This document shows positions 1 through 64,000 of a stretch of DNA of 64,000 nucleotides, in pieces. The stretch is taken from positions 16,847,469-16,911,468 of the forward strand of contig OZ199838.1 of NCBI GenBank assembly GCA_964304625.1, in the 5' to 3' direction. This stretch comes from Kudoa neothunni (Eukaryota > Animalia > Cnidaria). The position numbers and the translations under genes were made by a program. How positions within the stretch are numbered: position 1 is the first letter of the stretch; every line of letters begins with the position of its first letter. The notes beneath the pieces were generated by a model. The model saw nothing but the letters and a program-made list of their open reading frames with translations. It was not told where the DNA came from and did not search any database.

Positions 1-919
1 AAATAACCATTTTTGGTTATGGTTATTTTCGTGATGATATCGATTACAAAATTAAAAATTTACAAAATATCGGACCATTACTTATCCTTTGCAAATGTAC
101 ATGCGGAGATAATGTGGGTGTGATTCCGCGTAAAGATACGGGTGATGGTTACCAGTCTAGATGAAACAAATGCCATAAAAGGTGCTTATTGAGGTTTGGG
201 ACCATTTTCGAAATGTCAAAGTTCCCCTTGTGGAAATCGTTTATCAAGCATCCAACTACGACATTTGATTAGGTTCGACAACACCTTGATATCACGTCAA
301 ATTCAACCATAATGGATTGGAAGACTATTATAAGAGATTTCATGACTTCCAAATTGAATGATAAATTCACAAAAATTGGAAGTGATGGAATAATTGTTCA
401 AATTGACTTGACCACGATCTCGAAGAAGAAATATAATATTGGCCGTGTTATGAAAAATCAGCAACATTGGACGGTGGGTGGAATTGACGAAGAAGAGAAC
501 TGCTTCCTAACGATTTCTCAATACAGAAACCGAGACGTTATTGAGAGAATAATAATCGATAACGTGGGAGACGGTTCAACAACAATATGGACGGATACAA
601 AAATTTGGAAAATTTAGGTTTTTTTCATGGAACCGTTGTCCACAAAAGGAGGTTTGTTTCGAGTGATGGAGTTCACACAAACAAAATAGAGGCGACTTGG
701 GGTACTTTTAAAAGGAATTATATAAACGCCACAAACAAGAATCCAGAGAGTTTACCTGGGTATATAACAGATTTTTGTTTAGAAAAAAATGTGTCGAAAC
801 AGAAATTAGTGCTCTCTTTGTATATATTTTGACGTTTAATTCACTTTAAAAACTATATGCTAAGTTTACCGATGTTTGGTTTTTTCCGACGAAGTTTTTA
901 CAGATTCTGTAATATAGCC
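1..919 (+). mobile_element. Merlin/ISXO2-like (IS1016-type DDE) DNA transposon, degenerate, truncated by window start
   Basis: KIGSDGIIVQID, WTVGGID, TIWTD(G), VHTNKIEATWGTFKR motifs split by a frameshift; right TIR ending ..gtaatatagcc at 919. Confidence 0.8.
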
Positions 920-1336
920 AAAAATTGAATTGAATTTTATTTTTTTAGATAATCAATAATTTTGCACTCGATTATATCAACTGATCCAAACTGTGTTAAT
1001 TGATTTTTGAAGATAAATTATGAAAAATTATATTTGTATATATTTTTGGCAATTATTCCGACAAATATTAAATTAGTTATGTTATAAAAATTCTTAATTA
1101 TGCTTTCTGGCAAAATAATAATTTATTCAATTCCTATAAGATTAAACATGTTTTGCTGAGGCTTTGAAATATGAATTGTATTATTTTCTTAATATAGCAT
1201 TATTTATATTTAATTTTAACTAAAAATCAATTTAACTTTATTGAAAGGCATGAATACCGTATAATACGCGAGAATTATTCTTTGTAGACAATATCAGATT
1301 AACCATCGGTAAGATATTTCCTTGAAGAATCAAAAA

Positions 1337-4212
1337 ATGATTTTATTTTATTCATTGATTATTTACTCTTGTAAGAAGAATATACGTATTAACCTAGTTA
1401 TTTGTATTTAGTCATACATAGCTGTATCAATACTGAAGTGTCGACTACAGCGCGTGAAGTTTATTATCAAATAGATCGTTCGGATGCTGACGCCTGGAAA
1501 ATGCATGTTGAACTAAAAGGTTTGGAATATACTACCGAAAAAAAATGTCGCATAATGAGAGAGAATACTGCTGGGAACAATTTTGAAGATTTTACGGGGT
1601 GCGTAAGTACAGAGGCTAATATATCTGATAAATGCATAAGAGCTTGTGCGGGCAGTGATAACCAACTAGACTATTCTAAGATGTCTCCGAGGTCAAAATA
1701 TATTTATGTAAAAGATGGAGCAGATGCAGATAATCTTAAAACTGAGGCAAATAAAAAAGGTGGAAAGGTTTATGGTTTTGAAATACGTACGATTAAATTT
1801 TTATTATGGTTTTTATGTTTATTTAGCACTATTGGTTGATCCTGATATAAAGGCTTCAACAGATACTTCACAATTATTGATGCTGAAAGCGATCACTTGC
1901 AAACCAGTGGCATGTCCAATTTACTATAAAAATGTTTTATACAAGAATGTTCCTGCGGGAGAGAAAGCTGTATAGCACAAGCTAGTGAAGCTGGCGTCAG
2001 TTCAGTTGATTATGGAGCAAGAGTTCCGTACTATGAAGTGCGTTGCATTAATTATCCAATATTCTATTACCATATGCCCAATCATTATATGAGAAAGGAA
2101 ATTGATATTTATAATCCACAGTTTTATGTTAAATACAAGTCTGCCAGTGAAAAAACTCAATATCATCTTAAATTCACTAACGCTTTTCCTAGTGAAATAT
2201 GTCTGTTCCAAATAAGAGATGCAACTGATAATGTGAATACAGGTCAAAATAAATATCAATCAAAATGCGGAGGAGGAACAGAAAAAAAGTGTTACGCCCT
2301 TTGCAATGACGTCGAACTCACTCTAACTTCTACTAAACCTATTGTTGACATTTTAATTCAAACAAGGCACAATCAATTGGAGAAAAAAAGTGATGACACA
2401 TTTGAAGGGCATACGTTTAAAAAATTTGGTAAAAATATTATTTTAAATTTATTTTAATGCCTTTTAGCTGTCATCGAGCAAGCGGAAGATGCTAGCGCAC
2501 TTATATCTTCTATTACAAGCACTGGCGTCAATATCAATGTTCCACTACTTGCACCATCCACCGAAGGTGCCACTAAATTTAATCAGTGTGCAATCAAATA
2601 CTACGTTGCAGATAGAATTAAAAATACCCCATTAACTGACGCGAAGTGCTCATCCAACAAATGTGTAGATACTTGTGGCGCTGTCTTTACAGTTCAAGAA
2701 TTGCCTGAAGGGAAACCTATTATGTTTGAAATATCCCCTACTATAATACAAGGATACACCAATTTCAAAGAATATCTATTTATTAAAACTCGTAATATGT
2801 AAATATGGCACCATTTTATTCATATGTGGTAGTTAAAAAGGATGGACAAAATTTTAATTCCGAAAAGCCAACAATGGGGGAAACGACAGCTATAGTAAAA
2901 GCAATTCAAGGCAATCCCGAAGCAGAAACCATGCCGGTGTGTGATTATTTTATAAGTAAAACTAATGAAATCTCATTCGTGGAAGCGACATGCCTTGATA
3001 GAAAACCCTGCGGAGGATTGTGTAAAGAGGTTAAGACGCTAGTGGAACTTGAACCAAACACATCCTACAACATCAAGATAGTCGCATACGCGGATTATGG
3101 TTCTATTGTACATGAGAATCTCCAAACGAGTAAAAATAAAAATTTCTGTTTCTTTTTTATAGTATAATAGCATTTTCAAGACTCACTCTCTCAGAAGAAA
3201 AACGAGACAGAGGTTTTAAAGTTGTAGGAACATTGTCAACACCAATGAGTGATGCAATGTGTCATTACAAAATAAATGCGAAAAATGGAGAAACTTGGGA
3301 TCCTGTTTATACTTGTATTGAAAATAAGGAAAACCCCACATTATCTTCATTATTAAATGTCATTGCCAGAACCGGTACAGGGAATCAACCGTCTATATCT
3401 AACGATACTTCTGTTAAATCATGTACGGAAGTACCGCTGTGTAAAAGTATTGTATTCAGTGATTATTATGATGCTTCGAAGGAATATCAAGTTTTGGTAA
3501 CAGCTGTAGGTAGATCTCGTGAGGAAACAATTATTATAAAACCAAGTATTTTCTAAAAATTATTAATATTATTTTTATATTTTATAATTATTAGTAATCA
3601 TTAAAATATTTTTTGTTCCGAATATAATAGAAACTTTATAATTTAGAATTGTTACCGGAAACTCCCTCAGATGTAACCAAAACAATATTAGTTTTTATTG
3701 TCCGTGAGGGTACTACATTGAAAGTAACAACCACACTCCCAGAAGGTAAAAACGAGAAATCCACTTGTAAATGGAAATTGATTAATTCTAACGATCTTGC
3801 AAAACCAACAATTAAGAAGTGCACTCAAATTACTGGTGAAGATTGCACAGTATTCCCAAGTTGCAAAGAATTTACAATCGAAAATGTAGTAGATACAACA
3901 AATTACCACTTGACTGTTTATCACAGTCAGGATGAAACAGTATTAGGAACAGCTGAAATAGATCAAGGTATCAATAATTATTTATACAATTTCTATTTAC
4001 TAAATTATAGGCGCAACTGGGAGTAAATCGACGTAAATTATAATATTTGTTTATTTAGACTATAAGATTATTTAGATCAGGAAACACTACAATGTAAAAT
4101 GTGAAAGGACGGATTTTTAATTTTTATTTTTAGTATCATAGTCTCTGTTGTAGTTGCAATAGTAGCTATCGTAGGAATAGGAGCTTTTATGGTATACAGA
4201 AAAAATAAATAA
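1337..4212 (+). pseudogene. Surface-protein family copy A (10 exons; signal peptide, Cys/FN3-like modules, TM), with one 2-nt frameshift in exon 3
   Basis: ATG 1337 MILFYSLIIYS|FIHSCINT after a 41-nt GT-AG intron; nine GT-AG introns at the same positions as in paralogs; micro-exons GATGSKST/SGNTTI; last exon IIVSVVVAIVAIVGIGAFMVYRKNK*. At ~1958-1966 GGAGAGAAAGC has 2 extra nt versus copy A' (GGAGCAAGC), giving TAG at 1973-1975. Could be an assembly error. Confidence 0.8.
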
Positions 4213-6226
4213 AAACATTAACATTCATATTAATCATATTAGATAGAAATTTTTCTGATTTATCTCAATTTTTATGTGTCATCAATTTAATGGTGGGTTT
4301 TGTTTTAAATAATAGGTGTTTTTTAAATATATGTCAACTTTTTTCCAGAATTATAAAGAAGTTTTTACAATTATTTACGTTATTTTAATTTTTTATAAGT
4401 AATTTTATATTATTAAATTTTATCTTATTAAAACAAAAAAATAAAAAACATGTTTTTTATATTTATTATATGATACAAATAACTATAAATTTACTCAAAG
4501 ATTGATAAGTGTAAACTTTTAATTCCCCTTTTTATTAAGATAATAAACTAATCGGTTTCTATTTTCATAACACAAATATCACTTCATAATTATTGAATGA
4601 TCTTTTTATAGTTCTTTTATACTAACTTTATTTTAAACTAATAAAGAATCATTTGTTTTCAAATAAATATATATTTTCCAAAGATTTTTATTATTTTTTT
4701 TCAAAACGCTTTTGAGATTCTTCAGTAATATGTTTGAATTGAAATTATCCACGCATTTGAAAGACTAATATTATTTTATTTTATAAATAATATATATTTG
4801 AATAAAATATTATTCTGAATATTACGCATATTGTGTAATTTTAGAAAATCCATAAGTTTCAAACTCGTTGGAACCAATATTATATGCATACGGCTGGGTC
4901 CCGATATAATGTAGTTTAATGATTATAAATTGATTTTTTATCATTATTTTACGTAGATAGTTGTAGCTGTTTCCTAGACTGAATATATCATAAAAAAATA
5001 TATTTAATCATGATTATTATATTATAAGTTCTAGCTATTTCGTCATAACAATATTTTTGTATATAATCCGATTAATCATTACATTTGTAATTTAAAAATA
5101 TATTATAATTATATACTATAGGAATTTAGAAAAAATTATTAAAAAATAATGTATTAAAGCATTATGGGGTCTATATAAATAATTAAAAATATAAATGAAT
5201 AGCAATATTGTATTTCTCGTATCTTCTATCTATAAACTGAAATTTTATTAAAATACGCAAATCATTACTTGAAAAAGTTTCAAGAAAAGGAGATACTTTG
5301 AGTTAGATCATCTCCAGTTCAAGAAATAGAAAATGGCTTTTACTATTAGATATTTCTTCATCTTTTAAAATAAGTAAGGGAACATTCACGGTTTATTTGG
5401 CGTGACTGTTTTTACGAGAATTCAATGGTAAGCGGCTCGGAGATGGACACACGTCCACTACTTTAAATCCTAAAAACTCTAATTTATAGGCGACATATTC
5501 ATTCTAATTTTTTAAACCTGCTCTTTTTAATTACTTTTATCATTTAGTACCTAAATAATCTCCCAGGAGCTAGAAATAATTTAATTATAATAAAAACTTA
5601 ACCTATTGGAATAATGTTGTCTATTGGAATAGCTAACCTTTTTATTAAGAGATGACAACAATTTAAGTCATCGTTATAGGTAATCACGTAAACTTCCAAT
5701 AAGCAGGATCCTTACATTAATTAAACTATTCATATTGTTTTTTTAAGGACATTAAAATATAAATATAAGGCCGAGTTAGTATATACTTTAATCGTTGCAT
5801 GTAAAATCTGTTAATCTAAATTTTAATAGCTTTCCAATTAGAATTTTTATTGAAACTAACAAGCATTATGTTTATTAATAAATATGACGATATTAGATAT
5901 AATGAGAAATTAGAAGCAGTTAGAAAGACTCAAAAATTGTCATGAGTAAGATTTTTTAATAAAAATCAAAAATTTGAGCGTAATTTAAACTAATATTTCA
6001 AAAATGAATGTGAAAACGTTGTGACGTAAATAAAATCGTTTTCAAAAATCTTAGAATCATAGTTATTGAAGAATATTTCTGCATTTTCATGATATGCTGA
6101 AATAATTGACCACATTTAGATAATATAGGGGACAAATTGAGAAAATTAGATAAATCATTTTATACGCGCCACATAATTTTTCCTTCAGTTAATGCGAGGT
6201 TTTATTGAGTAACAGAACCCCTGGTC

Positions 6227-6891
6227 TAGAGTTTCCCAACCTTCTATCTATCGCGCCCCACCTTTTTAAAAAGTATTGATTTTTTTAATTTAAATTGTTT
6301 AAAAGATCGAGTAAAGCTCACTATAACAAAAATTTGAAAGCAATTAATATATACATCTTTTCCAGTAAAATTAAAATGTGTTCGATCTGATCTAATTTAA
6401 TTTATCAATGGACCATAAAAACTAACATCATTAGTTCTTCATTCCGTCAAACACAGCATAAAATAAAACTCATGATAATCCAACCTTTATTATGAAAGAT
6501 TTTTGTGTACATGGGACTAATTAATCAAAAATGAATAATATAAAAATAATAAATATTATATTAGGTTCAATCAAAAAAGGAGATGTACCACTCTAAGTGA
6601 AACAAGATGGAGCTTCAAACTATTCTGATTCTATTTGGGTAAAGGACGCGTTAAATATTATTATTAATTTTTATATAATTTGTCATTGTTTTTTTTATAT
6701 TTTTTACGGTGTTAATCGTCACTTAAAAATAAGCGGTATCGAAAATCGTGATATTGACTTCAAAGTATGTCATACCGCCCAATTATTTCACTATTATCTG
6801 TGTCACACCAATACTCAGGATTTTTCACGTCCCATGAGAGCGGTTCATTGATTGTTTAAAAATTTCCACGCCTTACCGGTAGGAAACACTG
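6227..6891. mobile_element. Non-autonomous hAT (Charlie-like) element; inverted copy 39833-40494
   Basis: Ends TAGAGTTTCCCAACC..CGCGCCCC and ..GGAAACACTG (GGGAACCACTG in the other arm) resemble CAGTGKTTCCCAA-type TIRs; TSD degenerate. Confidence 0.5.
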
Positions 6892-7938
6892 TCCAAACCA
6901 ATTTGAGATATCTTACACCAACGCTTTATTATATAAGATTAAAATAGATTTTTTTATTCAATTATTTCCACCTCTTTGACTATTTGGTTCAATCCAAGCA
7001 ATTAAATTATGGCATAGGCTATTGACACGGTAAAATTTAATCCTAAACAGCAACTCCGCACGCGCGACGAGAATTTTTAATCTCAGCAACTCCAACTTAC
7101 AAGCTGGTTATAAATTTAATTTTTTAGAATCTGTTATATTTAATTATTTACCATGCCAATAGCTACTCCCTTTAATTATACTAGGTTTAGTCGACTGTAT
7201 CTCATATAAAATCTAAAAATAAAAAAAAGTTGAATTGCGGCAGAATAGCTCGGCCATATTTTACATATTAATTTATTCGACGATTAATCCAGATAAGTAT
7301 ATCAAACAAAAACTTAAACTTAAATTTCGGTGCAAATCGTTTTACCTCCGTATAATTTAAATTCAATAAATAATCATTATTTATAGACATTTAAAACAAA
7401 AATATATAAGAATTAAATTCAAACTTTTTTTTCTATATTATTTTGATTATGATTATCATAAAATATTATATCATGATCGTTGATTGTAACTACCGTGACG
7501 CACGAATATACCCGATTTCGTAATATTTGTATAAGTAACACTCCGTTAACTTTAGTACTTTGCACATATTAGTTTTAAAATTCCGCACGACACATTAATA
7601 AAATATGAAAACTTTTATTTCTATCTCCTACACGACGTTTTTGTATCGCGATTAAAATATTTTCGTGCATTTTAAGATAATTAATTTTCATAAATTTTTG
7701 ACGTGTTCTTTTTTCCTAGATTTCCGCATTCTTTGAGCTTTGAGATTTATTTAATAGAGTATATACAGCGGAACCTCGATTATCCGGAAATCTCGCTATC
7801 CGGAATTTGGAAGAACTATTTAATCATATTTCCGGACCTTAGAATTGCTACGCAATACTAAATTACTTCGCAATACTGAGCGATTTCATATTAATTTTTT
7901 GTTCATAAGTATTTATACGCAGTACTTGCTTCGTAATA

Positions 7939-9630
7939 CAGTTAGTGACCGGTTTTACGTACTTTTTTTCGAACGTTTTTGAATAAAATAGATGAATTTG
8001 GTTTGTTTAATGTTCGAAAGAATTAAATGAAATGAAAAAAAATCAAAACATAAAATAATAAAATACATCCAAAAGATTTCCCTAAAGCAGCCAAATTTGT
8101 TACTATAAAGTACCAGATATATACTCCATATCCAATCACTATGGCACCTTAAAAAACATAAATAAAATTTTTTAAATGGTTGAACACAAATCGAGTATTG
8201 TCTTCATTTGCGAATTTATTAAAATGTGTTTAAAAAATTACCCAAGTTTGACAAAAAAGGTCGATCGATCATGATCGCAATGATGAAAGCTATATTTCAA
8301 ACTAGCTCGAACTGCCCAGCGTTGCTTGGGGAGGATTTCGCCTAGAGGCATTTTTTAATAGCATTCAAAAAATATATTGAAATCTCGAATTAACCCACAG
8401 AAACAAAATAACTAAAAATTTTTAAGCAACTTACTATAACGATTTGGATTATGCAATTTAAATTATGATAATTTCTGTGAAGGAAAGTATCAATCCCTGC
8501 GTCCATTTAAAAATTTCGTGGCTCGGCATAAACAGCCATAAATTGCGTCGATTTCAACATAAACAATTTAAATAATTTTGTGAAATAAAAGTACAACCAT
8601 CCGCATTGAATTTAATCACGTAAAGTAAAACTTAGCGGAGAATTTAATGAAACCTATGAGCGCAGTATTTCCATTATAACGCTTCAATTAATGTAACTTT
8701 AACGTTATCCACGAATTCGTTATTTATGAAACATACATAGATTTTTTGTCGCATTAAAAACCATTAATAGAACTTATAATATATACTTATCAAGTCATAT
8801 ACGTTAAAACTCCGCAAATAAGGAGTGTGTTTAAACAGACACCCAAATAGAAACGCCAACCTTATATATAAAGATAGATAGATAGAAGAAGTTAATGAAC
8901 ATATGATGGAGCATATGAGGAGATAGTTAACTTCAACCGACCATAACCATCGAATAAGCAAATGCTAATCCTATAGTTGAACTCATTTAATCCGAAAAAC
9001 AAACTTTAAATCGAGAAAATCACTGTTTCATAAATACTTTTTGGAAACTTTAGTAGTCCGAAAACAATTAAACGATTTTTTTAAATATCATAAATTTATA
9101 AAAATTTTATATATAGCTCTCTATAAGGAAAAAATTATCCGCCCATGCGTATTTAGGGGCATACACACACACAAACAAACAAACATACCGACAGTCCTCT
9201 TTTATATATATCCTTTATATATAAAGGATATTTGGACGAACTTTTTGTCACCAAAAAAACTAATGACTTTACTTCTATGTGGAAAAAATTATTTTTTTCT
9301 TAAATTGATGCAATTTAATTATATTAAATAGCAACGGATATTATTATATGCACGTACTAATAAATGCGTAAAACTGGACGTTACCAATTTCACACACATT
9401 TTTCCGCGATACCGAATGGATTACTCAAATCCGGTTAACGACTGTGTTTTCATTTTAAAAAGATTTAACGTTTTTATTTGAATTAATGCATTTGAATTAT
9501 ACCATTTAATAAATAATTGAATAATTTTCTGTAATACGGTCGCGAAAAAGTGTTTAGAACCGGAAATGACCAATTTTACACACTTATTTTCCTGGTTCCG
9601 AGGGGATTACGTAAAACCGGCCACTGACTG
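7939..9630. mobile_element. Non-autonomous Tc1/mariner-type element
   Basis: TA|CAGTTAGTGACCGGTTTTACGTA ... TACGTAAAACCGGCCACTGACTG|TA: 23-bp TIR (2 mismatches) with TA flanks. Confidence 0.75.
8299..9212 (+). mobile_element. Putative non-autonomous Helitron/Helentron-like (DINE/HINE-type) insertion
   Basis: 5' ACTAGCTCGAACTGCCCAGCGTTGCTTGGG hairpin-like start; 3' (CA)n/(CAAA)n microsatellite followed by TTTTATATATAT. Pattern resemblance only. Confidence 0.45.
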
Positions 9631-9997
9631 TAATTTCTAAAGGGTCCGCTGCTAAAATATGAGTCTGCATGGCAATTGATGCTGAAAATCGTATTTCTGA
9701 TATTTTGGTACCAGCAGATGTTTTTGATTTGAATACATATTTGTTTTCAAATTATTTTTGGTAAGTTCATTCTAGGTTTAATATCGATATATCTTTTAGA
9801 ATCTAAAATAGAAATATTTTTGTCGTTGTTATTAAGATTTATAACTTTCATAATCTTCAACTGCTGATATTAAAAGCTGAAATGAGGTATTACATCAATT
9901 ACAAATTTATTTACTTGAAGATTTCTCATGTGGAAGCCAAGAACTATTAGTTTTCCATTTTTCTTGAAATGCGCGACAAGTGCCTGGTTTTACTATA

Positions 9998-11640
9998 CAG
10001 TGTGTTGTACGTATAATGTAATTCCCACGGGACCGAGGAACAAGTGCTAAATAGCCAGATATGTTGGTTATTTGACACCTGGCGACGTTCGCGCCTTTAT
10101 TATAAAAACAAGTGTTTATTAATAATTTAAAATCTACTTAGAACTACTAAAATAATCTAATATTTTAGTTTGAATCGTGCTTTTTCTGATGCCTTATAAA
10201 GTTCCAACTAAAGATGATGAAGGGGGTCCCAAACATCAGATCCATATTGTTTGAAATAATCTTTTAGATATTCAAAACATTTTAATGCCTCTTTTCAATT
10301 GTACAATATATTTTTGATTTCGGCTTCTGCATGTTCAGAAGATGACTCTGGAAGGATCACTGAATTTGTTTGTGTATCATATTGACACACTCTAACGAAG
10401 GATTCCTCCATCATGGATTCTAATAGATTAGTACCATCTTCTTCATCAAATGACAGTTTTGAAATAAAGTCATTGTAAGTCTGGTCAACATAGATTAATT
10501 TATTGGATAGATCGTCGGGAATATTATTATTATCATCTTCGAAAATAAAGCCAGCCTTTTTAAAACAATTTAATATTGTCTGTGGCTTGATATTTTCCCA
10601 AGATTTCTTTATCAACACCAACGCATCCAAAAGATCAATCGGCTTTATGTCTATGTTATTTTTGACGTGGATGGTATATTTTTCGATCAAATTTTTCTTA
10701 TAAATTGACTTGAACGAATTGATCACACCCTGATTCATCGGTTGGAGTACGGAGGTTGTGTTTTGGGGGAAATACATTATGGTAACGCCGGAAAGACTTA
10801 ATGGAAGGTGACAGCTCGCATTATCCACGAAAAATGAAACATACGTATTTTTGTTTGATTAAATATTGGGTAAAGATTTTAATGGTCGTCCAAGCTTTTT
10901 TAGTTGAATAATAAGGAATCGGTTTTTTTAAATTTTAAATCATCTTGGTTGACTATGATGACCAACGACTATTGGCTCAAACTTTTCTCCAATTAAGGGA
11001 GCCCTAAGTAATAGTGTTAATCGTTTTTTGGCCGTTTAGTACATTTGGGATTTGAGTCGTTAGACAAAATATTACTTCTTCCTAAATAGAATCTATAAAA
11101 TCTCATGTCTTCGAGAAGTCTTATTAAATCGACTTATCACGCAATTAAACTTTAAACTTTAAGAACTGAAATATTAACATTATAATGGATAAGTAATGAA
11201 TGAGAAACATGCATCTCAATATTCATTAATTTAGTTTAAATAAAATGATAACCATATACAGAACCAACAAATTTGAAACTTTTACTTGGATGTTGTTCGT
11301 AGAATAAGGAAAGTTCATCCAAGATAAAGATTTGATTTTCTTCGTAATTCTTCATTATAGATTCTAATTGAGTTTTCCAATCCGATACAACATCATCGCT
11401 CACGATGTAAGAATCCCCCTGAGAGTTAAATCTTCTAAGATAAAATATATCATTAAAGCCACGAAACTATTTGTAATTGACGTTTTTCGAATCTTTACAG
11501 CATTCTTTGCTGATTTCGCTGCGATAAAAGCTCCAATTTATTTGGTCTTATTCAAGTGATCCGCTAGTATACACAATTGCTGATTTCAACATTATCTCCT
11601 TTTTAAAAGTTTTTCTGTTTTTTAACTAAGTCACTCTCAT
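9998..11640 (-). mobile_element. Tigger/pogo (DDE_1) transposase pseudogene
   Basis: ORF 10295-10828: DNASCH...FPQNTTSVLQPMNQGVINSFK...W..I...TILNCFKKAGF, typical of DDE_1; upstream fragments are disrupted; TA|CAGT end at 9998. Confidence 0.8.
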
Positions 11641-12593
11641 AAAAATTGATAATTTATGATTTATTTGTTAGAATTCCAATTAAGGTTGATATTGAAAAAA
11701 GTTTAAATGCTTCACAATTTGGCTGTTTTTTGATGGTTACGGTTTAAAAAACTTGATGATTTCATGGTTTTCCTTAATAGAATATCACTTTTTACACTTT
11801 TCTCAGCCTTGTTTTACAAAACTGAATTGTTGCCCCGGATTTAATATCTAACCCGGGCGAAAAAGGTGCCAACTACCCATCAACGCTTGAAAACATATTT
11901 GATTTTTAAATTTTGTTTGAAACATTTTTTAACATAATAATATAAGTTTTAAAATGTATTGACAACCCTTTTTTAAGTTTTTGTCTTCTACATTATTTAA
12001 TTTAGTTAGATATTCTATAGGTACCAAATACCCCTCACCCACAGTAGTGTTTTTAGATACGCCTGCCATTTTAAATTTAAGAGCGAAAAAATCGGACATC
12101 GTTGGCAACGCTACCCGAAAACCTATTTTATGTTAACGAACTACATGATTGTCTAATAAAAATTTTAATTCTCGAATAGATAAGTATGTATGATTATAAA
12201 TTAGTGATGAGTTCGCAGTCAATTAGGCTAGATTTTACTACAAATCCCATTTTTGGAAAAATTAATCAACACAAGGTTTAGATCTGCCAATAGTTATCTA
12301 ATGTAAATACCTGTGGAGAATAATATGAACATTTTATTTCATGTAAATATATTAAGTGATTTTTTGAAATTTAAATAAAGAAAATAAACTAGACGCTCAT
12401 TGGCACGGTGAGTATTCATTTTTTTATGTGTTATAAAATAGAATTCTAATTTAATAATAAATATCTTATGATTACTAATCTTATGTTTTGTTATAAATTG
12501 TTAATAGTATTCATATTATTAACCAAACTCAATCAGATTGAAGCATTTAATAAATATAACGAATATTTTCGTTTATACATTATAAAAAATAGA

Positions 12594-15492
12594 ATGAGGA
12601 TTTCACTTTATCAACTGGGAGTACTTTTGCTTGCTATATGTAACTAGGAATATTTATTTGCGGTTAAATTGAATAAAGTATAGTCAAATGTACTTCTATG
12701 GTTGCATCTGACCCTGAAGCTCAAGTCCCACCTCTTACGAATGAACTCAGATATCAAATAGTAGAAGATAATAATGAAAAGAAACTTCAACTTATATTGA
12801 GCGGAAGCACATACAGCGAAGAAAGTTACTGTCAGATTAAAAAGTCGAATGATGTAGCTACAGAATATCAAGTTATAGATTCATGCCCTGAAACAGATCC
12901 AAATAATGGTCAAAATAAATGTGTTAGAAAATGTTTGGGAAATGGCAATAAGCTGGGACTTGATAAATTTTCCCCAAGAACGAAATATATTGTTGTTTTT
13001 AAAGGGGAAAATCCTGCAAACGCCGCTGGGAAAAGCAATGGGGGAACTGTATTTGGACTCGAGTTACGTAATAAATGATTAATAAAAATTCTTCAAACCG
13101 AATTGTTTTTAGGATTACTTGTCAATCCAAAGGTCGCTGTGACCACTACAGCAGATAGTAAATTAAAGTTGAGCACAAAAACTTGCCCACCAGTCAAATG
13201 TCCTATATACTACAAAGGAGTCGAATATGTAGCTACTACGCAAGGTACTAACTGCGATACCGCCAATAATTCAAACGAAGTTGAATTTGATTTAATGATA
13301 CCTCATTACGAAATGAAATGTGAAAATTATCCAAGTTTCTTTTATAAGCTTCAAAATGATTACACTCTATCGAAAATTGATGTTTACAAACCACAATATT
13401 ATGTAGCTTACGCTTCGGCTCAGAAAAATAAATATTCACTTAAGTTCACGAATAAATTTCCTTTCGAAATATGTCGCTTTAGTATTAGAGATGGGGAAAC
13501 CCAAGCTAATGCTGATGAAACTGCAAAATATTATGTATCAAATTGTGGTGGGGAAGATAAACCGTGCATTGCTCCTTGCAATAATGTAGAGCTTACTTTC
13601 ACTGAATCGAAGACAATATTAGAAGTGTTGATACAAACAAGACACTTTCCACTAGAAAAAGTCAACGATGAATATAAAGGTTATACACAAAAGAAATTCG
13701 GTACGAATTTAACATTTAAATATTTAATTATGCTCGGATAGTTTTCACAGAAACTACTTCAGAAAATGGTTTATTAATACCTGCTATAACACATGATACT
13801 GCTTCTTTAAATGTGCCCCTTTTTAAACCTGATTCAAACCCTAAATTTACAAGTTGTATCGTCACCCATTTCGCTGCTGATAAACCATTGTCTACAACTA
13901 ATGCAGGGGCCACAAAGTGTAGAGTAAGCAACGAAAGTTGTTCCAATGACTGTACTTCAGCCTTAGTAATAAAAGAACTTTCCAGTGGAAAGCCATACAT
14001 TCTTGTAATAACACCTGGACCTGCAGGTACGGGTGGCGTACCGGAAAATTTCAAAGAACATATATTCATTAGGACTGGTATAATAATTGATAAATATGTT
14101 GTGTATAATAAATATGTAGAAAAAGCCACAGGCTCAACATTCCCTGCCATAACACCAATAATAGATGAGACAACGGCGGTGATTACAGCCCTTACAGGAG
14201 GTGGAACAATCGCAAAAGAAGACGTAACGTGTGCATATTATATCAGCCCTCGCGGAAAGGATATATATGTATGTGCAATGTGCATTGATAGTTATCCTTG
14301 CCGAGGTTTTTGCAAAGAAACTAAACAAATTGTTGGTTTAACTCCAGGAACTGAATACGATCTTAAGATAGTTGCTCACAAAGAGTATGGATTCAAAGAG
14401 CATCAAATAAAAACACGTATGAAATAATTGAATGATAAAAAATGATTAAATTCATAGTAATGTCAAAGCTGACACTTAAAAAACAATTTACGGACAAAGG
14501 TTTCAAAGTGGTGGGTTCGTTGTCGACACCAGATCCCTTCGCTCTATGCAGCTACAAAGTTAAAGTTAAAAAGGGGAAAAATTTTGAGTTGATCCACGAA
14601 TGTCCAGCTACTCCACCCCAAACAGTAGCAACTCCAAGCAAGCCTAAAAACATACCAAAGGTTTCTAAAATTGAGGTTGCTAGATCAGCTGCTGATCGAA
14701 AACCTACATCCAACCCTGAAAATAACACTGTCACGACAACATCATGCACTGAATTACCTACATGTTCCGAAATAATATATACTAATCTTTACGATCGTTC
14801 CAAAAAATACCAGATGTTGGTAACTGCCGTTGGTGGTCGTTCAGAGGAAATCACTATTGATATCCCTGAAAGTAATTCGATTTTAATAATACTTCTAACG
14901 AAATTATTTTCATTAATTTTTAATATATTAGATAATTTTTCAATAAGTGAACATGTCAACAAAAAAGTAATCATTGGCATAGAACGCGAAGGGAACAAGC
15001 TTAAAGTTACAGCTCTACTTCGGAGCGATGCCCCGGAAAGCACATGTGGTTGGGAGTTACGTAACTCTTCAGAAGATGGAAAGAGTTTGGTAAAATCGTG
15101 TAACGGTGCCAATGACAGTGGTTGTGAAACCCTTCCATTATGTAAGGGTTTTGAAATTCTTAACATAGAAGATACTAGTGATTATCATCTCACTGTATAT
15201 GTGAGCAGTGATCCAACAATAATCGGTCATGCGATAATCAAGCAAGGTAAACAAAATAGTTACTAAATTTGATAAAATATTTTTAGGTGAATCTCACGAT
15301 ACAATGAAATCAACGTAAGTTGTGTAAGTTTTTTCATTTTTAATATTAATTTAGATCAAAAAATACCATGTATTTTTAATTACGTTTAATTATGTTTGAT
15401 TATTATTCCTTAGAATTATAGCTTCGGCAGTAGCAGGAGTCGTAGTCGTTGCTATTGGAATCGGAGTGATTATTATGAAAAGAAAGAATTGA
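12594..15492 (+). CDS. Surface-protein family copy B1, 833 aa type-I membrane protein
   Basis: Hand-spliced exons 12594-12639, 12684-13067, 13113-13700, 13742-14077, 14120-14416, 14458-14871, 14932-15246, 15287-15314, 15355-15369, 15414-15492. Total 2502 nt, open frame, all GT-AG. Signal peptide MRISLYQLGVLLLAIFKCTS; C-terminus IIIASAVAGVVVVAIGIGVIIMKRKN*. Confidence 0.9.
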
Positions 15493-15554
15493 ATACCACT
15501 CATTACATTATTATGAATTTTTTTTTAATTTTATATCTTATTTTTACAACATTA

Positions 15555-17738
15555 GCAGACACTGTCCATTTGTTCGTGTTCGTGTTCGCTTTTATTTACA
15601 TTATGTCAAACTTGAGTGTGGAAACTGTTGAAGAGGCTTTGAAAGCTAGGAGACTTTGCTCTTAGCAATAATCTACATCGCATTCTAAAGAATGGGACGA
15701 TTTTTGTACCATCTTTACTAAAGACGGAGTTGAAACATCCTAAATTTATTTTATTGTTTGCACAAGGTGCAACAAAACATTTCCGCATAAATCTTCTTAC
15801 GAGAATAGGAAACTTATTAGTCATAATAAATTACATACTCAACCAAATAATGATATAAAAATTAGTGAAATATTTGTTTCACCTCCCTCTATTGTTGATT
15901 TAAGCTTGTCAAATCTGGTAATGTTTGACACAAAAATTGCTAATTGTGTAGTTGAAACAATCTCTTCTTTTTCAATAACGGAAAGTGCATCATTTACTGA
16001 GATGATAAACTTCGCATTTTTCTTAAACAGAAAGTTCAGTGAACCTAATGCTAGGCTTAAATTTTTATCAAAAAAATGCGTTAAAAAATTACTATGAATA
16101 AGTATGAGCCTAAACGTTGATATTTGAACTGATAATGCTAAAATCAACTCATTCATTGATATATCAGTGTTATTTGTTAAAAATTTCACCCTTCAACATT
16201 TTCAATACGACATGATCTATTTTCCTGTAAAACGCATTGCAAAAAATATAAATAAAATCTGCACGGAATTTTGTAGTAAATTTTAACTTAACAAATCTGA
16301 TCTAAGAATTGTTTATGATTCCGCAGAAAACAATCTACGGGGTCTAAGAGAGTTTAACACAACCAGATGTACAGCTCACCACCTTAACACTATTATATCT
16401 CAAGGTATTTTATGTATTAAATTGATGTTAAAGTGATATACTTAACGATATGCTATCTTAATCTCTCATACTTATTTTTGGTAAATCAAGATAAAACTGT
16501 TATAATCTAAATTTAAATAATTTATTTTTATCTATTTTAATATATTGATTATATGTTTTTATCACAAATAAATTTATAAATAAATTTTGCTTTTGCTATA
16601 ATATCTAATTTCGACTTGTTTATTGTGTAGCTTAGGATCTCAGCACAAGCGGCACATCCGGTTTATCCGTACTAAGGGTGATTGTTGACAAACTGTGCGG
16701 ATCTGTTCATAAAACAGCTGATTTACAGTCCATTATATTTTCAGTGAAAATACAATGGGGCTCAGCTACGCGACCATGGAGAGGTCTCTGCGATCGATAT
16801 AGAACGTTAGTGGCGTGTTTCGATAATTCGAAGGGTGTGATAGAGAATCATCCAGCTAAAAAGTACTTTGATGGATTGGACAAGAACGAATGTGTTGTTG
16901 TAGTTGAATTTTTCAAAATATTTTCCGATTTCTGTGATCAGTTGGAGCGGGTGAAGGTACCATCGTCACATGATGAAATTCGTTTAAGTTTCGTGTTTTA
17001 TATTATCGTTAGGTTTTTATTGTATTTCATCGTATCAAAGCAATGATTAAAAAGCCACATAAAAATCTTACGGGCGATTATTGCATGCATTTGGAAAGTT
17101 TATTGGACGAAAAAGACACACAATATATTGATATCAACCATAAAATCGCGGCTTTTCTCCACCCAAATTTTAAAAAATTCAAATTTATTGTGTAGATCTG
17201 CGAAATAAAGAATTAAATTTCGTGATAAACCACGTTGAGTCGTTTTTTCTGGCATAGCTGAACCAAATTATCTACTTAAAAAAGAATTTGACGGTAAATC
17301 ATTGCTTTTAACAAACATTGAAAAAAATTAGACTTAATCCCAAAGAACCCCATCCTTTGAAAAACCACTCAATATGTTATGAACTGGATAGTGACTCAGA
17401 AGATTTTCAATCAGAAATTCAACTGTACATCCGAGAAAAAGTCAACAAAGTTTACGAAAATCCGCTCGTTTATTGGGAAAACTCAAAGACAGAAAATCTT
17501 AAAAAATTGCAACTAACGTGTACAGCCGACCAGCGTCCAGCTCAATGTCAGAACGGACGTTTTCATACGCTGGAAAAATTTTATTCATGCTAGATATAGA
17601 TTTGAACCAAACACGTTAAGAAAATTAGTAGTTCATACTAATAATATTAAAAATAAGACACTTCTGGAATAAATTTAATTCACTCCTCTTTATTATGTGT
17701 TATTTTGCATTATCTCAAAAGCAAACTGAACAGGCCTA
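15555..17738 (+). mobile_element. Degenerate hAT transposon directly downstream of B1 (copies 31122-33305 and ~58405-62630)
   Basis: Fragments CDSAEN, RCAAHHLNTII, IAAFLHP, NPLVYWENS and S.SERTFSYAG (hAT dimerisation domain) with many stops; right end ..GAACAGGCCTA. Confidence 0.75.
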
Positions 17739-17744
17739 ACTTAG

Positions 17745-17879
17745 TGTTGTGTCCAAGTTTAGCAAAACGTTAGCAAGGGAAAACACGTTGACACAAAAAA
17801 ACAATGATGATGAAAAATGGATTACTCAACTAATTACTAGGTTTGTGTACAGGGCTGGGAAGAGATTATGTACATAACA
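17745..17879. mobile_element. Solo LTR (135 bp)
   Basis: TGTTGTGT...ACATAACA termini, 5-bp TSD CTTAG (17740-17744, 17880-17884); empty site with a single CTTAG in the opposite arm at 31116-31120. Confidence 0.85.
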
Positions 17880-19399
17880 CTTAGCCACTTAAAAAATTCA
17901 TTTCTTATTATTAGACTTATAAAATTAGGGTTTGAAAGTATTTTTGTCATTCTAAACAAAGTTTAGACAGATTTGACAATAGTGTAACTTAATATAACGA
18001 GATTATGTTTCTTAAATCAATTTAATTATCTTTGAAAAGAATACTAATGTCAAATTTTTATTTGGTAAAAAATATGAAATTATGACATATGAGGTATCAT
18101 ACCTCAAAAATTCCAGTAAAGCAAGGTTAGAATCATAATTATTTATATTCAATGTCTCATATTTTTCTTCGCTTAAAATTTAATATTAATTTCATATCTA
18201 AGATCTTTTTGGTAATGATAAAGTATGCGGCTCCCGAAAACGACCTCTTAGGCATGATTTTCGAATTTCATTTTTCATAATTGTCCATAATAAAATAAAA
18301 GAATTTTTCATCCGAACGCTGTCGAATACACGTGCAATCTCCATTTTTTCAAGGAATATTGAATTGTTTTCTAATTTGTTTTGATAATCACTCATAAGTT
18401 GGTTATTCTTCATATTTTTTAGCATATAAATATAAATTTTACAATATCAGATTTATTTATACATGTTTTATTGGTTTCAATTGTGAACAGTTTAAAAACG
18501 AGGACAACCACGTGCTCTCAAAATGCATTTTCATAATATTCTTAGGACTGATGAGTTTTTTAAAAATAAATAAACGCTATTTTTTAGATAAACATTTAAT
18601 TTCAATAGGTAAATAATTAAAGGTTGATTATATGAAGTTATTACTTTATTCGAGGAATTTTTACGTGTATGTTTAGTATAACATTCGATAACCGTAAAAA
18701 TGTTGTCATTAAAATTCCAATAATTGTTATTATTATACATTTATTAATTTTAGTCAGTTATATGTGTACCGATCAAAATAATAACCTTAGTTAAGATATT
18801 AAGTTTACACTTAGTAATATTCTCAATTCGTATATTTTCTCGAATTTGTTGTTACTAAATTTCGACAAATCCAAAAACTTACAAAACAATAAAAATATAA
18901 CATAATATTTTTTTCCAATATATTACAGATACTGCAATGTAAAACAGTTTTCGATTGTCATTTTAAAAAATTAGGTTTCTGAGTTTTAAAAATAAAAACT
19001 GAATAATTTCTTAATTTCTAATACAAAATTTAATAAAACAAATTTTACTACATCAATATCTACATTTAAAATTTCACCGAATATTTTTATTGTTGTGAAA
19101 AATGGGATGTTTTGGGGAAATTTGCGAAAAGTATATTTTTAAAGTTAGTTGATATATAATTGCAATATATAAATAATAAAAAATCTAAATATTAATAATA
19201 AATAACTTTTGAGTTAATAACTAAGAAAGAAACAAAATAATTAAATATTTGTTGAAAAAAACGCATTAAAGTTTATGCGGGGCTAAAGGATATAAATTTG
19301 CGCAATAAAAATTAATTTTCTTGTGTTTTCTTCATATCTATCACTTTTTCTATTTTTTTATCACTTAAAAAGTTAATGGTGCACATATTTTCCGAGACA

Positions 19400-21745
19400 G
19401 TCCAGAATTCGACTATAAAAATCTCCTCCGGCAAAGGATAACGTATTAGATTGCACTTTAAGAAAGTTTAAATAATTCGGAAACGAAAATATGACACTGA
19501 CCTTAAATTAATCGGCGTTGATGCCGGGACAAGAAATTGTTAACTAAAAACCAGGGCTGATACACTCCTGCACAAAAATGATCATGATTTGAATTTCGAA
19601 ATCAAAATCTACAAAGTTTGATGCTTACAAAAATTAGTTTGACTGCTTCTATAGATCAATTTGAAACATAATATTTTTTGGAATGTTATAAAGAAACGTC
19701 TCTATGCGAAATCTTCCTCAAGCAATGCTGAGCAGTTCTCGCTAGCACCTTATAAATAGAGTTGGAAATTGTCGATTTAAACCGTGGAATTTTCGAAAAT
19801 TCCCCTGTTTTTGTAGCATTAGACACGTTCGAAAATGGAAATGAAGCGATGTTTTAAACCAATTATTTAATGGAATGGAGTGATTTAGAAGCTACTGCTG
19901 ATGTACTAATATGTAGATATTGCAAAGTGTTGATACCTACGAAACAAAATTGAATACAGGAGCACGTTAATTCTCAAAAACATTGTTCCATCAAGCCGAA
20001 TTTGTCGGAAATAAACCCTCTAACTAATATATTTTATCGAGACGCGACGAATTCAAATAAAATAGAAATGGATATGGTTAAAATAGTTGCTTTTAATGGC
20101 CTCCCATTTTCTTCGATTAATAAAGAAAGCACTCTAAGGAAATTTATTTCAACGTATTGCCCTGCGTTACGGTCCCTATGCTATCTGAAGGAAAATATTT
20201 AGTTGAAAAGCATCTTCCAACGATATATAAGGAAGCTATTTCCACTATTAAACTAATGATGTCTGATTTACGTTTTAGTTTAATAATTGACGAGTCCCCG
20301 ATGCTAAAAACCGACCAATTTTTAACACTTTGGCCTACTTCCGTGATAGCTCCTCAGATAGACGCAAAACTATTATGTTAGATTCTTCGAGACTTATACA
20401 ATGTAATTCTGTTATTGTTGCTGGCCATTTGTCTGAAATTCTAAAATGATATGATTTAGATTGGAAAAATTGTATCGCCATTATTTCTGACTCGGCATCT
20501 TACATGAAAAAATATTATAGCGAGTTGAAAATTATGTATCCACATATCGCAAAAATCTCTTGTTTTTCACATATTCATGGAACTGTTCAAAAAGCCGATG
20601 ACCTTTACTTTAAGGATGTTAGAAATTTTCATCCCTACTGTCAAAAAATAGGAAATCGAAACATTCTTTTTTGATTTACTTTAAAAATAATAATTTCTTT
20701 AATTATATAAAGCAAGTAAAGGAGTATTATCCAACAGTTGTCGACTTGTTAATAGATGTAAAAGGAGACAAATTTTGGGCAAAATTTAATGAATTTCTAA
20801 AAATAGACGTAATTGATCTTAATGCTTTTTACTTTTGTTTAAATATTTTAATCGATGGACTTACTCCATTTTTTGATTTTTCAAAAATAATTGAAACCGA
20901 AGAGAATTGTATCTCGAAAATTTATGACTGGGTAGAGAATGACTTCGGAATCAATTAGAACTATTCGCCAAAAAATTACAAGAACATTATTGATCTCATT
21001 CCATTTCAATGTAGAAATAATCTTCTTTTTAAATGTGAACATTTATGCGACAAAATTATTAATGAACTAAAATGTTCAATATCTAAAAATCTAAATGAGT
21101 GTTGACCCTCAAATACATTTTGGAAACTTTGAAAAATCTCGATTCAAACGATATAATTTCAATTGAACATTTGAATGTTGATGATCTTTGTTACTTTTTA
21201 CAGATTGAAGACAGGCAACAACTTAAGAATGAATTCGAATCGTTATGTAAAGAGACGAAAGATTTAACAAGATCAATCGATCCCAACTTTTGGAAAACGG
21301 GATCAAATGTTTTACTTATACTTTGAACACTTTGTCAAGATGTATTGACCCTGCCAAAGTCATCAATCAATGTTGAAAGGAGTTTCTCAAAATTCTGATA
21401 CGTTTTTGGAAAAGAAAGAATAAATTTAGGTGATGATCGCCCTACAATATTGGCGATGCTAAATTTCAATGTTCCATGATGATTTTTTTAATTCATGATT
21501 ATCGAATCTATTTTGTTTCTTTTATTAAGCGTTTTTCTTTCTTAAAAGTCGATAAAAGTCGAATTTGAAAATTTTTTTATTTCGATCAATAAATAACGTC
21601 GATTTACAAAAAAATGAACCTCGAAAACCTCCAACTCTGCTTATAAAAATATGGCAAGCAAACAATTTAATTATCTGATAAAATATATCACTCATCGTTT
21701 GATGTGTTCATGAATAAAAAATACCAATCTCGCGCTAAATATTTG
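19400..21745 (+). mobile_element. Tc1-like transposase relic split by the hAT insertion
   Basis: FWNVIKKRLYAK before the hAT TSD and LIKIWQ after it resemble the Tc1 C-terminal region; highly decayed. Confidence 0.4.
19757..21639 (+). mobile_element. hAT transposon, degenerate, with intact ends
   Basis: TIR TAGAGTTGGA/TCCAACTCTG, 8-bp TSD CTTATAAA (19749-19756, 21640-21647); fragments FSLIIDES, ISDSASYM, VERSFS. Confidence 0.88.
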
Positions 21746-22778
21746 TTTTACCGTACTAAATTAACTAGTTATCCATGTAACGGATATCAAAACAATATTT
21801 GAGAAAATAAATATTTTAACGACCGATAAAACAATCAGCTAGGTTCCCTTATTAAGTAAAATCAGTAAATTTTAGAGAAATAAAACTTTTTTTTGAATGA
21901 CTAAAAATTTATTGTAATCTCACTAGAATACAACAAACATCTAAAACAATTGAAATTTAAAATGTAGACATGCGTAAAACATGGTATCGGTATCGGCGAG
22001 TACTGAAATTTGGAGAATTCGTACTCCTTTTAAAAAATGTGGTATCGGTGCAATCCTACCATTTAGTGTTATCAGCTAATTCTTTAATTTCGTCATCAAA
22101 TAGCATGTGATTACGTGATCCCCTCTGATCAATCTCTTTTATTTCATTTAGTGTGAATTTTCTCAATCTTCTTTTGCATACCCCAGTGTGGTATCTCCAA
22201 CATATATTTTCGTTGTTAGAATAATCTTTAATATACATATATTTGTTGTAAAAAAAATTTCTTCCATTTCAAATGGTTTTTAGATGTAATTTGGTTTATT
22301 GGAATCAATCTTCTCTAACGTTGCGCTGGCGGCAAAGCTCTTGCACAAATACATCCAAATCAAGGTTGTTTCCTAACGTGCACACTGGATGTGCATGCGC
22401 ACTGCTAGGTGAAATTCGCCATGCAGTTTCGGGAACTGATTTATTTAATAAATGATTGGAACAATAATAAATACTCTATTTAATAAATAGTATTACCATT
22501 ATTCTCCTAAATCTTAATATTTATTTCGATATTACCCTATAAACAGTGTATCGTAGAAAAACTTTTGATCCAGTTAAAAGTTCTGATTAATTTAACACAT
22601 CGATATGAGTTAGATAACAAAAAATTTGTTTAGATAAAATTTTTAATAACCTGAATAATTATTTTATAGTCTAAATTTTACTATCTGATAATGAATGAAT
22701 CACAATATCCACAAATGAGTGAAATTCGGGTCAATTGTATTCCGAACCGTCAATTGGTAGATCTTTTAATTATCAACC

Positions 22779-25700
22779 ATGAAAATAGCTGGATTTATCT
22801 ACCTTGCTTTAGGCATCTTTCTGAGTTAATTTTAATACTAACGTAAGTTTAGGTGTTTTAGTATCAAGCAAAGCAAATGTTAATGGAAGTCCACGTCCTC
22901 CTACTACACTTGCAGTTACACCTCCAACGAAAACACTGAAATACCAGATTTTGAAAGGTTCGGGTGCTGACCAAGACAAAATTAAACTCAATCTTGGAGG
23001 TTCTGATTATGGAAATGGCCAAAAGTGTCATATAATGCGATCTAACGAAGCAGAGATTACAGTGGATACTAGTAATGCATTACCAGCTGCGTTTGCAGAA
23101 ATCGATACCTGCACTGCCAACGTTATCGAGACTGGGGTTGAAGTTAGTAATAAATGTGTTGTCAACTGTGACACTACTACGAATACTATTAATTACAAAA
23201 AGCTGTCACCAAGAACCAAATACATATATGTCTTCGTCGGCGCTAGCGCAGCTAATGTTAAAGACCAAGTTAAAGGAGCAGGATCAAAAGTATTCGGATA
23301 CTCAATACGTAAATCCGTTTTATTTAATATAAAAATAAATTGAATTTAGCTTTATTGGTTAATCCGCAAATTAGAGTGTCTAAGGACACTACCGACAATG
23401 ATAAGCTGAAATTAGCAGCAATAACATGTGCCCGTGTAGATTGCCCTATTTATTATAAAGATATTAAATATGTAGATGGTACCAAGGGGGCAGATTGTAT
23501 TACTGAGACTTCAGCAAATAAAGTTGATTTTGATTTATTGTTACCGCATTACGAAATGAGGTGCGAAAATTATCCCAGTTTCTTTTACAATATGCCTAAT
23601 CAATATATGAAGGAAAAAATAGCCATCTACGAGCCTCAGTTTTATATTGTAGACAAAACTGAAGGTAAAGTCGGAATTAAATTCACCAATTCTCTATCAT
23701 CTGAAATATGTCTATTCAGCCTTAAAAATGCCTTAACTGAAACCGAGGGTCAATCATATACGTCTGCTTGTGGTGGTACTGATAAAAGATGTTATGCTCC
23801 TTGTAAGTACGTCGAACTTAATGGCATTAGGGGTAAAAAATTTTACAATATTTTGATTCAAACCAGACATCACGACATAAAAGCTACTGGAGATAGTTTG
23901 GATGGTTACAAACAAACTAAATTTGGTACTTCTTATATTAACACGCATTATTTATTATTTTCGTTAGCAATTACTGAACCAGCTGGAGGATTGCTTTCTG
24001 CTTACACTGAGGCTGGTGTTTCGTTTGATGGTACCCCATTTAAAGAAAATACTAATCCACAATTTTCGACATGTACTCTCAAACACTATTTTGCAAACAA
24101 AATCACACCAGGATCTCCAACAGAGACAACGTGCGACGCTAGCAGTTCCAGTAATGGTTCAGATGGTAACCAATGCAAAACTGATTGCACAACAAAATTG
24201 GTGATTAAACAACTTACAGCGGGAAAAGCCTACATGATTGAAATCACATTTACAAGTACCAATACTATTCCAAATAATTTCAAAGAACATATATTCATAA
24301 GAACAAGTAAATCATTATATTTATTTTATAAAATAATGAATTATAAAGATAATGGAAATGGTAAAGCATATGGAGCTACTGATCCTACGAAGACAGACAC
24401 GACAGTCTCTCTTACAGCTATAGCTGTCACCACAACTGAAGCAGATCAAAAGAAAGAAGAACCTACCTGTGAGTATTTGGTAAGTCCGGCTGGATTGGAC
24501 AGCTTTTTCCACGCGAAATGCAATGGCAATACCCCATGTAGAGGAATTTGCAGTGAACAAATTACGATAGAAGACCTTGAGCCAAACGAACCTTATGACA
24601 TCAGGGTGATCGCGGATAAGGATTACGGCATAAAAGATTACACAAATATACGAACAAGTTATTGAAGTTATAATTTACTCTTTAAATTTTTAATAGCATT
24701 GACAACATTAACGATAACACACAAGATCACATTGGATGGTTTGTCATTGAGGGCACGATTAAATTCTTTGGATCCAAGTGCAACTTGCAGTTATACCATA
24801 AAAAAGAAGACTGGTAACGATTACACAGACTATTACACATGTCCAGAGGTGCCGAAAGTAACGACACCTGTTTCCCCTCCAGTAGCACCAACACCCCCTT
24901 CGGCTCCTACTTCCAGATTAAGTTCTGCAGATCTCAACATAGCTAGAATTGCTCTACCAATGGTAACAGATGGTGGTCTAATCCCAACAGCGAAATCTTC
25001 AGTTCCAGATATTTCAGATACACAGCTTGCTGATGTCGCTAACAACATAAACCAATGCTCATCAAATCCGCTTTGCAATTCCATAATATTTCCCGAGTAT
25101 GAAGCAATAAATTCATACAAAATTGTAGTCACAGCTATCGGAAAATCTTCAGAAAAAGAGCATATCGTAGAATCAAGTACTACAATTAACGCTTCGATGA
25201 ACGATACTATTAAGAATTTCTTAAACGAATCTTACATTAGGTGCACCACAAGTAAACCCAACTGACTCCTCAAAATTGATATCAGTCGTCATTACACGTG
25301 ATGGGAACAATTTCATTGTAACCACCACACTTCCAGCTGGCATGAACGATGAATCAAAATGCAAATGGGAGTTACGTAACAGTAGTGTCAAGTCTAATGC
25401 AGTAGTAAGATCTTGCATGAGAAGAAACGTGGACAGATGTGCTGCTTTTGTGACCTGTAAAGAATTCAAAATAAATAATTTACCTGATGGAAATAACTAT
25501 TATTTGACTGTTTACAGTGCTCAAGATGATACAATTTTTGGCGGTGTTGACATACAACAAGGTATATTATTTGTTCACAATGTAATTTAATGTTATATAT
25601 CGTAGGAGCAAAGAGTAGTTCAGGGTGAGCTAAGTAATATTTTTTTATTTAATTTAATATTTTTTAGGGATAAAACCAAACTTATGTAAACAATTATAAT

Positions 25701-25808
25701 TGCCGATATTTGAACTAACCGTTTTATAGAATCATTATTACGTGTGTTGTTGTGGTTGTGGTCGTAGCGATTGTTGGAATCGTGGTACTGAAGAAAAAAA
25801 GAGATTAA
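22779..25808 (+). CDS. Surface-protein family copy C (divergent, single copy, in the palindrome spacer)
   Basis: MKIAGFIYLALG.. signal peptide; same 10-exon layout; shared motifs SPRTKY, LLVNP, HYEMRCENYPSFFY, ILIQTRH, NFKEHIFIRT, CKWELRNS; micro-exons of 19 and 18 nt; TM IIIITCVVVVVVVAIVGIVVL-KKKRD*. The intron-1 donor is ambiguous (GT 22825 or GC 22813). Confidence 0.88.
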
Positions 25809-26782
25809 ATTAATTTTCGTTAATTATAGTTTATAGGTAGTATTTATGATAGAAATTATTCGATCACGTTTCATAGCATGCATTATTTGATATTTTAAGT
25901 TATTAGCTGAATTAATTATTTTTTTCTAATTATGTGATTTAAAAATTTTTCTCTCCGTTTTATATTAACTTTGAATTAGTTTTTGTGACTCTAACTGTAG
26001 TTATAATTTTTATTAATTTCAAGTCTGATCAAATTATGTTAATGAATTTCCGGGTTAAAATATTAATATCTTCAGTTTTATTTTATCGGAAAAAATTATC
26101 ATAAAAAATTTAAATTAGAAAATTTTCATTATCTAATTGCGCAAACTGCCCATCTTCACACGGGATTTATAAAATTTTATCATAGAGGAATAAAGTGAAA
26201 AAATAAATAAATATAAGACTCTTGATTAGCCCTGAGGAGAGATTAAATAAATTATATATATATCATACATTTAACGACTATGATGGCACAGTAAAAAATT
26301 GAGATCATTTCAGAGAGATAATGAAAGTATAAAAACCTGAATAAATCGATAACAACTTACGATAATTCATTTTTATTGCTCAAATTAATCTTTATCCGAC
26401 ACATTTTTATACACTCTCTCCTCAAAACTGTTGTGTAGCCCCTTAATATAAACAAAAATATGTTAAATAATTATATAAAGTAAGATTTCAACCTATACAT
26501 GAACTCTTGTCGCTTAAAATTAAGCCTAACAGTCGCTATAATGAACTTTTCATATTTTTTATATATTAAATTCCACCTATAGAACTTATAAAGTGTATTT
26601 ATCAAGCCAAGTATACTAAAAGTTCCAAAAATAAGGAATTTATTTTAGGACACATCTACTTTAAATGTACAGATAGTTAAACGATAAAAAATGTATATTG
26701 AAATCGTGGATATATAGCTTAAGGTTGAACTACTATAAACGTTCTAAACAACTTGCAGAAGTTCAGTATAGATAAATGTCGC

Positions 26783-27785
26783 GGCTAAACTACAGCATGT
26801 GTGTACCAACTTTGGAATTCGATGAGAACGCTTATTAAAAATCGGCAATATATTTAATTTGTATATAATATCAATAAATATCTACAAAGTATGCTTAATT
26901 CTCGTTTATAATACTTCCTTCGAAAAAGGTAGTCTGATATATACTCAGGCAAGGTTTCTGGGGTTTCGTTTGTGGCTTTTTTGTATTTAGGTTTAAAAGC
27001 GCCCCAAATAGACTCAATCCGGTTGTTGTGGACTTCGTCACTTGAAACAAACTGTCGTTTATAGATAACTCTTCCATGAACGAAGCAAAAACTTTCCAAT
27101 CTATTGTATCCGACCCAACCTTAAGTCCATATTGTGGATCTTTCTTCTGCGTTTTCAACTATGTTCTCAAGAAAATTCTAATTCCTGTAACGGGATATTT
27201 TAAAAAAAACTCACAACTTTCTTCTATTCCCCCAATTAACCAGAATTGTTTGTTCTTTAAAATTCTCCCTGCGTTGTATTTTCTTTTGAAGGCAGCAGTC
27301 TCATCGATTTGAACTACAACGTGCTTGCCTCCAATTTTTGTGCACTTTTTATCCAATTTCGAAGCCATCAAATCTCGAATTACACTCACCAACCTGTTAT
27401 GGTAAAAAAGAATGCGATATCGACACGATGTTGTATTTCTTCATTGGTGGCGCTGGGACTTCGGACAGTGTTGAGGAGAAAGGGAAAAACATTTCCACAA
27501 TGGAAGTTTTGATAGTTAGAAAATATTATATTCACCAATGTCCTTCCTTGCCACCATTTTCATTATCGAGCCACAAAAACCTTTAAGCTAACACCTCAAA
27601 AGTCCAATATTGATCATAGTTTCAATTGTATAATTTATATCATCTCGAAGATAATCATAATAAAGTATTGTTATGGTATCTATACTTTCCAATGTGAATT
27701 CTCTTTTAAACTCGACATGGCGCGAAAATTTACCGAGAATATGCAATACCTTCCGAAGCCAGTACATGTATTCTATAGTTTTGCC
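26783..27785 (-). mobile_element. Merlin/ISXO2-like DNA transposon, degenerate
   Basis: KIGGKHVVVQIDETAAFKRKYNAGR, VHNNRIESIWGAFK; imperfect TIRs GGCTAAACTACAGCATGTGTGTAC / GGCAAAACTATAGAATACATGTAC. Confidence 0.8.
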
Positions 27786-28179
27786 ATTTTCGTGAGCAAC
27801 AAGGCATTAAAATCATTTATGTACCTTTTATTTATTTATTTATTTATTTAATACTTACATTCTTGGAAAATTTTTGCTAAATATTAAGATAAAATTTTGT
27901 AGAATTATAAATATAGGTTTTTGAATTTTTCCTATTCAGTGAATCGCTTAAAAACTTACATATAATTTTTATAGGTATCATTTATGATGGTTTTTCCAAA
28001 AAAGTGAATTTTTAGTTAATGATTCAAGAAACTTTTCTCTATGAAACTGGTTGCATAATACAATATTTTTCATGTTTAATTATGTATGATAATTGGAAAA
28101 AAAAATTAAATAAAATATTTACTAATAAAGTAATAACACAAGAATTTAATGCTTTCGGATTTTTTTAGAAATTGTTTCT

Positions 28180-28448
28180 GATGTTACAAGATTTTTATGT
28201 TTCCGCATTATCAGTGAGCTGACAGTAATCCTGTTCCTATGCTGTTAACGCTGTACGAATTAGTTCCGCCAGGTGTTTGTTTGTGAGGAAGGGATCTGCG
28301 ATGCTTCGACTTTACAAACTTCATCGTTGAATATTTAGTTCCTTTTTAAATTAATTTATACACTAACTTTTTTATTGTACCAAAAATGTTAGAAAAAACA
28401 CTTAGTCAACAATGTGGCCCGCAGAACTAAAAGTAATGCCCACCACTG
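28180..28448 (-). mobile_element. hAT (Charlie/Buster-like) fragment
   Basis: Minus-strand MKFVKSKHR..LTNKHLAELIRTA resembles the Buster C-terminus; TIR-like GTGGCCCGC..GCCCACCACTG ending at 28448. Confidence 0.4.
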
Positions 28449-28619
28449 ATTCAACCGATATATAGATTAATTGCGTGTAATCCCTAATTAATACGTCCTT
28501 GTGTGTTTGGGCCAAACATATGATAACAAATTATTTAATGTATATAATTCTAACAATTTTAATTATTTATTTAATGAGATAACTTATTATAAATTTTTGT
28601 ACGCACAAGCGTTATTTTT

Positions 28620-29480
28620 ATCAACCAAACTAAGATCACGGAATATAATATTGTACAATTCCGAAAATATTGACAACCACAAATTCGAGGATATTGTTTA
28701 TTTTAAGAATAATCTACAGAAGTTAGTATTATTTCTACAAGAATTTGGACTTTTATCCAAGATCAGAATTTGTTCTTATGGAAATATTGTGAAATTGTAT
28801 CTATGGATATAGCTTCCGCTGCAAGAGGAAAAATTGCCACAGAGAATCCTCATTAAGAGCGGAGTCATTTTGTTCGAATTCGCACCTCTCTTTATATTCC
28901 CCCATAAAATTTATATATTTGTGGTGTAGAGGTGTAACGACCCAAGAATTTCTAATGCGAGAATGTGACATTGGGCCTGCCAATACAGTAGTCGATTGGA
29001 AACATTTTCTGAGACGTGTGCCTCTCTTATTTTTTGGAAAACCCGATCAAAATTGGAGGTCCTGGAATTAAAGTCTAGATCGATGAAGGTCTCATCTGTA
29101 AAAGGAAATTCGGCGGTGGCAGAATTCTACAAAATCAGAGTGTTTGGATTGTAAGTGGCATTGATGAAAATGGAAATGTTGAAGGATGGTCCATAATTCA
29201 TTCCGATGGATGGTGTGGTTACGCATGATTAAACGAACTTGGGTATCTTCATGAGACCGTTATTCATGACAAAGAATTTGTCTCCTCAACAGGTGTACAC
29301 ACTAACCGGATTGAAGGTATATGGAGTATCTTCAAACGGAAGTATAGAAGTGTCACCAACAAAAAAAAAGATATGATTTCTTCATATATATCTGAATGGT
29401 GCTTTCGAAGAGTCAGCAAAGACAAACTCTTAACTAAATTAATTAGACAAATTAAAAGCATATATAATTTTAATTATAGT
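28620..29480 (+). mobile_element. Merlin/ISXO2-like transposase pseudogene
   Basis: Manual translation: KIGGPGIKV*IDEGLICKRKFGGGR, IHSDGW, VHTNRIEGIWSIFKRKYR, YISEWCFRR; stops and an internal deletion; ends not defined. Confidence 0.75.
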
Positions 29481-30749
29481 TATTTTCTTCTCATAAATTT
29501 TCGTGATATTACGAGAATATTTATCTCTATACAAGACACAACGTTAAGTGATCTTATTGGTATTAATTATCATATTCACTTAATTTTTATATATTTTATG
29601 ATTAAGTTTAAAAAAATTTAATACTTAACTAAAAATATCATATTAAAGTTAGTACATTCCAATTGTTCGATTTTAGCTTGTTTGAAACTTGAATCGTTTA
29701 ATTAAGTTGGATCAAATAATAATTAAACTAAGAAAGGTTTAGATTTGAGTCTGTAATAGACAGAAAATATACGTTTTTTACGTCTTTAAGTAAGCATATT
29801 CATCATCAATTAATTATTTCACGTTTCCTCTAACCTACTAGTCTAATATAAAAAATATATTTTTGCAAAATAATTTTTCGCTTGAAAAAGTTACTATATA
29901 AGAAAGGTAACTTATGAAATCAATTATTCAAAATTCTAGTTGCAGACATTATTAGGTGTCATCCACTGAATAATGTCACATGATTTCGTTTATTATCTAA
30001 TTTTTATAAAAATTAACTTGTGATATTTAATTATTAAAATATAATTAATCTATGCTTTTTCAATTTTATTGTAATAGTTATTTGTTTTCATAATTTTAAG
30101 CCAACACTCTACAAATATGTGTTTATGTGTAATTTGCGCGTGCGTATTTTACAATATCCAAAACGTATATTTCTCTTTAATATAATTAGTAGGTGTAACA
30201 TGCGGTTTAATATTATGTCACATTAATAAACTTATCGAAAATCACTATAAATTGAAAAAATCCTTGTTATTGCATAGTGTATAAGTCTAGCATAAATACA
30301 AAATAGTATTTTGTGTATTTTTGTAGTATTGGTATTATTACTGACAAATTAATTTCTTATATGGGAGGTGAATAAATATTAATTTTTTTAAACACATCCT
30401 AAAAAATATAAAACCTAAAAATTATAAATAACTTAACTTAAAAAAATAAATTGAAACAATTTTGGTGGAAAAAAAGATATAACTTTTTATTTCAAAAATA
30501 AAAAACAGGTACAAAAATTTATAAACTAAAATAGATTATTTCCAGTATTTTTACACTTATTAAATTACACTAAATAAAAAATATATATCTATAATAAGCG
30601 TTTTTCTTGATAATAAATGAAGAACTTAACTTTAATTATTTTGCTTCATACTATATTTAAGATAATTTTAAAAAGGTTTCAAATGGATACATCCTCGAAT
30701 AACCTACTAAAAGTGCAAAAATAATGCTGATTTTAAGACAAGGACCCGA

Positions 30750-33700
30750 ATAATAGAGATTGCACGTGGTTTCGATATCGCACGAAGCTGATTTTTTGTG
30801 AAATTTGTTGAGGAAATTTTAAGCTTATTTCTGAATTTTAATACGTAGATGAATGCATATAATTAAGATTTTTACCTTAATTTACTGGAATTTTTGAGCT
30901 ATGTTACCTCATATGTCATAATTTCATATTTTATTACCAAATAAAAATTTGGTATCAGTGTTTTTTTCAAAGATAATTAAATTGATTTAGGAAACAGAAC
31001 CTTTCTATATAAGTTACGCTATAGTCAAATCTGTCTAAACATTTTTTTAGAATGACAAAAATACTTTCCAACCCTAATTTTATGTCTAATAATTAGAAGT
31101 GAATTTTTTAAGTGGCTAAGTTAGGCCTGTTCAGTTTGCTTTTGAGATAATGCAAAATAACACATAATAAAGAGGAGTGAATTAAATTTATTCCAGAAGT
31201 GTCTTATTTTTAATATTATTAGTATGAACTACTAATTTTCTTAACGTGTTTGGTTCAAATCTATATCTAGCATGAATAAAATTTTTCCAGCGTATGAAAA
31301 CGTCCGTTCTGACATTGAGCTGGACGCTGGTCGGCTGTACACGTTAGTTGCAATTTTTTAAGATTTTCTGTCTTTGAGTTTTCCCAATAAACGAGCGGAT
31401 TTTCGTAAACTTTGTTGACTTTTTCTCGGATGTACAGTTGAATTTCTGATTGAAAATCTTCTGAGTCACTATCCAGTTCATAACATATTGAGTGGTTTTT
31501 CAAAGGATGGGGTTCTTTGGGATTAAGTCTAATTTTTTTCAATGTTTGTTAAAAGCAATGATTTACCGTCAAATTCTTTTTTAAGTAGATAATTTGGTTC
31601 AGCTATGCCAGAAAAAACGACTCAACGTGGTTTATCACGAAATTTAATTCTTTATTTCGCAGATCTACACAATAAATTTGAATTTTTTAAAATTTGGGTG
31701 GAGAAAAGCCGCGATTTTATGGTTGATATCAATATATTGTGTGTCTTTTTCGTCCAATAAACTTTCCAAATGCATGCAATAATCGCCCGTAAGATTTTTA
31801 TGTGGCTTTTTAATCATTGCTTTGATACGATGAAATACAATAAAAACCTAACGATAATATAAAACACGAAACTTAAACGAATTTCATCATGTGACGATGG
31901 TACCTTCACCCGCTCCAACTGATCACAGAAATCGGAAAATATTTTGAAAAATTCAACTACAACAACACATTCGTTCTTGTCCAATCCATCAAAGTACTTT
32001 TTAGCTGGATGATTCTCTATCACACCCTTCGAATTATCGAAACACGCCACTAACGTTCTATATCGATCGCAGAGACCTCTCCATGGTCGCGTAGCTGAGC
32101 CCCATTGTATTTTCACTGAAAATATAATGGACTGTAAATCAGCTGTTTTATGAACAGATCCGCACAGTTTGTCAACAATCACCCTTAGTACGGATAAACC
32201 GGATGTGCCGCTTGTGCTGAGATCCTAAGCTACACAATAAACAAGTCGAAATTAGATATTATAGCAAAAGCAAAATTTATTTATAAATTTATTTGTGATA
32301 AAAACATATAATCAATATATTAAAATAGATAAAAATAAATTATTTAAATTTAGATTATAACAGTTTTATCTTGATTTACCAAAAATAAGTATGAGAGATT
32401 AAGATAGCATATCGTTAAGTATATCACTTTAACATCAATTTAATACATAAAATACCTTGAGATATAATAGTGTTAAGGTGGTGAGCTGTACATCTGGTTG
32501 TGTTAAACTCTCTTAGACCCCGTAGATTGTTTTCTGCGGAATCATAAACAATTCTTAGATCAGATTTGTTAAGTTAAAATTTACTACAAAATTCCGTGCA
32601 GATTTTATTTATATTTTTTGCAATGCGTTTTACAGGAAAATAGATCATGTCGTATTGAAAATGTTGAAGGGTGAAATTTTTAACAAATAACACTGATATA
32701 TCAATGAATGAGTTGATTTTAGCATTATCAGTTCAAATATCAACGTTTAGGCTCATACTTATTCATAGTAATTTTTTAACGCATTTTTTTGATAAAAATT
32801 TAAGCCTAGCATTAGGTTCACTGAACTTTCTGTTTAAGAAAAATGCGAAGTTTATCATCTCAGTAAATGATGCACTTTCCGTTATTGAAAAAGAAGAGAT
32901 TGTTTCAACTACACAATTAGCAATTTTTGTGTCAAACATTACCAGATTTGACAAGCTTAAATCAACAATAGAGGGAGGTGAAACAAATATTTCACTAATT
33001 TTTATATCATTATTTGGTTGAGTATGTAATTTATTATGACTAATAAGTTTCCTATTCTCGTAAGAAGATTTATGCGGAAATGTTTTGTTGCACCTTGTGC
33101 AAACAATAAAATAAATTTAGGATGTTTCAACTCCGTCTTTAGTAAAGATGGTACAAAAATCGTCCCATTCTTTAGAATGCGATGTAGATTATTGCTAAGA
33201 GCAAAGTCTCCTAGCTTTCAAAGCCTCTTCAACAGTTTCCACACTCAAGTTTGACATAATGTAAATAAAAGCGAACACGAACACGAACAAATGGACAGTG
33301 TCTGCTAATGTTGTAAAAATAAGATATAAAATTAAAAAAAAATTCATAATAATGTAATGAGTGGTATTCAATTCTTTCTTTTCATAATAATCACTCCGAT
33401 TCCAATAGCAACGACTACGACTCCTGCTACTGCCGAAGCTATAATTCTAAGGAATAATAATCAAACATAATTAAACGTAATTAAAAATACATGGTATTTT
33501 TTGATCTAAATTAATATTAAAAATGAAAAAACTTACACAACTTACGTTGATTTCATTGTATCGTGAGATTCACCTAAAAATATTTTATCAAATTTAGTAA
33601 CTATTTTGTTTACCTTGCTTGATTATCGCATGACCGATTATTGTTGGATCACTGCTCACATATACAGTGAGATGATAATCACTAGTATCTTCTATGTTAA

Positions 33701-36700
33701 GAATTTCAAAACCCTTACATAATGGAAGGGTTTCACAACCACTGTCATTGGCACCGTTACACGATTTTACCAAACTCTTTCCATCTTCTGAAGAGTTACG
33801 TAACTCCCAACCACATGTGCTTTCCGGGGCATCGCTCCGAAGTAGAGCTGTAACTTTAAGCTTGTTCCCTTCGCGTTCTATGCCAATGATTACTTTTTTG
33901 TTGACATGTTCACTTATTGAAAAATTATCTAATATATTAAAAATTAATGAAAATAATTTCGTTAGAAGTATTATTAAAATCGAATTACTTTCAGGGATAT
34001 CAATAGTGATTTCCTCTGAACGACCACCAACGGCAGTTACCAACATCTGGTATTTTTTGGAACGATCGTAAAGATTAGTATATATTATTTCGGAACATGT
34101 AGGTAATTCAGTGCATGATGTTGTCGTGACAGTGTTATTTTCAGGGTTGGATGTAGGTTTTCGATCAGCAGCTGATCTAGCAACCTCAATTTTAGAAACC
34201 TTTGGTATGTTTTTAGGCTTGCTTGGAGTTGCTACTGTTTGGGGTGGAGTAGCTGGACATTCGTGGATCAACTCAAAATTTTTCCCCTTTTTAACTTTAA
34301 CTTTGTAGCTGCATAGAGCGAAGGGATCTGGTGTCGACAACGAACCCACCACTTTGAAACCTTTGTCCGTAAATTGTTTTTTAAGTGTCAGCTTTGACAT
34401 TACTATGAATTTAATCATTTTTTATCATTCAATTATTTCATACGTGTTTTTATTTGATGCTCTTTGAATCCATACTCTTTGTGAGCAACTATCTTAAGAT
34501 CGTATTCAGTTCCTGGAGTTAAACCAACAATTTGTTTAGTTTCTTTGCAAAAACCTCGGCAAGGATAACTATCAATGCACATTGCACATACATATATATC
34601 CTTTCCGCGAGGGCTGATATAATATGCACACGTTACGTCTTCTTTTGCGATTGTTCCACCTCCTGTAAGGGCTGTAATCACCGCCGTTGTCTCATCTATT
34701 ATTGGTGTTATGGCAGGGAATGTTGAGCCTGTGGCTTTTTCTACATATTTATTATACACAACATATTTATCAATTATTATACCAGTCCTAATGAATATAT
34801 GTTCTTTGAAATTTTCCGGTACGCCACCCGTACCATCTGCCCCAGGTGTTATTACAATAATGTATGGCTTCCCATTTGAAAGTTCTTTTATTACTAAGGC
34901 TGAAGTACAGTCATTAGAACAATTATCGTTATCTCCACATTTTGTTTCCCCGGTATTAGTAGGTGGTGGTTTGTCAGCAACGAAATGGGTGACAGTGCAA
35001 CTTGTAAATTTAGGATTTGAATCAGGTTTAAAGAGGCGCACATTTAAAGACAGATTTTCATGAGTTATGGCAGATATTAATTCACCATTGGCCGAAGTAG
35101 ATAAATTAACAACTATCCGAGCATAATTAAATATATAAATATTAAATTGTTACCGAATTTCGTTTGTGTATAACCTTCATATGCATTGTCGACTTTTTCT
35201 AGTGGAAAGTGTCTTGTTTGAATCAACACGTCTAATATTGTCTTTGATTCAGTAAAAGTAAGCTCTACATTATTGCAAGGAGCATAGCAAGGTTTTCCTT
35301 GTCCACCACAATTTGAAACATATTCGTTTGTAGTTCCTTCAGCATTAGCTTGGGATGACCCATCCCTAATACTAAAGCGACATATTTCGAAAGGAAATTT
35401 ATTCGTGAACTTAAGTGAATATTTATTTTTCTGAGCCGAAGCGTAAGCTACATAATATTGTGGTTTGTAAACATCAATTTTCGATAGAGTATAATTATTT
35501 TGAAGCTTATAAAAGAAACTTGGATAATTTTCACATTTCATTTCATAATAAGGTATCATTAAATCAAATTCTACTAAGTTTGATTCATTCGGGGTGGTGC
35601 AAGTACCTCCTTGCGTACCTGTCTTAAGCTCAACTCCTTTATAATATGCATGGCATTTAACTTGCGGACATGTGGTTGTGCTAAATTTCAATTTACTTTC
35701 TGCTGTAGTAGTCACAGCGACCTTTGGATTTGCAAGTAATCCTAAAAACATTTCAGTTTGAAGAATTTTTATTAATCATTTATTACGTAACTCGAGTCCA
35801 AATACAGTTCCTCCATTGCTTTTCCCAGCGGCGTCTGTAGCATCATTACCTTTAAAAACAACAATATATTTCGTTCTTGGTGAAAATTTATCAAATCCCA
35901 GCTTATTGTCACTTCCCAAGCATTTTCTAACACATTTATTTGGACCATTAGTTTTATCTGTTTCAGGACAAGGATTTATATCTTCATATAATGTAGCTCC
36001 ATCATTCGACTTTTTAATCTGGCAGTAACTTTCCCCGCTGTATGCGCTTCCGCTCAATATAAGTTGAACTTTCTTTTCATTATTATCTTCTACTATTTGA
36101 TATCTGAGTTCATTCGTAGGAGTTTGACCCTCAACTTGACCTTCCCCGACGGATACATTCTGAAAAGTGCATTTGACTATACTTTATTCAATTTAACCGC
36201 AAATAAATATTCCTAATTACATAGAGCAAGAAAAAATACTCCCAGTTGGAAAAGTGAACTCCTCATTATATTTTTTTATAATGTATAGACGAAAATATTC
36301 GTTATATTTAATAAATGCTTCAATCTAATTGAGTTTGGTAAATAGTATGAATGTTATTAACAATTTATAAGTAACAAACAATATAGGATTAAAAATAATA
36401 ATGTAGTTATTATTAAATTATAATTCTATTTTATAATCCCTACCAAAAAATGAATACTCACCATATCAATGAGTGTTTAGTTTACTTTTTTATACATTAT
36501 TTTTATAAAAAGTAATTTGATATTTTTTCCTTTAATAATAACATGTTTTTACTACTATTCATATGTATTTAAATTAGATAACTATTCGTACACCTAAACC
36601 ATGTGTAGATTAATTTTTCTAGAAATGGGTTCGGATATGAAATTTAGCTTAATACATTTATAACTTATATTTAATTAGTTATCATATATATATATATATA

Positions 36701-36720
36701 TAGAAATTCGAAAACTAGAA
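30750..36720 (-). repeat. Inner right arm (inverted B unit)
   Basis: Reverse-complement match to ~12140-18350. Confidence 0.93.
33368..36266 (-). CDS. Surface-protein family copy B2 (mosaic of B1-like and B3-like sequence)
   Basis: ATG at 36266 (MRSSLFQLGVFFLAL|FKCTFQN); same introns as B1; 3' half matches B1 (ORF translations identical, constant coordinate sum 48860). Confidence 0.9.
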
Positions 36721-37120
36721 TTCTTATTAGAAAGCCAGCATATGTTTTGTAGTCATAAAACAGGTTTCGGTGTAATGCTTTTACCTTCAATGTGTGCTCA
36801 AGAGCCATCGATTAATTTATTTACATACAAGCAAATTTTATTTATTCTATTGATAGGATAATAATTAATAATTTTTTAAGATTGTGAATTATACCTAAAG
36901 ATATGATCATCCATTCGATTTCATGAGTTTTGAAAAAATGATTTAAATTTTCAATTTTTAGCGCGCTTATTTTTTAAATTAATATAAACCATTGTATTAT
37001 AAGTAAGTGATTAGGTTAAACTTAATAAAGTTTGAAATGGCCAGGATAATATTTTTTAAAAATGTTGTTTTTATCCAAATGCAACTCGTATAAAAAGCTT
37101 TTTTAATTTTTTCTAATTAA

Positions 37121-38107
37121 CCCTCTAAGCTAGCGCAAAATTCCATCCTTTAACGATCTTGGGATAAAAAACATTCCTGGCTTTTTTTGCTTAAATTTAC
37201 TCAAAAAATAATTTCGAGTTTGTTTGAAAATTTTTAGTAGATTCTATCAATAGAATTTGGAGTATATTTACATCTATTACAAAACTCGATCTGGTTCGGC
37301 ATGGCTTGGATCAATCAACGTGGATTATTTTCAACGGATGGTAAGGTCTTGCGTTAAGTGTAGCGGGCACGCGAATAAAGACAATGTGAGAAAACAACAA
37401 TCTGGTCGCCAGAGAACCCGGACTTTGCCGAGGGGGGCTACATAAGTAGTGGAAAAAACAAGTTATTATCCGACTCACCACTAAGTGACTGGATATCATC
37501 AACAAATTCACTGAAAGTACTTATCTTAATTCACCCACCAGAATGATCCAACTAGTCCAAGCTTGCTCAAATAATCCCATTTTTTTACATTACCAAAATT
37601 GGCGCATAATTAAAATAAAATCTCTGATGAAGTATTCTTCAACATTATAATTCAAAAATAAACTGTTGTTGGTTAAAAAACCCGATATATGTGATAAAAT
37701 CGATGTTTCTACGTCCATCTGATAGGAGAACCCCAATATTATACCAACGGAAATTTAAAGTGATCGACGAAGAATGCTACATTGGATTAGGTGAGATACT
37801 AATTGCATATTTTCATCGAAATTTGTCGATATAATTTTACAGGAGTTTCTCATTTAATTATTTATAATTTTGCAAGTTAATATAAGCAAAAAAAACTCTG
37901 GGATGTGATTCACCCCAAGTCCATTATATGATGGAATTTTTTTGAGCATGACCTGAACTTACATTTTAGCCAAGTTTTTGATAGGTGGTACGTTTAATAA
38001 ACATAGGAGAATAGTGTAAATTTAAACTTTCTATATGAAGGTCATAGAATTTTATTCCCAGATTAAATGTGGTTTGGGGTGTAATACACCCCAAATCCGT
38101 TAGAGGG
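37121..38107. mobile_element. Non-autonomous piggyBac-type element (987 bp)
   Basis: TTAA|CCCTCTAA ... TTAGAGGG|TTAA; subterminal palindromic repeats GGGATGTGATTCACCCCA (~37900) and GGGGTGTAATACACCCCA (~38077). Confidence 0.8.
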
Positions 38108-38999
38108 TTAATTATTTACATGAAATTTTCATCTCATTAAAGTCAGAATACAAAATAGTGTCTCATTTTTTGCTATATAACCTTTCTTAGAAATTTTCTG
38201 TGTCGAAAATTTGTTTCGTAGAAAACAACTTCATATACTTCATCTTACATTTGACTATTTAAAATAATACTAACTGTCACTTTCTACTTCCATTGCATTT
38301 TATGCGAAAATAAATTTTTTAAATTCTATATTACACGAAACTCATTAATCGTCATTTTTCTGTACTACAAAATTAATATTTAAGAGTCAATTAAATTAAC
38401 GTCTTTTTGTTCATAGAACCACTTTAGTTACAGCGCCGTAGATCCCTAAAAATTATAAGGTGTCTTTAAACATTATAACTTAAAGGTTAAATATTGACTG
38501 AACATTTAAAAGGCTCAGAAAAAATCTTGAGTGAAATTGCGAGCCAAATTTATTATACCACCAATATTAAAATGAAAAATTCCCCAAATAAAAAAGTTTC
38601 TCCGCAATTAATATACACTTTCTTTTGACTCTGTCAATAAAATTAAAGTTCTGATATTATATCGCATTAGCCAGTCGGCAAATAAATAGATTATGCGTTC
38701 TTAGTCACAAAAATGGTAACGGCGTTGCCAATCTTGTCCAATTTTTTCTTTTTTTTTTGAAAGGGTACATAATCGCAAAGCGTTGTACCAAAAGTAAGAA
38801 ATTATCGAACACTCAAAAAAATTGAAATATAGTCGTTGTTGTTTTAATCATGAGAAATCTTCAAATAGATATTGTTATTACTAGAAAAATATTTTATTTC
38901 AAAATTAAATATGCGAAGTCAAAGCCCACAAACGACAATTTAAAATTATAAATTTGAATAACTCATCCCTAAAGCCCAAAGAAAATGGAATTCAGGCTA

Positions 39000-41900
39000 A
39001 AAGAACATGTCGAAAATTTAATAAAATGAACACATAAAATGCATGAAAATATTTTAATTGCGATAAAAAGAATTTGGTACGAGATAGAAATAAAAGTTTT
39101 CATATTTTATTAATGTGTCATGCATAATTTTAAAATTATTATGTGCAAAGTACTAAAGTTAACAGAGGGTTTCTGTTACAAATATTACGAAATCGGGTAT
39201 ATTCGTGCGTCACGGTAGTTACAATCAACGATTATGATATAATATTTTATGATAATCATAATCAAAATAATATAGACAAAAAAGTTTAAACTTAATCCTT
39301 ATATGTTTTTGTTTTAAATGTCTAAAAATAATGATTATTTATTGAATTAAAATTATACGGAGGTAAAACGATTTACACCGAAATTTAAGTTTAAGTTTTG
39401 TTTGATATACTTATCTGGATTAATCGTCGAATAAATTAATATGTAAAATATGGCCGAGCTATTCTGCCGCAAGTCAACTTTTTTTATTTTTTGGTGGCTT
39501 TTAGATTTTATATGAGATACAGTCAACTAAACCTAGTACAATTTAAGGGAGTGGCTATTGACACGGTAAATAATTAAATATAACAGATTCTAAAAAATTA
39601 AATCTATAACCTATAACCAGCTTGTAAGTTGGAGTTGCTGAGATTAAAAATTCTCGTCGCGCGTGCGGAGTTGCTGTTTAGGATTAAATTTTACCGTGTC
39701 AATAGCCTATGCCATAATTTAATTGCTTGGGTTGGACCAAATAGTCAAAGAGGTGGAAATAATTGAATAAAAAAATCTATTTTAATCTTATATAATAAAG
39801 CGTTGATGTAAAATAACTCAAATTGGTTAGGGCAGTGGTTCCCACCGGTGAGGAAAAGGGGAATTTTTAAACAATTAATGAACCGCTCTGGTGGGACGTA
39901 ATGAATCCTGAGTATTGATGTGACACGGATAATGGTGAAAAAATTTGGCAATACGACATACGTTGAAGTCAATATCACGATTTTCGATACCGCTTATTTT
40001 TATGTTACGATTAACACCGTAAAAAATATGAAAAGCAATGGCAAATTATATAAAAATTAATAATAATATTTAACGCGTCCTTTACCCAAATAGAATCAGA
40101 ATAGTTTGAATCTCCATCTTGTCTCACTTAGAATCGTACAGCTTTTTTGATTGAAACTAATATAATACTGATTATTTTTATATCATTCATTTTTGATTAA
40201 TTAGCCTCATATACACGAAAGTCTTTCGTAATGAAGGTTGGATTACCAAGAGTTCCATTTGATGCTGTTTTTGACGGAATGAAGAACTAATGATGTTAGT
40301 TTTTATGGTCCATTGATAAATTAAATTAGATCAGATCGAACACATTTTAATTTTACTGGAAAAGATGTATATATTAATTGCTTTCAAATTTTTGTTATAG
40401 TGAGCTTTACTCGATCTTTTAAACAATTTAAATTAAAAAAATCAATACTTTTTAAAAAGGTGGGGCGCGATAGATAGAAGGTTGGGAAACTCTAGACCAG
40501 GGGTTCTGTTACTCAATAAAACCTCGCGTTAACTAAAGGAAAAATTATGTGGCGCGTATAAAATGATTTATCTATTTTTCTCCTATATTATCTAAATTAG
40601 GTCAATTATTTCAGTATATCATGGAAATGTAGAAATATTCTTCAATAACAATGATTCTAAGATTTTTGAAAACGTTTTTATTTACGTCACAACGTTTTCA
40701 TGTTCATTTTTGAAATATTAGTTTAAATTACACTCAAATTTTTTATTTTTACTAAAAAATTCTACGCATGACAATTTCTGAGTCTTTCTAATTACTTCTA
40801 ATTTCATAATATTTAGTATCGTCATATTTATTAATAAACATAATACTTGTTAGTTTCAATAAAAATTCTAATTGGAAAGCTATTAAAATTTAGATTAACA
40901 GTTTTTACACAAAAAGAATAAATTATAAACTAACTTGACGTTATATTTATATTTTAATGGCTTTACAAAAACATTATGAATAGTTTAATTAATGTCCGGA
41001 TCCTGTTTATTGGAAGTTTATGTGGTTATCTATAACGATGACTTAGATGACTTAAGTTGCGGTCATTTCTTAATAAAAAAGATGGCTATTCCAATAGACA
41101 ACATTGTTCCAATAGATTTAGCTTTTATTATAATTAAATTATTTCTAGCTCCTGGGAGATTATTTAGGTACTAAATGCTAAAAGTAATTAAAAAGAGCAG
41201 GTTTAAAAAATTAGAATGAATATGTCGCCTATAAATTAGAGTTTTTAGGATTTAAAGTAGTGGACGTGTGTCCATCTCCGAGCCGCTTACCATTGAATTC
41301 TCGTAAAAACAGTCACGCCAAATAAACCGTGAATGTTCCCTTACTTATTTTAAAAGATGAAGAAATATCTAATAGTAAAAGCCATTTTCTATTTCTTGAA
41401 CTGGAGATGATCTAACTCAAAGTATCTCCTTTTCTTGAAACTTTTTCAAGTAATGATTTGCGTATTTTAATAAAATTTCAGTTTATAGATAGAAGATACG
41501 AGAAATACAATATTGCTATTCATTTATATTTTTAATTATTTATATAGACCCCATAATGCTTTAATACATTATTTTTTAATAATTTTTTCTAAATTCCTAT
41601 AGTATATAATTATAATATATTTTTAAATTACAAATGTAATGATTAATCGGATTATATACAAAAATATTGCTATGACGAAGTAGCTAGAGCTTATAATGTA
41701 ATAATCTTGATTAAATATATTTAAAATTTATTTTTTATGGTACGTTCAGTCTACAAAACAGCTACAACTATCTACGTAAAATAATGATAAAAAATCAATT
41801 TATAATTATTAAACTACATTATATCGGGATCCTGCCGTATGCATATAATATTAGCTCCAACGAGTTTGAAACCTATGGAATTTCTAAAATTAGACAATAT

Positions 41901-44900
41901 GCGTAATATCCAGAATAATATTTTATTCAAATATATATTATTTATAAAATAAAATAATATTAGTTTTTCAAATGCGTGGATAGTTTCTATTCATGCATAT
42001 TACTGAAGAATCTCAAAAGTATTTTGAATAAAAAATGTAAACCTTTGAAAAATATATATTTATTTGAAAACAAATGATTACTTATTAGTCTAAAATAAAG
42101 CTAGTATAAAAGAACTGTAATAAGATTATTCAAAAATTATGAAGTGATATTTGTGTTATGAAAATAGAAACTGATTAGTTTATTATCTTAATAAAAAAGG
42201 GGAATTAAAAGTTTACACTCATCAATCTTTGAGTAAATTTATAGTTATTTGTATCATATAATAAATATAAAAAACATGTTTGTTATTTTTTTGTTTTAAT
42301 AATATAAAATTACTCAGGAAAAATTAAAATAAAGTAAATAATTGTGAAAACTTCTTTATAATTCTGGAAAAAAGTTGACTTTATTTAAAAATGCTCACTT
42401 TATTTAAAATAAACCCCACCATTAAATTGATGACACATAAAAATTGAGATAAATCAGAAAAATTTCTATCTAATATGATTAATATGAATGTTAATGTATG
42501 TTTTTATTTATTTTTTCTGTATACCATAAAAGCTCCTATTCCTACGATAGCTACTATTGCAACCACAACAGAGACTATGATACTAAAAATAAAAATTAAA
42601 AATCCATCCTTTCACATTTTACATTGTAGTGTTTCCTGATCTAAATAATATTATAGTCTAAATAAACAAACATTATAATTTACGTCGATTTACTTCCAGT
42701 TGCGCCTATAATTTAGTAAATAGAAATTGTATAAATAATTATTGATACCTTGATCTATTTCAGCTGTTCCTAATACTGTTTCATCCTGACTGTGATAAAC
42801 AGTCAAATGGTAATTTGTTGTATCTACTACATTTTCGATTGTAAATTCTTTGCAACTTGGGAATACTGTGCAATCTTCACCAGTAATTTGAGTGCATTTC
42901 TTAATTGTTGGTTTTGCAAGATCGTTTGAATTAATCAGTTTCCATTTACAAGTGGATTTCTCGTTTTTACCTTCCGGGAGTTTGGTTGTTACTTTCAATA
43001 TGGTACCCTCACGGACAATAAAAACTAATATTGTTTTGGTTACATCAGAGGGAGTTTCCGGTAACAACTCTAAATTATAAAGTTTCTGTTATATTCGAAA
43101 CGAAAAATATTTTAAGAATTACTAGTAATTATAAAATATAAAAATAATATTAATATTAATTTTTAGAAAATACTTGGTTTTATAATAATTGTTTCCTCCC
43201 GAGATCTACCTACAGCTGTTACCAAAACTTGATATTCCTTGGAAGCATCATAATAATCACTGAATACAATACTTCTACACAGCGGTACTTCCGTACATGA
43301 TTTAACAGAAGTATCGTTAGGTATAGACGGCTGATTCCCTGTACCGGTTCTGGCAATGACATTTAATAATGATGATAATGTGGGGTTTTCCTTATTTTCA
43401 ATACAAGTATAAACAGGATCCCAAGTTTCTCCACTTTTCACATTTATTTTGTAATGACACATTGCATCACTCATTGGTGTTGACAATGTTCCTACAACTT
43501 TAAAACCTCTGTCTCGTTTTTCTTCTGAGAGAGTGAGTCTTGAAAATGCTATTATACTATAAAAAAGAAACAGAAATTTTTATTTTTACTCGTTTGGAGA
43601 TTCTCATGTACAATAGAACCATAATCCGCGTATGCGACTATCTTGATGTTGTAGGATGTGTTTGGTTCAAGTTCCACTAGCGTCTTAACCTCTTTACACA
43701 ATCCTCCGCAGGGTTTTCTATCAAGGCATGTCGCTTCCACGAATGAGATTTCATTAGTTTTACTTATAAAATAATCACACACCGGCATGGTTTCTGCTTC
43801 GGGATTGCCTTGAATTGCTTTTACTATAGCTGTCGTTTCCCCCATTGTTGGCTTTTCGGAATTAAAATTTTGTCCATCCTTTTTAACTACCACATATGAA
43901 TAAAATGGTGCCATATTTACATATTACGAGTTTTAATAAATAGATATTCCTTAAAACCGGCGTGGTTATCTATATTTTGAGGAGATATTTCAAATATAAT
44001 AGGTTTTCCTTCAGGTAATTCTTGAACTGTAAAGACAGCGCCACAAGTATCTACACATTTGTCGGATGAGCATTTCGCGTCAGTTAATGGGGTATTTTTA
44101 ATTCTATCTGCAACGTAGTATTTGATTGCACACTGATCAAATTTAGTGGCACCTTCGGTGGATGGTGCAAGTAGTGGAACATTGATATTGACGCCAGTGC
44201 TTGTAATGGAAGATATAAGTGCGCTAGCATCTTCCGCTTGCTCGATGACAGCTAAAAGGCATTAAAATAAATTTAAAATAATATTTTTACCAAATTTTTT
44301 AAACGTATGCCCTTCAAATGTGTCATCACTTTTTTTCTCCAATTGATTGTGCCTTGTTTGAATTAAAATGTCAACAATAGGTTTAGTAGAAGTTAGAGTG
44401 AGTTCGACGTCATTGCAAAGGGCGTAACACTTTTTGCTTGTTCCTCCTCCGCAGTTCGATTGATATTCATTTTGACCTCCAGCATTACTTGCTGCATCCC
44501 TTATTTTGAACAGGCATATTTCACTAGGAAAAGCGTTCGTGAATTTAAGATGATATTGAGTTTTTGCATTAGCAGACTTGTATTTAACATAAAACTGTGG
44601 ATTATAAATATCAATTTCCTTTCTCATATAATGATTTGGCATATGGTAATAGAATATTGGATAATTAATGCAACGCACTTCATAGTACGGAACTCTTGCT
44701 CCATAATCAACCAAATTGACGCCATTTCCATCAGCTTGTGCTATACAGCTTGCTCCCGCAAGGACATTCTTGTATAGAACATTTTTATAATAAATTGGAC
44801 ATGCCACTGGTTTGCAAGTGATCGCTTTCAGCATCAATAATTGTGAATTATCTGTTGAAGCCTTTATATCAGGATCAACCAATAGTGCTAAATAGATATA

Positions 44901-46783
44901 AAAAACATAATAAAAATTCAATCATACGTATTTCAAAACCATAAACCTTTCCACCTTTTTTATGTTCTTCATTTTTAAGATTATTTGCATCTGATCCATC
45001 TTTTACATAAATATATTTTGACCTTGGAGATATCTTAGAATAGTCTAGTTGGTTATCACTGCCCCCACAAGCTCTTATGCATTTATCAGATATACCATCC
45101 TGTGTACTTACGCACCCCGTAAAATCTTCAAAGTTGTTCCCAGCAATATTCTCTCTCATTATGCGACATTTTTTATCGGTAGTATAGTCCGAACCTTTTA
45201 GTTCAACATGAATTTTCCAAGTGTTAACATCTGAACGAACTATTTTATAATAAACTTCACGCGCTGTAGTTGACACTTCGGTATTGATACAGCTATATAT
45301 GGCTAAAAACAAATAACTAGGTTAATATGTATATTCTTCTTACAAGAGTAAATGATCATTGAATAAAATAAAATCATTTTTTGATTCTTCGAGGAAATAT
45401 CTTACCGATGGTTAATCTGATATTGTCTATAAAGAATAATTCTCGCGTATTATACGGTATTCATGCCTTTCAATAAAGTTAAATTGATTTTTAGTTAAAA
45501 TTAAATATAAATAATGCTATATTAAGAAAATAATACAATTTCTAATTATAATCTCATAATGATATATAAGAAATGCTATTGATCTTCTAACTCTTGCGAC
45601 AATCACCACAATTCATAATTTAAAGCCACAACAAAACATGTTTAATCTTATAGGAATTGAATAAATTATTATTTTGCCAGAAAGCATAATTAAGAATTTT
45701 TATAACATAACTAATTTAATATTTGTCGGAATAATTGGCAAAAATATATACAAATATAATTTTTCATAATTTATCTTCAAAAATCAATTAACACAGTTTG
45801 GATCAGTTGATATAATCGAGTGCAAAATTATTGATTATCTAAAAAAATAAAATTCAATTAAATTTTTGGCTATATTACAGAATCTGTAAAAACTTCGTCG
45901 GAAAAAACCAAACATCGGTAAACTTAGCATATAGTTTTTAAAGTAAATTAAACGTCAAAATATATACAAAGAGAGCACTAATTTCCATTTCAACAAACTT
46001 TCTTCTAAACAATAAATCGATTATATACCCAAGAAAACTCTCCGGATTCTTATTTGTGGCGTTTATATAATTCCTTTTAAAAGTACCCCAAGTCGCCTCT
46101 ATTTTGTTTGTGTGAACTCCATCACTCGAAAAAATCTCCTTTTGTGGACAACGGTTCCATGAAAAAAACCTAAATTTTCCAAATTTTTGTATCCGTCCAT
46201 ATTGTTGTTGAACCGTCTCCCACGTTATCGATTATTATTCTCTCAATAACGTCTCGGTTTCTGTATTGAGAAATCGTTAGGAAGCAGTTCTCTTCTTCGT
46301 CAATTCCACCCACCGTCCAATGTTGCTGATTTTTCATAACACGGCCAATATTATATTTCTTCTTCGAGATCGTGGTCAAGTCAATTTGAACAATTATTCC
46401 ATCACTTCCAATTTTTGTGAATTTATCATTCAATTTGGAAGTCATGAAATCTCTTATAATAGTCTTCCAATCCATTATGGTTGAATTTGACGTGATATCA
46501 AGGTGTTGTCGAACCTAATCAAATGTCGTAGTTGGATGCTTGATAAACGATTTCCACAAGGGGAACTTTGACATTTCGAAAATGGTCCCAAACCTCAATA
46601 AGCACCTTTTATGGCATTTGTTACATCTAATCTGGTAACCATCGCCCGTATCTTTACGCGGAACCACACTCACACTATCTCCGCTCGTACATTGGCAAAA
46701 GCTATGTAATAGTCCGATATTTTGTAAATTTTAAATTTTGTAATCGATATCACGAAAATAGCCATAACCAAAAATGGTTATTT
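39000..46783 (-). repeat. Outer right arm of large inverted duplication (pairs with 1-~7700)
   Basis: Reverse-complement match to 1-7700, alternating identical and clearly diverged patches. Confidence 0.93.
42504..45377 (-). CDS. Surface-protein family copy A' (intact inverted partner of A)
   Basis: ATG 45377 MILFYSMIIYS..; exon 3 open across the site frameshifted in A (ORF 44262-44921); same TM exon ending YRKNK*. Confidence 0.9.
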
Positions 46784-46892
46784 TATTAATGGTCTCAAAT
46801 GTGAATAATCTCTTGTGACACACCATTTGTGCTAAAATTAAAACTGAATTTTCGATCGAAAATGAAGTTTTCATAGATTCGGTAATTTAGCC
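45868..46892 (-). mobile_element. Merlin/ISXO2-like DNA transposon (~1.0 kb, degenerate), partner of the 1-919 copy
   Basis: Imperfect TIRs GGCTATATTACAGAATCTGTAAAAACTTC (45868) and revcomp GGCTAAATTACCGAATCTATGAAAACTTC (ends 46892); transposase fragment 46170-46475. Confidence 0.8.
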
Positions 46893-48720
46893 GAAATTTC
46901 TCTTGTGCAAGCCTTTGAGGAACATCGCCAATTTTTTCTATGAATCGAAAATCGTGGTCCTCCACCCGTGATACAGTCAGAAGGAGAATTGAAGACATCG
47001 TTCTCGATAAGATAAATGATAGAGCTATATTCGTTGCAAAATATGTTATCAAATGGCCTCCTCGGTGCGATCATTTTTATAGAATTAACAATTAACATTT
47101 GGAAAATCATTAAATACTGCACTTTGTTATGTTTATTCCCACATACGGTAATATTACAGAGGTCATCATGTCTAAGCTGACTTCTTATACCCTAAAAGCC
47201 GAAAGATTAGGGGGGTCTAAATCAAATGTGATTCAAATAACAGGTTATCAATTTCGGGAAAAATTTGTACATGAGATTTAATTTACACTAACAAGAACCT
47301 AAAAATAAAACTAAACAGTAAGAACCATGAGCCTGCAATACTCATATCTAAATTAGAAATCTAACACCATAAGAATCATTTCCATGCCAAACATTACATA
47401 CGATTTATTAATGAAAAAATTATTTATTGCTATATTTAAAAAGGTATAAAATCGATGTAATTTGTATAATTGTTGAGAAATTCTTATATTTTTATACATA
47501 AATTTTTATAATTGAGATGTATCAACATTTATCAATTTAATGAATAACAGTTTTTTATTTATCTTCTTAATTTTATCGAGTGACAATGTGCTCAAACTTC
47601 CCTTATTAATCGTCGTTCTTTGACAATATGTGTTTGCACAACTAAATATAAATGTCGTCTCGGAAGCAAACCGTAATTTTAGTGATGATCGGACTCAACA
47701 ATATTTCTTCATTCATTCAATGAAAAAAGTGGTGTGTTTGCGCTGTCTCGAATCAATTACTGTATTAAGGAATACAAGATGAAGCGGTACCATCAAACGA
47801 AAGGTAGGGAATTCAGTGACCAAATCAGCGATAACAACAAGGAATAAACGATCTTAAAATACCTTGGAAGCTATAAAAATCATCGCCGATCCATTAAGAT
47901 AAATATTTTTTATCCATTGATATAATTAAGTGAAAATAAAAGAAATAATTTCATTTAACAAATAAGAATTTTTTATAATATTTTGGGGGGATTTTAACTC
48001 AAAAGAAACATTTTGCAAAACTTTGAAAAGTATGAATATTACATTGATACCTACAAAAATTACGATTTTTATAATTTAATGTTGTTTAAATCATTTTGTA
48101 ATAAATTTTAAAAACATTACTTCTATCGTTGGTGATATTCAAGTCAAAAAATTTGGTGTAATCTGAAATATCAACGTTTTAAATTTGGCTATATTGATTA
48201 TATTCATATTTATAACGTAGGGCTCTTTTTAAAGTGTATGTTATACTGAATGTCATGTTTAACCCTCGAATACCTGGGTTGGACCACGCGAGATAAAATT
48301 TTTAATCTTTTTGCATACATTTTTTTAAACTTTTTTATGTATTCCTATTTTATGCAGTAATTATGCTTTATTATATTTTAAAATAATAGAGCTGTGAGTT
48401 TTGAGAATTTTTGTCAAAATAAGTAAACAAAAAAAGTTACGTAAACACCTGAGATGGACCATTCCGGATCACGTGTAATTGTTAACGAAATTAATATTTT
48501 GTACTATAATTACATCATTCTAAATTTAATATTATATTTGATAAGCAATTTAAAATATTCTAAACCTATTTATGGCTAATTATATGTTTAATCGAAAATA
48601 TAAATTAAATTTATTTATGACAAGCTTGCGCGCTCAACAAGACATTTGCTTAAAAAATGGATTCTGACGGAGAACATATTTTTGTTGAGGACGATTGTGA
48701 AAGTGCTGACGATACACTAT

Positions 48721-51700
48721 TGTTAGCTGCATGCATAGAGGCCATATTATTAAAAGCTACGATATATATCGAACTAGGAATACTAAACGGTTGATTACTA
48801 ATAATCACCTTGGTAACATTGCATCCTCTTCAAAATTGTCTTCTATCAACCGTCGTTGAATGAAGGGTTTTAATTTATCAAAATTAGTCACCAAAACTTT
48901 ACCTTGTCCCTCTAGTCTATAGACAGAGTCAGACAATTTTTCTTTAACTACGTAGGGGCCTTTGTAATATGGTTCCAATTTACTTTGTCTATTATTAATG
49001 ACCAACCAAACTTTTTCACCTGGGTTATAAGGTTTTCCATAGGCTTTTTTATTTTAGGCAGTCTTAGTCCTGCCCAAATTAGCTTTGAGGTTATCCAATG
49101 CAATTTGTTTCGCCAGTCTCAGATCAGTTCCAATGCATTTAACATAGTCATCATGTGAATAATTATGTGCGTTTAGTTGAGATATCGTTTCAAGTGGTGT
49201 TCGTACTTCCCTTCCCAGCATCAAATAATTTGGAGAATATCCAGTTGAACTATGGGTTGATGATCGGTAAGCCATCATCACTGTAGGTAATAAGGTATCC
49301 CACTCGTTGTCCTTATGGACAAGCTTGCTCACCATATCAATCAACGTTCGATTCAGTCTTTCTACCATCCCATCCGATTTTGGGTTAAATGCACATGTTC
49401 TTGTTTTTGATATGCCGAACATTTTACACATATTTTGAAAAAGTTTCGATTCAAAATTTGTTCCTTGGTCAGTGTGAATTACCGATGGGAGTCCAAATTT
49501 TAAAAATACAGCACCCGTTAACTTCCTGACCACAGTATGTGCTTCTTGGTCCTTCATAGGAATGGCTTCTCCCCATTTTGTAAAATAATCTTGAACTACA
49601 CAAATGAATCGATTCCCCTTATATGTAGTGGGTAACGGTCCAACCATATCAATAGCAATCCGTTCCATCGGATAACTTGACACACTTGTATCCATTTCTG
49701 ATACAAACTTTCTGGTGGGTCGGTTCCTCCGAGCGCATATTTCACAGGATTGACACCAATTTTTTATATCCACATTTTGTAATGGCCAATAATAGTTTCT
49801 GCGTATATTTTGGGCAACTTTTTCATGTCCTAGATGACCACTTGTAACATTATCATGTGCCAACTCCAATATCATTGATTTTAAGCTTTCAGGTATCACA
49901 ACACGTAATGTAACTTCCTTTGTTTTAGGGTCAACAAATTCTCTACATAGAATACTATTATCCAAGCGTAAGCATTTCCTCAACAGCCATAATGTTTGTA
50001 TCCGTTTATCCAACTCTTTAGGAACCTTCTTTGGCATTCGATTACTCTCAATCCAGCCGATAATTTTATTCAGAATGGCGTCATTGCGTTGTCTATTGAT
50101 AATAACATCATTTGATAATCCTTGTATCGATAGAGCCAAAGCTTGGGTTATTTCAGGAACTCGAGATAAAGCATCTGCATTTCCATGCATCTTACCTTCT
50201 CTGTAAACAACATCGAATTCGTATTGACTCAAATGCTCCAACCATCTAGCTACCTGACCTTCTGGCTTTTTAAAAGACAATAGCCACTTCAACGCATGGT
50301 GGTCAGTTCTCGCTAAGAATTTTTTTCCATGGAGGTAAAATTTGAAATGATTTATAAAATGAACCAGAGCCAAGAGTTCTTTTCTCGTAACACTATAATT
50401 CCTTTCTCGATCTAATAACGATCTACTAGCGAAAGCGACCACTCGCTCCTCCCCATCAATTACTTGCGACAAAACTGCTCCAATAGATTGATTACTGGCA
50501 TCAGTATCCAAAATAAATGATTCATTCCAATTCGGATGTGCCAACAATACACATTCCATTAATTTCTTTTTTAGCATATCAAATGATTTTTGACATTCTG
50601 GCGACCAATTCCACGGTACGTCGTTCCGTAACAAACGACACAGAGGATTCGAAATTTGAGAGAATTTATCAATGAATCTTCTATAATAGTTAAGCAAACC
50701 AAGGAAACATTGTAATTCAACAATTTTCGTTGGGGTAGGCCAATTTTTAATTGCTTTCACTTTATTTTTATCTGGTTTGATTCCATCAGCATTGATAACA
50801 TGTCCCAAAAATGTAACTTCGCTTTTGTAATAAACTGATTTTTCGTTATTAATTTTCAAGTTATACAACTCTAATAATGTAACAATTTTCCTCACGTCAT
50901 TTTTGTTAGTTTCCAAATCTTTACTGAATATAATTATATCATCAAGATACACAAGACAACAGACACCAATACATTCTTTCAAAATCAGGTTAATCATCCT
51001 TTGAAAAGTGGCTGGTGCATTGCACAGTCCAAACGGCATCTTGACAAATTGATACAAATCATCAACACCATAGAATGCGGTCTTTTGTTTATCTTTAATA
51101 TCTATAGGTATGTGATGGTATCCATCTTTCAAATCTAACACCGTGAATACATTAGCATTACCCAATGTATCCATGACATCATCAATCCTCGGAAGTGGAT
51201 ATGAATCTTTCACTGTCACTGCGTTTAACCTTCTATAGTCAACACATAATCTCCACTTTCCATTTTTCTTTGGAACCAAAACAGAATTGAAAGCCCAATC
51301 CGAATTAGATTCCTCAATAATACCACGCTCCAGCATTGAACTAATTATCTCATTCATTTGTTTTCTTTTGTGGTATGGTATTCTTCTTTTAAAATCTTTT
51401 ATTGGTTTGGTATTGTTTGTATCAATTTTATGCACCACAGCTACTTTTCTCGTCATTGACTTGATTCCACAATTACCGATAACGGGAGCTATTATAGGTT
51501 TCTCAACGTTATTTGATATAAGTTCACTGTCAATTATAAGCTCAAAATTCCATACTTTCAAAATATTGAGACCAATGATACAATCATGTATCAAATTTTC
51601 GACAACTAATAACTTTTTTCTACACTCTTTCCCATTATACTGAAGTGACACGTCTATGGTTCCTTTGATATTTAGTCTATTTCCTGTGGCTGCCACCAGT

Positions 51701-52639
51701 GGTAACTCATCCTTCGCCCTCAGCAGAGGAATACCGCTCTTATTGACAAATGATAAACTAACCAAGGAAACTTGCGCTCCTGTATCAATTACTGCTCTAA
51801 TATCTTTTCCATTAATATGGCAATGCAGAAATAAAAAATCCACATATTTAAAACCACTAGATTTATATAGTTTGCAATTGTTTTTTATGTGTCCTTTCTG
51901 GCCACATTTGAAGCATCTCAGCGTCTTCTTCTTTTTTACGAGTGTCTTTTCCAACTCATCCAGGCGGTCGATCAATCTTTGGATAATATTTTGCGAATCC
52001 ATAGCCAAAACTTCATTCCTTCCGTTTTCGGCGCGGGTGTTAAATTTGCTCGCAGCGAATTCTAAACGTTCCGCGAATTGGTATACCAAATCGAATGACT
52101 CAAAATCCTTCACAAGCAAAGTTCTTTTCGTTTCGCTGTTACTCAAACCATGTATGAACTGGTTTTTTGCGATCTCTTCCTTTGCATTCTCAGGGATATT
52201 GCTGTGAGCCAATCGGGTTTTCCTCCTGATTTCTTCCGCAAACTCAGTTATTGTTTGCCCTTCTCTCTGCACACAATCCACCAATTCTCTCTGTGCCACG
52301 TATCTATCTTTTTTCTCACCAAATCTTGCTGTTAAATAAGCCTTTATTTCGTGGTAGGATGAATTTATTGTGTATCCAGCCTCCTGAACAATTTGGAATA
52401 CGTCAGCCGATAATAATACAAGCAACTCTAACGTCCACCTCTCAGGTAGAATTCCGTCATGCAGCAATAGTATCTCCAGTTTTGCTATCCAAGCATCAAC
52501 ATTCCGTCCATTAAAAGGTTCCACTTTAGCCACTGCGCCAATGTTAGCTGCATGCATAGAGGCCATATTATTAAAAGCTACGATATATATCGAACTAGGA
52601 ATACTAAACGGTTGATTACTAATAATCACCTTGGTAACA
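48721..52639 (-). mobile_element. Ty3/gypsy LTR retrotransposon, 3919 bp, full length
   Basis: Identical 98-bp LTRs 48721-48818 and 52542-52639 (TGTTA..TAACA), 5-bp TSD ACTAT, PBS TGGCGCAGTGG (tRNA-Ser-like), purine-rich GAAGAGGATGCAA before the 3' LTR. Confidence 0.97.
49054..52629 (-). CDS. Gag-Pol polyprotein (CCHC knuckle, protease, RT, RNase H, integrase)
   Basis: CFKCGQKGHIKNNC, DTGA, LCVDYRRLN, YLDD, DTDAS, HHCC + DDE integrase in gypsy order. After one TAA at 49054-49056 the same frame continues through the GPY motif to TGA at 48805. Confidence 0.96.
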   Translation of the reverse strand: MIISNQPFSIPSSIYIVAFNNMASMHAANIGAVAKVEPFNGRNVDAWIAKLEILLLHDGILPERWTLELLVLLSADVFQIVQEAGYTINSSYHEIKAYLTARFGEKKDRYVAQRELVDCVQREGQTITEFAEEIRRKTRLAHSNIPENAKEEIAKNQFIHGLSNSETKRTLLVKDFESFDLVYQFAERLEFAASKFNTRAENGRNEVLAMDSQNIIQRLIDRLDELEKTLVKKKKTLRCFKCGQKGHIKNNCKLYKSSGFKYVDFLFLHCHINGKDIRAVIDTGAQVSLVSLSFVNKSGIPLLRAKDELPLVAATGNRLNIKGTIDVSLQYNGKECRKKLLVVENLIHDCIIGLNILKVWNFELIIDSELISNNVEKPIIAPVIGNCGIKSMTRKVAVVHKIDTNNTKPIKDFKRRIPYHKRKQMNEIISSMLERGIIEESNSDWAFNSVLVPKKNGKWRLCVDYRRLNAVTVKDSYPLPRIDDVMDTLGNANVFTVLDLKDGYHHIPIDIKDKQKTAFYGVDDLYQFVKMPFGLCNAPATFQRMINLILKECIGVCCLVYLDDIIIFSKDLETNKNDVRKIVTLLELYNLKINNEKSVYYKSEVTFLGHVINADGIKPDKNKVKAIKNWPTPTKIVELQCFLGLLNYYRRFIDKFSQISNPLCRLLRNDVPWNWSPECQKSFDMLKKKLMECVLLAHPNWNESFILDTDASNQSIGAVLSQVIDGEERVVAFASRSLLDRERNYSVTRKELLALVHFINHFKFYLHGKKFLARTDHHALKWLLSFKKPEGQVARWLEHLSQYEFDVVYREGKMHGNADALSRVPEITQALALSIQGLSNDVIINRQRNDAILNKIIGWIESNRMPKKVPKELDKRIQTLWLLRKCLRLDNSILCREFVDPKTKEVTLRVVIPESLKSMILELAHDNVTSGHLGHEKVAQNIRRNYYWPLQNVDIKNWCQSCEICARRNRPTRKFVSEMDTSVSSYPMERIAIDMVGPLPTTYKGNRFICVVQDYFTKWGEAIPMKDQEAHTVVRKLTGAVFLKFGLPSVIHTDQGTNFESKLFQNMCKMFGISKTRTCAFNPKSDGMVERLNRTLIDMVSKLVHKDNEWDTLLPTVMMAYRSSTHSSTGYSPNYLMLGREVRTPLETISQLNAHNYSHDDYVKCIGTDLRLAKQIALDNLKANLGRTKTA

Positions 52640-55442
52640 ACTATACATTGAAAGTGGTTCGGAGGACTTGGATGAAATAATTAATGAGCCAGTCAACAAT
52701 GTTGACGATCATGATGCTTACGATAGCGATACGAGCATTGAAGATATGACCCTTGTCCCTTTTGTTGTCTACAAAGATGGAGAAAAATGGTGTAAAACTC
52801 CAACTAGGGTTGAAAGAAGGCCTAAAATGAAAAATATTTATAATGTAAAAGCGGCATTTACAAATAAAGCTTTACGGAATGGCCAAACTCCCATGAGGGC
52901 TTTTAGTCATTTGTTGACCAATAAAATATTGAAAAAGATCCAATATTGTACCAAAAAATTTATTGAGCAAAAAAAAACAAATATCTAAAGGATAAATATG
53001 GCCGAGTTGAAAGTTTTTTTGGAAGCTATCTTATTAATTGGTTTAATGAAAGGCAAAAATGAAAACATCCAAAAATATTGGACTGAAAAATATGGCCTTC
53101 AATTACTAATTGCAAAAATTACAAGAAATCGCTTTGAAGACTTTGCAACTTGTCTCAGATTCGACAAGAGAAGAACCAGGGATAGAGAGGATAAACTTTC
53201 CCCCATCAGATGTATATTTGATGGGTTTATAAAGACGTGTAAAGAAAGTTACAACCCACCTTCCCAATTGATTGTGGATGAACAGCTTGTCACATTCAGA
53301 GGCCGTTGCCCCTTCAAAATGTTCATTCCTTCTAAGCCTGGAAAGTATGGGATAAAAATATGGGCGTTGTGTGATGCAACAAACGCGTATCTATGCAATG
53401 CAAAGATATATATTGGCAAAGAGAACGGTGTTGTTGAAACCAACCAAGATGAAAATGTGGTAAAGGATTTAGTTACACCTTATTTAAAAAAAGGTCGTAA
53501 TGTTACCACGGACAACTTTTTTACCTCATTGTCAGTTGTGAGATACTTAATGTCTCATCAAACAACAATTGTAGGGACTTTCCGTAAAAATAAAAACTTT
53601 CTCATCCCTGAATTTCAATCATCAAAGGGAGTACCAAACGATGTGAAATTTTTATTTCAGGATAAATTTAATTGGTAAAATACAATCCCAAGAAAAATAG
53701 ATGTGTGGTACTTATAAGCTCCACACATCGAGATTGTGATATTGATCCTGAATCGAAAAAACCAGAGATCATAAATTATTACAACCAAACCAAAGGAGGG
53801 GTTGATACGCTTGACCAAATTGTCCGCTACTATTCCACCAAAAGAGCCACTCGTCGTTGGCGCTTTTCTTTAACATCATCGATATATCCGCATATAATGC
53901 ATATCTCCTGTATGCTTATCGAAACCCGCAATTCAAAAATACTCATAAAAACAAATCCCGAAGAGAGTTTTTAAAAATGTTAGCTGAAGAATTGCTAGGA
54001 AACGATGATATCAATTTTGAAACCATCCTAATAAAAGGGAAGGAACCTCCTTCTGGAAGAGGCACATACCATATTTGCTCAATAAACAAGAAAAGCGGGA
54101 GAATTTGCTCAAATTGCGACAAATTTGTCTGCGAAAATCACCGAATTGAAAATATAGAATGCGATTTGTGTAACAAAAAATAAAATATATTGTATTATTT
54201 ATCTATTTTATTTCGCCATATTTTTATACGAATTTATATTTTTTATTAAATTTGATTATATCTACAAAATATATCATATTTGTGTAATTTACCTATTTAG
54301 ATTTTAGACAAAACGATTAGAATTAATGTCATTATAATAAGATGGTATAGATAGATTGGACATGTAATTCAGTTCAATGGTGGAAAATATTAAATTATCG
54401 TTTTTAGTTATAAACAAAATAATTTATTGATTATATCTTTATTATAATAGTTTCTTGCCAATTAATCAAAACACCATCTAAATTAAACCGCTAATTACAA
54501 TCATAAAATAACAATTTTGAAAGTTATAAATTTATTTTAAATACAAAAATTATATGATCTAATGTCATTTTGTTTCTTTTATACGATATCGCTTTTATGT
54601 AAGTTTATATTTGCAAATTATTTATTTTTTTAATGCGCGCGCCTAAAAAAGTTGATTTTAATGTTTTAAATTAAATTTTTTTTCTCTTTTTTTAACTTAA
54701 AACTAAGCTGTTCTATTGTTTTATTTACCTTTATTGTCATATAGTTTCAAATATAATTATGCTACGATTAAATTGCATAGGACCACAGCGGTCCTCTTCA
54801 GGTATTCGTAGGGGTATTATGTTATACACACGTGGTATTTTAAATTTTAAAAAATTATTATTATTATCCGTAAATAAAATTAACAAAAATTGTTTTATAT
54901 GAAAAATTTATCGCCGATTCATGCGCACACAATCAAATATTAAAACTTCTCACGTAAATCCATTTTATGAATGCAAAGTGCAAAGTACGTGAAGAGTTTA
55001 TAGTAATAATTTTAAAGTTAAAATGGCTAAGTATATATGATTATTAATAAAGATGATATAGTTAATTGTGTTAAATTTTACAACAAATCCTATTTTTAGA
55101 AAAATTAATCATCACGATGTTTAGATGTACCGCTAGTTATCTGCAGTAAGTACCTGTGGATAATAGTAAAAACATGTTATTACAAGGAAAAATATTATAT
55201 TAATTTTTTAGCATCGTAAATAAAGAAAATAAACTAGGCAATCATCGATATGGTGAAGTCCCATCCTTGATAGGCGTTGTAAAATAGAGCTCTAACTTAT
55301 CAATAACTATGTTATACTTACTAATCTTATGTTTGTTATTTATAAATTGTTAATAATGTTCATACTATTAACCAAACTCAATCAGATTGAAGTATTTACA
55401 AAATATGCCGAATGTTTTCGCCTATACACTATAAAAAATATA

Positions 55443-58341
55443 ATGAGGAGTTCACTTTACCAATTTAGTGTATTTTTGATTGTTTTATGTAACTAGGAAT
55501 ATTTATTTGCGATCAAACTAAATAAAATATAGTCAAATGCACTTTTCAGAATGTATCCAGCGAAGGAGGTCAAGTTGAAGATCAAACTCCTACGAATGAA
55601 CTCAGATATAAAATCGTAGAGGATAATAAAGAAAAGAAAGTTCAACTTATATTGAGCGGAGGCGCCTACGGAGCTAGTGATTATTGCCAGATTAAAAAAG
55701 CGAATGATGGAGCAACAGAATATCAAGTTATAGATACATGCCCTGGGACAGAGAGCCCAAGCGGCAATAACAAATGCGTTAGAAAATGCGAGGGAAATAA
55801 CAACATTTTGGAATTTGACAAATTTTCTCCAAGAACGAAATATATTGTTGTTTTTAAAGGTAATGATGCTGCAAACGCCGCAGGGAAAAGCAATGGAGGA
55901 ACTGTATTTGGACTCGAATTACGTAATAAATGATTAATAAAAATTCTTCAAACTGAAATGTTTTTAGGATTACTTGCCAATCCAAAGGTCGCTGTGACCA
56001 CTACAGCAGATAGTAAATTAAAGTTGAGCACAAAAACTTGCCCACCAGTCAAATGTCCTATATACTACAAAGGGGTCGAATATGTAACTACCACGCAAGG
56101 AGGTGATTGCAATGCCGCCAATAATTTAAACGAAGTTGAATTTGATTTAATGTTGCCTCATTACGAAATGAAATGTGATAATTATCCAAGCTTCTTTTAT
56201 AAGCTTCAAAATAAATATACTTTATCGAAAATTGATGTTTATAAACCACAATATTATGTAGCTTACACTTCGGCTCAGAAAAATAAATATTCACTTAAGT
56301 TTACGAATAAATTTCCTTTCGAAATCTGTCGATTTAGTATTAGGGATGGGTCATCCCAAGCTAATGCTGAAGGAACTACAAACGAATATATATCAAATTG
56401 TGGTGGGCAAGATAAACCTTGCTATGCTCCTTGCAACAATGTAGAGCTTACTTTCACTGAATCGAAGACAATATTAGAAGTGTTGATACAAACAAGACAC
56501 TTTCCACTAGAAAAAGTCGACAATGCATATGAAGGTTATACACAAACGAAATTCGGTAACAATTTAATATTTATATATTTAATTATGCTCGGATAGTTGT
56601 TAATTTATCTACTTCGGCCAATGATGAATTAATATCTGCCATAACTCATGAAAATCTGTCTTTAAATGTGCGCCTCTTTAAACCTGATTCAAATCCTAAA
56701 TTTACAAGTTGCACTGTCACCCATTTCGTTGCTGACAAACCACCACCTACTAATACCGGGGAAACAAAATGTGGAGATAACGATAATTGTTCTAATGACT
56801 GTACTTCAGCCTTAGTAATAAAAGAACTTTCAAATGGGAAGCCATACATTATTGTAATAACACCTGGAGCAGATGGTACGAGTGGCGTACCAACGAATTT
56901 CAAAGAACATATATTCATTAGAACTGGTATATTAATTGATAAATAAAGTTTGCATAATAAATACTTAGATAAAGCAACAAGCCCAACATTCCCTGCCATA
57001 ACACCAATAATAGATGAGACAACAGCGACGATTGCAGCCCTTACAGGAGATGGAACTATTACAACAGAAGATATAACATGTGCATATTATATCAGCCCTC
57101 GCGGAAAGGATATATACGTATGTGCAATGTGTATTGATAGTTATCCTTGCCGAGGTTTTTGCAAAGAAACTAAACAAATTGTTGGATTAACGCCAGGCAC
57201 TGAATATGATCTTAAGGTAGTTGCCCACAAAGGTTATGGATTCAAAGAGCATCAAATAAAAACACGTACGAAACAATTGAATGATAAAAAATGATTAAAT
57301 TTATAGTAATGTCAAAACTGACACTTGAAAAACAATTTACGGACAAAGGTTTCAAAGTGATGGGTTCGTTGTCGACACCAGATCCCTTCGCTCTATGCAG
57401 CTACAAAGTTAAAGTTAAAAAGGGGAAAAATTTTGAGTTGATCCACGAATGTCCAGCTACTCCACCCCAAACAGTAGCAACTCCAAGCAAGCCTAAAAAC
57501 ATACCAAAGGTTTCTAAAATTGAGGTTGCTAGATCAGCTGCTGATCGAAAACCTACATCCAACCCTGAAAATAACACTGTCACGACAACATCATGCACTG
57601 AATTACCTACATGTTCCGAAATAATATATACTAATCTTTACGATCGTTCCAAAAAATACCAGATGTTGGTAACTGCCGTTGGTGGTCGTTCAGAGGAAAT
57701 CACTATTGATATCCCTGAAAGTAATTCGATTTTAATAATACTTCTAACGAAATTATTTTCATTAATTTTTAATATATTAGATAATTTTTCAATAAGTGAA
57801 CATGTCAACAAAAAAGTAATCATTGGCATAGAACGCGAAGGGAACAAGCTTAAAGTTACAGCTCTACTTCGGAGCGATGCCCCGGAAAGCACATGTGGTT
57901 GGGAGTTACGTAACTCTTCAGAAGATGGAAAGAGTTTGGTAAAATCGTGTAACGGTGCCAATGACAGTGGTTGTGAAACCCTTCCATTATGTAAGGGTTT
58001 TGAAATTCTTAACATAGAAGATACTAGTGATTATCATCTCACTGTATATGTGAGCAGTGATCCAACAATAATCGGGCATGCGATAATCAAGCAAGGTAAA
58101 CAAAATAGTTACTCAATTTGATAAAATATTTTTAGGTGAATCTCACGATACAATGAAATCAACGTAAGTTGTGTAAGTTTTTTCATTTTTAATATTAATT
58201 TAGATCAAAAAATACCATGTATTTTTAATTACGTTTAATTATGTTTGATTATTATTCCTTAGAATTATAGCTTCGGCAGTAGCGGGAGTCGTAGTCGTTG
58301 CTATTGGAATCGGAGTGATTATTATGAAAAGAAAGAATTGA
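55443..58341 (+). CDS. Surface-protein family copy B3
   Basis: ATG 55443 MRSSLYQFSVFLIVL|FKCTFQN; same 10-exon structure; exons 6-10 almost identical to B1 (offset +42849); ends MKRKN*. Confidence 0.9.
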
Positions 58342-60304
58342 AGACCACTCATTACATTATTATGAATTTTTTTTAAATTTTATATCTTATTTTTATAACA
58401 TTAACAGACACTGCCCATTCGTTCGTGTTCGTGTCCGCTTTTATTTACATTATGTCAAACTTGAATGTGGAAACTGTTGAAGAGGCTTTGAAAACTCGTA
58501 GACTTTGCTCTTAGCAATAATCTACATCGCATTCTAAAGAATGGGACAATTTTTTTACCATCTTTACTAAAGACGGAGTTGAAACACCCTAAATTTATTT
58601 TATTGTTTGCACAAGGTGCAACAAAACATTTCCGCATAAGTCTTCTTACGGGAATAGGAAACTTATTAGTCATAATAAATTACATACCCAAACAAATAAA
58701 GATATAAAATGAGTGAATTATTTGTCTCACCTCTCTCATTTGTTGATTTAAGCGTATCAAATCAAGTAATGTTTGACTCTAAAATTGCTAATTGTGTAGT
58801 TGAAACAATCTCTTCTTTGTCAATAATGGAAAGTGCATCATTTACTGAGATGATGAACTTCGCCTTTTACTTGGGCAGAAAGTTCGATGAATCTAGTGCT
58901 AGAGTTAAGATTTTATAAAAAAAATGCGTTAAAAATTAATTATGAATAAGTACGAGCCTAAACGTTGATATTTGAACTGATAATCCCAAAATCAATTCAT
59001 ACATTGATATACCAGTGTTATTTGTTAAAAATTTCACCCTTCAACAATTCCAAAATGACATGATCTATTATCCTGTAAAACATATTGCAAAAAATATAAA
59101 TAAAATCTGCACGGAATTTTGTAGTAAATTTTCACTTAACAAATCTGATCTAAGAATTGTTTGTGACTCTGCAGAAAACGATCTACAGGGTCTAAGAGAG
59201 TTCAACACAACCAGATGTGCTGCTCACCACCTTAACACTATTATATCTCAAGGTATTTTATGTATTAAATTGATGTAAAAGTGATATACTTAACGATATG
59301 CTATCTTAATCTCTCATACTTATTTTTGGTAAATCAAGATAAAACTGTTATAATCTAAATTTAAATAATTTATTTTTATCTATTTTAATATATTGATTAT
59401 ATGTTTTTATCACTAATAAGTTTATCAATAAATTTTGCTTTTGCTATAATATCTAATTTCGGCTTGTTTATTGTGTAGCTTAGGATCTCAGCACAAGCGG
59501 CACATCCGGTTTATCCGTACTAAGGATGAATGTTGACAAACTGTGCGGATCTGTTCATAAAACAGCTAATTTACAGTCCATTATATTTTCATTGAAAATA
59601 CAATGGGGCTCAGCTACGCGACCATGGAGAGGTCTCTGCGATCGATATAGAACGTTAGTGGCGTGTTTCGATAATTCGAAGGGTGTGATAGAGAATCATC
59701 CAGCTAAAAAGTACTTTGATGGATTGGACAAGAACGAATGTGTTGTTGTAGTTGAATTATTCAAAATATATTCCGATTTCTTTGATCAGGTGGAGCAGGT
59801 GAAGTGACCATCGTTACATTATGAAATTCGTTTAAGTTCCGTTTTTTATATTATCGTTAGGTGTTTATTGTATGTCTTTGGAAAGTTTATTGGACGAAGT
59901 ATTGATATCAACCATAAAATCGCGGCTTTTCTCCACCAAAATTTTAATAAATTCAAATTTATTTTGTAGATCTGCGAAATAAAGAATTAAATTTCGTGAT
60001 AAACCACGTTGAGTCGTTTTTTTTTTGGCATAGCTGAACCAAATTATCTACTTAAAAAAAGAATTTGATGGTAAATCTTTGCTTGTAACAAATATTAAAA
60101 AAATTTAGAATTAATTTCAAAGAGCCCAGAACCTTTGAAAAAACACTCAATATGTTATGAACTGGATAGTGACTCAGAGGATAAGCAATCAGAAATTCAA
60201 CTGTATATCCGAGAAAGAGTCAACAAAGTTTACGAAAATCCGCTCGTTTATTGGGAAAACTCAAAGAAAGAAAATCTTAAAAAAATTGCAACTAACGTGT
60301 ACAG

Positions 60305-62567
60305 TAAAGGTTTAAGATCGGTTCGGTTTTTACAAAAACCGAAATTTGGAATTTTTGTTAAGTATTTATCATATTCTAAACAAAGAAAACTTTTTAATGT
60401 ATTAAATGAGCATAAGATTTTTGTGGAATTGCGCGTGTTTTAACGGTGATAAAATTGATCAAAAATGGTGAGCGCTATTTGGAATTTTTTGTTAAATTAG
60501 CCGATGAGAAGGCAAAATGTAAAAAATGCAATGCTGTACTTGTTTGCAAAAAAGACTTAACGAGCACACTTCATTCACATGCCAAGACGCATGGGATTGA
60601 TTCAAAATTAAAGTTGTTCAACATCATTAATATTTTTAAATAAAAATTAGAATCGTTCAAACGCAACCCATAATTAACACTTTTGTCAACAAAGGTCTCG
60701 GGGAGTCAAATCTTGACTCAGATATCGCGAGACTGATCGCTGTCGACAATATTCCAATTTAGAAAATTGTCAGCAGTATAACTTTAAGAAAATTGCTCAA
60801 AAAGGCACATGAAAAAGAAGTTCCAGTGTCCTATGACGCAATTTTTAATTCATTAATCATTGTGGAAAGCTCAATGACAATGAAAATTAAAAAAATCTTT
60901 GCTGGGTCAAACGCAAGACCTGCACTCCGTGATGACGAGTGGACATCAAGGTTAAATAAACTTTTCCTTAATATCCAAGCGTATTTCGAGGGGAAAAGAT
61001 CTCTACTGGTGTAACAAGAGTGACAGAAAGATGCACAGGTGTAGAATTGGCTTAATTAATAAATTAACAACTCTTCAAATTTGGAGTCAATTCATTATTT
61101 ATGTGCACTGATGGAGCTTTGAACATGACAAAATGTACGTATGAGTTGGAGTTTCAGCAGATAAAGTGCATGCTTCACGGCCTAAATTTGGGTAATCATG
61201 TTGTCAAGTGACAATCCTGGAATAACTTAACTTATAGTTGTTAAAAACACAATGTACAAAGAAACCTATAGTTTTCAGATAGAAAATACAGGAATGATAA
61301 CGAAAGAGCTGGAATCTGATGAATTAGAATTTGATGAGCAGGAGTTTGTTCTTATGTCCAACTTTTTTGATGTTGTTTCTCGGGTCAGGTCAATTATCAA
61401 TTTTTTCAAGATCTGGATTGGCTACCGACACATTAAGGAAGTCGTGTGAGGAAAAAGGAGTACAACATTTATCTCTAAACATGATTGTTTCAGACGTTGG
61501 TCCAGCTTATATCAAATGTTGATAAAGTTTGTTCAAATGTACCAGGCAATAGATCATACTTATTTTATTCTGGAAAAAGAATTATCAGTAGATAAGGACG
61601 AAATAATTTTCATTAATGTAATTACTTACATAATATTTTTATTAATGATTTACAATAAAGGAACTAACATCATCCCTTGCAATTGTACATCGAGCTATTC
61701 TTAAATTGTCTGAGTCGATTAATAATTTGGCGCAATGTGATTTTATATTGACAGGCGCAATAAATTAACTCACACGTTTTGAGGGATCAATTGCATCGAA
61801 ATTAAAAGAAAACTTCATCAAGCGCTGCAAAGAAAGACGGACAATTTGGTCGGAGATTTTTTTGAATCTAAGTTTTGATTCGAAAATCTGTGACAAAAGC
61901 TTTTTCTACAAAAGACCGTCGCGTTTTGAGCTAGAGGAAGCGATAAACTTTGTTGAGCCAGTTGATCAAATTGAAAGTGAAGTCCCTGAGTCTAATTTGG
62001 ACTTAGAAGATTTGATAAATTACGTTTCTGAGCCCAAGCGTTTAAAACTTACCGACTCAGATGAAATCCTCAATTTTACATGTCATGACTTGATGACGGA
62101 TCGCTTAGAAAGAGTTCGAAAAGCCCTTTCTAACATAAGACCCACGAGCATTAATTCCGAAAGATGTTTTTCCTTGTGTAATCACATCATAACCCCACTC
62201 AGAACAAGATTGAGCGATCCAAAACTCGACACTATCGTGTTTATTTATGAAAACCGGAATAGTTAATTTTCGTTTAATTCTAATGATATTTGTTATGATG
62301 GATTATGTAGAATTCTAACATAAATAGACTATAACCATTTATAAAAGGAAGGATCTATCATATTTTGAGAATTAAATTTTTTAATAAGAGAATACAAAAT
62401 TAATTAAACTGTAAGATAATTTTAAACCTTTTTTTAAAAAGTATGTTTAAAAATGAATAGTTTATATTTATATTTTTTTTATAAATCATTAAATATTTCT
62501 TCTAAATAATTTAAAAAAAAACCGAAAACAGAAATACGGAACCGAAACCGAACCGAATTAAACCTTA
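60305..62567 (+). mobile_element. hAT transposon with BED finger, inserted in the B3 copy of the older hAT relic
   Basis: 8-bp TSD GTGTACAG (60297-60304, 62568-62575); empty site at 17518-17525; TIR TA(A)AGGTTTAA..TCGGTTCGGTTT; AKCKKC..TSTLHSHAKTH (BED), DEWTS, PTSINSERCFS..RTRLS; many stops. Confidence 0.92.
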
Positions 62568-64000
62568 GTGTACAGCCGACCAGCGTCCATTTCAATGCCA
62601 GAGCAGGCGTTTTCGTACGCTGGGAAAATCTTGTCGGTTAAAATGTAGAATAGTGGTCGTAATCCAAATCAGCGATACCGGACAAAAACGCACCTATTGA
62701 ATATTTTATTATTGAACATTTATAAATGTGGCATCTCCAGTAGGGTAACTTTAGCAACAGCTATTTGTCATCATAATAATAGTTGATGTAATCTATTATA
62801 TGTTGTATTCCTAGCCCCTCGCGATTATATCAACAGGCTGTACCGCAAATTAAGCCGTTTCGAGTAAAGCTCGCTTTATTTATTTTAAAATTTGATTGTG
62901 ACAACCATGATTCTTTATCGTTTGTTATATTTCATCCTTAGCAATTGCCTGGTATTAATTATATGTCTATAAGAAAAAAAATCTGTATTTTATGCAAGCA
63001 TTAGCTAATTAATTGTAGTAAATGCATAAAGTTAATATCAACAACAATTTATTATAATTAATTCAGTCATTCCCATCATTAAATGCTAAAAAAATATCAT
63101 ATTAATTTATTTTAAAATACGTAGGATAAGTGTACGAACTAATTATAATCTTTAATCGGTACATGCGGCCACTATTCTACATTTTAACCGTGTGCTGAAA
63201 TGGAGCGATATGTCTTTCTATAAAGAATGAAAAATGCGTACACACCGACACACACACTGATTACCGGTTTGCTTTATATAGTAGATGGGGAAGATATCTT
63301 TCGATTATGCATGACGTTTTTTAACTCATGAAAATTTTATTCAACTTCAATTTTTGAATATAAAAGCTACAGTGATGAAAAATTAACAAAATTCCGCCAG
63401 ATATCCCTGATATATTAGGAATCCTATTTAGAAATAATGACGAGGAAGAATCTAATCCACAAAAAAAATTAAGTTCTTTGAATATATTAAAGACTTTTTA
63501 ACAAACAATGACTCGATTACTTAGGAGCACATGTAAACATCAAGAGAGCGTAAGAACAGGGAAAAGTAACCGACTTTTTTTAAAATGGAATATTACGATA
63601 GAAATCGAATTTTAAATATACACATGTGGTCATAAAAGTGCGTATTATCTATTATTTTTGGCGAATTCGCACTTTTCCCCCAATGCCAAAGAGATTCCGT
63701 ATTTTCCGTCACCCCTTATATAGTAAAAATTAATGCGATTGGCAGATAAATTATATTGGTTATCATTATGAGGAGTTGGGTTTATGTTGATTCGTTCCAC
63801 CATTACAATGAGTCTTTATTTCATATTGATCTTTTTAATGAAAATAAAATCTAACCTCAATAATTGGCACAAATATTAAAAGATTGCTATATGACATGCA
63901 TTTTGAGAAAAAGAATATTACTGAGGAATGTTATAGTGGTTACTTCAAACTACATTGAGACTGACACATTCGCTTGATTATAATATAGGGGTTTACATTT

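Follow-up and report, generated by a model that had tools for sequence, protein, structure and literature searches.

We curated six gene models in the window (the whole 64,000-nt stretch of Kudoa neothunni DNA that was analyzed) and labeled them A1, B1, C1, B2, A2 and B3. A1 (1337..4212, forward strand) has 10 exons, at 1337-1370, 1412-1786, 1827-2428, 2468-2791, 2833-3129, 3171-3545, 3647-3967, 4011-4032, 4076-4093 and 4134-4212, and its frame is broken in exon 3. B1 (12594..15492, forward strand) is intact and reads through 833 aa with no internal stop, from exons at 12594-12639, 12684-13067, 13113-13700, 13742-14077, 14120-14416, 14458-14871, 14932-15246, 15287-15314, 15355-15369 and 15414-15492. 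C1 (22779..25808, forward strand), intact at 887 aa, is a single copy at the center of a palindrome; its exons lie at 22779-22824, 22862-23308, 23350-23925, 23968-24306, 24349-24657, 24697-25251, 25286-25561, 25606-25624, 25668-25685 and 25730-25808. Two genes are on the reverse strand: B2 (33368..36266, start at 36266), an intact inverted copy of B1 with 833 aa, and A2 (42504..45377, start at 45377), an intact 813-aa inverted copy of A1 with exon lengths of 34, 375, 597, 324, 297, 375, 321, 22, 18 and 79 nt. B3 (55443..58341, forward strand), again intact at 833 aa, is a third, direct copy of the B unit. The outer limits of the set, 1337 (the ATG of A1) and 58341 (the stop of B3), are those given by an earlier, sequence-only reading of this DNA.

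That reading had also proposed a shared 10-exon layout with tiny introns, which we recovered in six of six genes; the introns are all GT-AG and measure 34-60 nt, except that intron 6 is 101-104 nt long in the A genes. In the curated models, every length among exons 2-7 is a multiple of 3 and the boundaries are phase-1. B1 opens into the 833-aa frame that had been claimed for it once its exons are joined, and B2 and B3 do likewise. Splicing and expression of the 10-exon models are predicted from DNA. DNA reads pass contiguously through the introns, and three RNA runs with the same host label contain no reads of this organism, with none on 22600-25900. All six claimed genes exist as paralogues and five are intact, but the A1 frame does not hold. 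Compared with A2, A1 has a net gain of 2 nt in exon 3 near 1956-1960, leading to a stop ('AGEKAV*') with 37 stops downstream, and it is either a pseudogene or, as the less likely option, the product of an error in the assembly.

The window holds three gene types (A, B and C) multiplied via recent segmental duplication at a DNA identity of 90-96% (self-BLASTN), which rules out six independent lineages. A palindrome of ~46 kb (1..46783) has a unique center with C1 and two pairs of arms in inverted orientation, 1-7741 / 38971-46783 (93-96% identity) and 12119-17744 / 31116-36767 (94%; self-BLASTN). Within the inner arm, a tract of 3.6 kb (14087-17744) shows 100% identity with its counterpart. The third copy of the B duplication unit (55001..59876, forward strand) comprises the gene and a downstream hAT-like fragment, and has 90.7% identity to 12154-17028 (self-BLASTN). 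Flanking sequences outside the gene family include a Ty3/Gypsy gag-pol ORF (49057..52680, reverse strand; Pfam RVT_1, RNase H, integrase, aspartic protease and zf-CCHC) and piggyBac-type transposase remnants (52638..54180, forward strand; DDE_Tnp_1_7, E = 1.2e-49), while a pogo/Tc1-like transposase remnant (10298..11466, reverse strand; DDE_1, E = 3.1e-16) breaks one palindrome arm. The six had been called the only non-transposon genes in 64 kb; the other ORFs of the window are indeed Gypsy, piggyBac, pogo, IS1595-like and hAT/BED, but some are unassigned.

The copies differ in a patterned way. Exons 5-10 of B1 and B2, together with the downstream DNA, are 100% identical, whereas exons 2-4 are 76-98% identical, and the B3 protein has 87-91% identity to B1 and B2 in mosaic blocks. 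Adjacent 200-nt windows give three different nearest-neighbor relations among B1, B2 and B3, and this mosaicism indicates gene conversion. The local cluster stems from inverted and direct segmental duplication, with gene conversion reshuffling the copies. Codon comparisons show purifying selection on the copies: dN/dS between recent copies is 0.07-0.79 and below 1 in every exon compared, with values of 0.36-0.79 in exon 2. By sequence comparison, variability is greatest in the N-terminal module, the one farthest from the membrane, which has a mean pairwise identity of 42% versus 62% for the proximal module.

We now consider the predicted proteins. Each gene is predicted to encode a putative signal peptide, seven FN3-like modules with four Cys each, a linker from two micro-exons, one transmembrane (TM) helix and a basic tail. 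The seven modules lie on six symmetric phase-1 exons (2-7), exon 3 carrying two; the two micro-exons, of 15-28 nt, code for a Ser/Thr/Lys-rich juxtamembrane segment; and the last exon supplies the TM helix and 4-5 basic residues. Introns 7-9 behave as ordinary introns that set off the two micro-exons, and nested 'twin introns' need not be invoked for any of the six genes. Every intact protein has one strong hydrophobic helix toward its C-terminus, with a Kyte-Doolittle mean of 2.8-3.6 over 19 residues, in agreement with the type I topology, Cys-rich modular ectodomain and basic tail proposed earlier. The N-terminal hydrophobic stretches, assessed by eye and Kyte-Doolittle hydropathy, are weaker than this helix and reach at least 1.6 in B1 only; the A-type N-terminus, assessed in the same way, is weakly hydrophobic with no basic n-region. 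The tails (KRKN, (Y)RKNK and KKKRD) differ between subfamilies and, at 4-5 residues, leave essentially no cytoplasmic portion, as expected from the earlier statement that they lack signaling capacity. Four motifs listed there, SPR[ST]KY, C.NYP.F[FY]Y, [IV]LIQTRH and FKE..FI[KR]T, each occur once per intact gene (five genes). The description of A, B and C as highly diverged subfamilies that keep their Cys spacing likewise stands, with 38-42% identity and 28 invariant Cys columns.

Evidence for the FN3-like fold was gathered exon by exon, in both database searches and structure models, and joined models served for frame checks, dN/dS and local comparisons. The Pfam fn3 model (PF00041) scores C1 exon 5 at 24.8 bits versus a cut-off of 25 (E = 2.6e-5), and the remaining exons at 15-17 bits or with no match. 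A family profile matches annotated FN3 proteins, including one from Littorina (E = 1.6e-13, five stretches) and DSCAM-like proteins, and among PDB sequences it matches titin, fibronectin, NCAM2 and Dscam. Exons 4 and 5 are connected to each other by jackhmmer; in hhalign comparisons with the exon 5 profile, exon 7 (E = 0.012) and exon 2 (E = 0.16) are not significant, and their Cys patterns line up. The AlphaFold model of exon 3 (pLDDT 83) has two tandem sandwiches and matches cytokine-receptor and fibronectin FN3 pairs (Foldseek E = 3e-4, probability 1.0), bearing out the proposed FN3-like modules in the exon-wise check; its structural matches have Z of 6.5-7.0 and rmsd of 2.4-3.0 over 71-80 residues, and residues 94-191 match the FN3 domains of gp130, sDscam and fibronectin with Z of 6.5-6.9 and rmsd of 2.7-3.0 over 76-80 residues. 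For the model of exon 2 (pLDDT 85), IFNAR1 SD3 and other FN3 domains are the best matches (Z <= 6.8), and a Foldseek search of it against the PDB returned nothing at E <= 0.001. Structural Z values of 6-7 are middling and speak to fold class only. Sequence profiles and two AlphaFold models of good confidence, those of exons 2 and 3, both support an FN3-like fold.

The family extends far beyond the window, and its description as six-membered was wrong: across the genome there are at least 150 occurrences of the membrane-proximal module, and there are relatives in other species. These are at least 150 scored copies out of 309 candidates, on all three chromosomes of the 40-Mb genome; 144 copies are without a stop. 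Of 136 module junctions in ~40 paralogues from the genome, 130 carry a GT-AG intron in phase 1; median lengths are 34-44 nt, and mean GC is 37% at the junction of exons 6 and 7 and 14-20% at four other junctions. In-frame read-through is possible for only 18 of these introns, so that splicing is needed to retain the conserved downstream modules. Contigs of three other public samples contain homologues with the same module order, a TM helix and a YKKK tail, at 23-48% identity. One contig from another sample that bears a family gene has a neighborhood collinear with contig C3 of K. neothunni; we do not claim an orthologous position beside SNF5/RPS29, because the flanks are collinear and the K. 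neothunni family gene is on the opposite side of the block.

The sequence-only reading recognized no named homologue, and we found none in 1.84 billion representative proteins, nor in Pfam beyond weak fn3 matches. Nor did we find a known conserved family with single-copy orthologues, or a one-to-one orthologue outside myxozoan-like sequences. A 440-aa ORF used as the query of a word-seeded search had no match among 5.8 billion clusters, the ESM Atlas returned generic or unnamed neighbors only (by features for exon 3, by shape for exon 2), and a literature search retrieved no paper on the family. We conclude that the loci are probably coding genes, five intact and one frameshifted, belonging to an undescribed and very large family of single-pass type I membrane proteins that is restricted to myxozoans.

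Three known groups of proteins resemble this family. Animal type I proteins with FN3 arrays (NCAM, Dscam and contactin; gp130, IL-2R gamma and IFNAR1) are likewise single-pass, with tandem FN3-type sandwiches on symmetric phase-1 exons; the sequence match to them comes via exon 5 and the structural matches via exons 2 and 3. Unlike them, the Kudoa family has no Ig domains, four invariant Cys in each module, a tail of 4-5 residues and at least 150 fast-diverging paralogues. It also has no WSxWS motif (0 matches in the five intact proteins), which rules out class I cytokine receptor membership. Taeniid cestode oncosphere antigens (EG95, TSOL18 and 45W), a parasite-specific multigene family whose FN3 proteins are secreted or anchored in the membrane, with about one domain per exon, are similar by description; those antigens have one or two FN3 domains and form small families, unlike the Kudoa family. 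A further group comprises the Giardia VSPs and the VSP-like genes reported for the myxozoan Sphaerospora molnari (bioRxiv 10.64898/2026.02.11.705288), which share with the predicted Kudoa proteins a signal peptide, a Cys-rich ectodomain, one TM helix, a basic tail of ~5 residues and the status of a large multigene family in a parasite, whereas an FN3-like fold and nine introns set the Kudoa family apart. Giardia-type VSP membership, defined by numerous CXXC and a conserved C-terminal pentapeptide, is ruled out by 0-1 CXXC per protein and tails that are not conserved.

From sequence features, a surface adhesion or coat role can be inferred, and the family is a good candidate for surface molecules of K. 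neothunni. The roles put forward earlier (coat, adhesin, self/non-self recognition) are likewise proposals from architecture. The proteins would be exposed at the plasma membrane of the parasite's plasmodial or spore cells, as rods stapled by disulfides that bind ligands or form a coat, and would act by adhesion or ligand capture, with diversity arising from duplication and segmental exchange. Lacking a cytoplasmic domain, they would presumably not signal on their own. K. neothunni plasmodia live inside muscle fibers, which bears on the compartment that a disulfide-rich ectodomain would face and counts somewhat against this account.

The proteins may instead join cells of the parasite to one another (cell-in-cell stages, and valve, capsulogenic and sporoplasm cells while the spore is being built) and not to the host. 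Type I FN3 arrays are a classic animal cell-adhesion design, NCAM2, Dscam, contactin, titin and fibronectin are the closest matches in sequence and structure, and the conservation of module order across distant species fits a structural role. However, more than 150 fast-diverging copies, a hypervariable distal module and gene conversion would be unusual if the role were housekeeping adhesion in an organism with few cell types, and there is no cytoplasmic motif for a cytoskeleton link; we regard this account as rather unlikely.

Antigenic variation, as in trypanosome VSG or Giardia VSP, would have one or a few of ~150-300 genes expressed at once on the surface that faces the host, with gene conversion between N-terminal module segments in palindromic or tandem arrays yielding mosaics that evade fish immunity. 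The family is indeed large and clustered (the first 0.46 Mb of contig C3 contains 28 copies), its N-terminal exons are mosaic, with the nearest neighbor changing between adjacent segments, its distal module is the most variable, and its overall design is similar to that described for Giardia VSPs (10.64898/2026.02.11.705288). The dN/dS values, below 1 even in exon 2, weigh against this scheme. Muscle-intracellular plasmodia may also meet little antibody, and we judge antigenic variation unlikely. If true, a myxozoan cnidarian would have a metazoan counterpart of the VSG, var and VSP systems that makes use of an animal adhesion fold.

It is improbable that the proteins are ligand-binding receptor subunits, similar to cytokine-receptor alpha chains, that sense host factors and signal via a separate partner chain. 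Exons 2 and 3 do have FN3 pairs of class I/II cytokine receptors (IL-2R gamma, gp130, LEP-R and IFNAR1) as their top Foldseek and VIA matches, but these are of generic FN3 quality (TM 0.3, Z < 8), no partner is known and a family of at least 150 would be atypical. That the genes are decaying repeats or transposon cargo, with ORFs open through recent duplication only and introns that are modeling artefacts, is barely credible: they do lie amid transposons and A1 is frameshifted, but ORFs stay open at the identities between subfamilies and between species given above, the invariant Cys columns, low dN/dS, phase-1 junction introns of free length and exons in multiples of 3 all contradict decay, the duplication units have neither a transposase nor terminal repeats in common around the gene, and cargo is rejected by nine conserved introns and by similarity among paralogues that is confined to coding sequence.

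A surface adhesion or coat family of this size would matter, as myxozoan genomes are extremely reduced and their surface molecules almost uncharacterized. With about 5,300 predicted genes in K. neothunni (PMC12239612), at least 150 intact-looking FN3-like type I genes would make up about 3% of the genes predicted, among the largest families. They supply specific candidates for molecules at the interface of parasite and host, or of cell and cell, in a commercially important parasite of fish (tuna) muscle, and members could become diagnostic or vaccine targets or life-stage markers. The family also provides a clean case of a module-per-exon, phase-1 architecture that has been expanded and reshuffled through palindromes and gene conversion. 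Its tiny introns make ORF-based or hint-based annotation likely to miss or fragment its genes; the published K. neothunni annotation was made without parasite RNA (PMC12239612). In C1, introns 3 and 4 happen to read in frame, giving rise to a 441-aa ORF at 23340-24665.

We curated the splice sites of all six genes using the pieces of exon that are conserved, with open frames and GT-AG introns as requirements, and the resulting models have 10 exons at each of the six loci. B1 (12594–15492, plus strand), B2 (36266–33368, minus strand) and B3 (55443–58341, plus strand) each give exactly 833 aa, reproducing the open frame previously read for B1; the product of gene C1 (22779–25808, plus strand) has 887 aa and that of A2 (45377–42504, minus strand) has 813 aa. 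Exon 3 of A1 (1337–4212, plus strand) carries a net gain of 2 nt relative to A2 near 1956–1960 and reads into a stop; A1 is therefore disabled, unless the assembly is in error. Introns are 34–60 nt long in the six genes, except for intron 6 of the A genes (101–104 nt). The length of every exon from 2 to 7 is a multiple of three, with phase-1 borders, as is classic for shuffled modules of extracellular animal proteins.

Before the transmembrane exon lie two micro-exons, 19–28 nt and 15–18 nt long, with introns of about 40 nt (3968–4133 in A1, 15247–15413 in B1 and 25562–25729 in gene C1), and they encode a linker rich in Ser, Thr, Lys and Gly. Such tiny exons are supported because the motif KSTS[GK]NT, which spans their junction, is conserved between the A and B types. 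A strongly hydrophobic helix comes from the last exon, with KRKN, RKNK or KKKRD between it and the stop. The predicted products cross the membrane once, carry seven FN3-like modules and lack a cytoplasmic domain. Ordinary introns around the micro-exons are enough to account for all six genes. If the first micro-exon were skipped, the frame would shift and a truncated product lacking the transmembrane helix would result, which could be a secreted isoform. At the other end of gene C1, intron 1 (22825–22861) contains an internal GTAAGT and could be spliced at either of two in-frame acceptors that lie 9 nt from each other, giving an intron of 28 or 37 nt; the choice between them alters three residues where the signal peptide ends.

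About 40 other family loci of the genome bear on whether these loci are spliced and translated. A phase-1 GT-AG intron is present at 130 of their 136 junctions between adjacent modules, with median lengths of 34–44 nt; their mean GC content is 37% between exons 6 and 7 and 14–20% at the other four junctions. In-frame read-through is possible for only 18 of these introns; the remainder contain stops or alter the frame, and the modules downstream stay conserved. The 441-aa ORF of gene C1 is a rare case in which two introns are open by chance, and the matching stretch has TAA stops in most paralogues. Between recent copies, dN/dS is 0.07–0.79. The interrupted introns, the conserved downstream modules and these ratios together argue that the six loci are spliced coding genes under selection, by far the best reading of the sequence. 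Three RNA data sets screened for this organism gave no reads from it.

We ran all database and structure searches exon by exon. Pfam gives no more than an fn3 hit just short of the threshold on exon 5 (24.8 bits, cut-off 25), and in jackhmmer searches exons 4 and 5 are connected. Among PDB sequences, the exon 5 profile matches titin, fibronectin, NCAM2, Dscam and contactin. In 1.84 billion representative proteins the family profile has 51 hits, of which the strong ones are short, unnamed ORFs in ENA and Logan assemblies and the named ones are ordinary FN3 proteins matched via the exon 5 module, including one from Littorina (E = 1.6e-13) and a DSCAM-like protein. The AlphaFold model built for exon 3 (46-sequence alignment, pLDDT 83) consists of two tandem beta-sandwiches, which Foldseek groups with two-domain cytokine-receptor modules at a probability of 1.0; its second half superimposes on FN3 domains of gp130, sDscam and fibronectin with Z-scores of 6.5–6.9 and an rmsd of 2.7–3.0. 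The model of exon 2, the membrane-distal module (pLDDT 85), is an FN3-type sandwich with a top Z-score of 6.8, to IFNAR1 SD3; its Foldseek search returned no significant match.

The six ectodomain exons contain 4–5, 8, 4, 4–5, 4–5 and 4 Cys, respectively, which amounts to seven modules of four Cys. Across subfamilies that are only 38–42% identical, 28 Cys columns are invariant. The sequence-only reading of the proteins as FN3-like and Cys-bridged is supported at the level of fold and Cys pattern, through the models, the profiles and the 28 columns, with the disulfides themselves being predicted. In the intact proteins the WSxWS motif was not found and CXXC is practically absent, which places the family outside both the cytokine receptors, for the first reason, and the Giardia-type VSPs, for the second.

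The published K. neothunni genome, obtained from yellowfin tuna data, comprises 40.2 Mb in three chromosomes and a mitochondrion (N50 12.0 Mb, 30.4% GC) and was annotated with almost no parasite RNA (PMC12239612). We counted its copies of the membrane-proximal exon 7 module as scored matches at E ≤ 1e-22 among 309 first-look candidates. There are at least 150, of which 144 lack a stop, spread over all three chromosomes and often arranged as arrays, so that the family first taken to have six members is far larger. Contig C3 carries at least 28 copies within its first 0.46 Mb (C3:37000–460000) and therefore has a large array near a chromosome end. All six ectodomain exons are open in 31 sampled loci. 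The absence of a named homolog was borne out: generic FN3 proteins apart, none of the best 20 external hits carries a name.

Contigs from three other public samples, SRR31175926, SRR33849685 and ERZ795007, share this order of modules, with 23–48% identity, and one of them (L043) terminates in an exon 7-like module and a transmembrane exon, followed by YKKK. Another (L046, from SRR31175926) carries an NTPase-like gene, SNF5/INI1, RPS29 and a family member; the first three are collinear with K. neothunni C3:1349800–1357600 at 41–61% protein identity, and the contig therefore derives from a distinct but related organism. This indicates that SRR31175926 contains an unassembled related myxozoan. 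It follows that the family is older than K. neothunni and fast-evolving.

Comparing the window against itself, we found inverted copies at 1–7741 and 38971–46783 (93–96% identity) and at 12119–17744 and 31116–36767 (94%), and direct copies at 12154–17028 and 55001–59876 (91%). Recent duplication has turned three gene types into the six genes, and these identities define a roughly 46-kb palindrome whose order is A1, B1, (C1), B2, A2. The third B copy lies beyond it, after a Gypsy/piggyBac block, and a further membrane-proximal module copy occurs 3 kb past the window end (contig C1:16914632). The palindrome’s inner arms (14087–17744 and 31116–34773), which hold exons 5–10 of B1 and B2 and the downstream flank, are 100% identical over 3.6 kb; further out, the two arms are only 73–98% identical. 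The identical stretch reflects either very recent arm-to-arm conversion or, possibly, a fault of the assembly.

Identity among the three B units, each a B gene with its downstream flank, is a mosaic. At 13087–13286, B1 is nearest to B3 (93%, versus 76% to B2); at 13687–14086, B1 stands apart from B2 and B3, which are nearly identical (96–99.5%); between 14087 and the inner arm end at 17744, B1 and B2 are identical at 100%, introns and flank included. Because no single duplication history fits three different relationships in adjacent segments, the B units appear to have been reshaped by gene conversion or segmental exchange. The window’s genes belong to a very large family, and palindromic duplication together with gene conversion has remodelled them locally. 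Among 31 paralogues, pairwise identity averages 42% for exon 2, 47% for exon 6, with its Pro/Thr-rich loop, 50% for exon 4 and 57–62% for exons 3, 5 and 7.

We infer that the proteins sit at the surface of the parasite’s cells and serve there for adhesion, for capture or as a coat. The family may face the host, or it may glue the parasite’s own cells together while spores form; true antigenic variation is unlikely. The literature on Kudoa and myxozoan surface proteins and FN3, as searched, contains no description of the family; what comes closest in concept are the VSP-, RIFIN- and STEVOR-like families reported for Sphaerospora molnari (VSP-like genes: 10.64898/2026.02.11.705288).

At about 30% GC, the window is AT-rich, and eukaryotic transposon remnants are abundant in it. 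They include a Ty3/Gypsy gag-pol ORF (49057–52680, minus strand), a piggyBac element (52638–54180), a pogo DDE_1 element (10298–11466), hAT/BED pieces and decayed copies of an IS1595/ISXO2-like (Merlin-type) DDE transposase (273–829, 26857–27440, 29229–29618 and 45941–46514), one of which lies immediately upstream of the A gene in each outer palindrome arm. An ORF pair travels with every B unit, directly downstream of the B gene (16636–17590, 31270–32224 and 59484–60440), and has no match in a Pfam search. One of its ORFs starts with DLSTSGTSGLSVLR, and the other contains PLVYWENSK, resembling a hAT dimerisation end.

What the first reader, a model, noticed from the sequence alone, without database searches (positions are those of the whole stretch)
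12684..14077. Hypervariable inter-cysteine loops confined to membrane-distal modules, in both subfamilies
Seen: differences cluster in the same loops. B: CPETDPNNGQNKC / CPETDKTNGPNKC / CPGTESPSGNNKC; TQGTNCDTANNSNE / TQGGTCTTPNESNL / TQGGDCNAANNLNE; KPLSTTNAGATKCRVSNESC / KPPPTNTGETKCGDNDNC. A vs A': QIDRSDADAWKM / KIVRSDVNTWKI (6 replaced codons, 1 purely silent), STEANIS / STQDGIS, DATDNVNTGQNKY / DAASNAGGQNEY. Exons 5-10 are far more similar and the Cys scaffold is fixed. Inference: CDR-like loops on a constant frame under diversifying selection from host immunity or partner recognition.
Basis: partly seen in the sequence, partly recalled or inferred. Interest (0 to 1): 0.85.

Follow-up and report, generated by a model that had tools for sequence, protein, structure and literature searches.

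The report
Variable loops in parasite surface-protein genes
In a huge, undescribed family of surface-protein genes of a tuna-muscle parasite (Kudoa neothunni), neighbouring copies really do differ mainly in a few loops, but those loops drift roughly neutrally and the "constant" membrane-near half is simply being overwritten by copying between neighbouring genes, so selection for diversity is not shown.

Summary
Window 12684-14077 is exactly exons 2-4 of an intact 833-aa type I membrane protein (gene B1) built from about seven disulphide-bearing FN3-like modules. All quoted peptides are present. Differences between copies fall in columns that are also variable in 21 distant paralogs (p = 7.5e-13) and lie off the predicted beta strands.

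dN/dS in the loops does not exceed 1:
- Independently defined variable class: 0.32-0.71 by pairwise ML.
- Partition-wise M1a/M2a test: 2dlnL = 3.55, not significant.

The near-identity of exons 5-10 among local B copies reflects paralog gene conversion. Silent sites and introns are homogenised too, B1 and B2 are 100% identical over 3,815 nt, and identical tracts switch partners (permutation p <= 0.0005). In deep B comparisons and family-wide, membrane-proximal loops are as variable as distal ones. The A/A' pair does show a real distal excess of replacements (pN/pS 1.4, not significantly different from 1).

The genome is Kudoa neothunni. The family has at least 150 copies (454 candidates), and I found no description of it. 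Earlier follow-ups of this scan had already noted the family and its gene conversion on other DNA of this genome.

The parts
12594..15492 (+). Gene B1. It has 10 exons and encodes an 833-aa type I membrane protein: signal peptide, about 7 FN3-like Cys-containing modules, a TM helix and a KRKN tail. Exons: 12594-12639, 12684-13067, 13113-13700, 13742-14077, 14120-14416, 14458-14871, 14932-15246, 15287-15314, 15355-15369, 15414-15492.
   Evidence: ORFs, GT..AG sites and phase-1 junctions were read. The same splice sites and an intact frame are present in B1-B5.
12884..12922 (+). Loop L1 in exon 2 (CPETDPNNGQNKC). It is the predicted C'-E loop of module 1.
   Evidence: It is variable in B1-B6 and in 21 distant paralogs.
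13238..13279 (+). Loop L2 in exon 3 (TQGTNCDTANNSNE).
   Evidence: It lies in a long non-strand stretch, residues 40-54 of the exon 3 model.
13490..13546 (+). Second hypervariable loop of exon 3 (DGETQANADETAKYYVSNC). B4 has a 4-codon deletion here.
   Evidence: It overlaps the lowest-confidence stretch (residues 128-139) of the AF2 model. B1 against B2/B3 shows 11 non-synonymous changes and 0-2.5 synonymous changes.
13882..13941 (+). Loop L3 in exon 4 (KPLSTTNAGATKCRVSNESC). It ends where the B1=B2 identical tract begins.
13930..17744 (+). A 3,815-nt tract that is 100% identical to B2 (31116-34930, minus strand). It covers the end of exon 4, exons 5-10 and about 2.2 kb of downstream non-family sequence.
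   Evidence: Read-contig depth is about 15 in the B1-specific part and 26-30 in the shared part.
33368..36266 (-). Gene B2, an inverted paralog of B1. Exons 2-4 lie at 35787-36176, 35154-35741 and 34783-35112.
55443..58341 (+). Gene B3. Exons 2-4 lie at 55533-55922, 55968-56555 and 56597-56926.
1337..4211 (+). Gene A, of the second subfamily, with the same 10-exon plan. It has a 2-nt insertion at 1959-1960 relative to A' that shifts the frame in exon 3.
42505..45377 (-). Gene A', an intact inverted partner of A.
22951..25600 (+). A further family member (gene C) between the inverted arms. Exons 3-5 are read in one 441-aa open frame (23340-24662).

Best explanation
The region is the membrane-distal third (exons 2-4, four of about seven FN3-like beta-sandwich modules) of one member of a very large family of type I surface proteins. 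The family is lineage-specific to the myxozoan Kudoa neothunni.

1. Each module has a strongly constrained frame: the strands, the cysteines, and motifs such as YPSFFY, KFTNKFPFEIC, CYAPC and LIQTRH. It also has a few surface loops under weak constraint. These loops take substitutions and in-frame indels at close to the neutral rate. The same loops therefore differ in every pair of copies and in both subfamilies.

2. Neighbouring copies exchange sequence by gene conversion. Tracts run from about 130 nt to 3.8 kb and switch partners along the gene. In the B1-B4 cluster they have recently overwritten the 3' half (exons 5-10, and for B1/B2/B3 also the downstream flank). This erased silent and intronic differences as well, which makes the distal part look uniquely variable.

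Inside the distal part, converted frameworks sit next to loops that keep older divergence at silent sites too. The loops are therefore old islands, not recent bursts of change.

What is shown:
- the gene model;
- purifying selection on the frame;
- loop omega at or below about 1;
- the mosaic tracts;
- the family size.

What is inferred:
- surface exposure;
- the loop assignment in three dimensions;
- that conversion tracts tend to stop at diverged loops;
- any role at the host interface.
For: Gene and family
- Six copies keep all splice sites, and five are intact at 830-833 aa.
- Exon 3 alone finds 150 scored hits out of 454 candidates, all with E < 1e-53.
- Module 1 has an AF2 pLDDT of 79 and pTM of 0.71. 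Its best structural neighbours are cytokine-receptor FN3 domains, at Z 6.5.
- The exon 3 model resembles tandem FN3 modules. Pfam gives only sub-threshold fn3 hits.

Selection
- Per-exon dN/dS is below 1 everywhere.
- Variable class defined on distant paralogs: 0.47-0.94 by NG86 and 0.32-0.71 by ML.
- Framework: 0.06-0.2.
- Partitioned M1a/M2a: 2dlnL = 3.55 for exons 2-4, with 35% of codons in a neutral class. For exons 5-7 it is 0.26, with 19% neutral.

Conversion
- Sliding identity is mosaic.
- B1-B4 are 99% identical at 13279-13428 but only 64-68% at 12691 and 12979.
- The longest identical runs are significant by permutation (p <= 0.0005) in 8 pairs over all polymorphic sites and in 6 pairs at silent sites.
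- dS in exons 5-7 is 0-0.29 among B1-B4, against 0.18-0.59 in exons 2-4. Deep pairs have equal dS in all exons.
- B1-B4 exon 3 framework residues 53-124 have 0 silent and 2 replacement differences. The flanking loops have 5.5/13.5 and 3/8.

No family-wide gradient
- Mean pairwise identity among distant paralogs by exon is 0.41, 0.56, 0.44, 0.50, 0.43 and 0.48.

Real paralogs
- Contig depth is 13-16 for B1-specific sequence, 9 for a B4-specific contig and 26-30 for shared tracts.
Against: - A/A' shows a real polarity in replacements that homogenisation does not explain. Silent divergence is similar in the two halves: pS is 0.09 in the distal variable class and 0.08 in the proximal one. Yet the distal variable class has 33 replacements against 6 silent changes (pN/pS 1.40), while the proximal variable class has 0 against 3.
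- Some short windows are replacement-rich. B1 against B2/B3 in exon 3 loop 2 has 11 against 0-2.5. The A/A' exon 4 patch has 12.7 against 2.3 in 10 codons.
- I found no donor copy for that patch in the assembly. Templated conversion is therefore not shown for it.
- Six B copies give little power to detect a few positively selected sites.
- Loop alignments contain indels.
- A class-average omega below 1 is also what old, selectively maintained variants would show.
- There is no RNA or protein evidence. Three RNA runs gave no reads.
Confidence: 0.68

Rival explanations
1. The loops are recognition surfaces under positive diversifying selection from host immunity or a partner molecule. New amino-acid variants are favoured, as in antibody CDR-like or parasite antigen loops.
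For: - Variation sits in exposed loops of a conserved frame.
- In module 1 the BC, C'E and FG loops vary most. In FN3 domains these lie together at the N-terminal pole.
- A/A' distal variable class has pN/pS of 1.40.
- Local windows show many replacements and few silent changes.
- M2a places 1.8% of codons at omega 4.5.
- The family is huge and sits in a parasite.
Against: - Loop omega is at or below 1 in every B comparison but one. It is significantly below 1 in five of ten pairs at the 0.05 level.
- M2a is not better than M1a (2dlnL = 3.55).
- A/A' at 1.40 does not differ from 1 (p = 0.41), and A carries a frameshift.
- Proximal loops are just as fast in deep comparisons.
- The A patch QIDRSDADAWKM lies in the A-B hairpin, at the opposite pole.
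- Kudoa plasmodia grow inside muscle fibres, where antibody pressure is doubtful (general knowledge of the genus, not tested).
Confidence: 0.15
2. Selection acts against homogenisation rather than for new mutations. Old, distinct loop versions are kept because copies that differ are useful. Conversion is free to homogenise frameworks and proximal modules.
For: - Frameworks are identical while adjacent loops keep old divergence, including silent differences.
- Polarity at silent sites recurs in independent pairs: B1-B4 and B5-B6 on another chromosome.
- Other first readers noted the same polarity in other clusters of this genome (unchecked).
Against: - The same pattern is expected without selection if mismatched loops stop heteroduplex extension.
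- Some tracts run straight through loops. B5-B6 are identical across exon 3 loop 1, and B2-B3 across exon 4 loop L3.
- There is no family-wide distal-proximal gradient.
Confidence: 0.12
3. Artefact. The inverted arms (A-B1 and B2-A') are two haplotypes of one locus wrongly joined in the assembly. On this view the 'paralogs' are alleles.
For: - The published assembly came from low-coverage reads of an infected fish and needed purging of haplotypic duplication (PMC12239612).
- The arms are 87-100% identical.
Against: - B1-specific contigs (depth 13-16) are not at half the depth of a B4-specific contig (depth 9). Shared tracts are at 26-30.
- B3, B4, B5 and B6 show the same mosaic patterns at other places and on another chromosome.
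- Inverted pairs are reported in many clusters of this genome.
- The dN/dS conclusions would hold for alleles as well.
Confidence: 0.05

Closest known systems
FN3 / cytokine-receptor-type beta-sandwich modules (Pfam fn3 PF00041; for example IFNAR1, IL-9Ra, IL-7Ra and common gamma chain ectodomains)
   Same: - Seven-strand sandwich of about 100 residues with intradomain disulphides.
- Tandem arrays in a type I membrane protein.
- Phase-1 introns between modules.
- Best structural neighbours of modules 1-3.
- Partial fn3 profile hit at the F-G end of exon 5.
   Different: - No module reaches Pfam's curated score.
- Structural scores are middling: Z 6.5 and TM about 0.3-0.4.
- The sequence motifs and Cys pattern are the family's own.
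- There is no WSXWS motif or other cytokine-receptor signature.
Expanded Cys-scaffold surface-protein families of parasites (Toxoplasma SRS/SAG1-related, Plasmodium 6-Cys s48/45, Eimeria SAG, Giardia VSP; VSP-like genes reported in the myxozoan Sphaerospora molnari, bioRxiv 10.64898/2026.02.11.705288)
   Same: - Large lineage-specific family.
- Signal peptide plus beta-rich, disulphide-fixed modules plus a membrane anchor.
- Conserved frame with variable loops.
- Clustered genes.
- The weak top Foldseek row for module 1 is a Pfs48/45 domain (E 0.056).
   Different: - No sequence relation was found.
- The modules are FN3-like, not SRS, 6-Cys or CXXC repeats.
- The organism is an animal (a cnidarian).
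- No evidence exists of surface display, of switching, or of one-at-a-time expression.
Paralog gene conversion in multigene families (concerted evolution; mosaic formation in VSG, var, Pneumocystis MSG, Anaplasma msp2 and Borrelia vlsE)
   Same: - Partner-switching identical tracts.
- Homogenised silent sites and introns.
- Inverted and tandem neighbours.
- Some broken copies among intact ones (A and B6).
   Different: - No expression site or donor-archive architecture is seen.
- Here conversion mainly removes diversity in the 3' half.
- It is not shown to create new expressed mosaics.

Membership tests
Pfam fn3 (PF00041) / FN3 fold | Profile match above the curated gathering score | tested here: not met
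   The best hits cover only the F-G end of exon 5. PF25059 scores 23.9 bits against a cut-off of 39. PF00041 scores 16.6 against 25 in B1 and 24.8 against 25 in gene C.
Pfam fn3 (PF00041) / FN3 fold | Seven-strand A-B-C-C'-E-F-G beta sandwich with solved FN3 domains as nearest structures | tested here: inconclusive
   The module 1 model has pLDDT 79 and seven main strands. Its nearest chains are cytokine-receptor FN3 domains at Z 5-6.5, below the level that is decisive. The exon 3 model has pLDDT 68 and matches tandem FN3 chains at Foldseek E 5e-4 but TM 0.3.
Loops under diversifying (positive) selection | dN/dS significantly above 1 at loop sites, allowing for recombination | tested here: not met
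Partitioned M1a/M2a gives 2dlnL = 3.55, not significant. A/A' gives 1.40, p = 0.41 against 1.
Loops under diversifying (positive) selection | Variable residues form one exposed surface | tested here: inconclusive
   Variation is off-strand. In module 1 it is mainly in the BC, C'E and FG loops plus the N-terminal tail, but also in the A-B turn and the C-C' loop.
Concerted evolution by paralog gene conversion | Identical tracts longer than chance that switch partners and include silent sites and introns | tested here: met
   Permutation p <= 0.0005 in 8 pairs over all sites and in 6 pairs at silent sites. Introns show 0 differences in the converted parts.
Variant surface antigen system (antigenic variation in the strict sense) | Surface expression, one or few copies expressed at a time, switching | not testable with these tools
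   Three RNA runs with the species label held no reads of this locus. The genome paper reports that very few host transcriptome reads map to the parasite (PMC12239612).

The most novel reading that the evidence does not exclude
The family is the variant surface coat or adhesin repertoire of Kudoa. On this reading, hundreds of FN3-like genes carry distal loop sets that are kept distinct by selection and reshuffled by segmental gene conversion. That would give a cnidarian parasite an antigen-diversification system analogous to those of protozoan parasites.
Probability: 0.12. Interest if true: 0.85.

Novelty: new member of a known kind. Interest (0 to 1): 0.45.

Why it matters
Myxozoans are poorly annotated animal parasites of fish. 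Antigenic variation has been reported in a few of them without a known molecular basis (stated in bioRxiv 10.64898/2026.02.11.705288).

A family of at least 150, and possibly about 450, intact type I FN3-like surface-protein genes would be a few per cent of a 40-Mb genome. It is absent from the papers I could search. It is therefore an obvious candidate for the host interface of Kudoa, a genus that spoils tuna and other fish and includes food-poisoning species.

For this particular finding the value is mainly corrective:
- The striking 'CDR-like' pattern can be produced by relaxed loops plus gene conversion.
- Selection for diversity should not be claimed without population or ortholog data.

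Tried and rejected
- RNA evidence. Three metatranscriptome runs with the species label gave zero reads on the locus. This is no test of expression or splicing.
- Nematode origin. I suspected it from the short AT-rich introns, but no cuticle-collagen domain was found (the control genomes did not ring either, so this is weak). The genome was then identified as Kudoa neothunni.
- Identification. It rests on exact agreement with the published assembly: 40.2 Mb, three chromosomes, GC 30.4% and an 18,219-bp mitochondrial contig, which equals the fourth contig here.
- Donor search. I looked for a donor of the dense A/A' exon 4 patch. None was found for either version.
- Genome-wide polarity test.
- Homolog search. 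The profile search of 1.84 billion proteins gave only 16 unnamed fragments from Logan and ENA assemblies. The two whose contigs I looked up come from one other sample, SRR31175926.
- Foldseek on module 1 found nothing at E <= 0.001.
- HyPhy and PAML are not installed. I wrote NG86, pairwise GY94 ML and a partitioned M1a/M2a in Python instead.
- Spliced proteins. I built spliced coding sequences inside scripts only for codon alignments. Exons were searched and folded one by one by reference.
Full report
WHAT IS THERE

The window is AT-rich eukaryotic DNA with introns of 40-100 nt. Region 12684-14077 is not an arbitrary stretch. Its ends are the acceptor of exon 2 and the donor of exon 4 of a ten-exon gene that I call B1.

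The B1 exons are:
- E1 12594-12639
- E2 12684-13067
- E3 13113-13700
- E4 13742-14077
- E5 14120-14416
- E6 14458-14871
- E7 14932-15246
- E8 15287-15314
- E9 15355-15369
- E10 15414-15492

I read this model from the open frames and GT..AG sites. The introns after exons 1-7 are in phase 1. The product has 833 residues: a signal peptide, six large extracellular exons, a transmembrane helix (ASAVAGVVVVAIGIGVII) and a four-residue tail.

Five relatives of 78-88% identity exist: B2 and B3 in the window, B4 just beyond it, and B5 and B6 on another chromosome. All six keep every splice site. Five are intact at 830-833 residues. B6 has a 1-nt deletion in exon 7.

A second subfamily, A and A', has the same plan. 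A carries a 2-nt insertion (1959-1960) relative to A' that breaks exon 3.

WHICH ORGANISM

The assembly has contigs of 17,154,348, 12,040,071 and 11,048,340 bases, plus a remainder of 18,219 bases. The published Kudoa neothunni assembly was recovered from yellowfin tuna reads. It has 40.2 Mb, three chromosomes, GC 30.4%, a median intron of 49 bp and an 18,219-bp mitochondrial contig (PMC12239612). The identity is therefore secure. That paper does not mention fibronectin or gene families.

THE FAMILY

Exon 3 alone finds 150 scored matches out of 454 candidates in this genome. All have E < 1e-53 and nearly all are open. Twenty distant members that I fetched share the colinear exon 2-7 plan.

Outside this genome, a profile search of 1.84 billion proteins found only 16 unnamed fragments. 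The two whose contigs I looked up come from one other sample. They are 20-48% identical and keep the frame motifs and cysteines.

Pfam gives only sub-threshold fn3 hits.

Structure:
- The AlphaFold model of module 1 (exon 2, 27 sequences) has pLDDT 79 and pTM 0.71 and is a seven-strand sandwich.
- Its nearest solved chains are cytokine-receptor FN3 domains at Z 5-6.5. This is suggestive but not decisive.
- The exon 3 model (pLDDT 68) looks like two tandem FN3 modules.

Exons were handled one by one by reference, and spliced coding sequences were built only inside scripts for codon alignment.

All quoted peptides are present. To avoid circularity I classed columns as variable, intermediate or conserved using only 21 distant paralogs.

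B1-B3 differ at 50%, 28% and 10% of these classes respectively (p = 7.5e-13). Variable positions are off-strand in both models (p = 6e-4 and 6e-6). In-frame indels occur only in such loops.

In module 1 the N-terminal tail and the BC, C'E and FG loops vary most. In FN3 domains those three loops share the N-terminal pole. The A-B turn and the C-C' loop vary too. The A/A' patch QIDRSDADAWKM aligns with the A-B hairpin.

I could not map a 3D patch because model coordinates are not exposed.

The cysteine scaffold is fixed at 29 of 31 columns. One Cys of exon 3 sits four residues away in B4-B6.

SELECTION

Whole-exon dN/dS is below 1 everywhere.

For the independently defined variable class of exons 2-4:
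- NG86 gives 0.47-0.94.
- Pairwise GY94 maximum likelihood gives 0.32-0.71. This is significantly below 1 in five of ten pairs at the 0.05 level.
- Frames are at 0.06-0.2.

I also ran an M1a/M2a test with a separate tree for each 50-codon partition:
- Exons 2-4: 2dlnL = 3.55 (df 2, not significant). 65% of codons are at omega 0.11 and 35% are neutral.
- Exons 5-7: 2dlnL = 0.26, with 19% of codons neutral.

The exception is A/A'. Its distal variable class has 33 replacements against 6 silent changes (pN/pS 1.40, p = 0.41 against 1). Its proximal variable class has none against 3, at similar silent divergence.

WHY EXONS 5-10 LOOK CONSTANT

B1 and B2 are 100% identical over 3,815 nt from 13930, through exon 10 and 2.2 kb of downstream sequence. 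Contig depth doubles there, so both copies are real.

Sliding identity is a mosaic:
- B1-B4 are 99% identical at 13279-13428 and 13579-13728, but 64-68% in exon 2.
- B2-B3 are 99% at 13729-14028.
- B5-B6 are 99% at 13129-13278.
- B3-B4 are 100% at 14329-14628.

The longest identical runs beat 2,000 permutations in eight pairs over all polymorphic sites and in six pairs at silent sites only.

Among B1-B4, dS and intron differences in exons 5-7 are 0-0.29, against 0.18-0.59 distally. In deep pairs (B1-4 against B5-6), dS is equal along the gene. There the proximal variable loops have omega 0.8-1.15, no slower than the distal ones.

Among distant paralogs, mean identity by exon is 0.41, 0.56, 0.44, 0.50, 0.43 and 0.48, so there is no gradient.

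Within exon 3 of B1-B4 the frame (72 codons) has no silent difference. The two flanking loops carry 5.5 and 3 silent differences as well as 13.5 and 8 replacements. The loops are older than the converted frame. They are not the product of fast change after conversion.

WHAT REMAINS OPEN

The data cannot tell whether loops escape conversion passively, because mismatches stop tracts, or because homogenised copies are selected against.

The dense A/A' patch in exon 4 has 15 nucleotide differences in 10 codons. No donor for it exists in the assembly.

Expression is untested.

Earlier follow-ups of this scan had already described the family as undescribed and had reported paralog gene conversion in it on other DNA of this genome. 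My results at this locus agree with them. They add that the loops are not demonstrably under positive selection.

Noticed in passing
window 1950-1965 (gene A exon 3), against A' at about 44750-44770: A has a 2-nt insertion (AG at 1959-1960) relative to A'. It shifts the frame inside the first hypervariable loop of exon 3. A is therefore either a fresh pseudogene or carries an assembly error. Its proximal exons still show purifying selection against A'.
   Followed up: partly
L011 (G000:C2:8548900-8555000), exon 7 of copy B6: A 1-nt deletion breaks the frame of B6. Two of the eight close copies examined are therefore broken.
   Followed up: partly
window 13169-13183 (exon 3, residues S20/C24 of the exon): One cysteine is relocated by four residues. 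B1-B3 read S...C, while B4-B6 read C...F and two distant members read C...W. This is an alternative disulphide register inside an otherwise fixed scaffold.
   Followed up: no
window 2728-2757 (A exon 4) against the matching part of A' exon 4 (43928-44251): A ten-codon patch (PTIIQGYTNF against PQNIDNHAGF) carries 15 nucleotide differences between otherwise 95-100% identical genes. No donor copy for either version was found in the assembly.
   Followed up: partly
window 15744-17744 and 31116-33116: About 2 kb of non-family open-frame fragments downstream of B1, B2 and B3 lies inside the 100% identical tract. Three fragments had no Pfam hit. One fragment ends in a motif that reminded me of hAT transposase C-termini, from memory only.
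   Followed up: no
window 563-829: An open frame upstream of gene A matches the ISXO2-like/IS1595 DDE transposase domain (PF12762, E 3e-6, just above the cut-off).
   Followed up: no
window 23340-24662 (gene C): Exons 3, 4 and 5 of this family member are read in one 441-aa open frame. The introns between them appear to be lost or in frame. Several other members have open frames of 330-445 aa around exon 3.
   Followed up: no
window 15247-15413: The path to the transmembrane exon needs two micro-exons of 28 and 15 nt between three 40-44-nt introns in my model. Other notes of the scan read this stretch in the family as nested twin introns. I did not test either reading.
   Followed up: no
L032, L033 (Logan contigs of SRR31175926): A different sample holds diverged members of the family (20-48% identity in exon 3), next to ordinary eukaryotic genes (SNF5, ribosomal protein S14). 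This is probably another myxozoan.
   Followed up: partly

Follow-up and report, generated by a model that had tools for sequence, protein, structure and literature searches.

How did a single gene come to resemble one of its neighbours in one segment and another neighbour in the next? This question is raised by B2, a gene in a 64,000-nt stretch of the Kudoa neothunni genome (the whole stretch analysed, hereafter the window), which the initial annotation read as a mosaic of its paralogues B1 and B3. The analysis below shows that B2 is a genuine patchwork, probably built up as adjacent members of an FN3-like family repeatedly underwent interlocus (ectopic) gene conversion.

Gene copies, inverted duplication and the FN3-like family

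The window contains six genes of the family. These genes, as well as B4, located just outside the window, all possess the full exon series, including a signal-peptide exon and a transmembrane (TM) exon. B1, B2 and B3 display pairwise identities of about 93%. The copies, the large-scale arrangement of the region and the exons of B2 are as follows.

12594-15492, plus strand: B1 gene, intact, in the left arm of an inverted duplication
55443-58341, plus strand: B3 gene, intact after splicing of a 42-nt intron
G000:C1:16912260-16915142 (locus L004): B4 gene, just beyond the window end, following B3
1-18151, plus strand: left arm of the large inverted duplication, pairing with 46783-30850
30850-46783, minus strand: right arm of the inverted duplication, holding B2 and the A' gene (about 42750-45279)
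33368-36266, minus strand: B2 gene, nine exons, defined by frames and GT..AG borders
36266-36221, 36176-35787, 35741-35154, 35112-34783 and 34740-34444, minus strand: B2 exons 1-5
34402-33989, 33928-33614, 33573-33546 and 33446-33368, minus strand: B2 exons 6-9
34782-34741, minus strand: 42-nt intron within the originally annotated exon 4

The two arms, about 16-18 kb each, are separated by a spacer of 12.7 kb (18152-30849) that carries another family gene, and are 93-96% identical outside a tract of perfect identity described below. The whole window is devoid of N gaps, which rules out a scaffolding artefact as the origin of the inverted arms. B3, B4 and B1 share direct orientation, and B2 faces the opposite way from B1 and B3. 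Open reading frames downstream of B2 yielded no Pfam match.

Exon borders of B2 were set by eye and then checked against the frame and the other copies; a greedy intron finder was dropped, as it picked introns that were too long. The internal exons are all of phase 1-1. The joined frame, examined as to its length, stop codons and number of Cys, is open and contains 30 Cys codons; its predicted product begins with a signal peptide, continues with approximately seven Cys-stapled FN3-like modules and a TM helix, and ends in a four-residue tail (KRKN). The exon 4 of the initial annotation does harbour a switch from B3-like to B1 sequence, but is itself split by the further 42-nt intron at 34782-34741, which is in frame and stop-free in B1 and B2, contains a stop in B3 and B4, and has a 41-nt counterpart in the copies on chromosome 2.

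Protein and fold searches were run per exon or per ORF. Pfam matches were restricted to the exon 4-5 stretch, with PF25059 scoring 25.2 bits (cut-off 39) and PF00041 17.6 bits (cut-off 25), so that FN3 models nowhere exceeded the curated cut-off, and the remaining B2 exons had no match. The predicted model of the membrane-proximal module (pLDDT 83.6) has seven strands, and its top Foldseek matches in the PDB are nearly all FN3 domains (CD45 d3-d4, integrin beta4, titin; E ~2e-3, TM 0.5-0.6). A search of the ESM Atlas with exon 3 returned no usable match, and HMMER searches with the exon 6-7 ORF against 1.84 billion representatives recovered only nine short unnamed metagenome fragments. B1-B4 belong to a very large, undescribed family of putative FN3-like single-pass surface proteins of K. 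neothunni, with at least 150 places in the 40 Mb genome displaying module matches. Neither the family nor conversion between paralogues is mentioned in the searched passages of the K. neothunni genome paper (PMC12239612), in which very few parasite RNA reads are reported, and the literature searched contained no paper pairing Kudoa with fibronectin type III.

Mosaic composition of B2

Along the 2.9 kb of B2, the nearest relative switches approximately nine times. The principal segments, and the features that delimit them, are listed below.

35732-36266, minus strand: fine mosaic covering exons 1-2 and the first part of exon 3, from a copying-model parse
35572-35731, minus strand: B2-private block in exon 3, with a core ~64% identical to all other copies
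34835-35365, minus strand: B3-like tract of 531 nt, mismatched at 12 positions; identity to B1 is 82%
31116-34834, minus strand: B2 side of a perfect-identity tract; 3,719 bp without a single difference from B1
14026-17744, plus strand: perfect-identity tract, B1 side (inverted partner), delimited by exact extension
17745-17878, plus strand: 134-bp element with TG..CA ends and a 5-bp duplication (CTTAG), present in the B1 arm only

At the 5′ end, B2 consists successively of 86 nt that are B4/B1-like, 30 B3-like nt, 32 nt without a donor, 119 B1-like nt, another 119 nt without a donor and 170 B3-like nt, the last piece extending to 35711 in the copying-model parse. The local affinities originally described in this region were borne out: intron 1 is B1-like (43/44 positions versus 38/44 for B3), and at the start of exon 2 the motif KCTFQNVS is common to B2 and B3, whereas YQIVEDNNEKK is common to B2 and B1. 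The private block following AESKLKF is equally genuine; across it, B1 and B3 agree with each other (89-97% identity). The stretch without a donor measures 110-140 bp, and no donor for the block was found in the 40 Mb assembly, the best match reaching 80-82% with the conserved flanks included. The description of B2 as a composite of B1 and B3 thus holds for its B1 and B3 pieces but is incomplete, because its first piece resembles B4 just as closely and a close donor is missing for about 290 nt. As the private block has no donor in the assembly, copying from a known copy does not account for every piece of B2.

Downstream of a B1-like piece (35366-35571), B2 becomes B3-like, as originally proposed, from RDGSSQANAEGTTNEY through the DKPPP...GADGT part, and then turns B1-identical exactly at 34834, the position at which the switch had been placed; the B3-like tract is therefore enclosed by B1-like sequence on one side and B1-identical sequence on the other. 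This tract runs from the last part of exon 3 through intron 3 into exon 4, most of which it includes, and its part at 34835-35209 differs from B3 at two positions only (35085 and 34841). In the three-way alignment of B1, B2 and B3, all of the final 169 of the 585 variable sites pair B1 with B2, B2 pairs with B3 at approximately 60 sites preceding them, and at a run of 19+7 sites B2 stands alone. The introns travel with their flanking exons: introns 2 and 3 match B3 at 45/45 and 41/41 positions, respectively, and introns 4-8 are identical to B1. The breakpoints lie inside exons, in ordinary conserved coding sequence away from module borders, which points to homologous exchange rather than shuffling of domain units.

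The perfect-identity tract begins in the last part of exon 4, takes in exons 5-9 together with the intervening introns, and continues for 2,252 bp past the stop codon. On its far side it stops exactly at the 134-bp element, beyond which the arms are 88% identical. Conversion had been suggested to shuffle pieces of the ectodomain; this does not describe the largest tract, which takes in the membrane-proximal half, the TM exon, introns and 2.25 kb of intergenic DNA, and which homogenises rather than diversifies. Variation is concentrated in the membrane-distal modules.

The view that no single tree accounts for B2 was upheld by permutation tests as well as by segment trees. A 3SEQ-type excursion test of B2 as a recombinant of B1 and B3 was matched by 0 of 20,000 permutations (p<=5e-5), and GENECONV-type runs, including the 3,719-bp tract, were significant globally for several pairs (p<=0.0005, permutations). 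For two segments picked after inspection of the data, B2 groups with B3 in one (35209-34835; support 100/100; B1+B2 rejected, p-AU 1.6e-4) and B1 groups with B3 in the other (35741-35600; support 97/96; B1+B2 rejected, AU p 0.0125). Together, these tests support the proposed segmental conversion or recombination between paralogues. Segment counts from the copying-model parse were uninformative, since column-shuffled alignments yielded as many, and run-length and excursion statistics were used instead. B2 is not special in this respect: B1, B3 and B4, as well as C5 and C6 on another chromosome, are mosaics too, with GENECONV-type signal for the pairs B1-B4, B3-B4 and, on chromosome 2, C5-C6 (all global p<=0.0015). 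No significant tract was detected by the GENECONV-type test between copies on chromosomes 1 and 2, indicating that exchange is local. Collectively, the tracts ignore exon/intron and gene borders, and all local copies participate.

Probable interlocus conversion and competing explanations

Under the favoured explanation, namely ectopic gene conversion, a double-strand break in one copy would be mended with a neighbouring paralogue as template, whichever way the latter is oriented; no crossover would accompany the repair, and the inserted tract would measure from tens of bases to a few kilobases. Internal patches flanked on both sides by the other donor are as expected for such repair. The older short tracts and the B2/B3 exchange (two differences since) would have come first, followed, very recently, by conversion between the arms, involving B1 and B2 in inverted orientation (0 differences over 3,719 bp); this last tract may have been stopped by the heterology of the 134-bp insertion on one side and by the 18%-divergent B3-like stretch on the other. 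The net effect would be a homogenised membrane-proximal half and a patchy sharing of old divergent variants among the membrane-distal modules. We infer that these events are heritable and unfolded over evolutionary time, rather than being somatic or programmed. The variable exons display dS of 0.3-0.58 and dN/dS of 0.2-0.85; this high synonymous divergence indicates that the exchanged pieces are old, shared variants and not new mutations. Convincing positive selection was not detected by exon-wide dN/dS or in 15-codon windows, a few of which reach pN/pS of 1.1-1.4.

Could the mosaic have been created by the assembly itself, through paralogue collapse, mis-correction or a haplotype or strain switch? 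The assembly (HiFi/Hi-C) was obtained with hifiasm-meta from ~7x HiFi coverage of a mixed host/parasite sample, with residual haplotypic duplication removed by purge_dups and manual curation, and a 3.7-kb perfect repeat could tangle its graph. Furthermore, the B1=B2 unitig at 34696-34834 has a depth of 23 in run X1, exceeding double the value of 6.7, with just two copies in the assembly. Nevertheless, a typical HiFi read is far longer than the 0.4-3.7 kb that contain the junctions, the window is gap-free, and independent unitigs from two runs of the source sample match B2-specific pieces exactly. Depth scales with copy sharing, from 1x for unique pieces through 2x where B2=B3 to 3-4x for those common to three or four copies: B2-specific Logan unitigs from the source fish, a Thunnus albacares specimen, are exact at depths of 6.7-8, and the B2=B3 piece at 34886-35220 has a depth of 13.2. 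Of the two B2-specific letters in the B3-like tract (35085 and 34841), the former is present in the unitig from run X1. The B1=B2 unitig stops precisely at 34834, consistent with a branch; the support consists of short pieces and, among those listed, none bridges 34834 or covers 34835-34885. Raw reads of another host sample (X9) and an RNA run (X10) contributed 0 reads and carry no weight either way. Finally, mosaics of the same type recur in B1, B3, B4 and C5/C6, and a haplotype switch would mix alleles of B2 and would not yield similarity to paralogues. We thus consider an artefact improbable.

The initial annotation went further and likened B2 to the mosaics of Trypanosoma brucei VSG and Borrelia vlsE, proposing an undescribed diversification system; in such a scheme, mosaics would be formed somatically in a programmed manner for antigenic variation, with B2 or a similar copy as the rewritten expression site. 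Several features are in keeping with this: the family is very large (at least 150 places), surface-anchored and Cys-rich, variation clusters in the membrane-distal modules, some 15-codon windows have pN>=pS, one conversion is extremely recent, and some myxozoans are reported to show antigenic variation of unknown molecular basis (preprint 10.64898/2026.02.11.705288).

VSG, vlsE, Anaplasma msp2 and Babesia ves1 indeed resemble the Kudoa genes in that the exposed portion of the surface protein is a segmental mosaic of family members. However, those systems possess an expression site and silent, usually truncated cassettes, whereas among the window genes and B4 no truncated donor was found and no single expression site is evident, all six family genes of the window being complete; and the Kudoa tracts, unlike theirs, include constant-region and intergenic sequence and, for the most part, homogenise. 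Repeats that could delimit cassettes (cf. the 70-bp repeats and the 17-bp direct repeats) are absent, with only four or five trivial AT-rich micro-arrays at 30000-40000. Moreover, the two runs contain one B2 sequence at uniform single-copy depth, the other letters being those of paralogues, although the power of this comparison is low at ~7x and contigs drop rare variants. The analysis thus lends no support to the proposed system, and we regard programmed mosaicism as highly unlikely.

Least probable of all is a history without conversion, in which already chimeric genes underwent successive duplications and unequal crossovers with uneven divergence: the direct orientation of B3, B4 and B1 would permit unequal crossing-over and the membrane-proximal half may simply evolve slowly, but approximately nine donor switches with internal patches are packed into 2.9 kb, with B2 inverted, a crossover would flip the intervening DNA instead of inserting a patch, introns and intergenic DNA also show 100% identity over 3.7 kb in arms that are 93-96% identical elsewhere, a common tree is rejected by AU tests, and the permutations speak against rate variation as the source of 60-169 consecutive congruent sites.

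Relation to known systems

The conversion mechanism itself is textbook, and the B2 locus is a very clean and very recent example of it. Interlocus gene conversion is familiar from clustered multigene families such as MHC, plant R-gene clusters and globin genes, in which, as in Kudoa, short to kilobase-long non-crossover tracts yield mosaic genes and segment-wise incongruent trees, exon borders are ignored, and copies of one cluster exchange often, those on different chromosomes rarely. What differs is the setting: a myxozoan, and thus a parasitic cnidarian, whose 40 Mb genome contains at least 150 matches to the modules of a previously undescribed FN3-like family of putative surface proteins. 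Arm-to-arm conversion is likewise known from large palindromes, as in the ampliconic palindromes of the human Y chromosome, which share with the Kudoa locus the inverted arms and a long tract of perfect identity from non-crossover exchange. In Kudoa, the arms are 93-96% identical outside a single 3.7-kb tract, indicating that homogenisation is occasional and not continuous; in addition, third and fourth copies outside the palindrome exchange with the arm copies.

Chimeric var genes of Plasmodium falciparum, which arise by ectopic or mitotic recombination, offer a further parallel: there, too, a large repertoire of complete surface-protein genes, each expressible on its own, forms mutual mosaics by homologous exchange, with no archive of silent cassettes. 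The var genes differ in being mutually exclusively expressed, subtelomeric and subject to exchange during somatic growth, features of which the analysis of the Kudoa locus gave no sign; the protein folds and the lineages are unrelated. It is conceivable, if still speculative, that the FN3-like family serves Kudoa as a repertoire of variant surface antigens, in which ongoing conversion between clustered complete genes would create new membrane-distal combinations and selection would retain divergent patches such as the private block of B2. If true, a var-gene-like strategy would be operating in an animal parasite. Myxozoans are economically important parasites of fish, K. neothunni being a parasite of tuna, and a segment-exchanging family of at least 150 putative surface-protein genes is a candidate for studies of host interaction and immune evasion. 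For annotators and population geneticists, the family calls for caution, given that conversion between paralogues mimics polymorphism.

Gene copies, inverted duplication and gene model

The copies B1, B2 and B3 stand among six family genes in the window, all with complete exon series; the other three (A, A′ and the spacer gene) share 26-52% amino-acid identity with B2 when compared exon by exon, and a retroelement lies in the same 64 kb.

Family genes in the window and the copy beyond its end (coordinates, strand, description)
1400-4000, +: A, family gene in one arm; complete
12594-15492, +: B1, ~93% identical to B2 and B3
22900-25600, +: spacer gene, family gene in the spacer; complete
33368-36266, -: B2, ~93% identical to B1 and B3
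42750-45279, -: A′, family gene in the other arm, pairs with A; complete
55443-58341, +: B3, ~93% identical to B1 and B2
792 bp beyond the window end: B4, copy at 87% identity

B1 and B2 occupy opposite arms of a large inverted duplication (1-18151 versus 46783-30850). A 12.7-kb spacer lies between the arms, which show 93-96% identity along most of their extent. As the window contains no N, the inverted arrangement is not a scaffolding join. The assembly comprises contigs of 17,154,348, 12,040,071, 11,048,340 and 18,219 bases (40,260,978 in all), in agreement with the published K. neothunni genome, which came out of yellowfin-tuna sequencing data and has 40.2 Mb (N50 12.0 Mb) in three chromosomes plus a mitochondrial contig of 18,219 bp; ~7x HiFi coverage was assembled with hifiasm-meta, YaHS served for scaffolding and purge_dups for cleaning, and the result was curated (PMC12239612). 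Another inverted pair of the same subfamily, C5 and C6 (80% identity), is located on chromosome 2 (G000:C2:8549309-8552215, +, and G000:C2:8473933-8476823, -), its members lying 75 kb apart. The C5 counterpart of the 315-nt exon of B2 (33928-33614) measures 314 nt, so a frameshift near the exon end is possible and C5 may be a pseudogene.

The nine exons of B2 lie on the minus strand. The first codes for a signal peptide and the next six, all large and phase-1/phase-1, for cysteine-stapled modules, while the 3′ end consists of a 28-nt exon and the last exon, with a transmembrane helix and the tail KRKN. The initial annotation was right that its fourth exon is B3-like and then switches to B1, but the stretch is not a single exon, since a 42-nt intron (34782-34741) lies within it. 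This intron is in frame and stop-free in B1 and B2, carries a stop codon in B3 and B4, and is 41 nt long at the same place in C5 and C6; with it removed by splicing, each of the genes B1-B4 is intact. Its retention in B1 or B2 would add 14 residues and may be a case of the intron retention reported in myxozoans.

Mosaic structure of B2

The initial annotation had described B2 as a segmental mosaic of B1 and B3, and each sequence detail it named is present in B2. The three-way alignment has 585 variable sites. B1 and B2 go together at every one of the final 169, and B2 and B3 at the ~60 preceding these, whereas at a further run of 19+7 sites B2 stands alone and B1 agrees with B3. The succession of sources was obtained from a copying-model parse.

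Segments of B2 in gene order (length, closest copy)
1: 86 nt, B4/B1-like
2: 30 nt, B3-like
3: 32 nt, no donor
4: 119 nt, B1-like
5: 119 nt, no donor
6: 170 nt, B3-like
7: 139 nt, no donor (the private block)
8: 206 nt, B1-like
9: 531 nt, B3-like, 12 mismatches
10: 1,467 nt within the gene, B1-identical

B1-like and B3-like tracts are thus both present, but ~290 nt of B2 have no close donor, and none was found for the private block anywhere in the assembly. Over 34835-35209, B2 and B3 differ at two positions only (35085 and 34841). Nor is B2 a special case: B1, B3 and B4 are mosaics as well.

In a 3SEQ-type excursion test of B2 as a B1 x B3 recombinant, none of 20,000 permutations reached the observed value. 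A GENECONV-type run test on six copies yielded, at global p<=0.0005, tracts between B1 and B2 (34833-33388), B2 and B3 (35083-34842), B3 and B4 (34610-34199), B1 and B4 (35531-35407), and C5 and C6, among others; all significant tracts join copies on the same chromosome. C5 and C6 share several of these, with 99-100% identity over the equivalent of 35740-35610 and further stretches. Segment trees, for which segments were picked after inspection of the data, contradict one another with high support values, and AU testing rejects alternative groupings, including B1+B2 over 35209-34835 (p 1.6e-4) and over 35741-35600 (p 0.0125). Together, the permutation tests and the trees reject a single tree for B2, which bears out the initial observation.

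Read support came from Logan unitigs of two source-sample runs, X1 and X2. B2-specific unitigs match exactly, at depth 6.7-8, in the upstream DNA, exon 2, the private block and 35191-35349. The unitig common to B2 and B3 (34886-35220; depth 13.2 in X1) carries B2's own letter at 35085, where the X2 unitig has that of B3. Unitigs common to three or four copies have depths of 23-30, and the alternative letters are exclusively those of paralogues. The B1=B2 unitig breaks off precisely at 34834, as expected from the de Bruijn branch there. The unitigs fit the assembled B2, though the listed pieces leave 34835-34885 unbridged and so do not place all junctions on one molecule. Another host sample and an RNA run yielded no parasite reads and have no bearing on the mosaic. 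The B1=B2 stretch 34696-34834, present in exactly two copies in the assembly, has a depth of 23 in X1, ~3.4x the single-copy value of 6.7 and above the 13 predicted for two copies, and 1.4 in the almost empty X2 bin; the excess reflects either low-coverage noise or a copy absent from the assembly.

Origin of the exchanged tracts

B2 is a real and very clean case of what is most likely interlocus gene conversion, a well-known process in itself, including a very recent 3.7-kb event between palindrome arms. The largest tract extends over 3,719 bp with 0 differences (B1 14026-17744 = B2 34834-31116), taking in the gene's membrane-proximal half, the transmembrane exon and 2,252 bp of adjoining intergenic sequence. 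One end falls precisely at a 134-bp TG..CA element found in the B1 arm only, and at the other B2 turns B3-like, 18% different from B1. Heterology blocks heteroduplex extension, and such ends therefore fit a conversion tract. The element itself (17745-17878, +), flanked by a 5-bp target duplication (CTTAG), looks like a solo LTR, with no second copy within the window.

Programmed diversification analogous to trypanosome VSG or Borrelia vlsE, proposed in the initial annotation, does not hold for the features that could be tested. Unlike in those systems, the genes are complete, B2 has no detectable delimiting repeats, and the longest tract makes the constant part and the intergenic DNA more alike between copies rather than diversifying the ectodomain; B2 moreover appears as one sequence, at uniform depth, in the unitigs of the low-coverage runs. 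No truncated cassettes that would form an archive occur among the six family genes in the window, nor is a single expression site evident there. Nothing at the B2 locus points to a dedicated diversification machine. Unequal crossing-over is disfavoured because B2 runs in the opposite orientation to B1 and B3 and its B3-like tract is an internal patch with B1-like stretches on each side, which argues for non-crossover conversion. Exon or module shuffling is contradicted by breakpoints inside exons, such as 34834, 50 nt before the donor site.

As DNA, the tracts behave like products of ordinary homologous repair. Each intron goes with the exons on either side of it: introns 2 and 3 are identical to those of B3, introns 4-8 to those of B1. 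Synonymous divergence in exons 2-4 reaches a dS of 0.58 with dN/dS of 0.2-0.85, indicating that the exchanged pieces are old variants; pN/pS rises to 1.1-1.4 in only a few 15-codon windows, and neither measure shows positive selection. Short exchanges would be the oldest, followed by the B2/B3 exchange, with two differences since, and lastly by the very recent arm-to-arm conversion between B1 and B2.

A large FN3-like family

All protein searches and folding were run by exon or ORF rather than on the joined spliced protein. Exon-by-exon Pfam searches gave only sub-threshold FN3 matches. The AlphaFold model of the membrane-proximal module, with 21 paralogues as input alignment, has seven strands (pLDDT 83.6), and nearly all of the closest PDB structures are FN3 domains, with scores that are modest (E ~2e-3, TM 0.5-0.6). 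Places matching this module alone number at least 150 (305 candidates), spread over all three chromosomes. B2 belongs to a very large, undescribed family of FN3-like, predicted surface proteins of K. neothunni, which may be relevant to host-parasite biology. No paper pairing Kudoa with fibronectin type III was found in the literature searched, and the genome paper treats gene conversion only as GC-biased conversion, term searches of it yielding no discussion of paralogs or gene families (PMC12239612). A 2026 preprint on Sphaerospora molnari notes antigenic variation in some myxozoans by an unknown mechanism and puts forward other, unrelated families (10.64898/2026.02.11.705288).

Outside K. 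neothunni, among 1.84 billion representative proteins, only nine short unnamed metagenome fragments were retrieved. One of the nine comes from a 1343-bp scaffold (ENA ERZ28624939 scaffold_9927) on which counterparts of exons 4-7 follow in collinear order, with amino-acid identities of 48-67%. A 2036-bp Logan contig (SRR33849685; GC 24%), likewise metagenomic and from another sample, also carries a relative, so the family is not confined to one genome. The family thus probably extends into other Kudoa or other myxozoans. Within the genome, the 3′ half and downstream DNA of the copies are 98-100% identical, whereas the 500 bp upstream of the B2 start (36267-36767) are only 65-84% identical between copies, so that the regulatory region may differ from one copy to the next.
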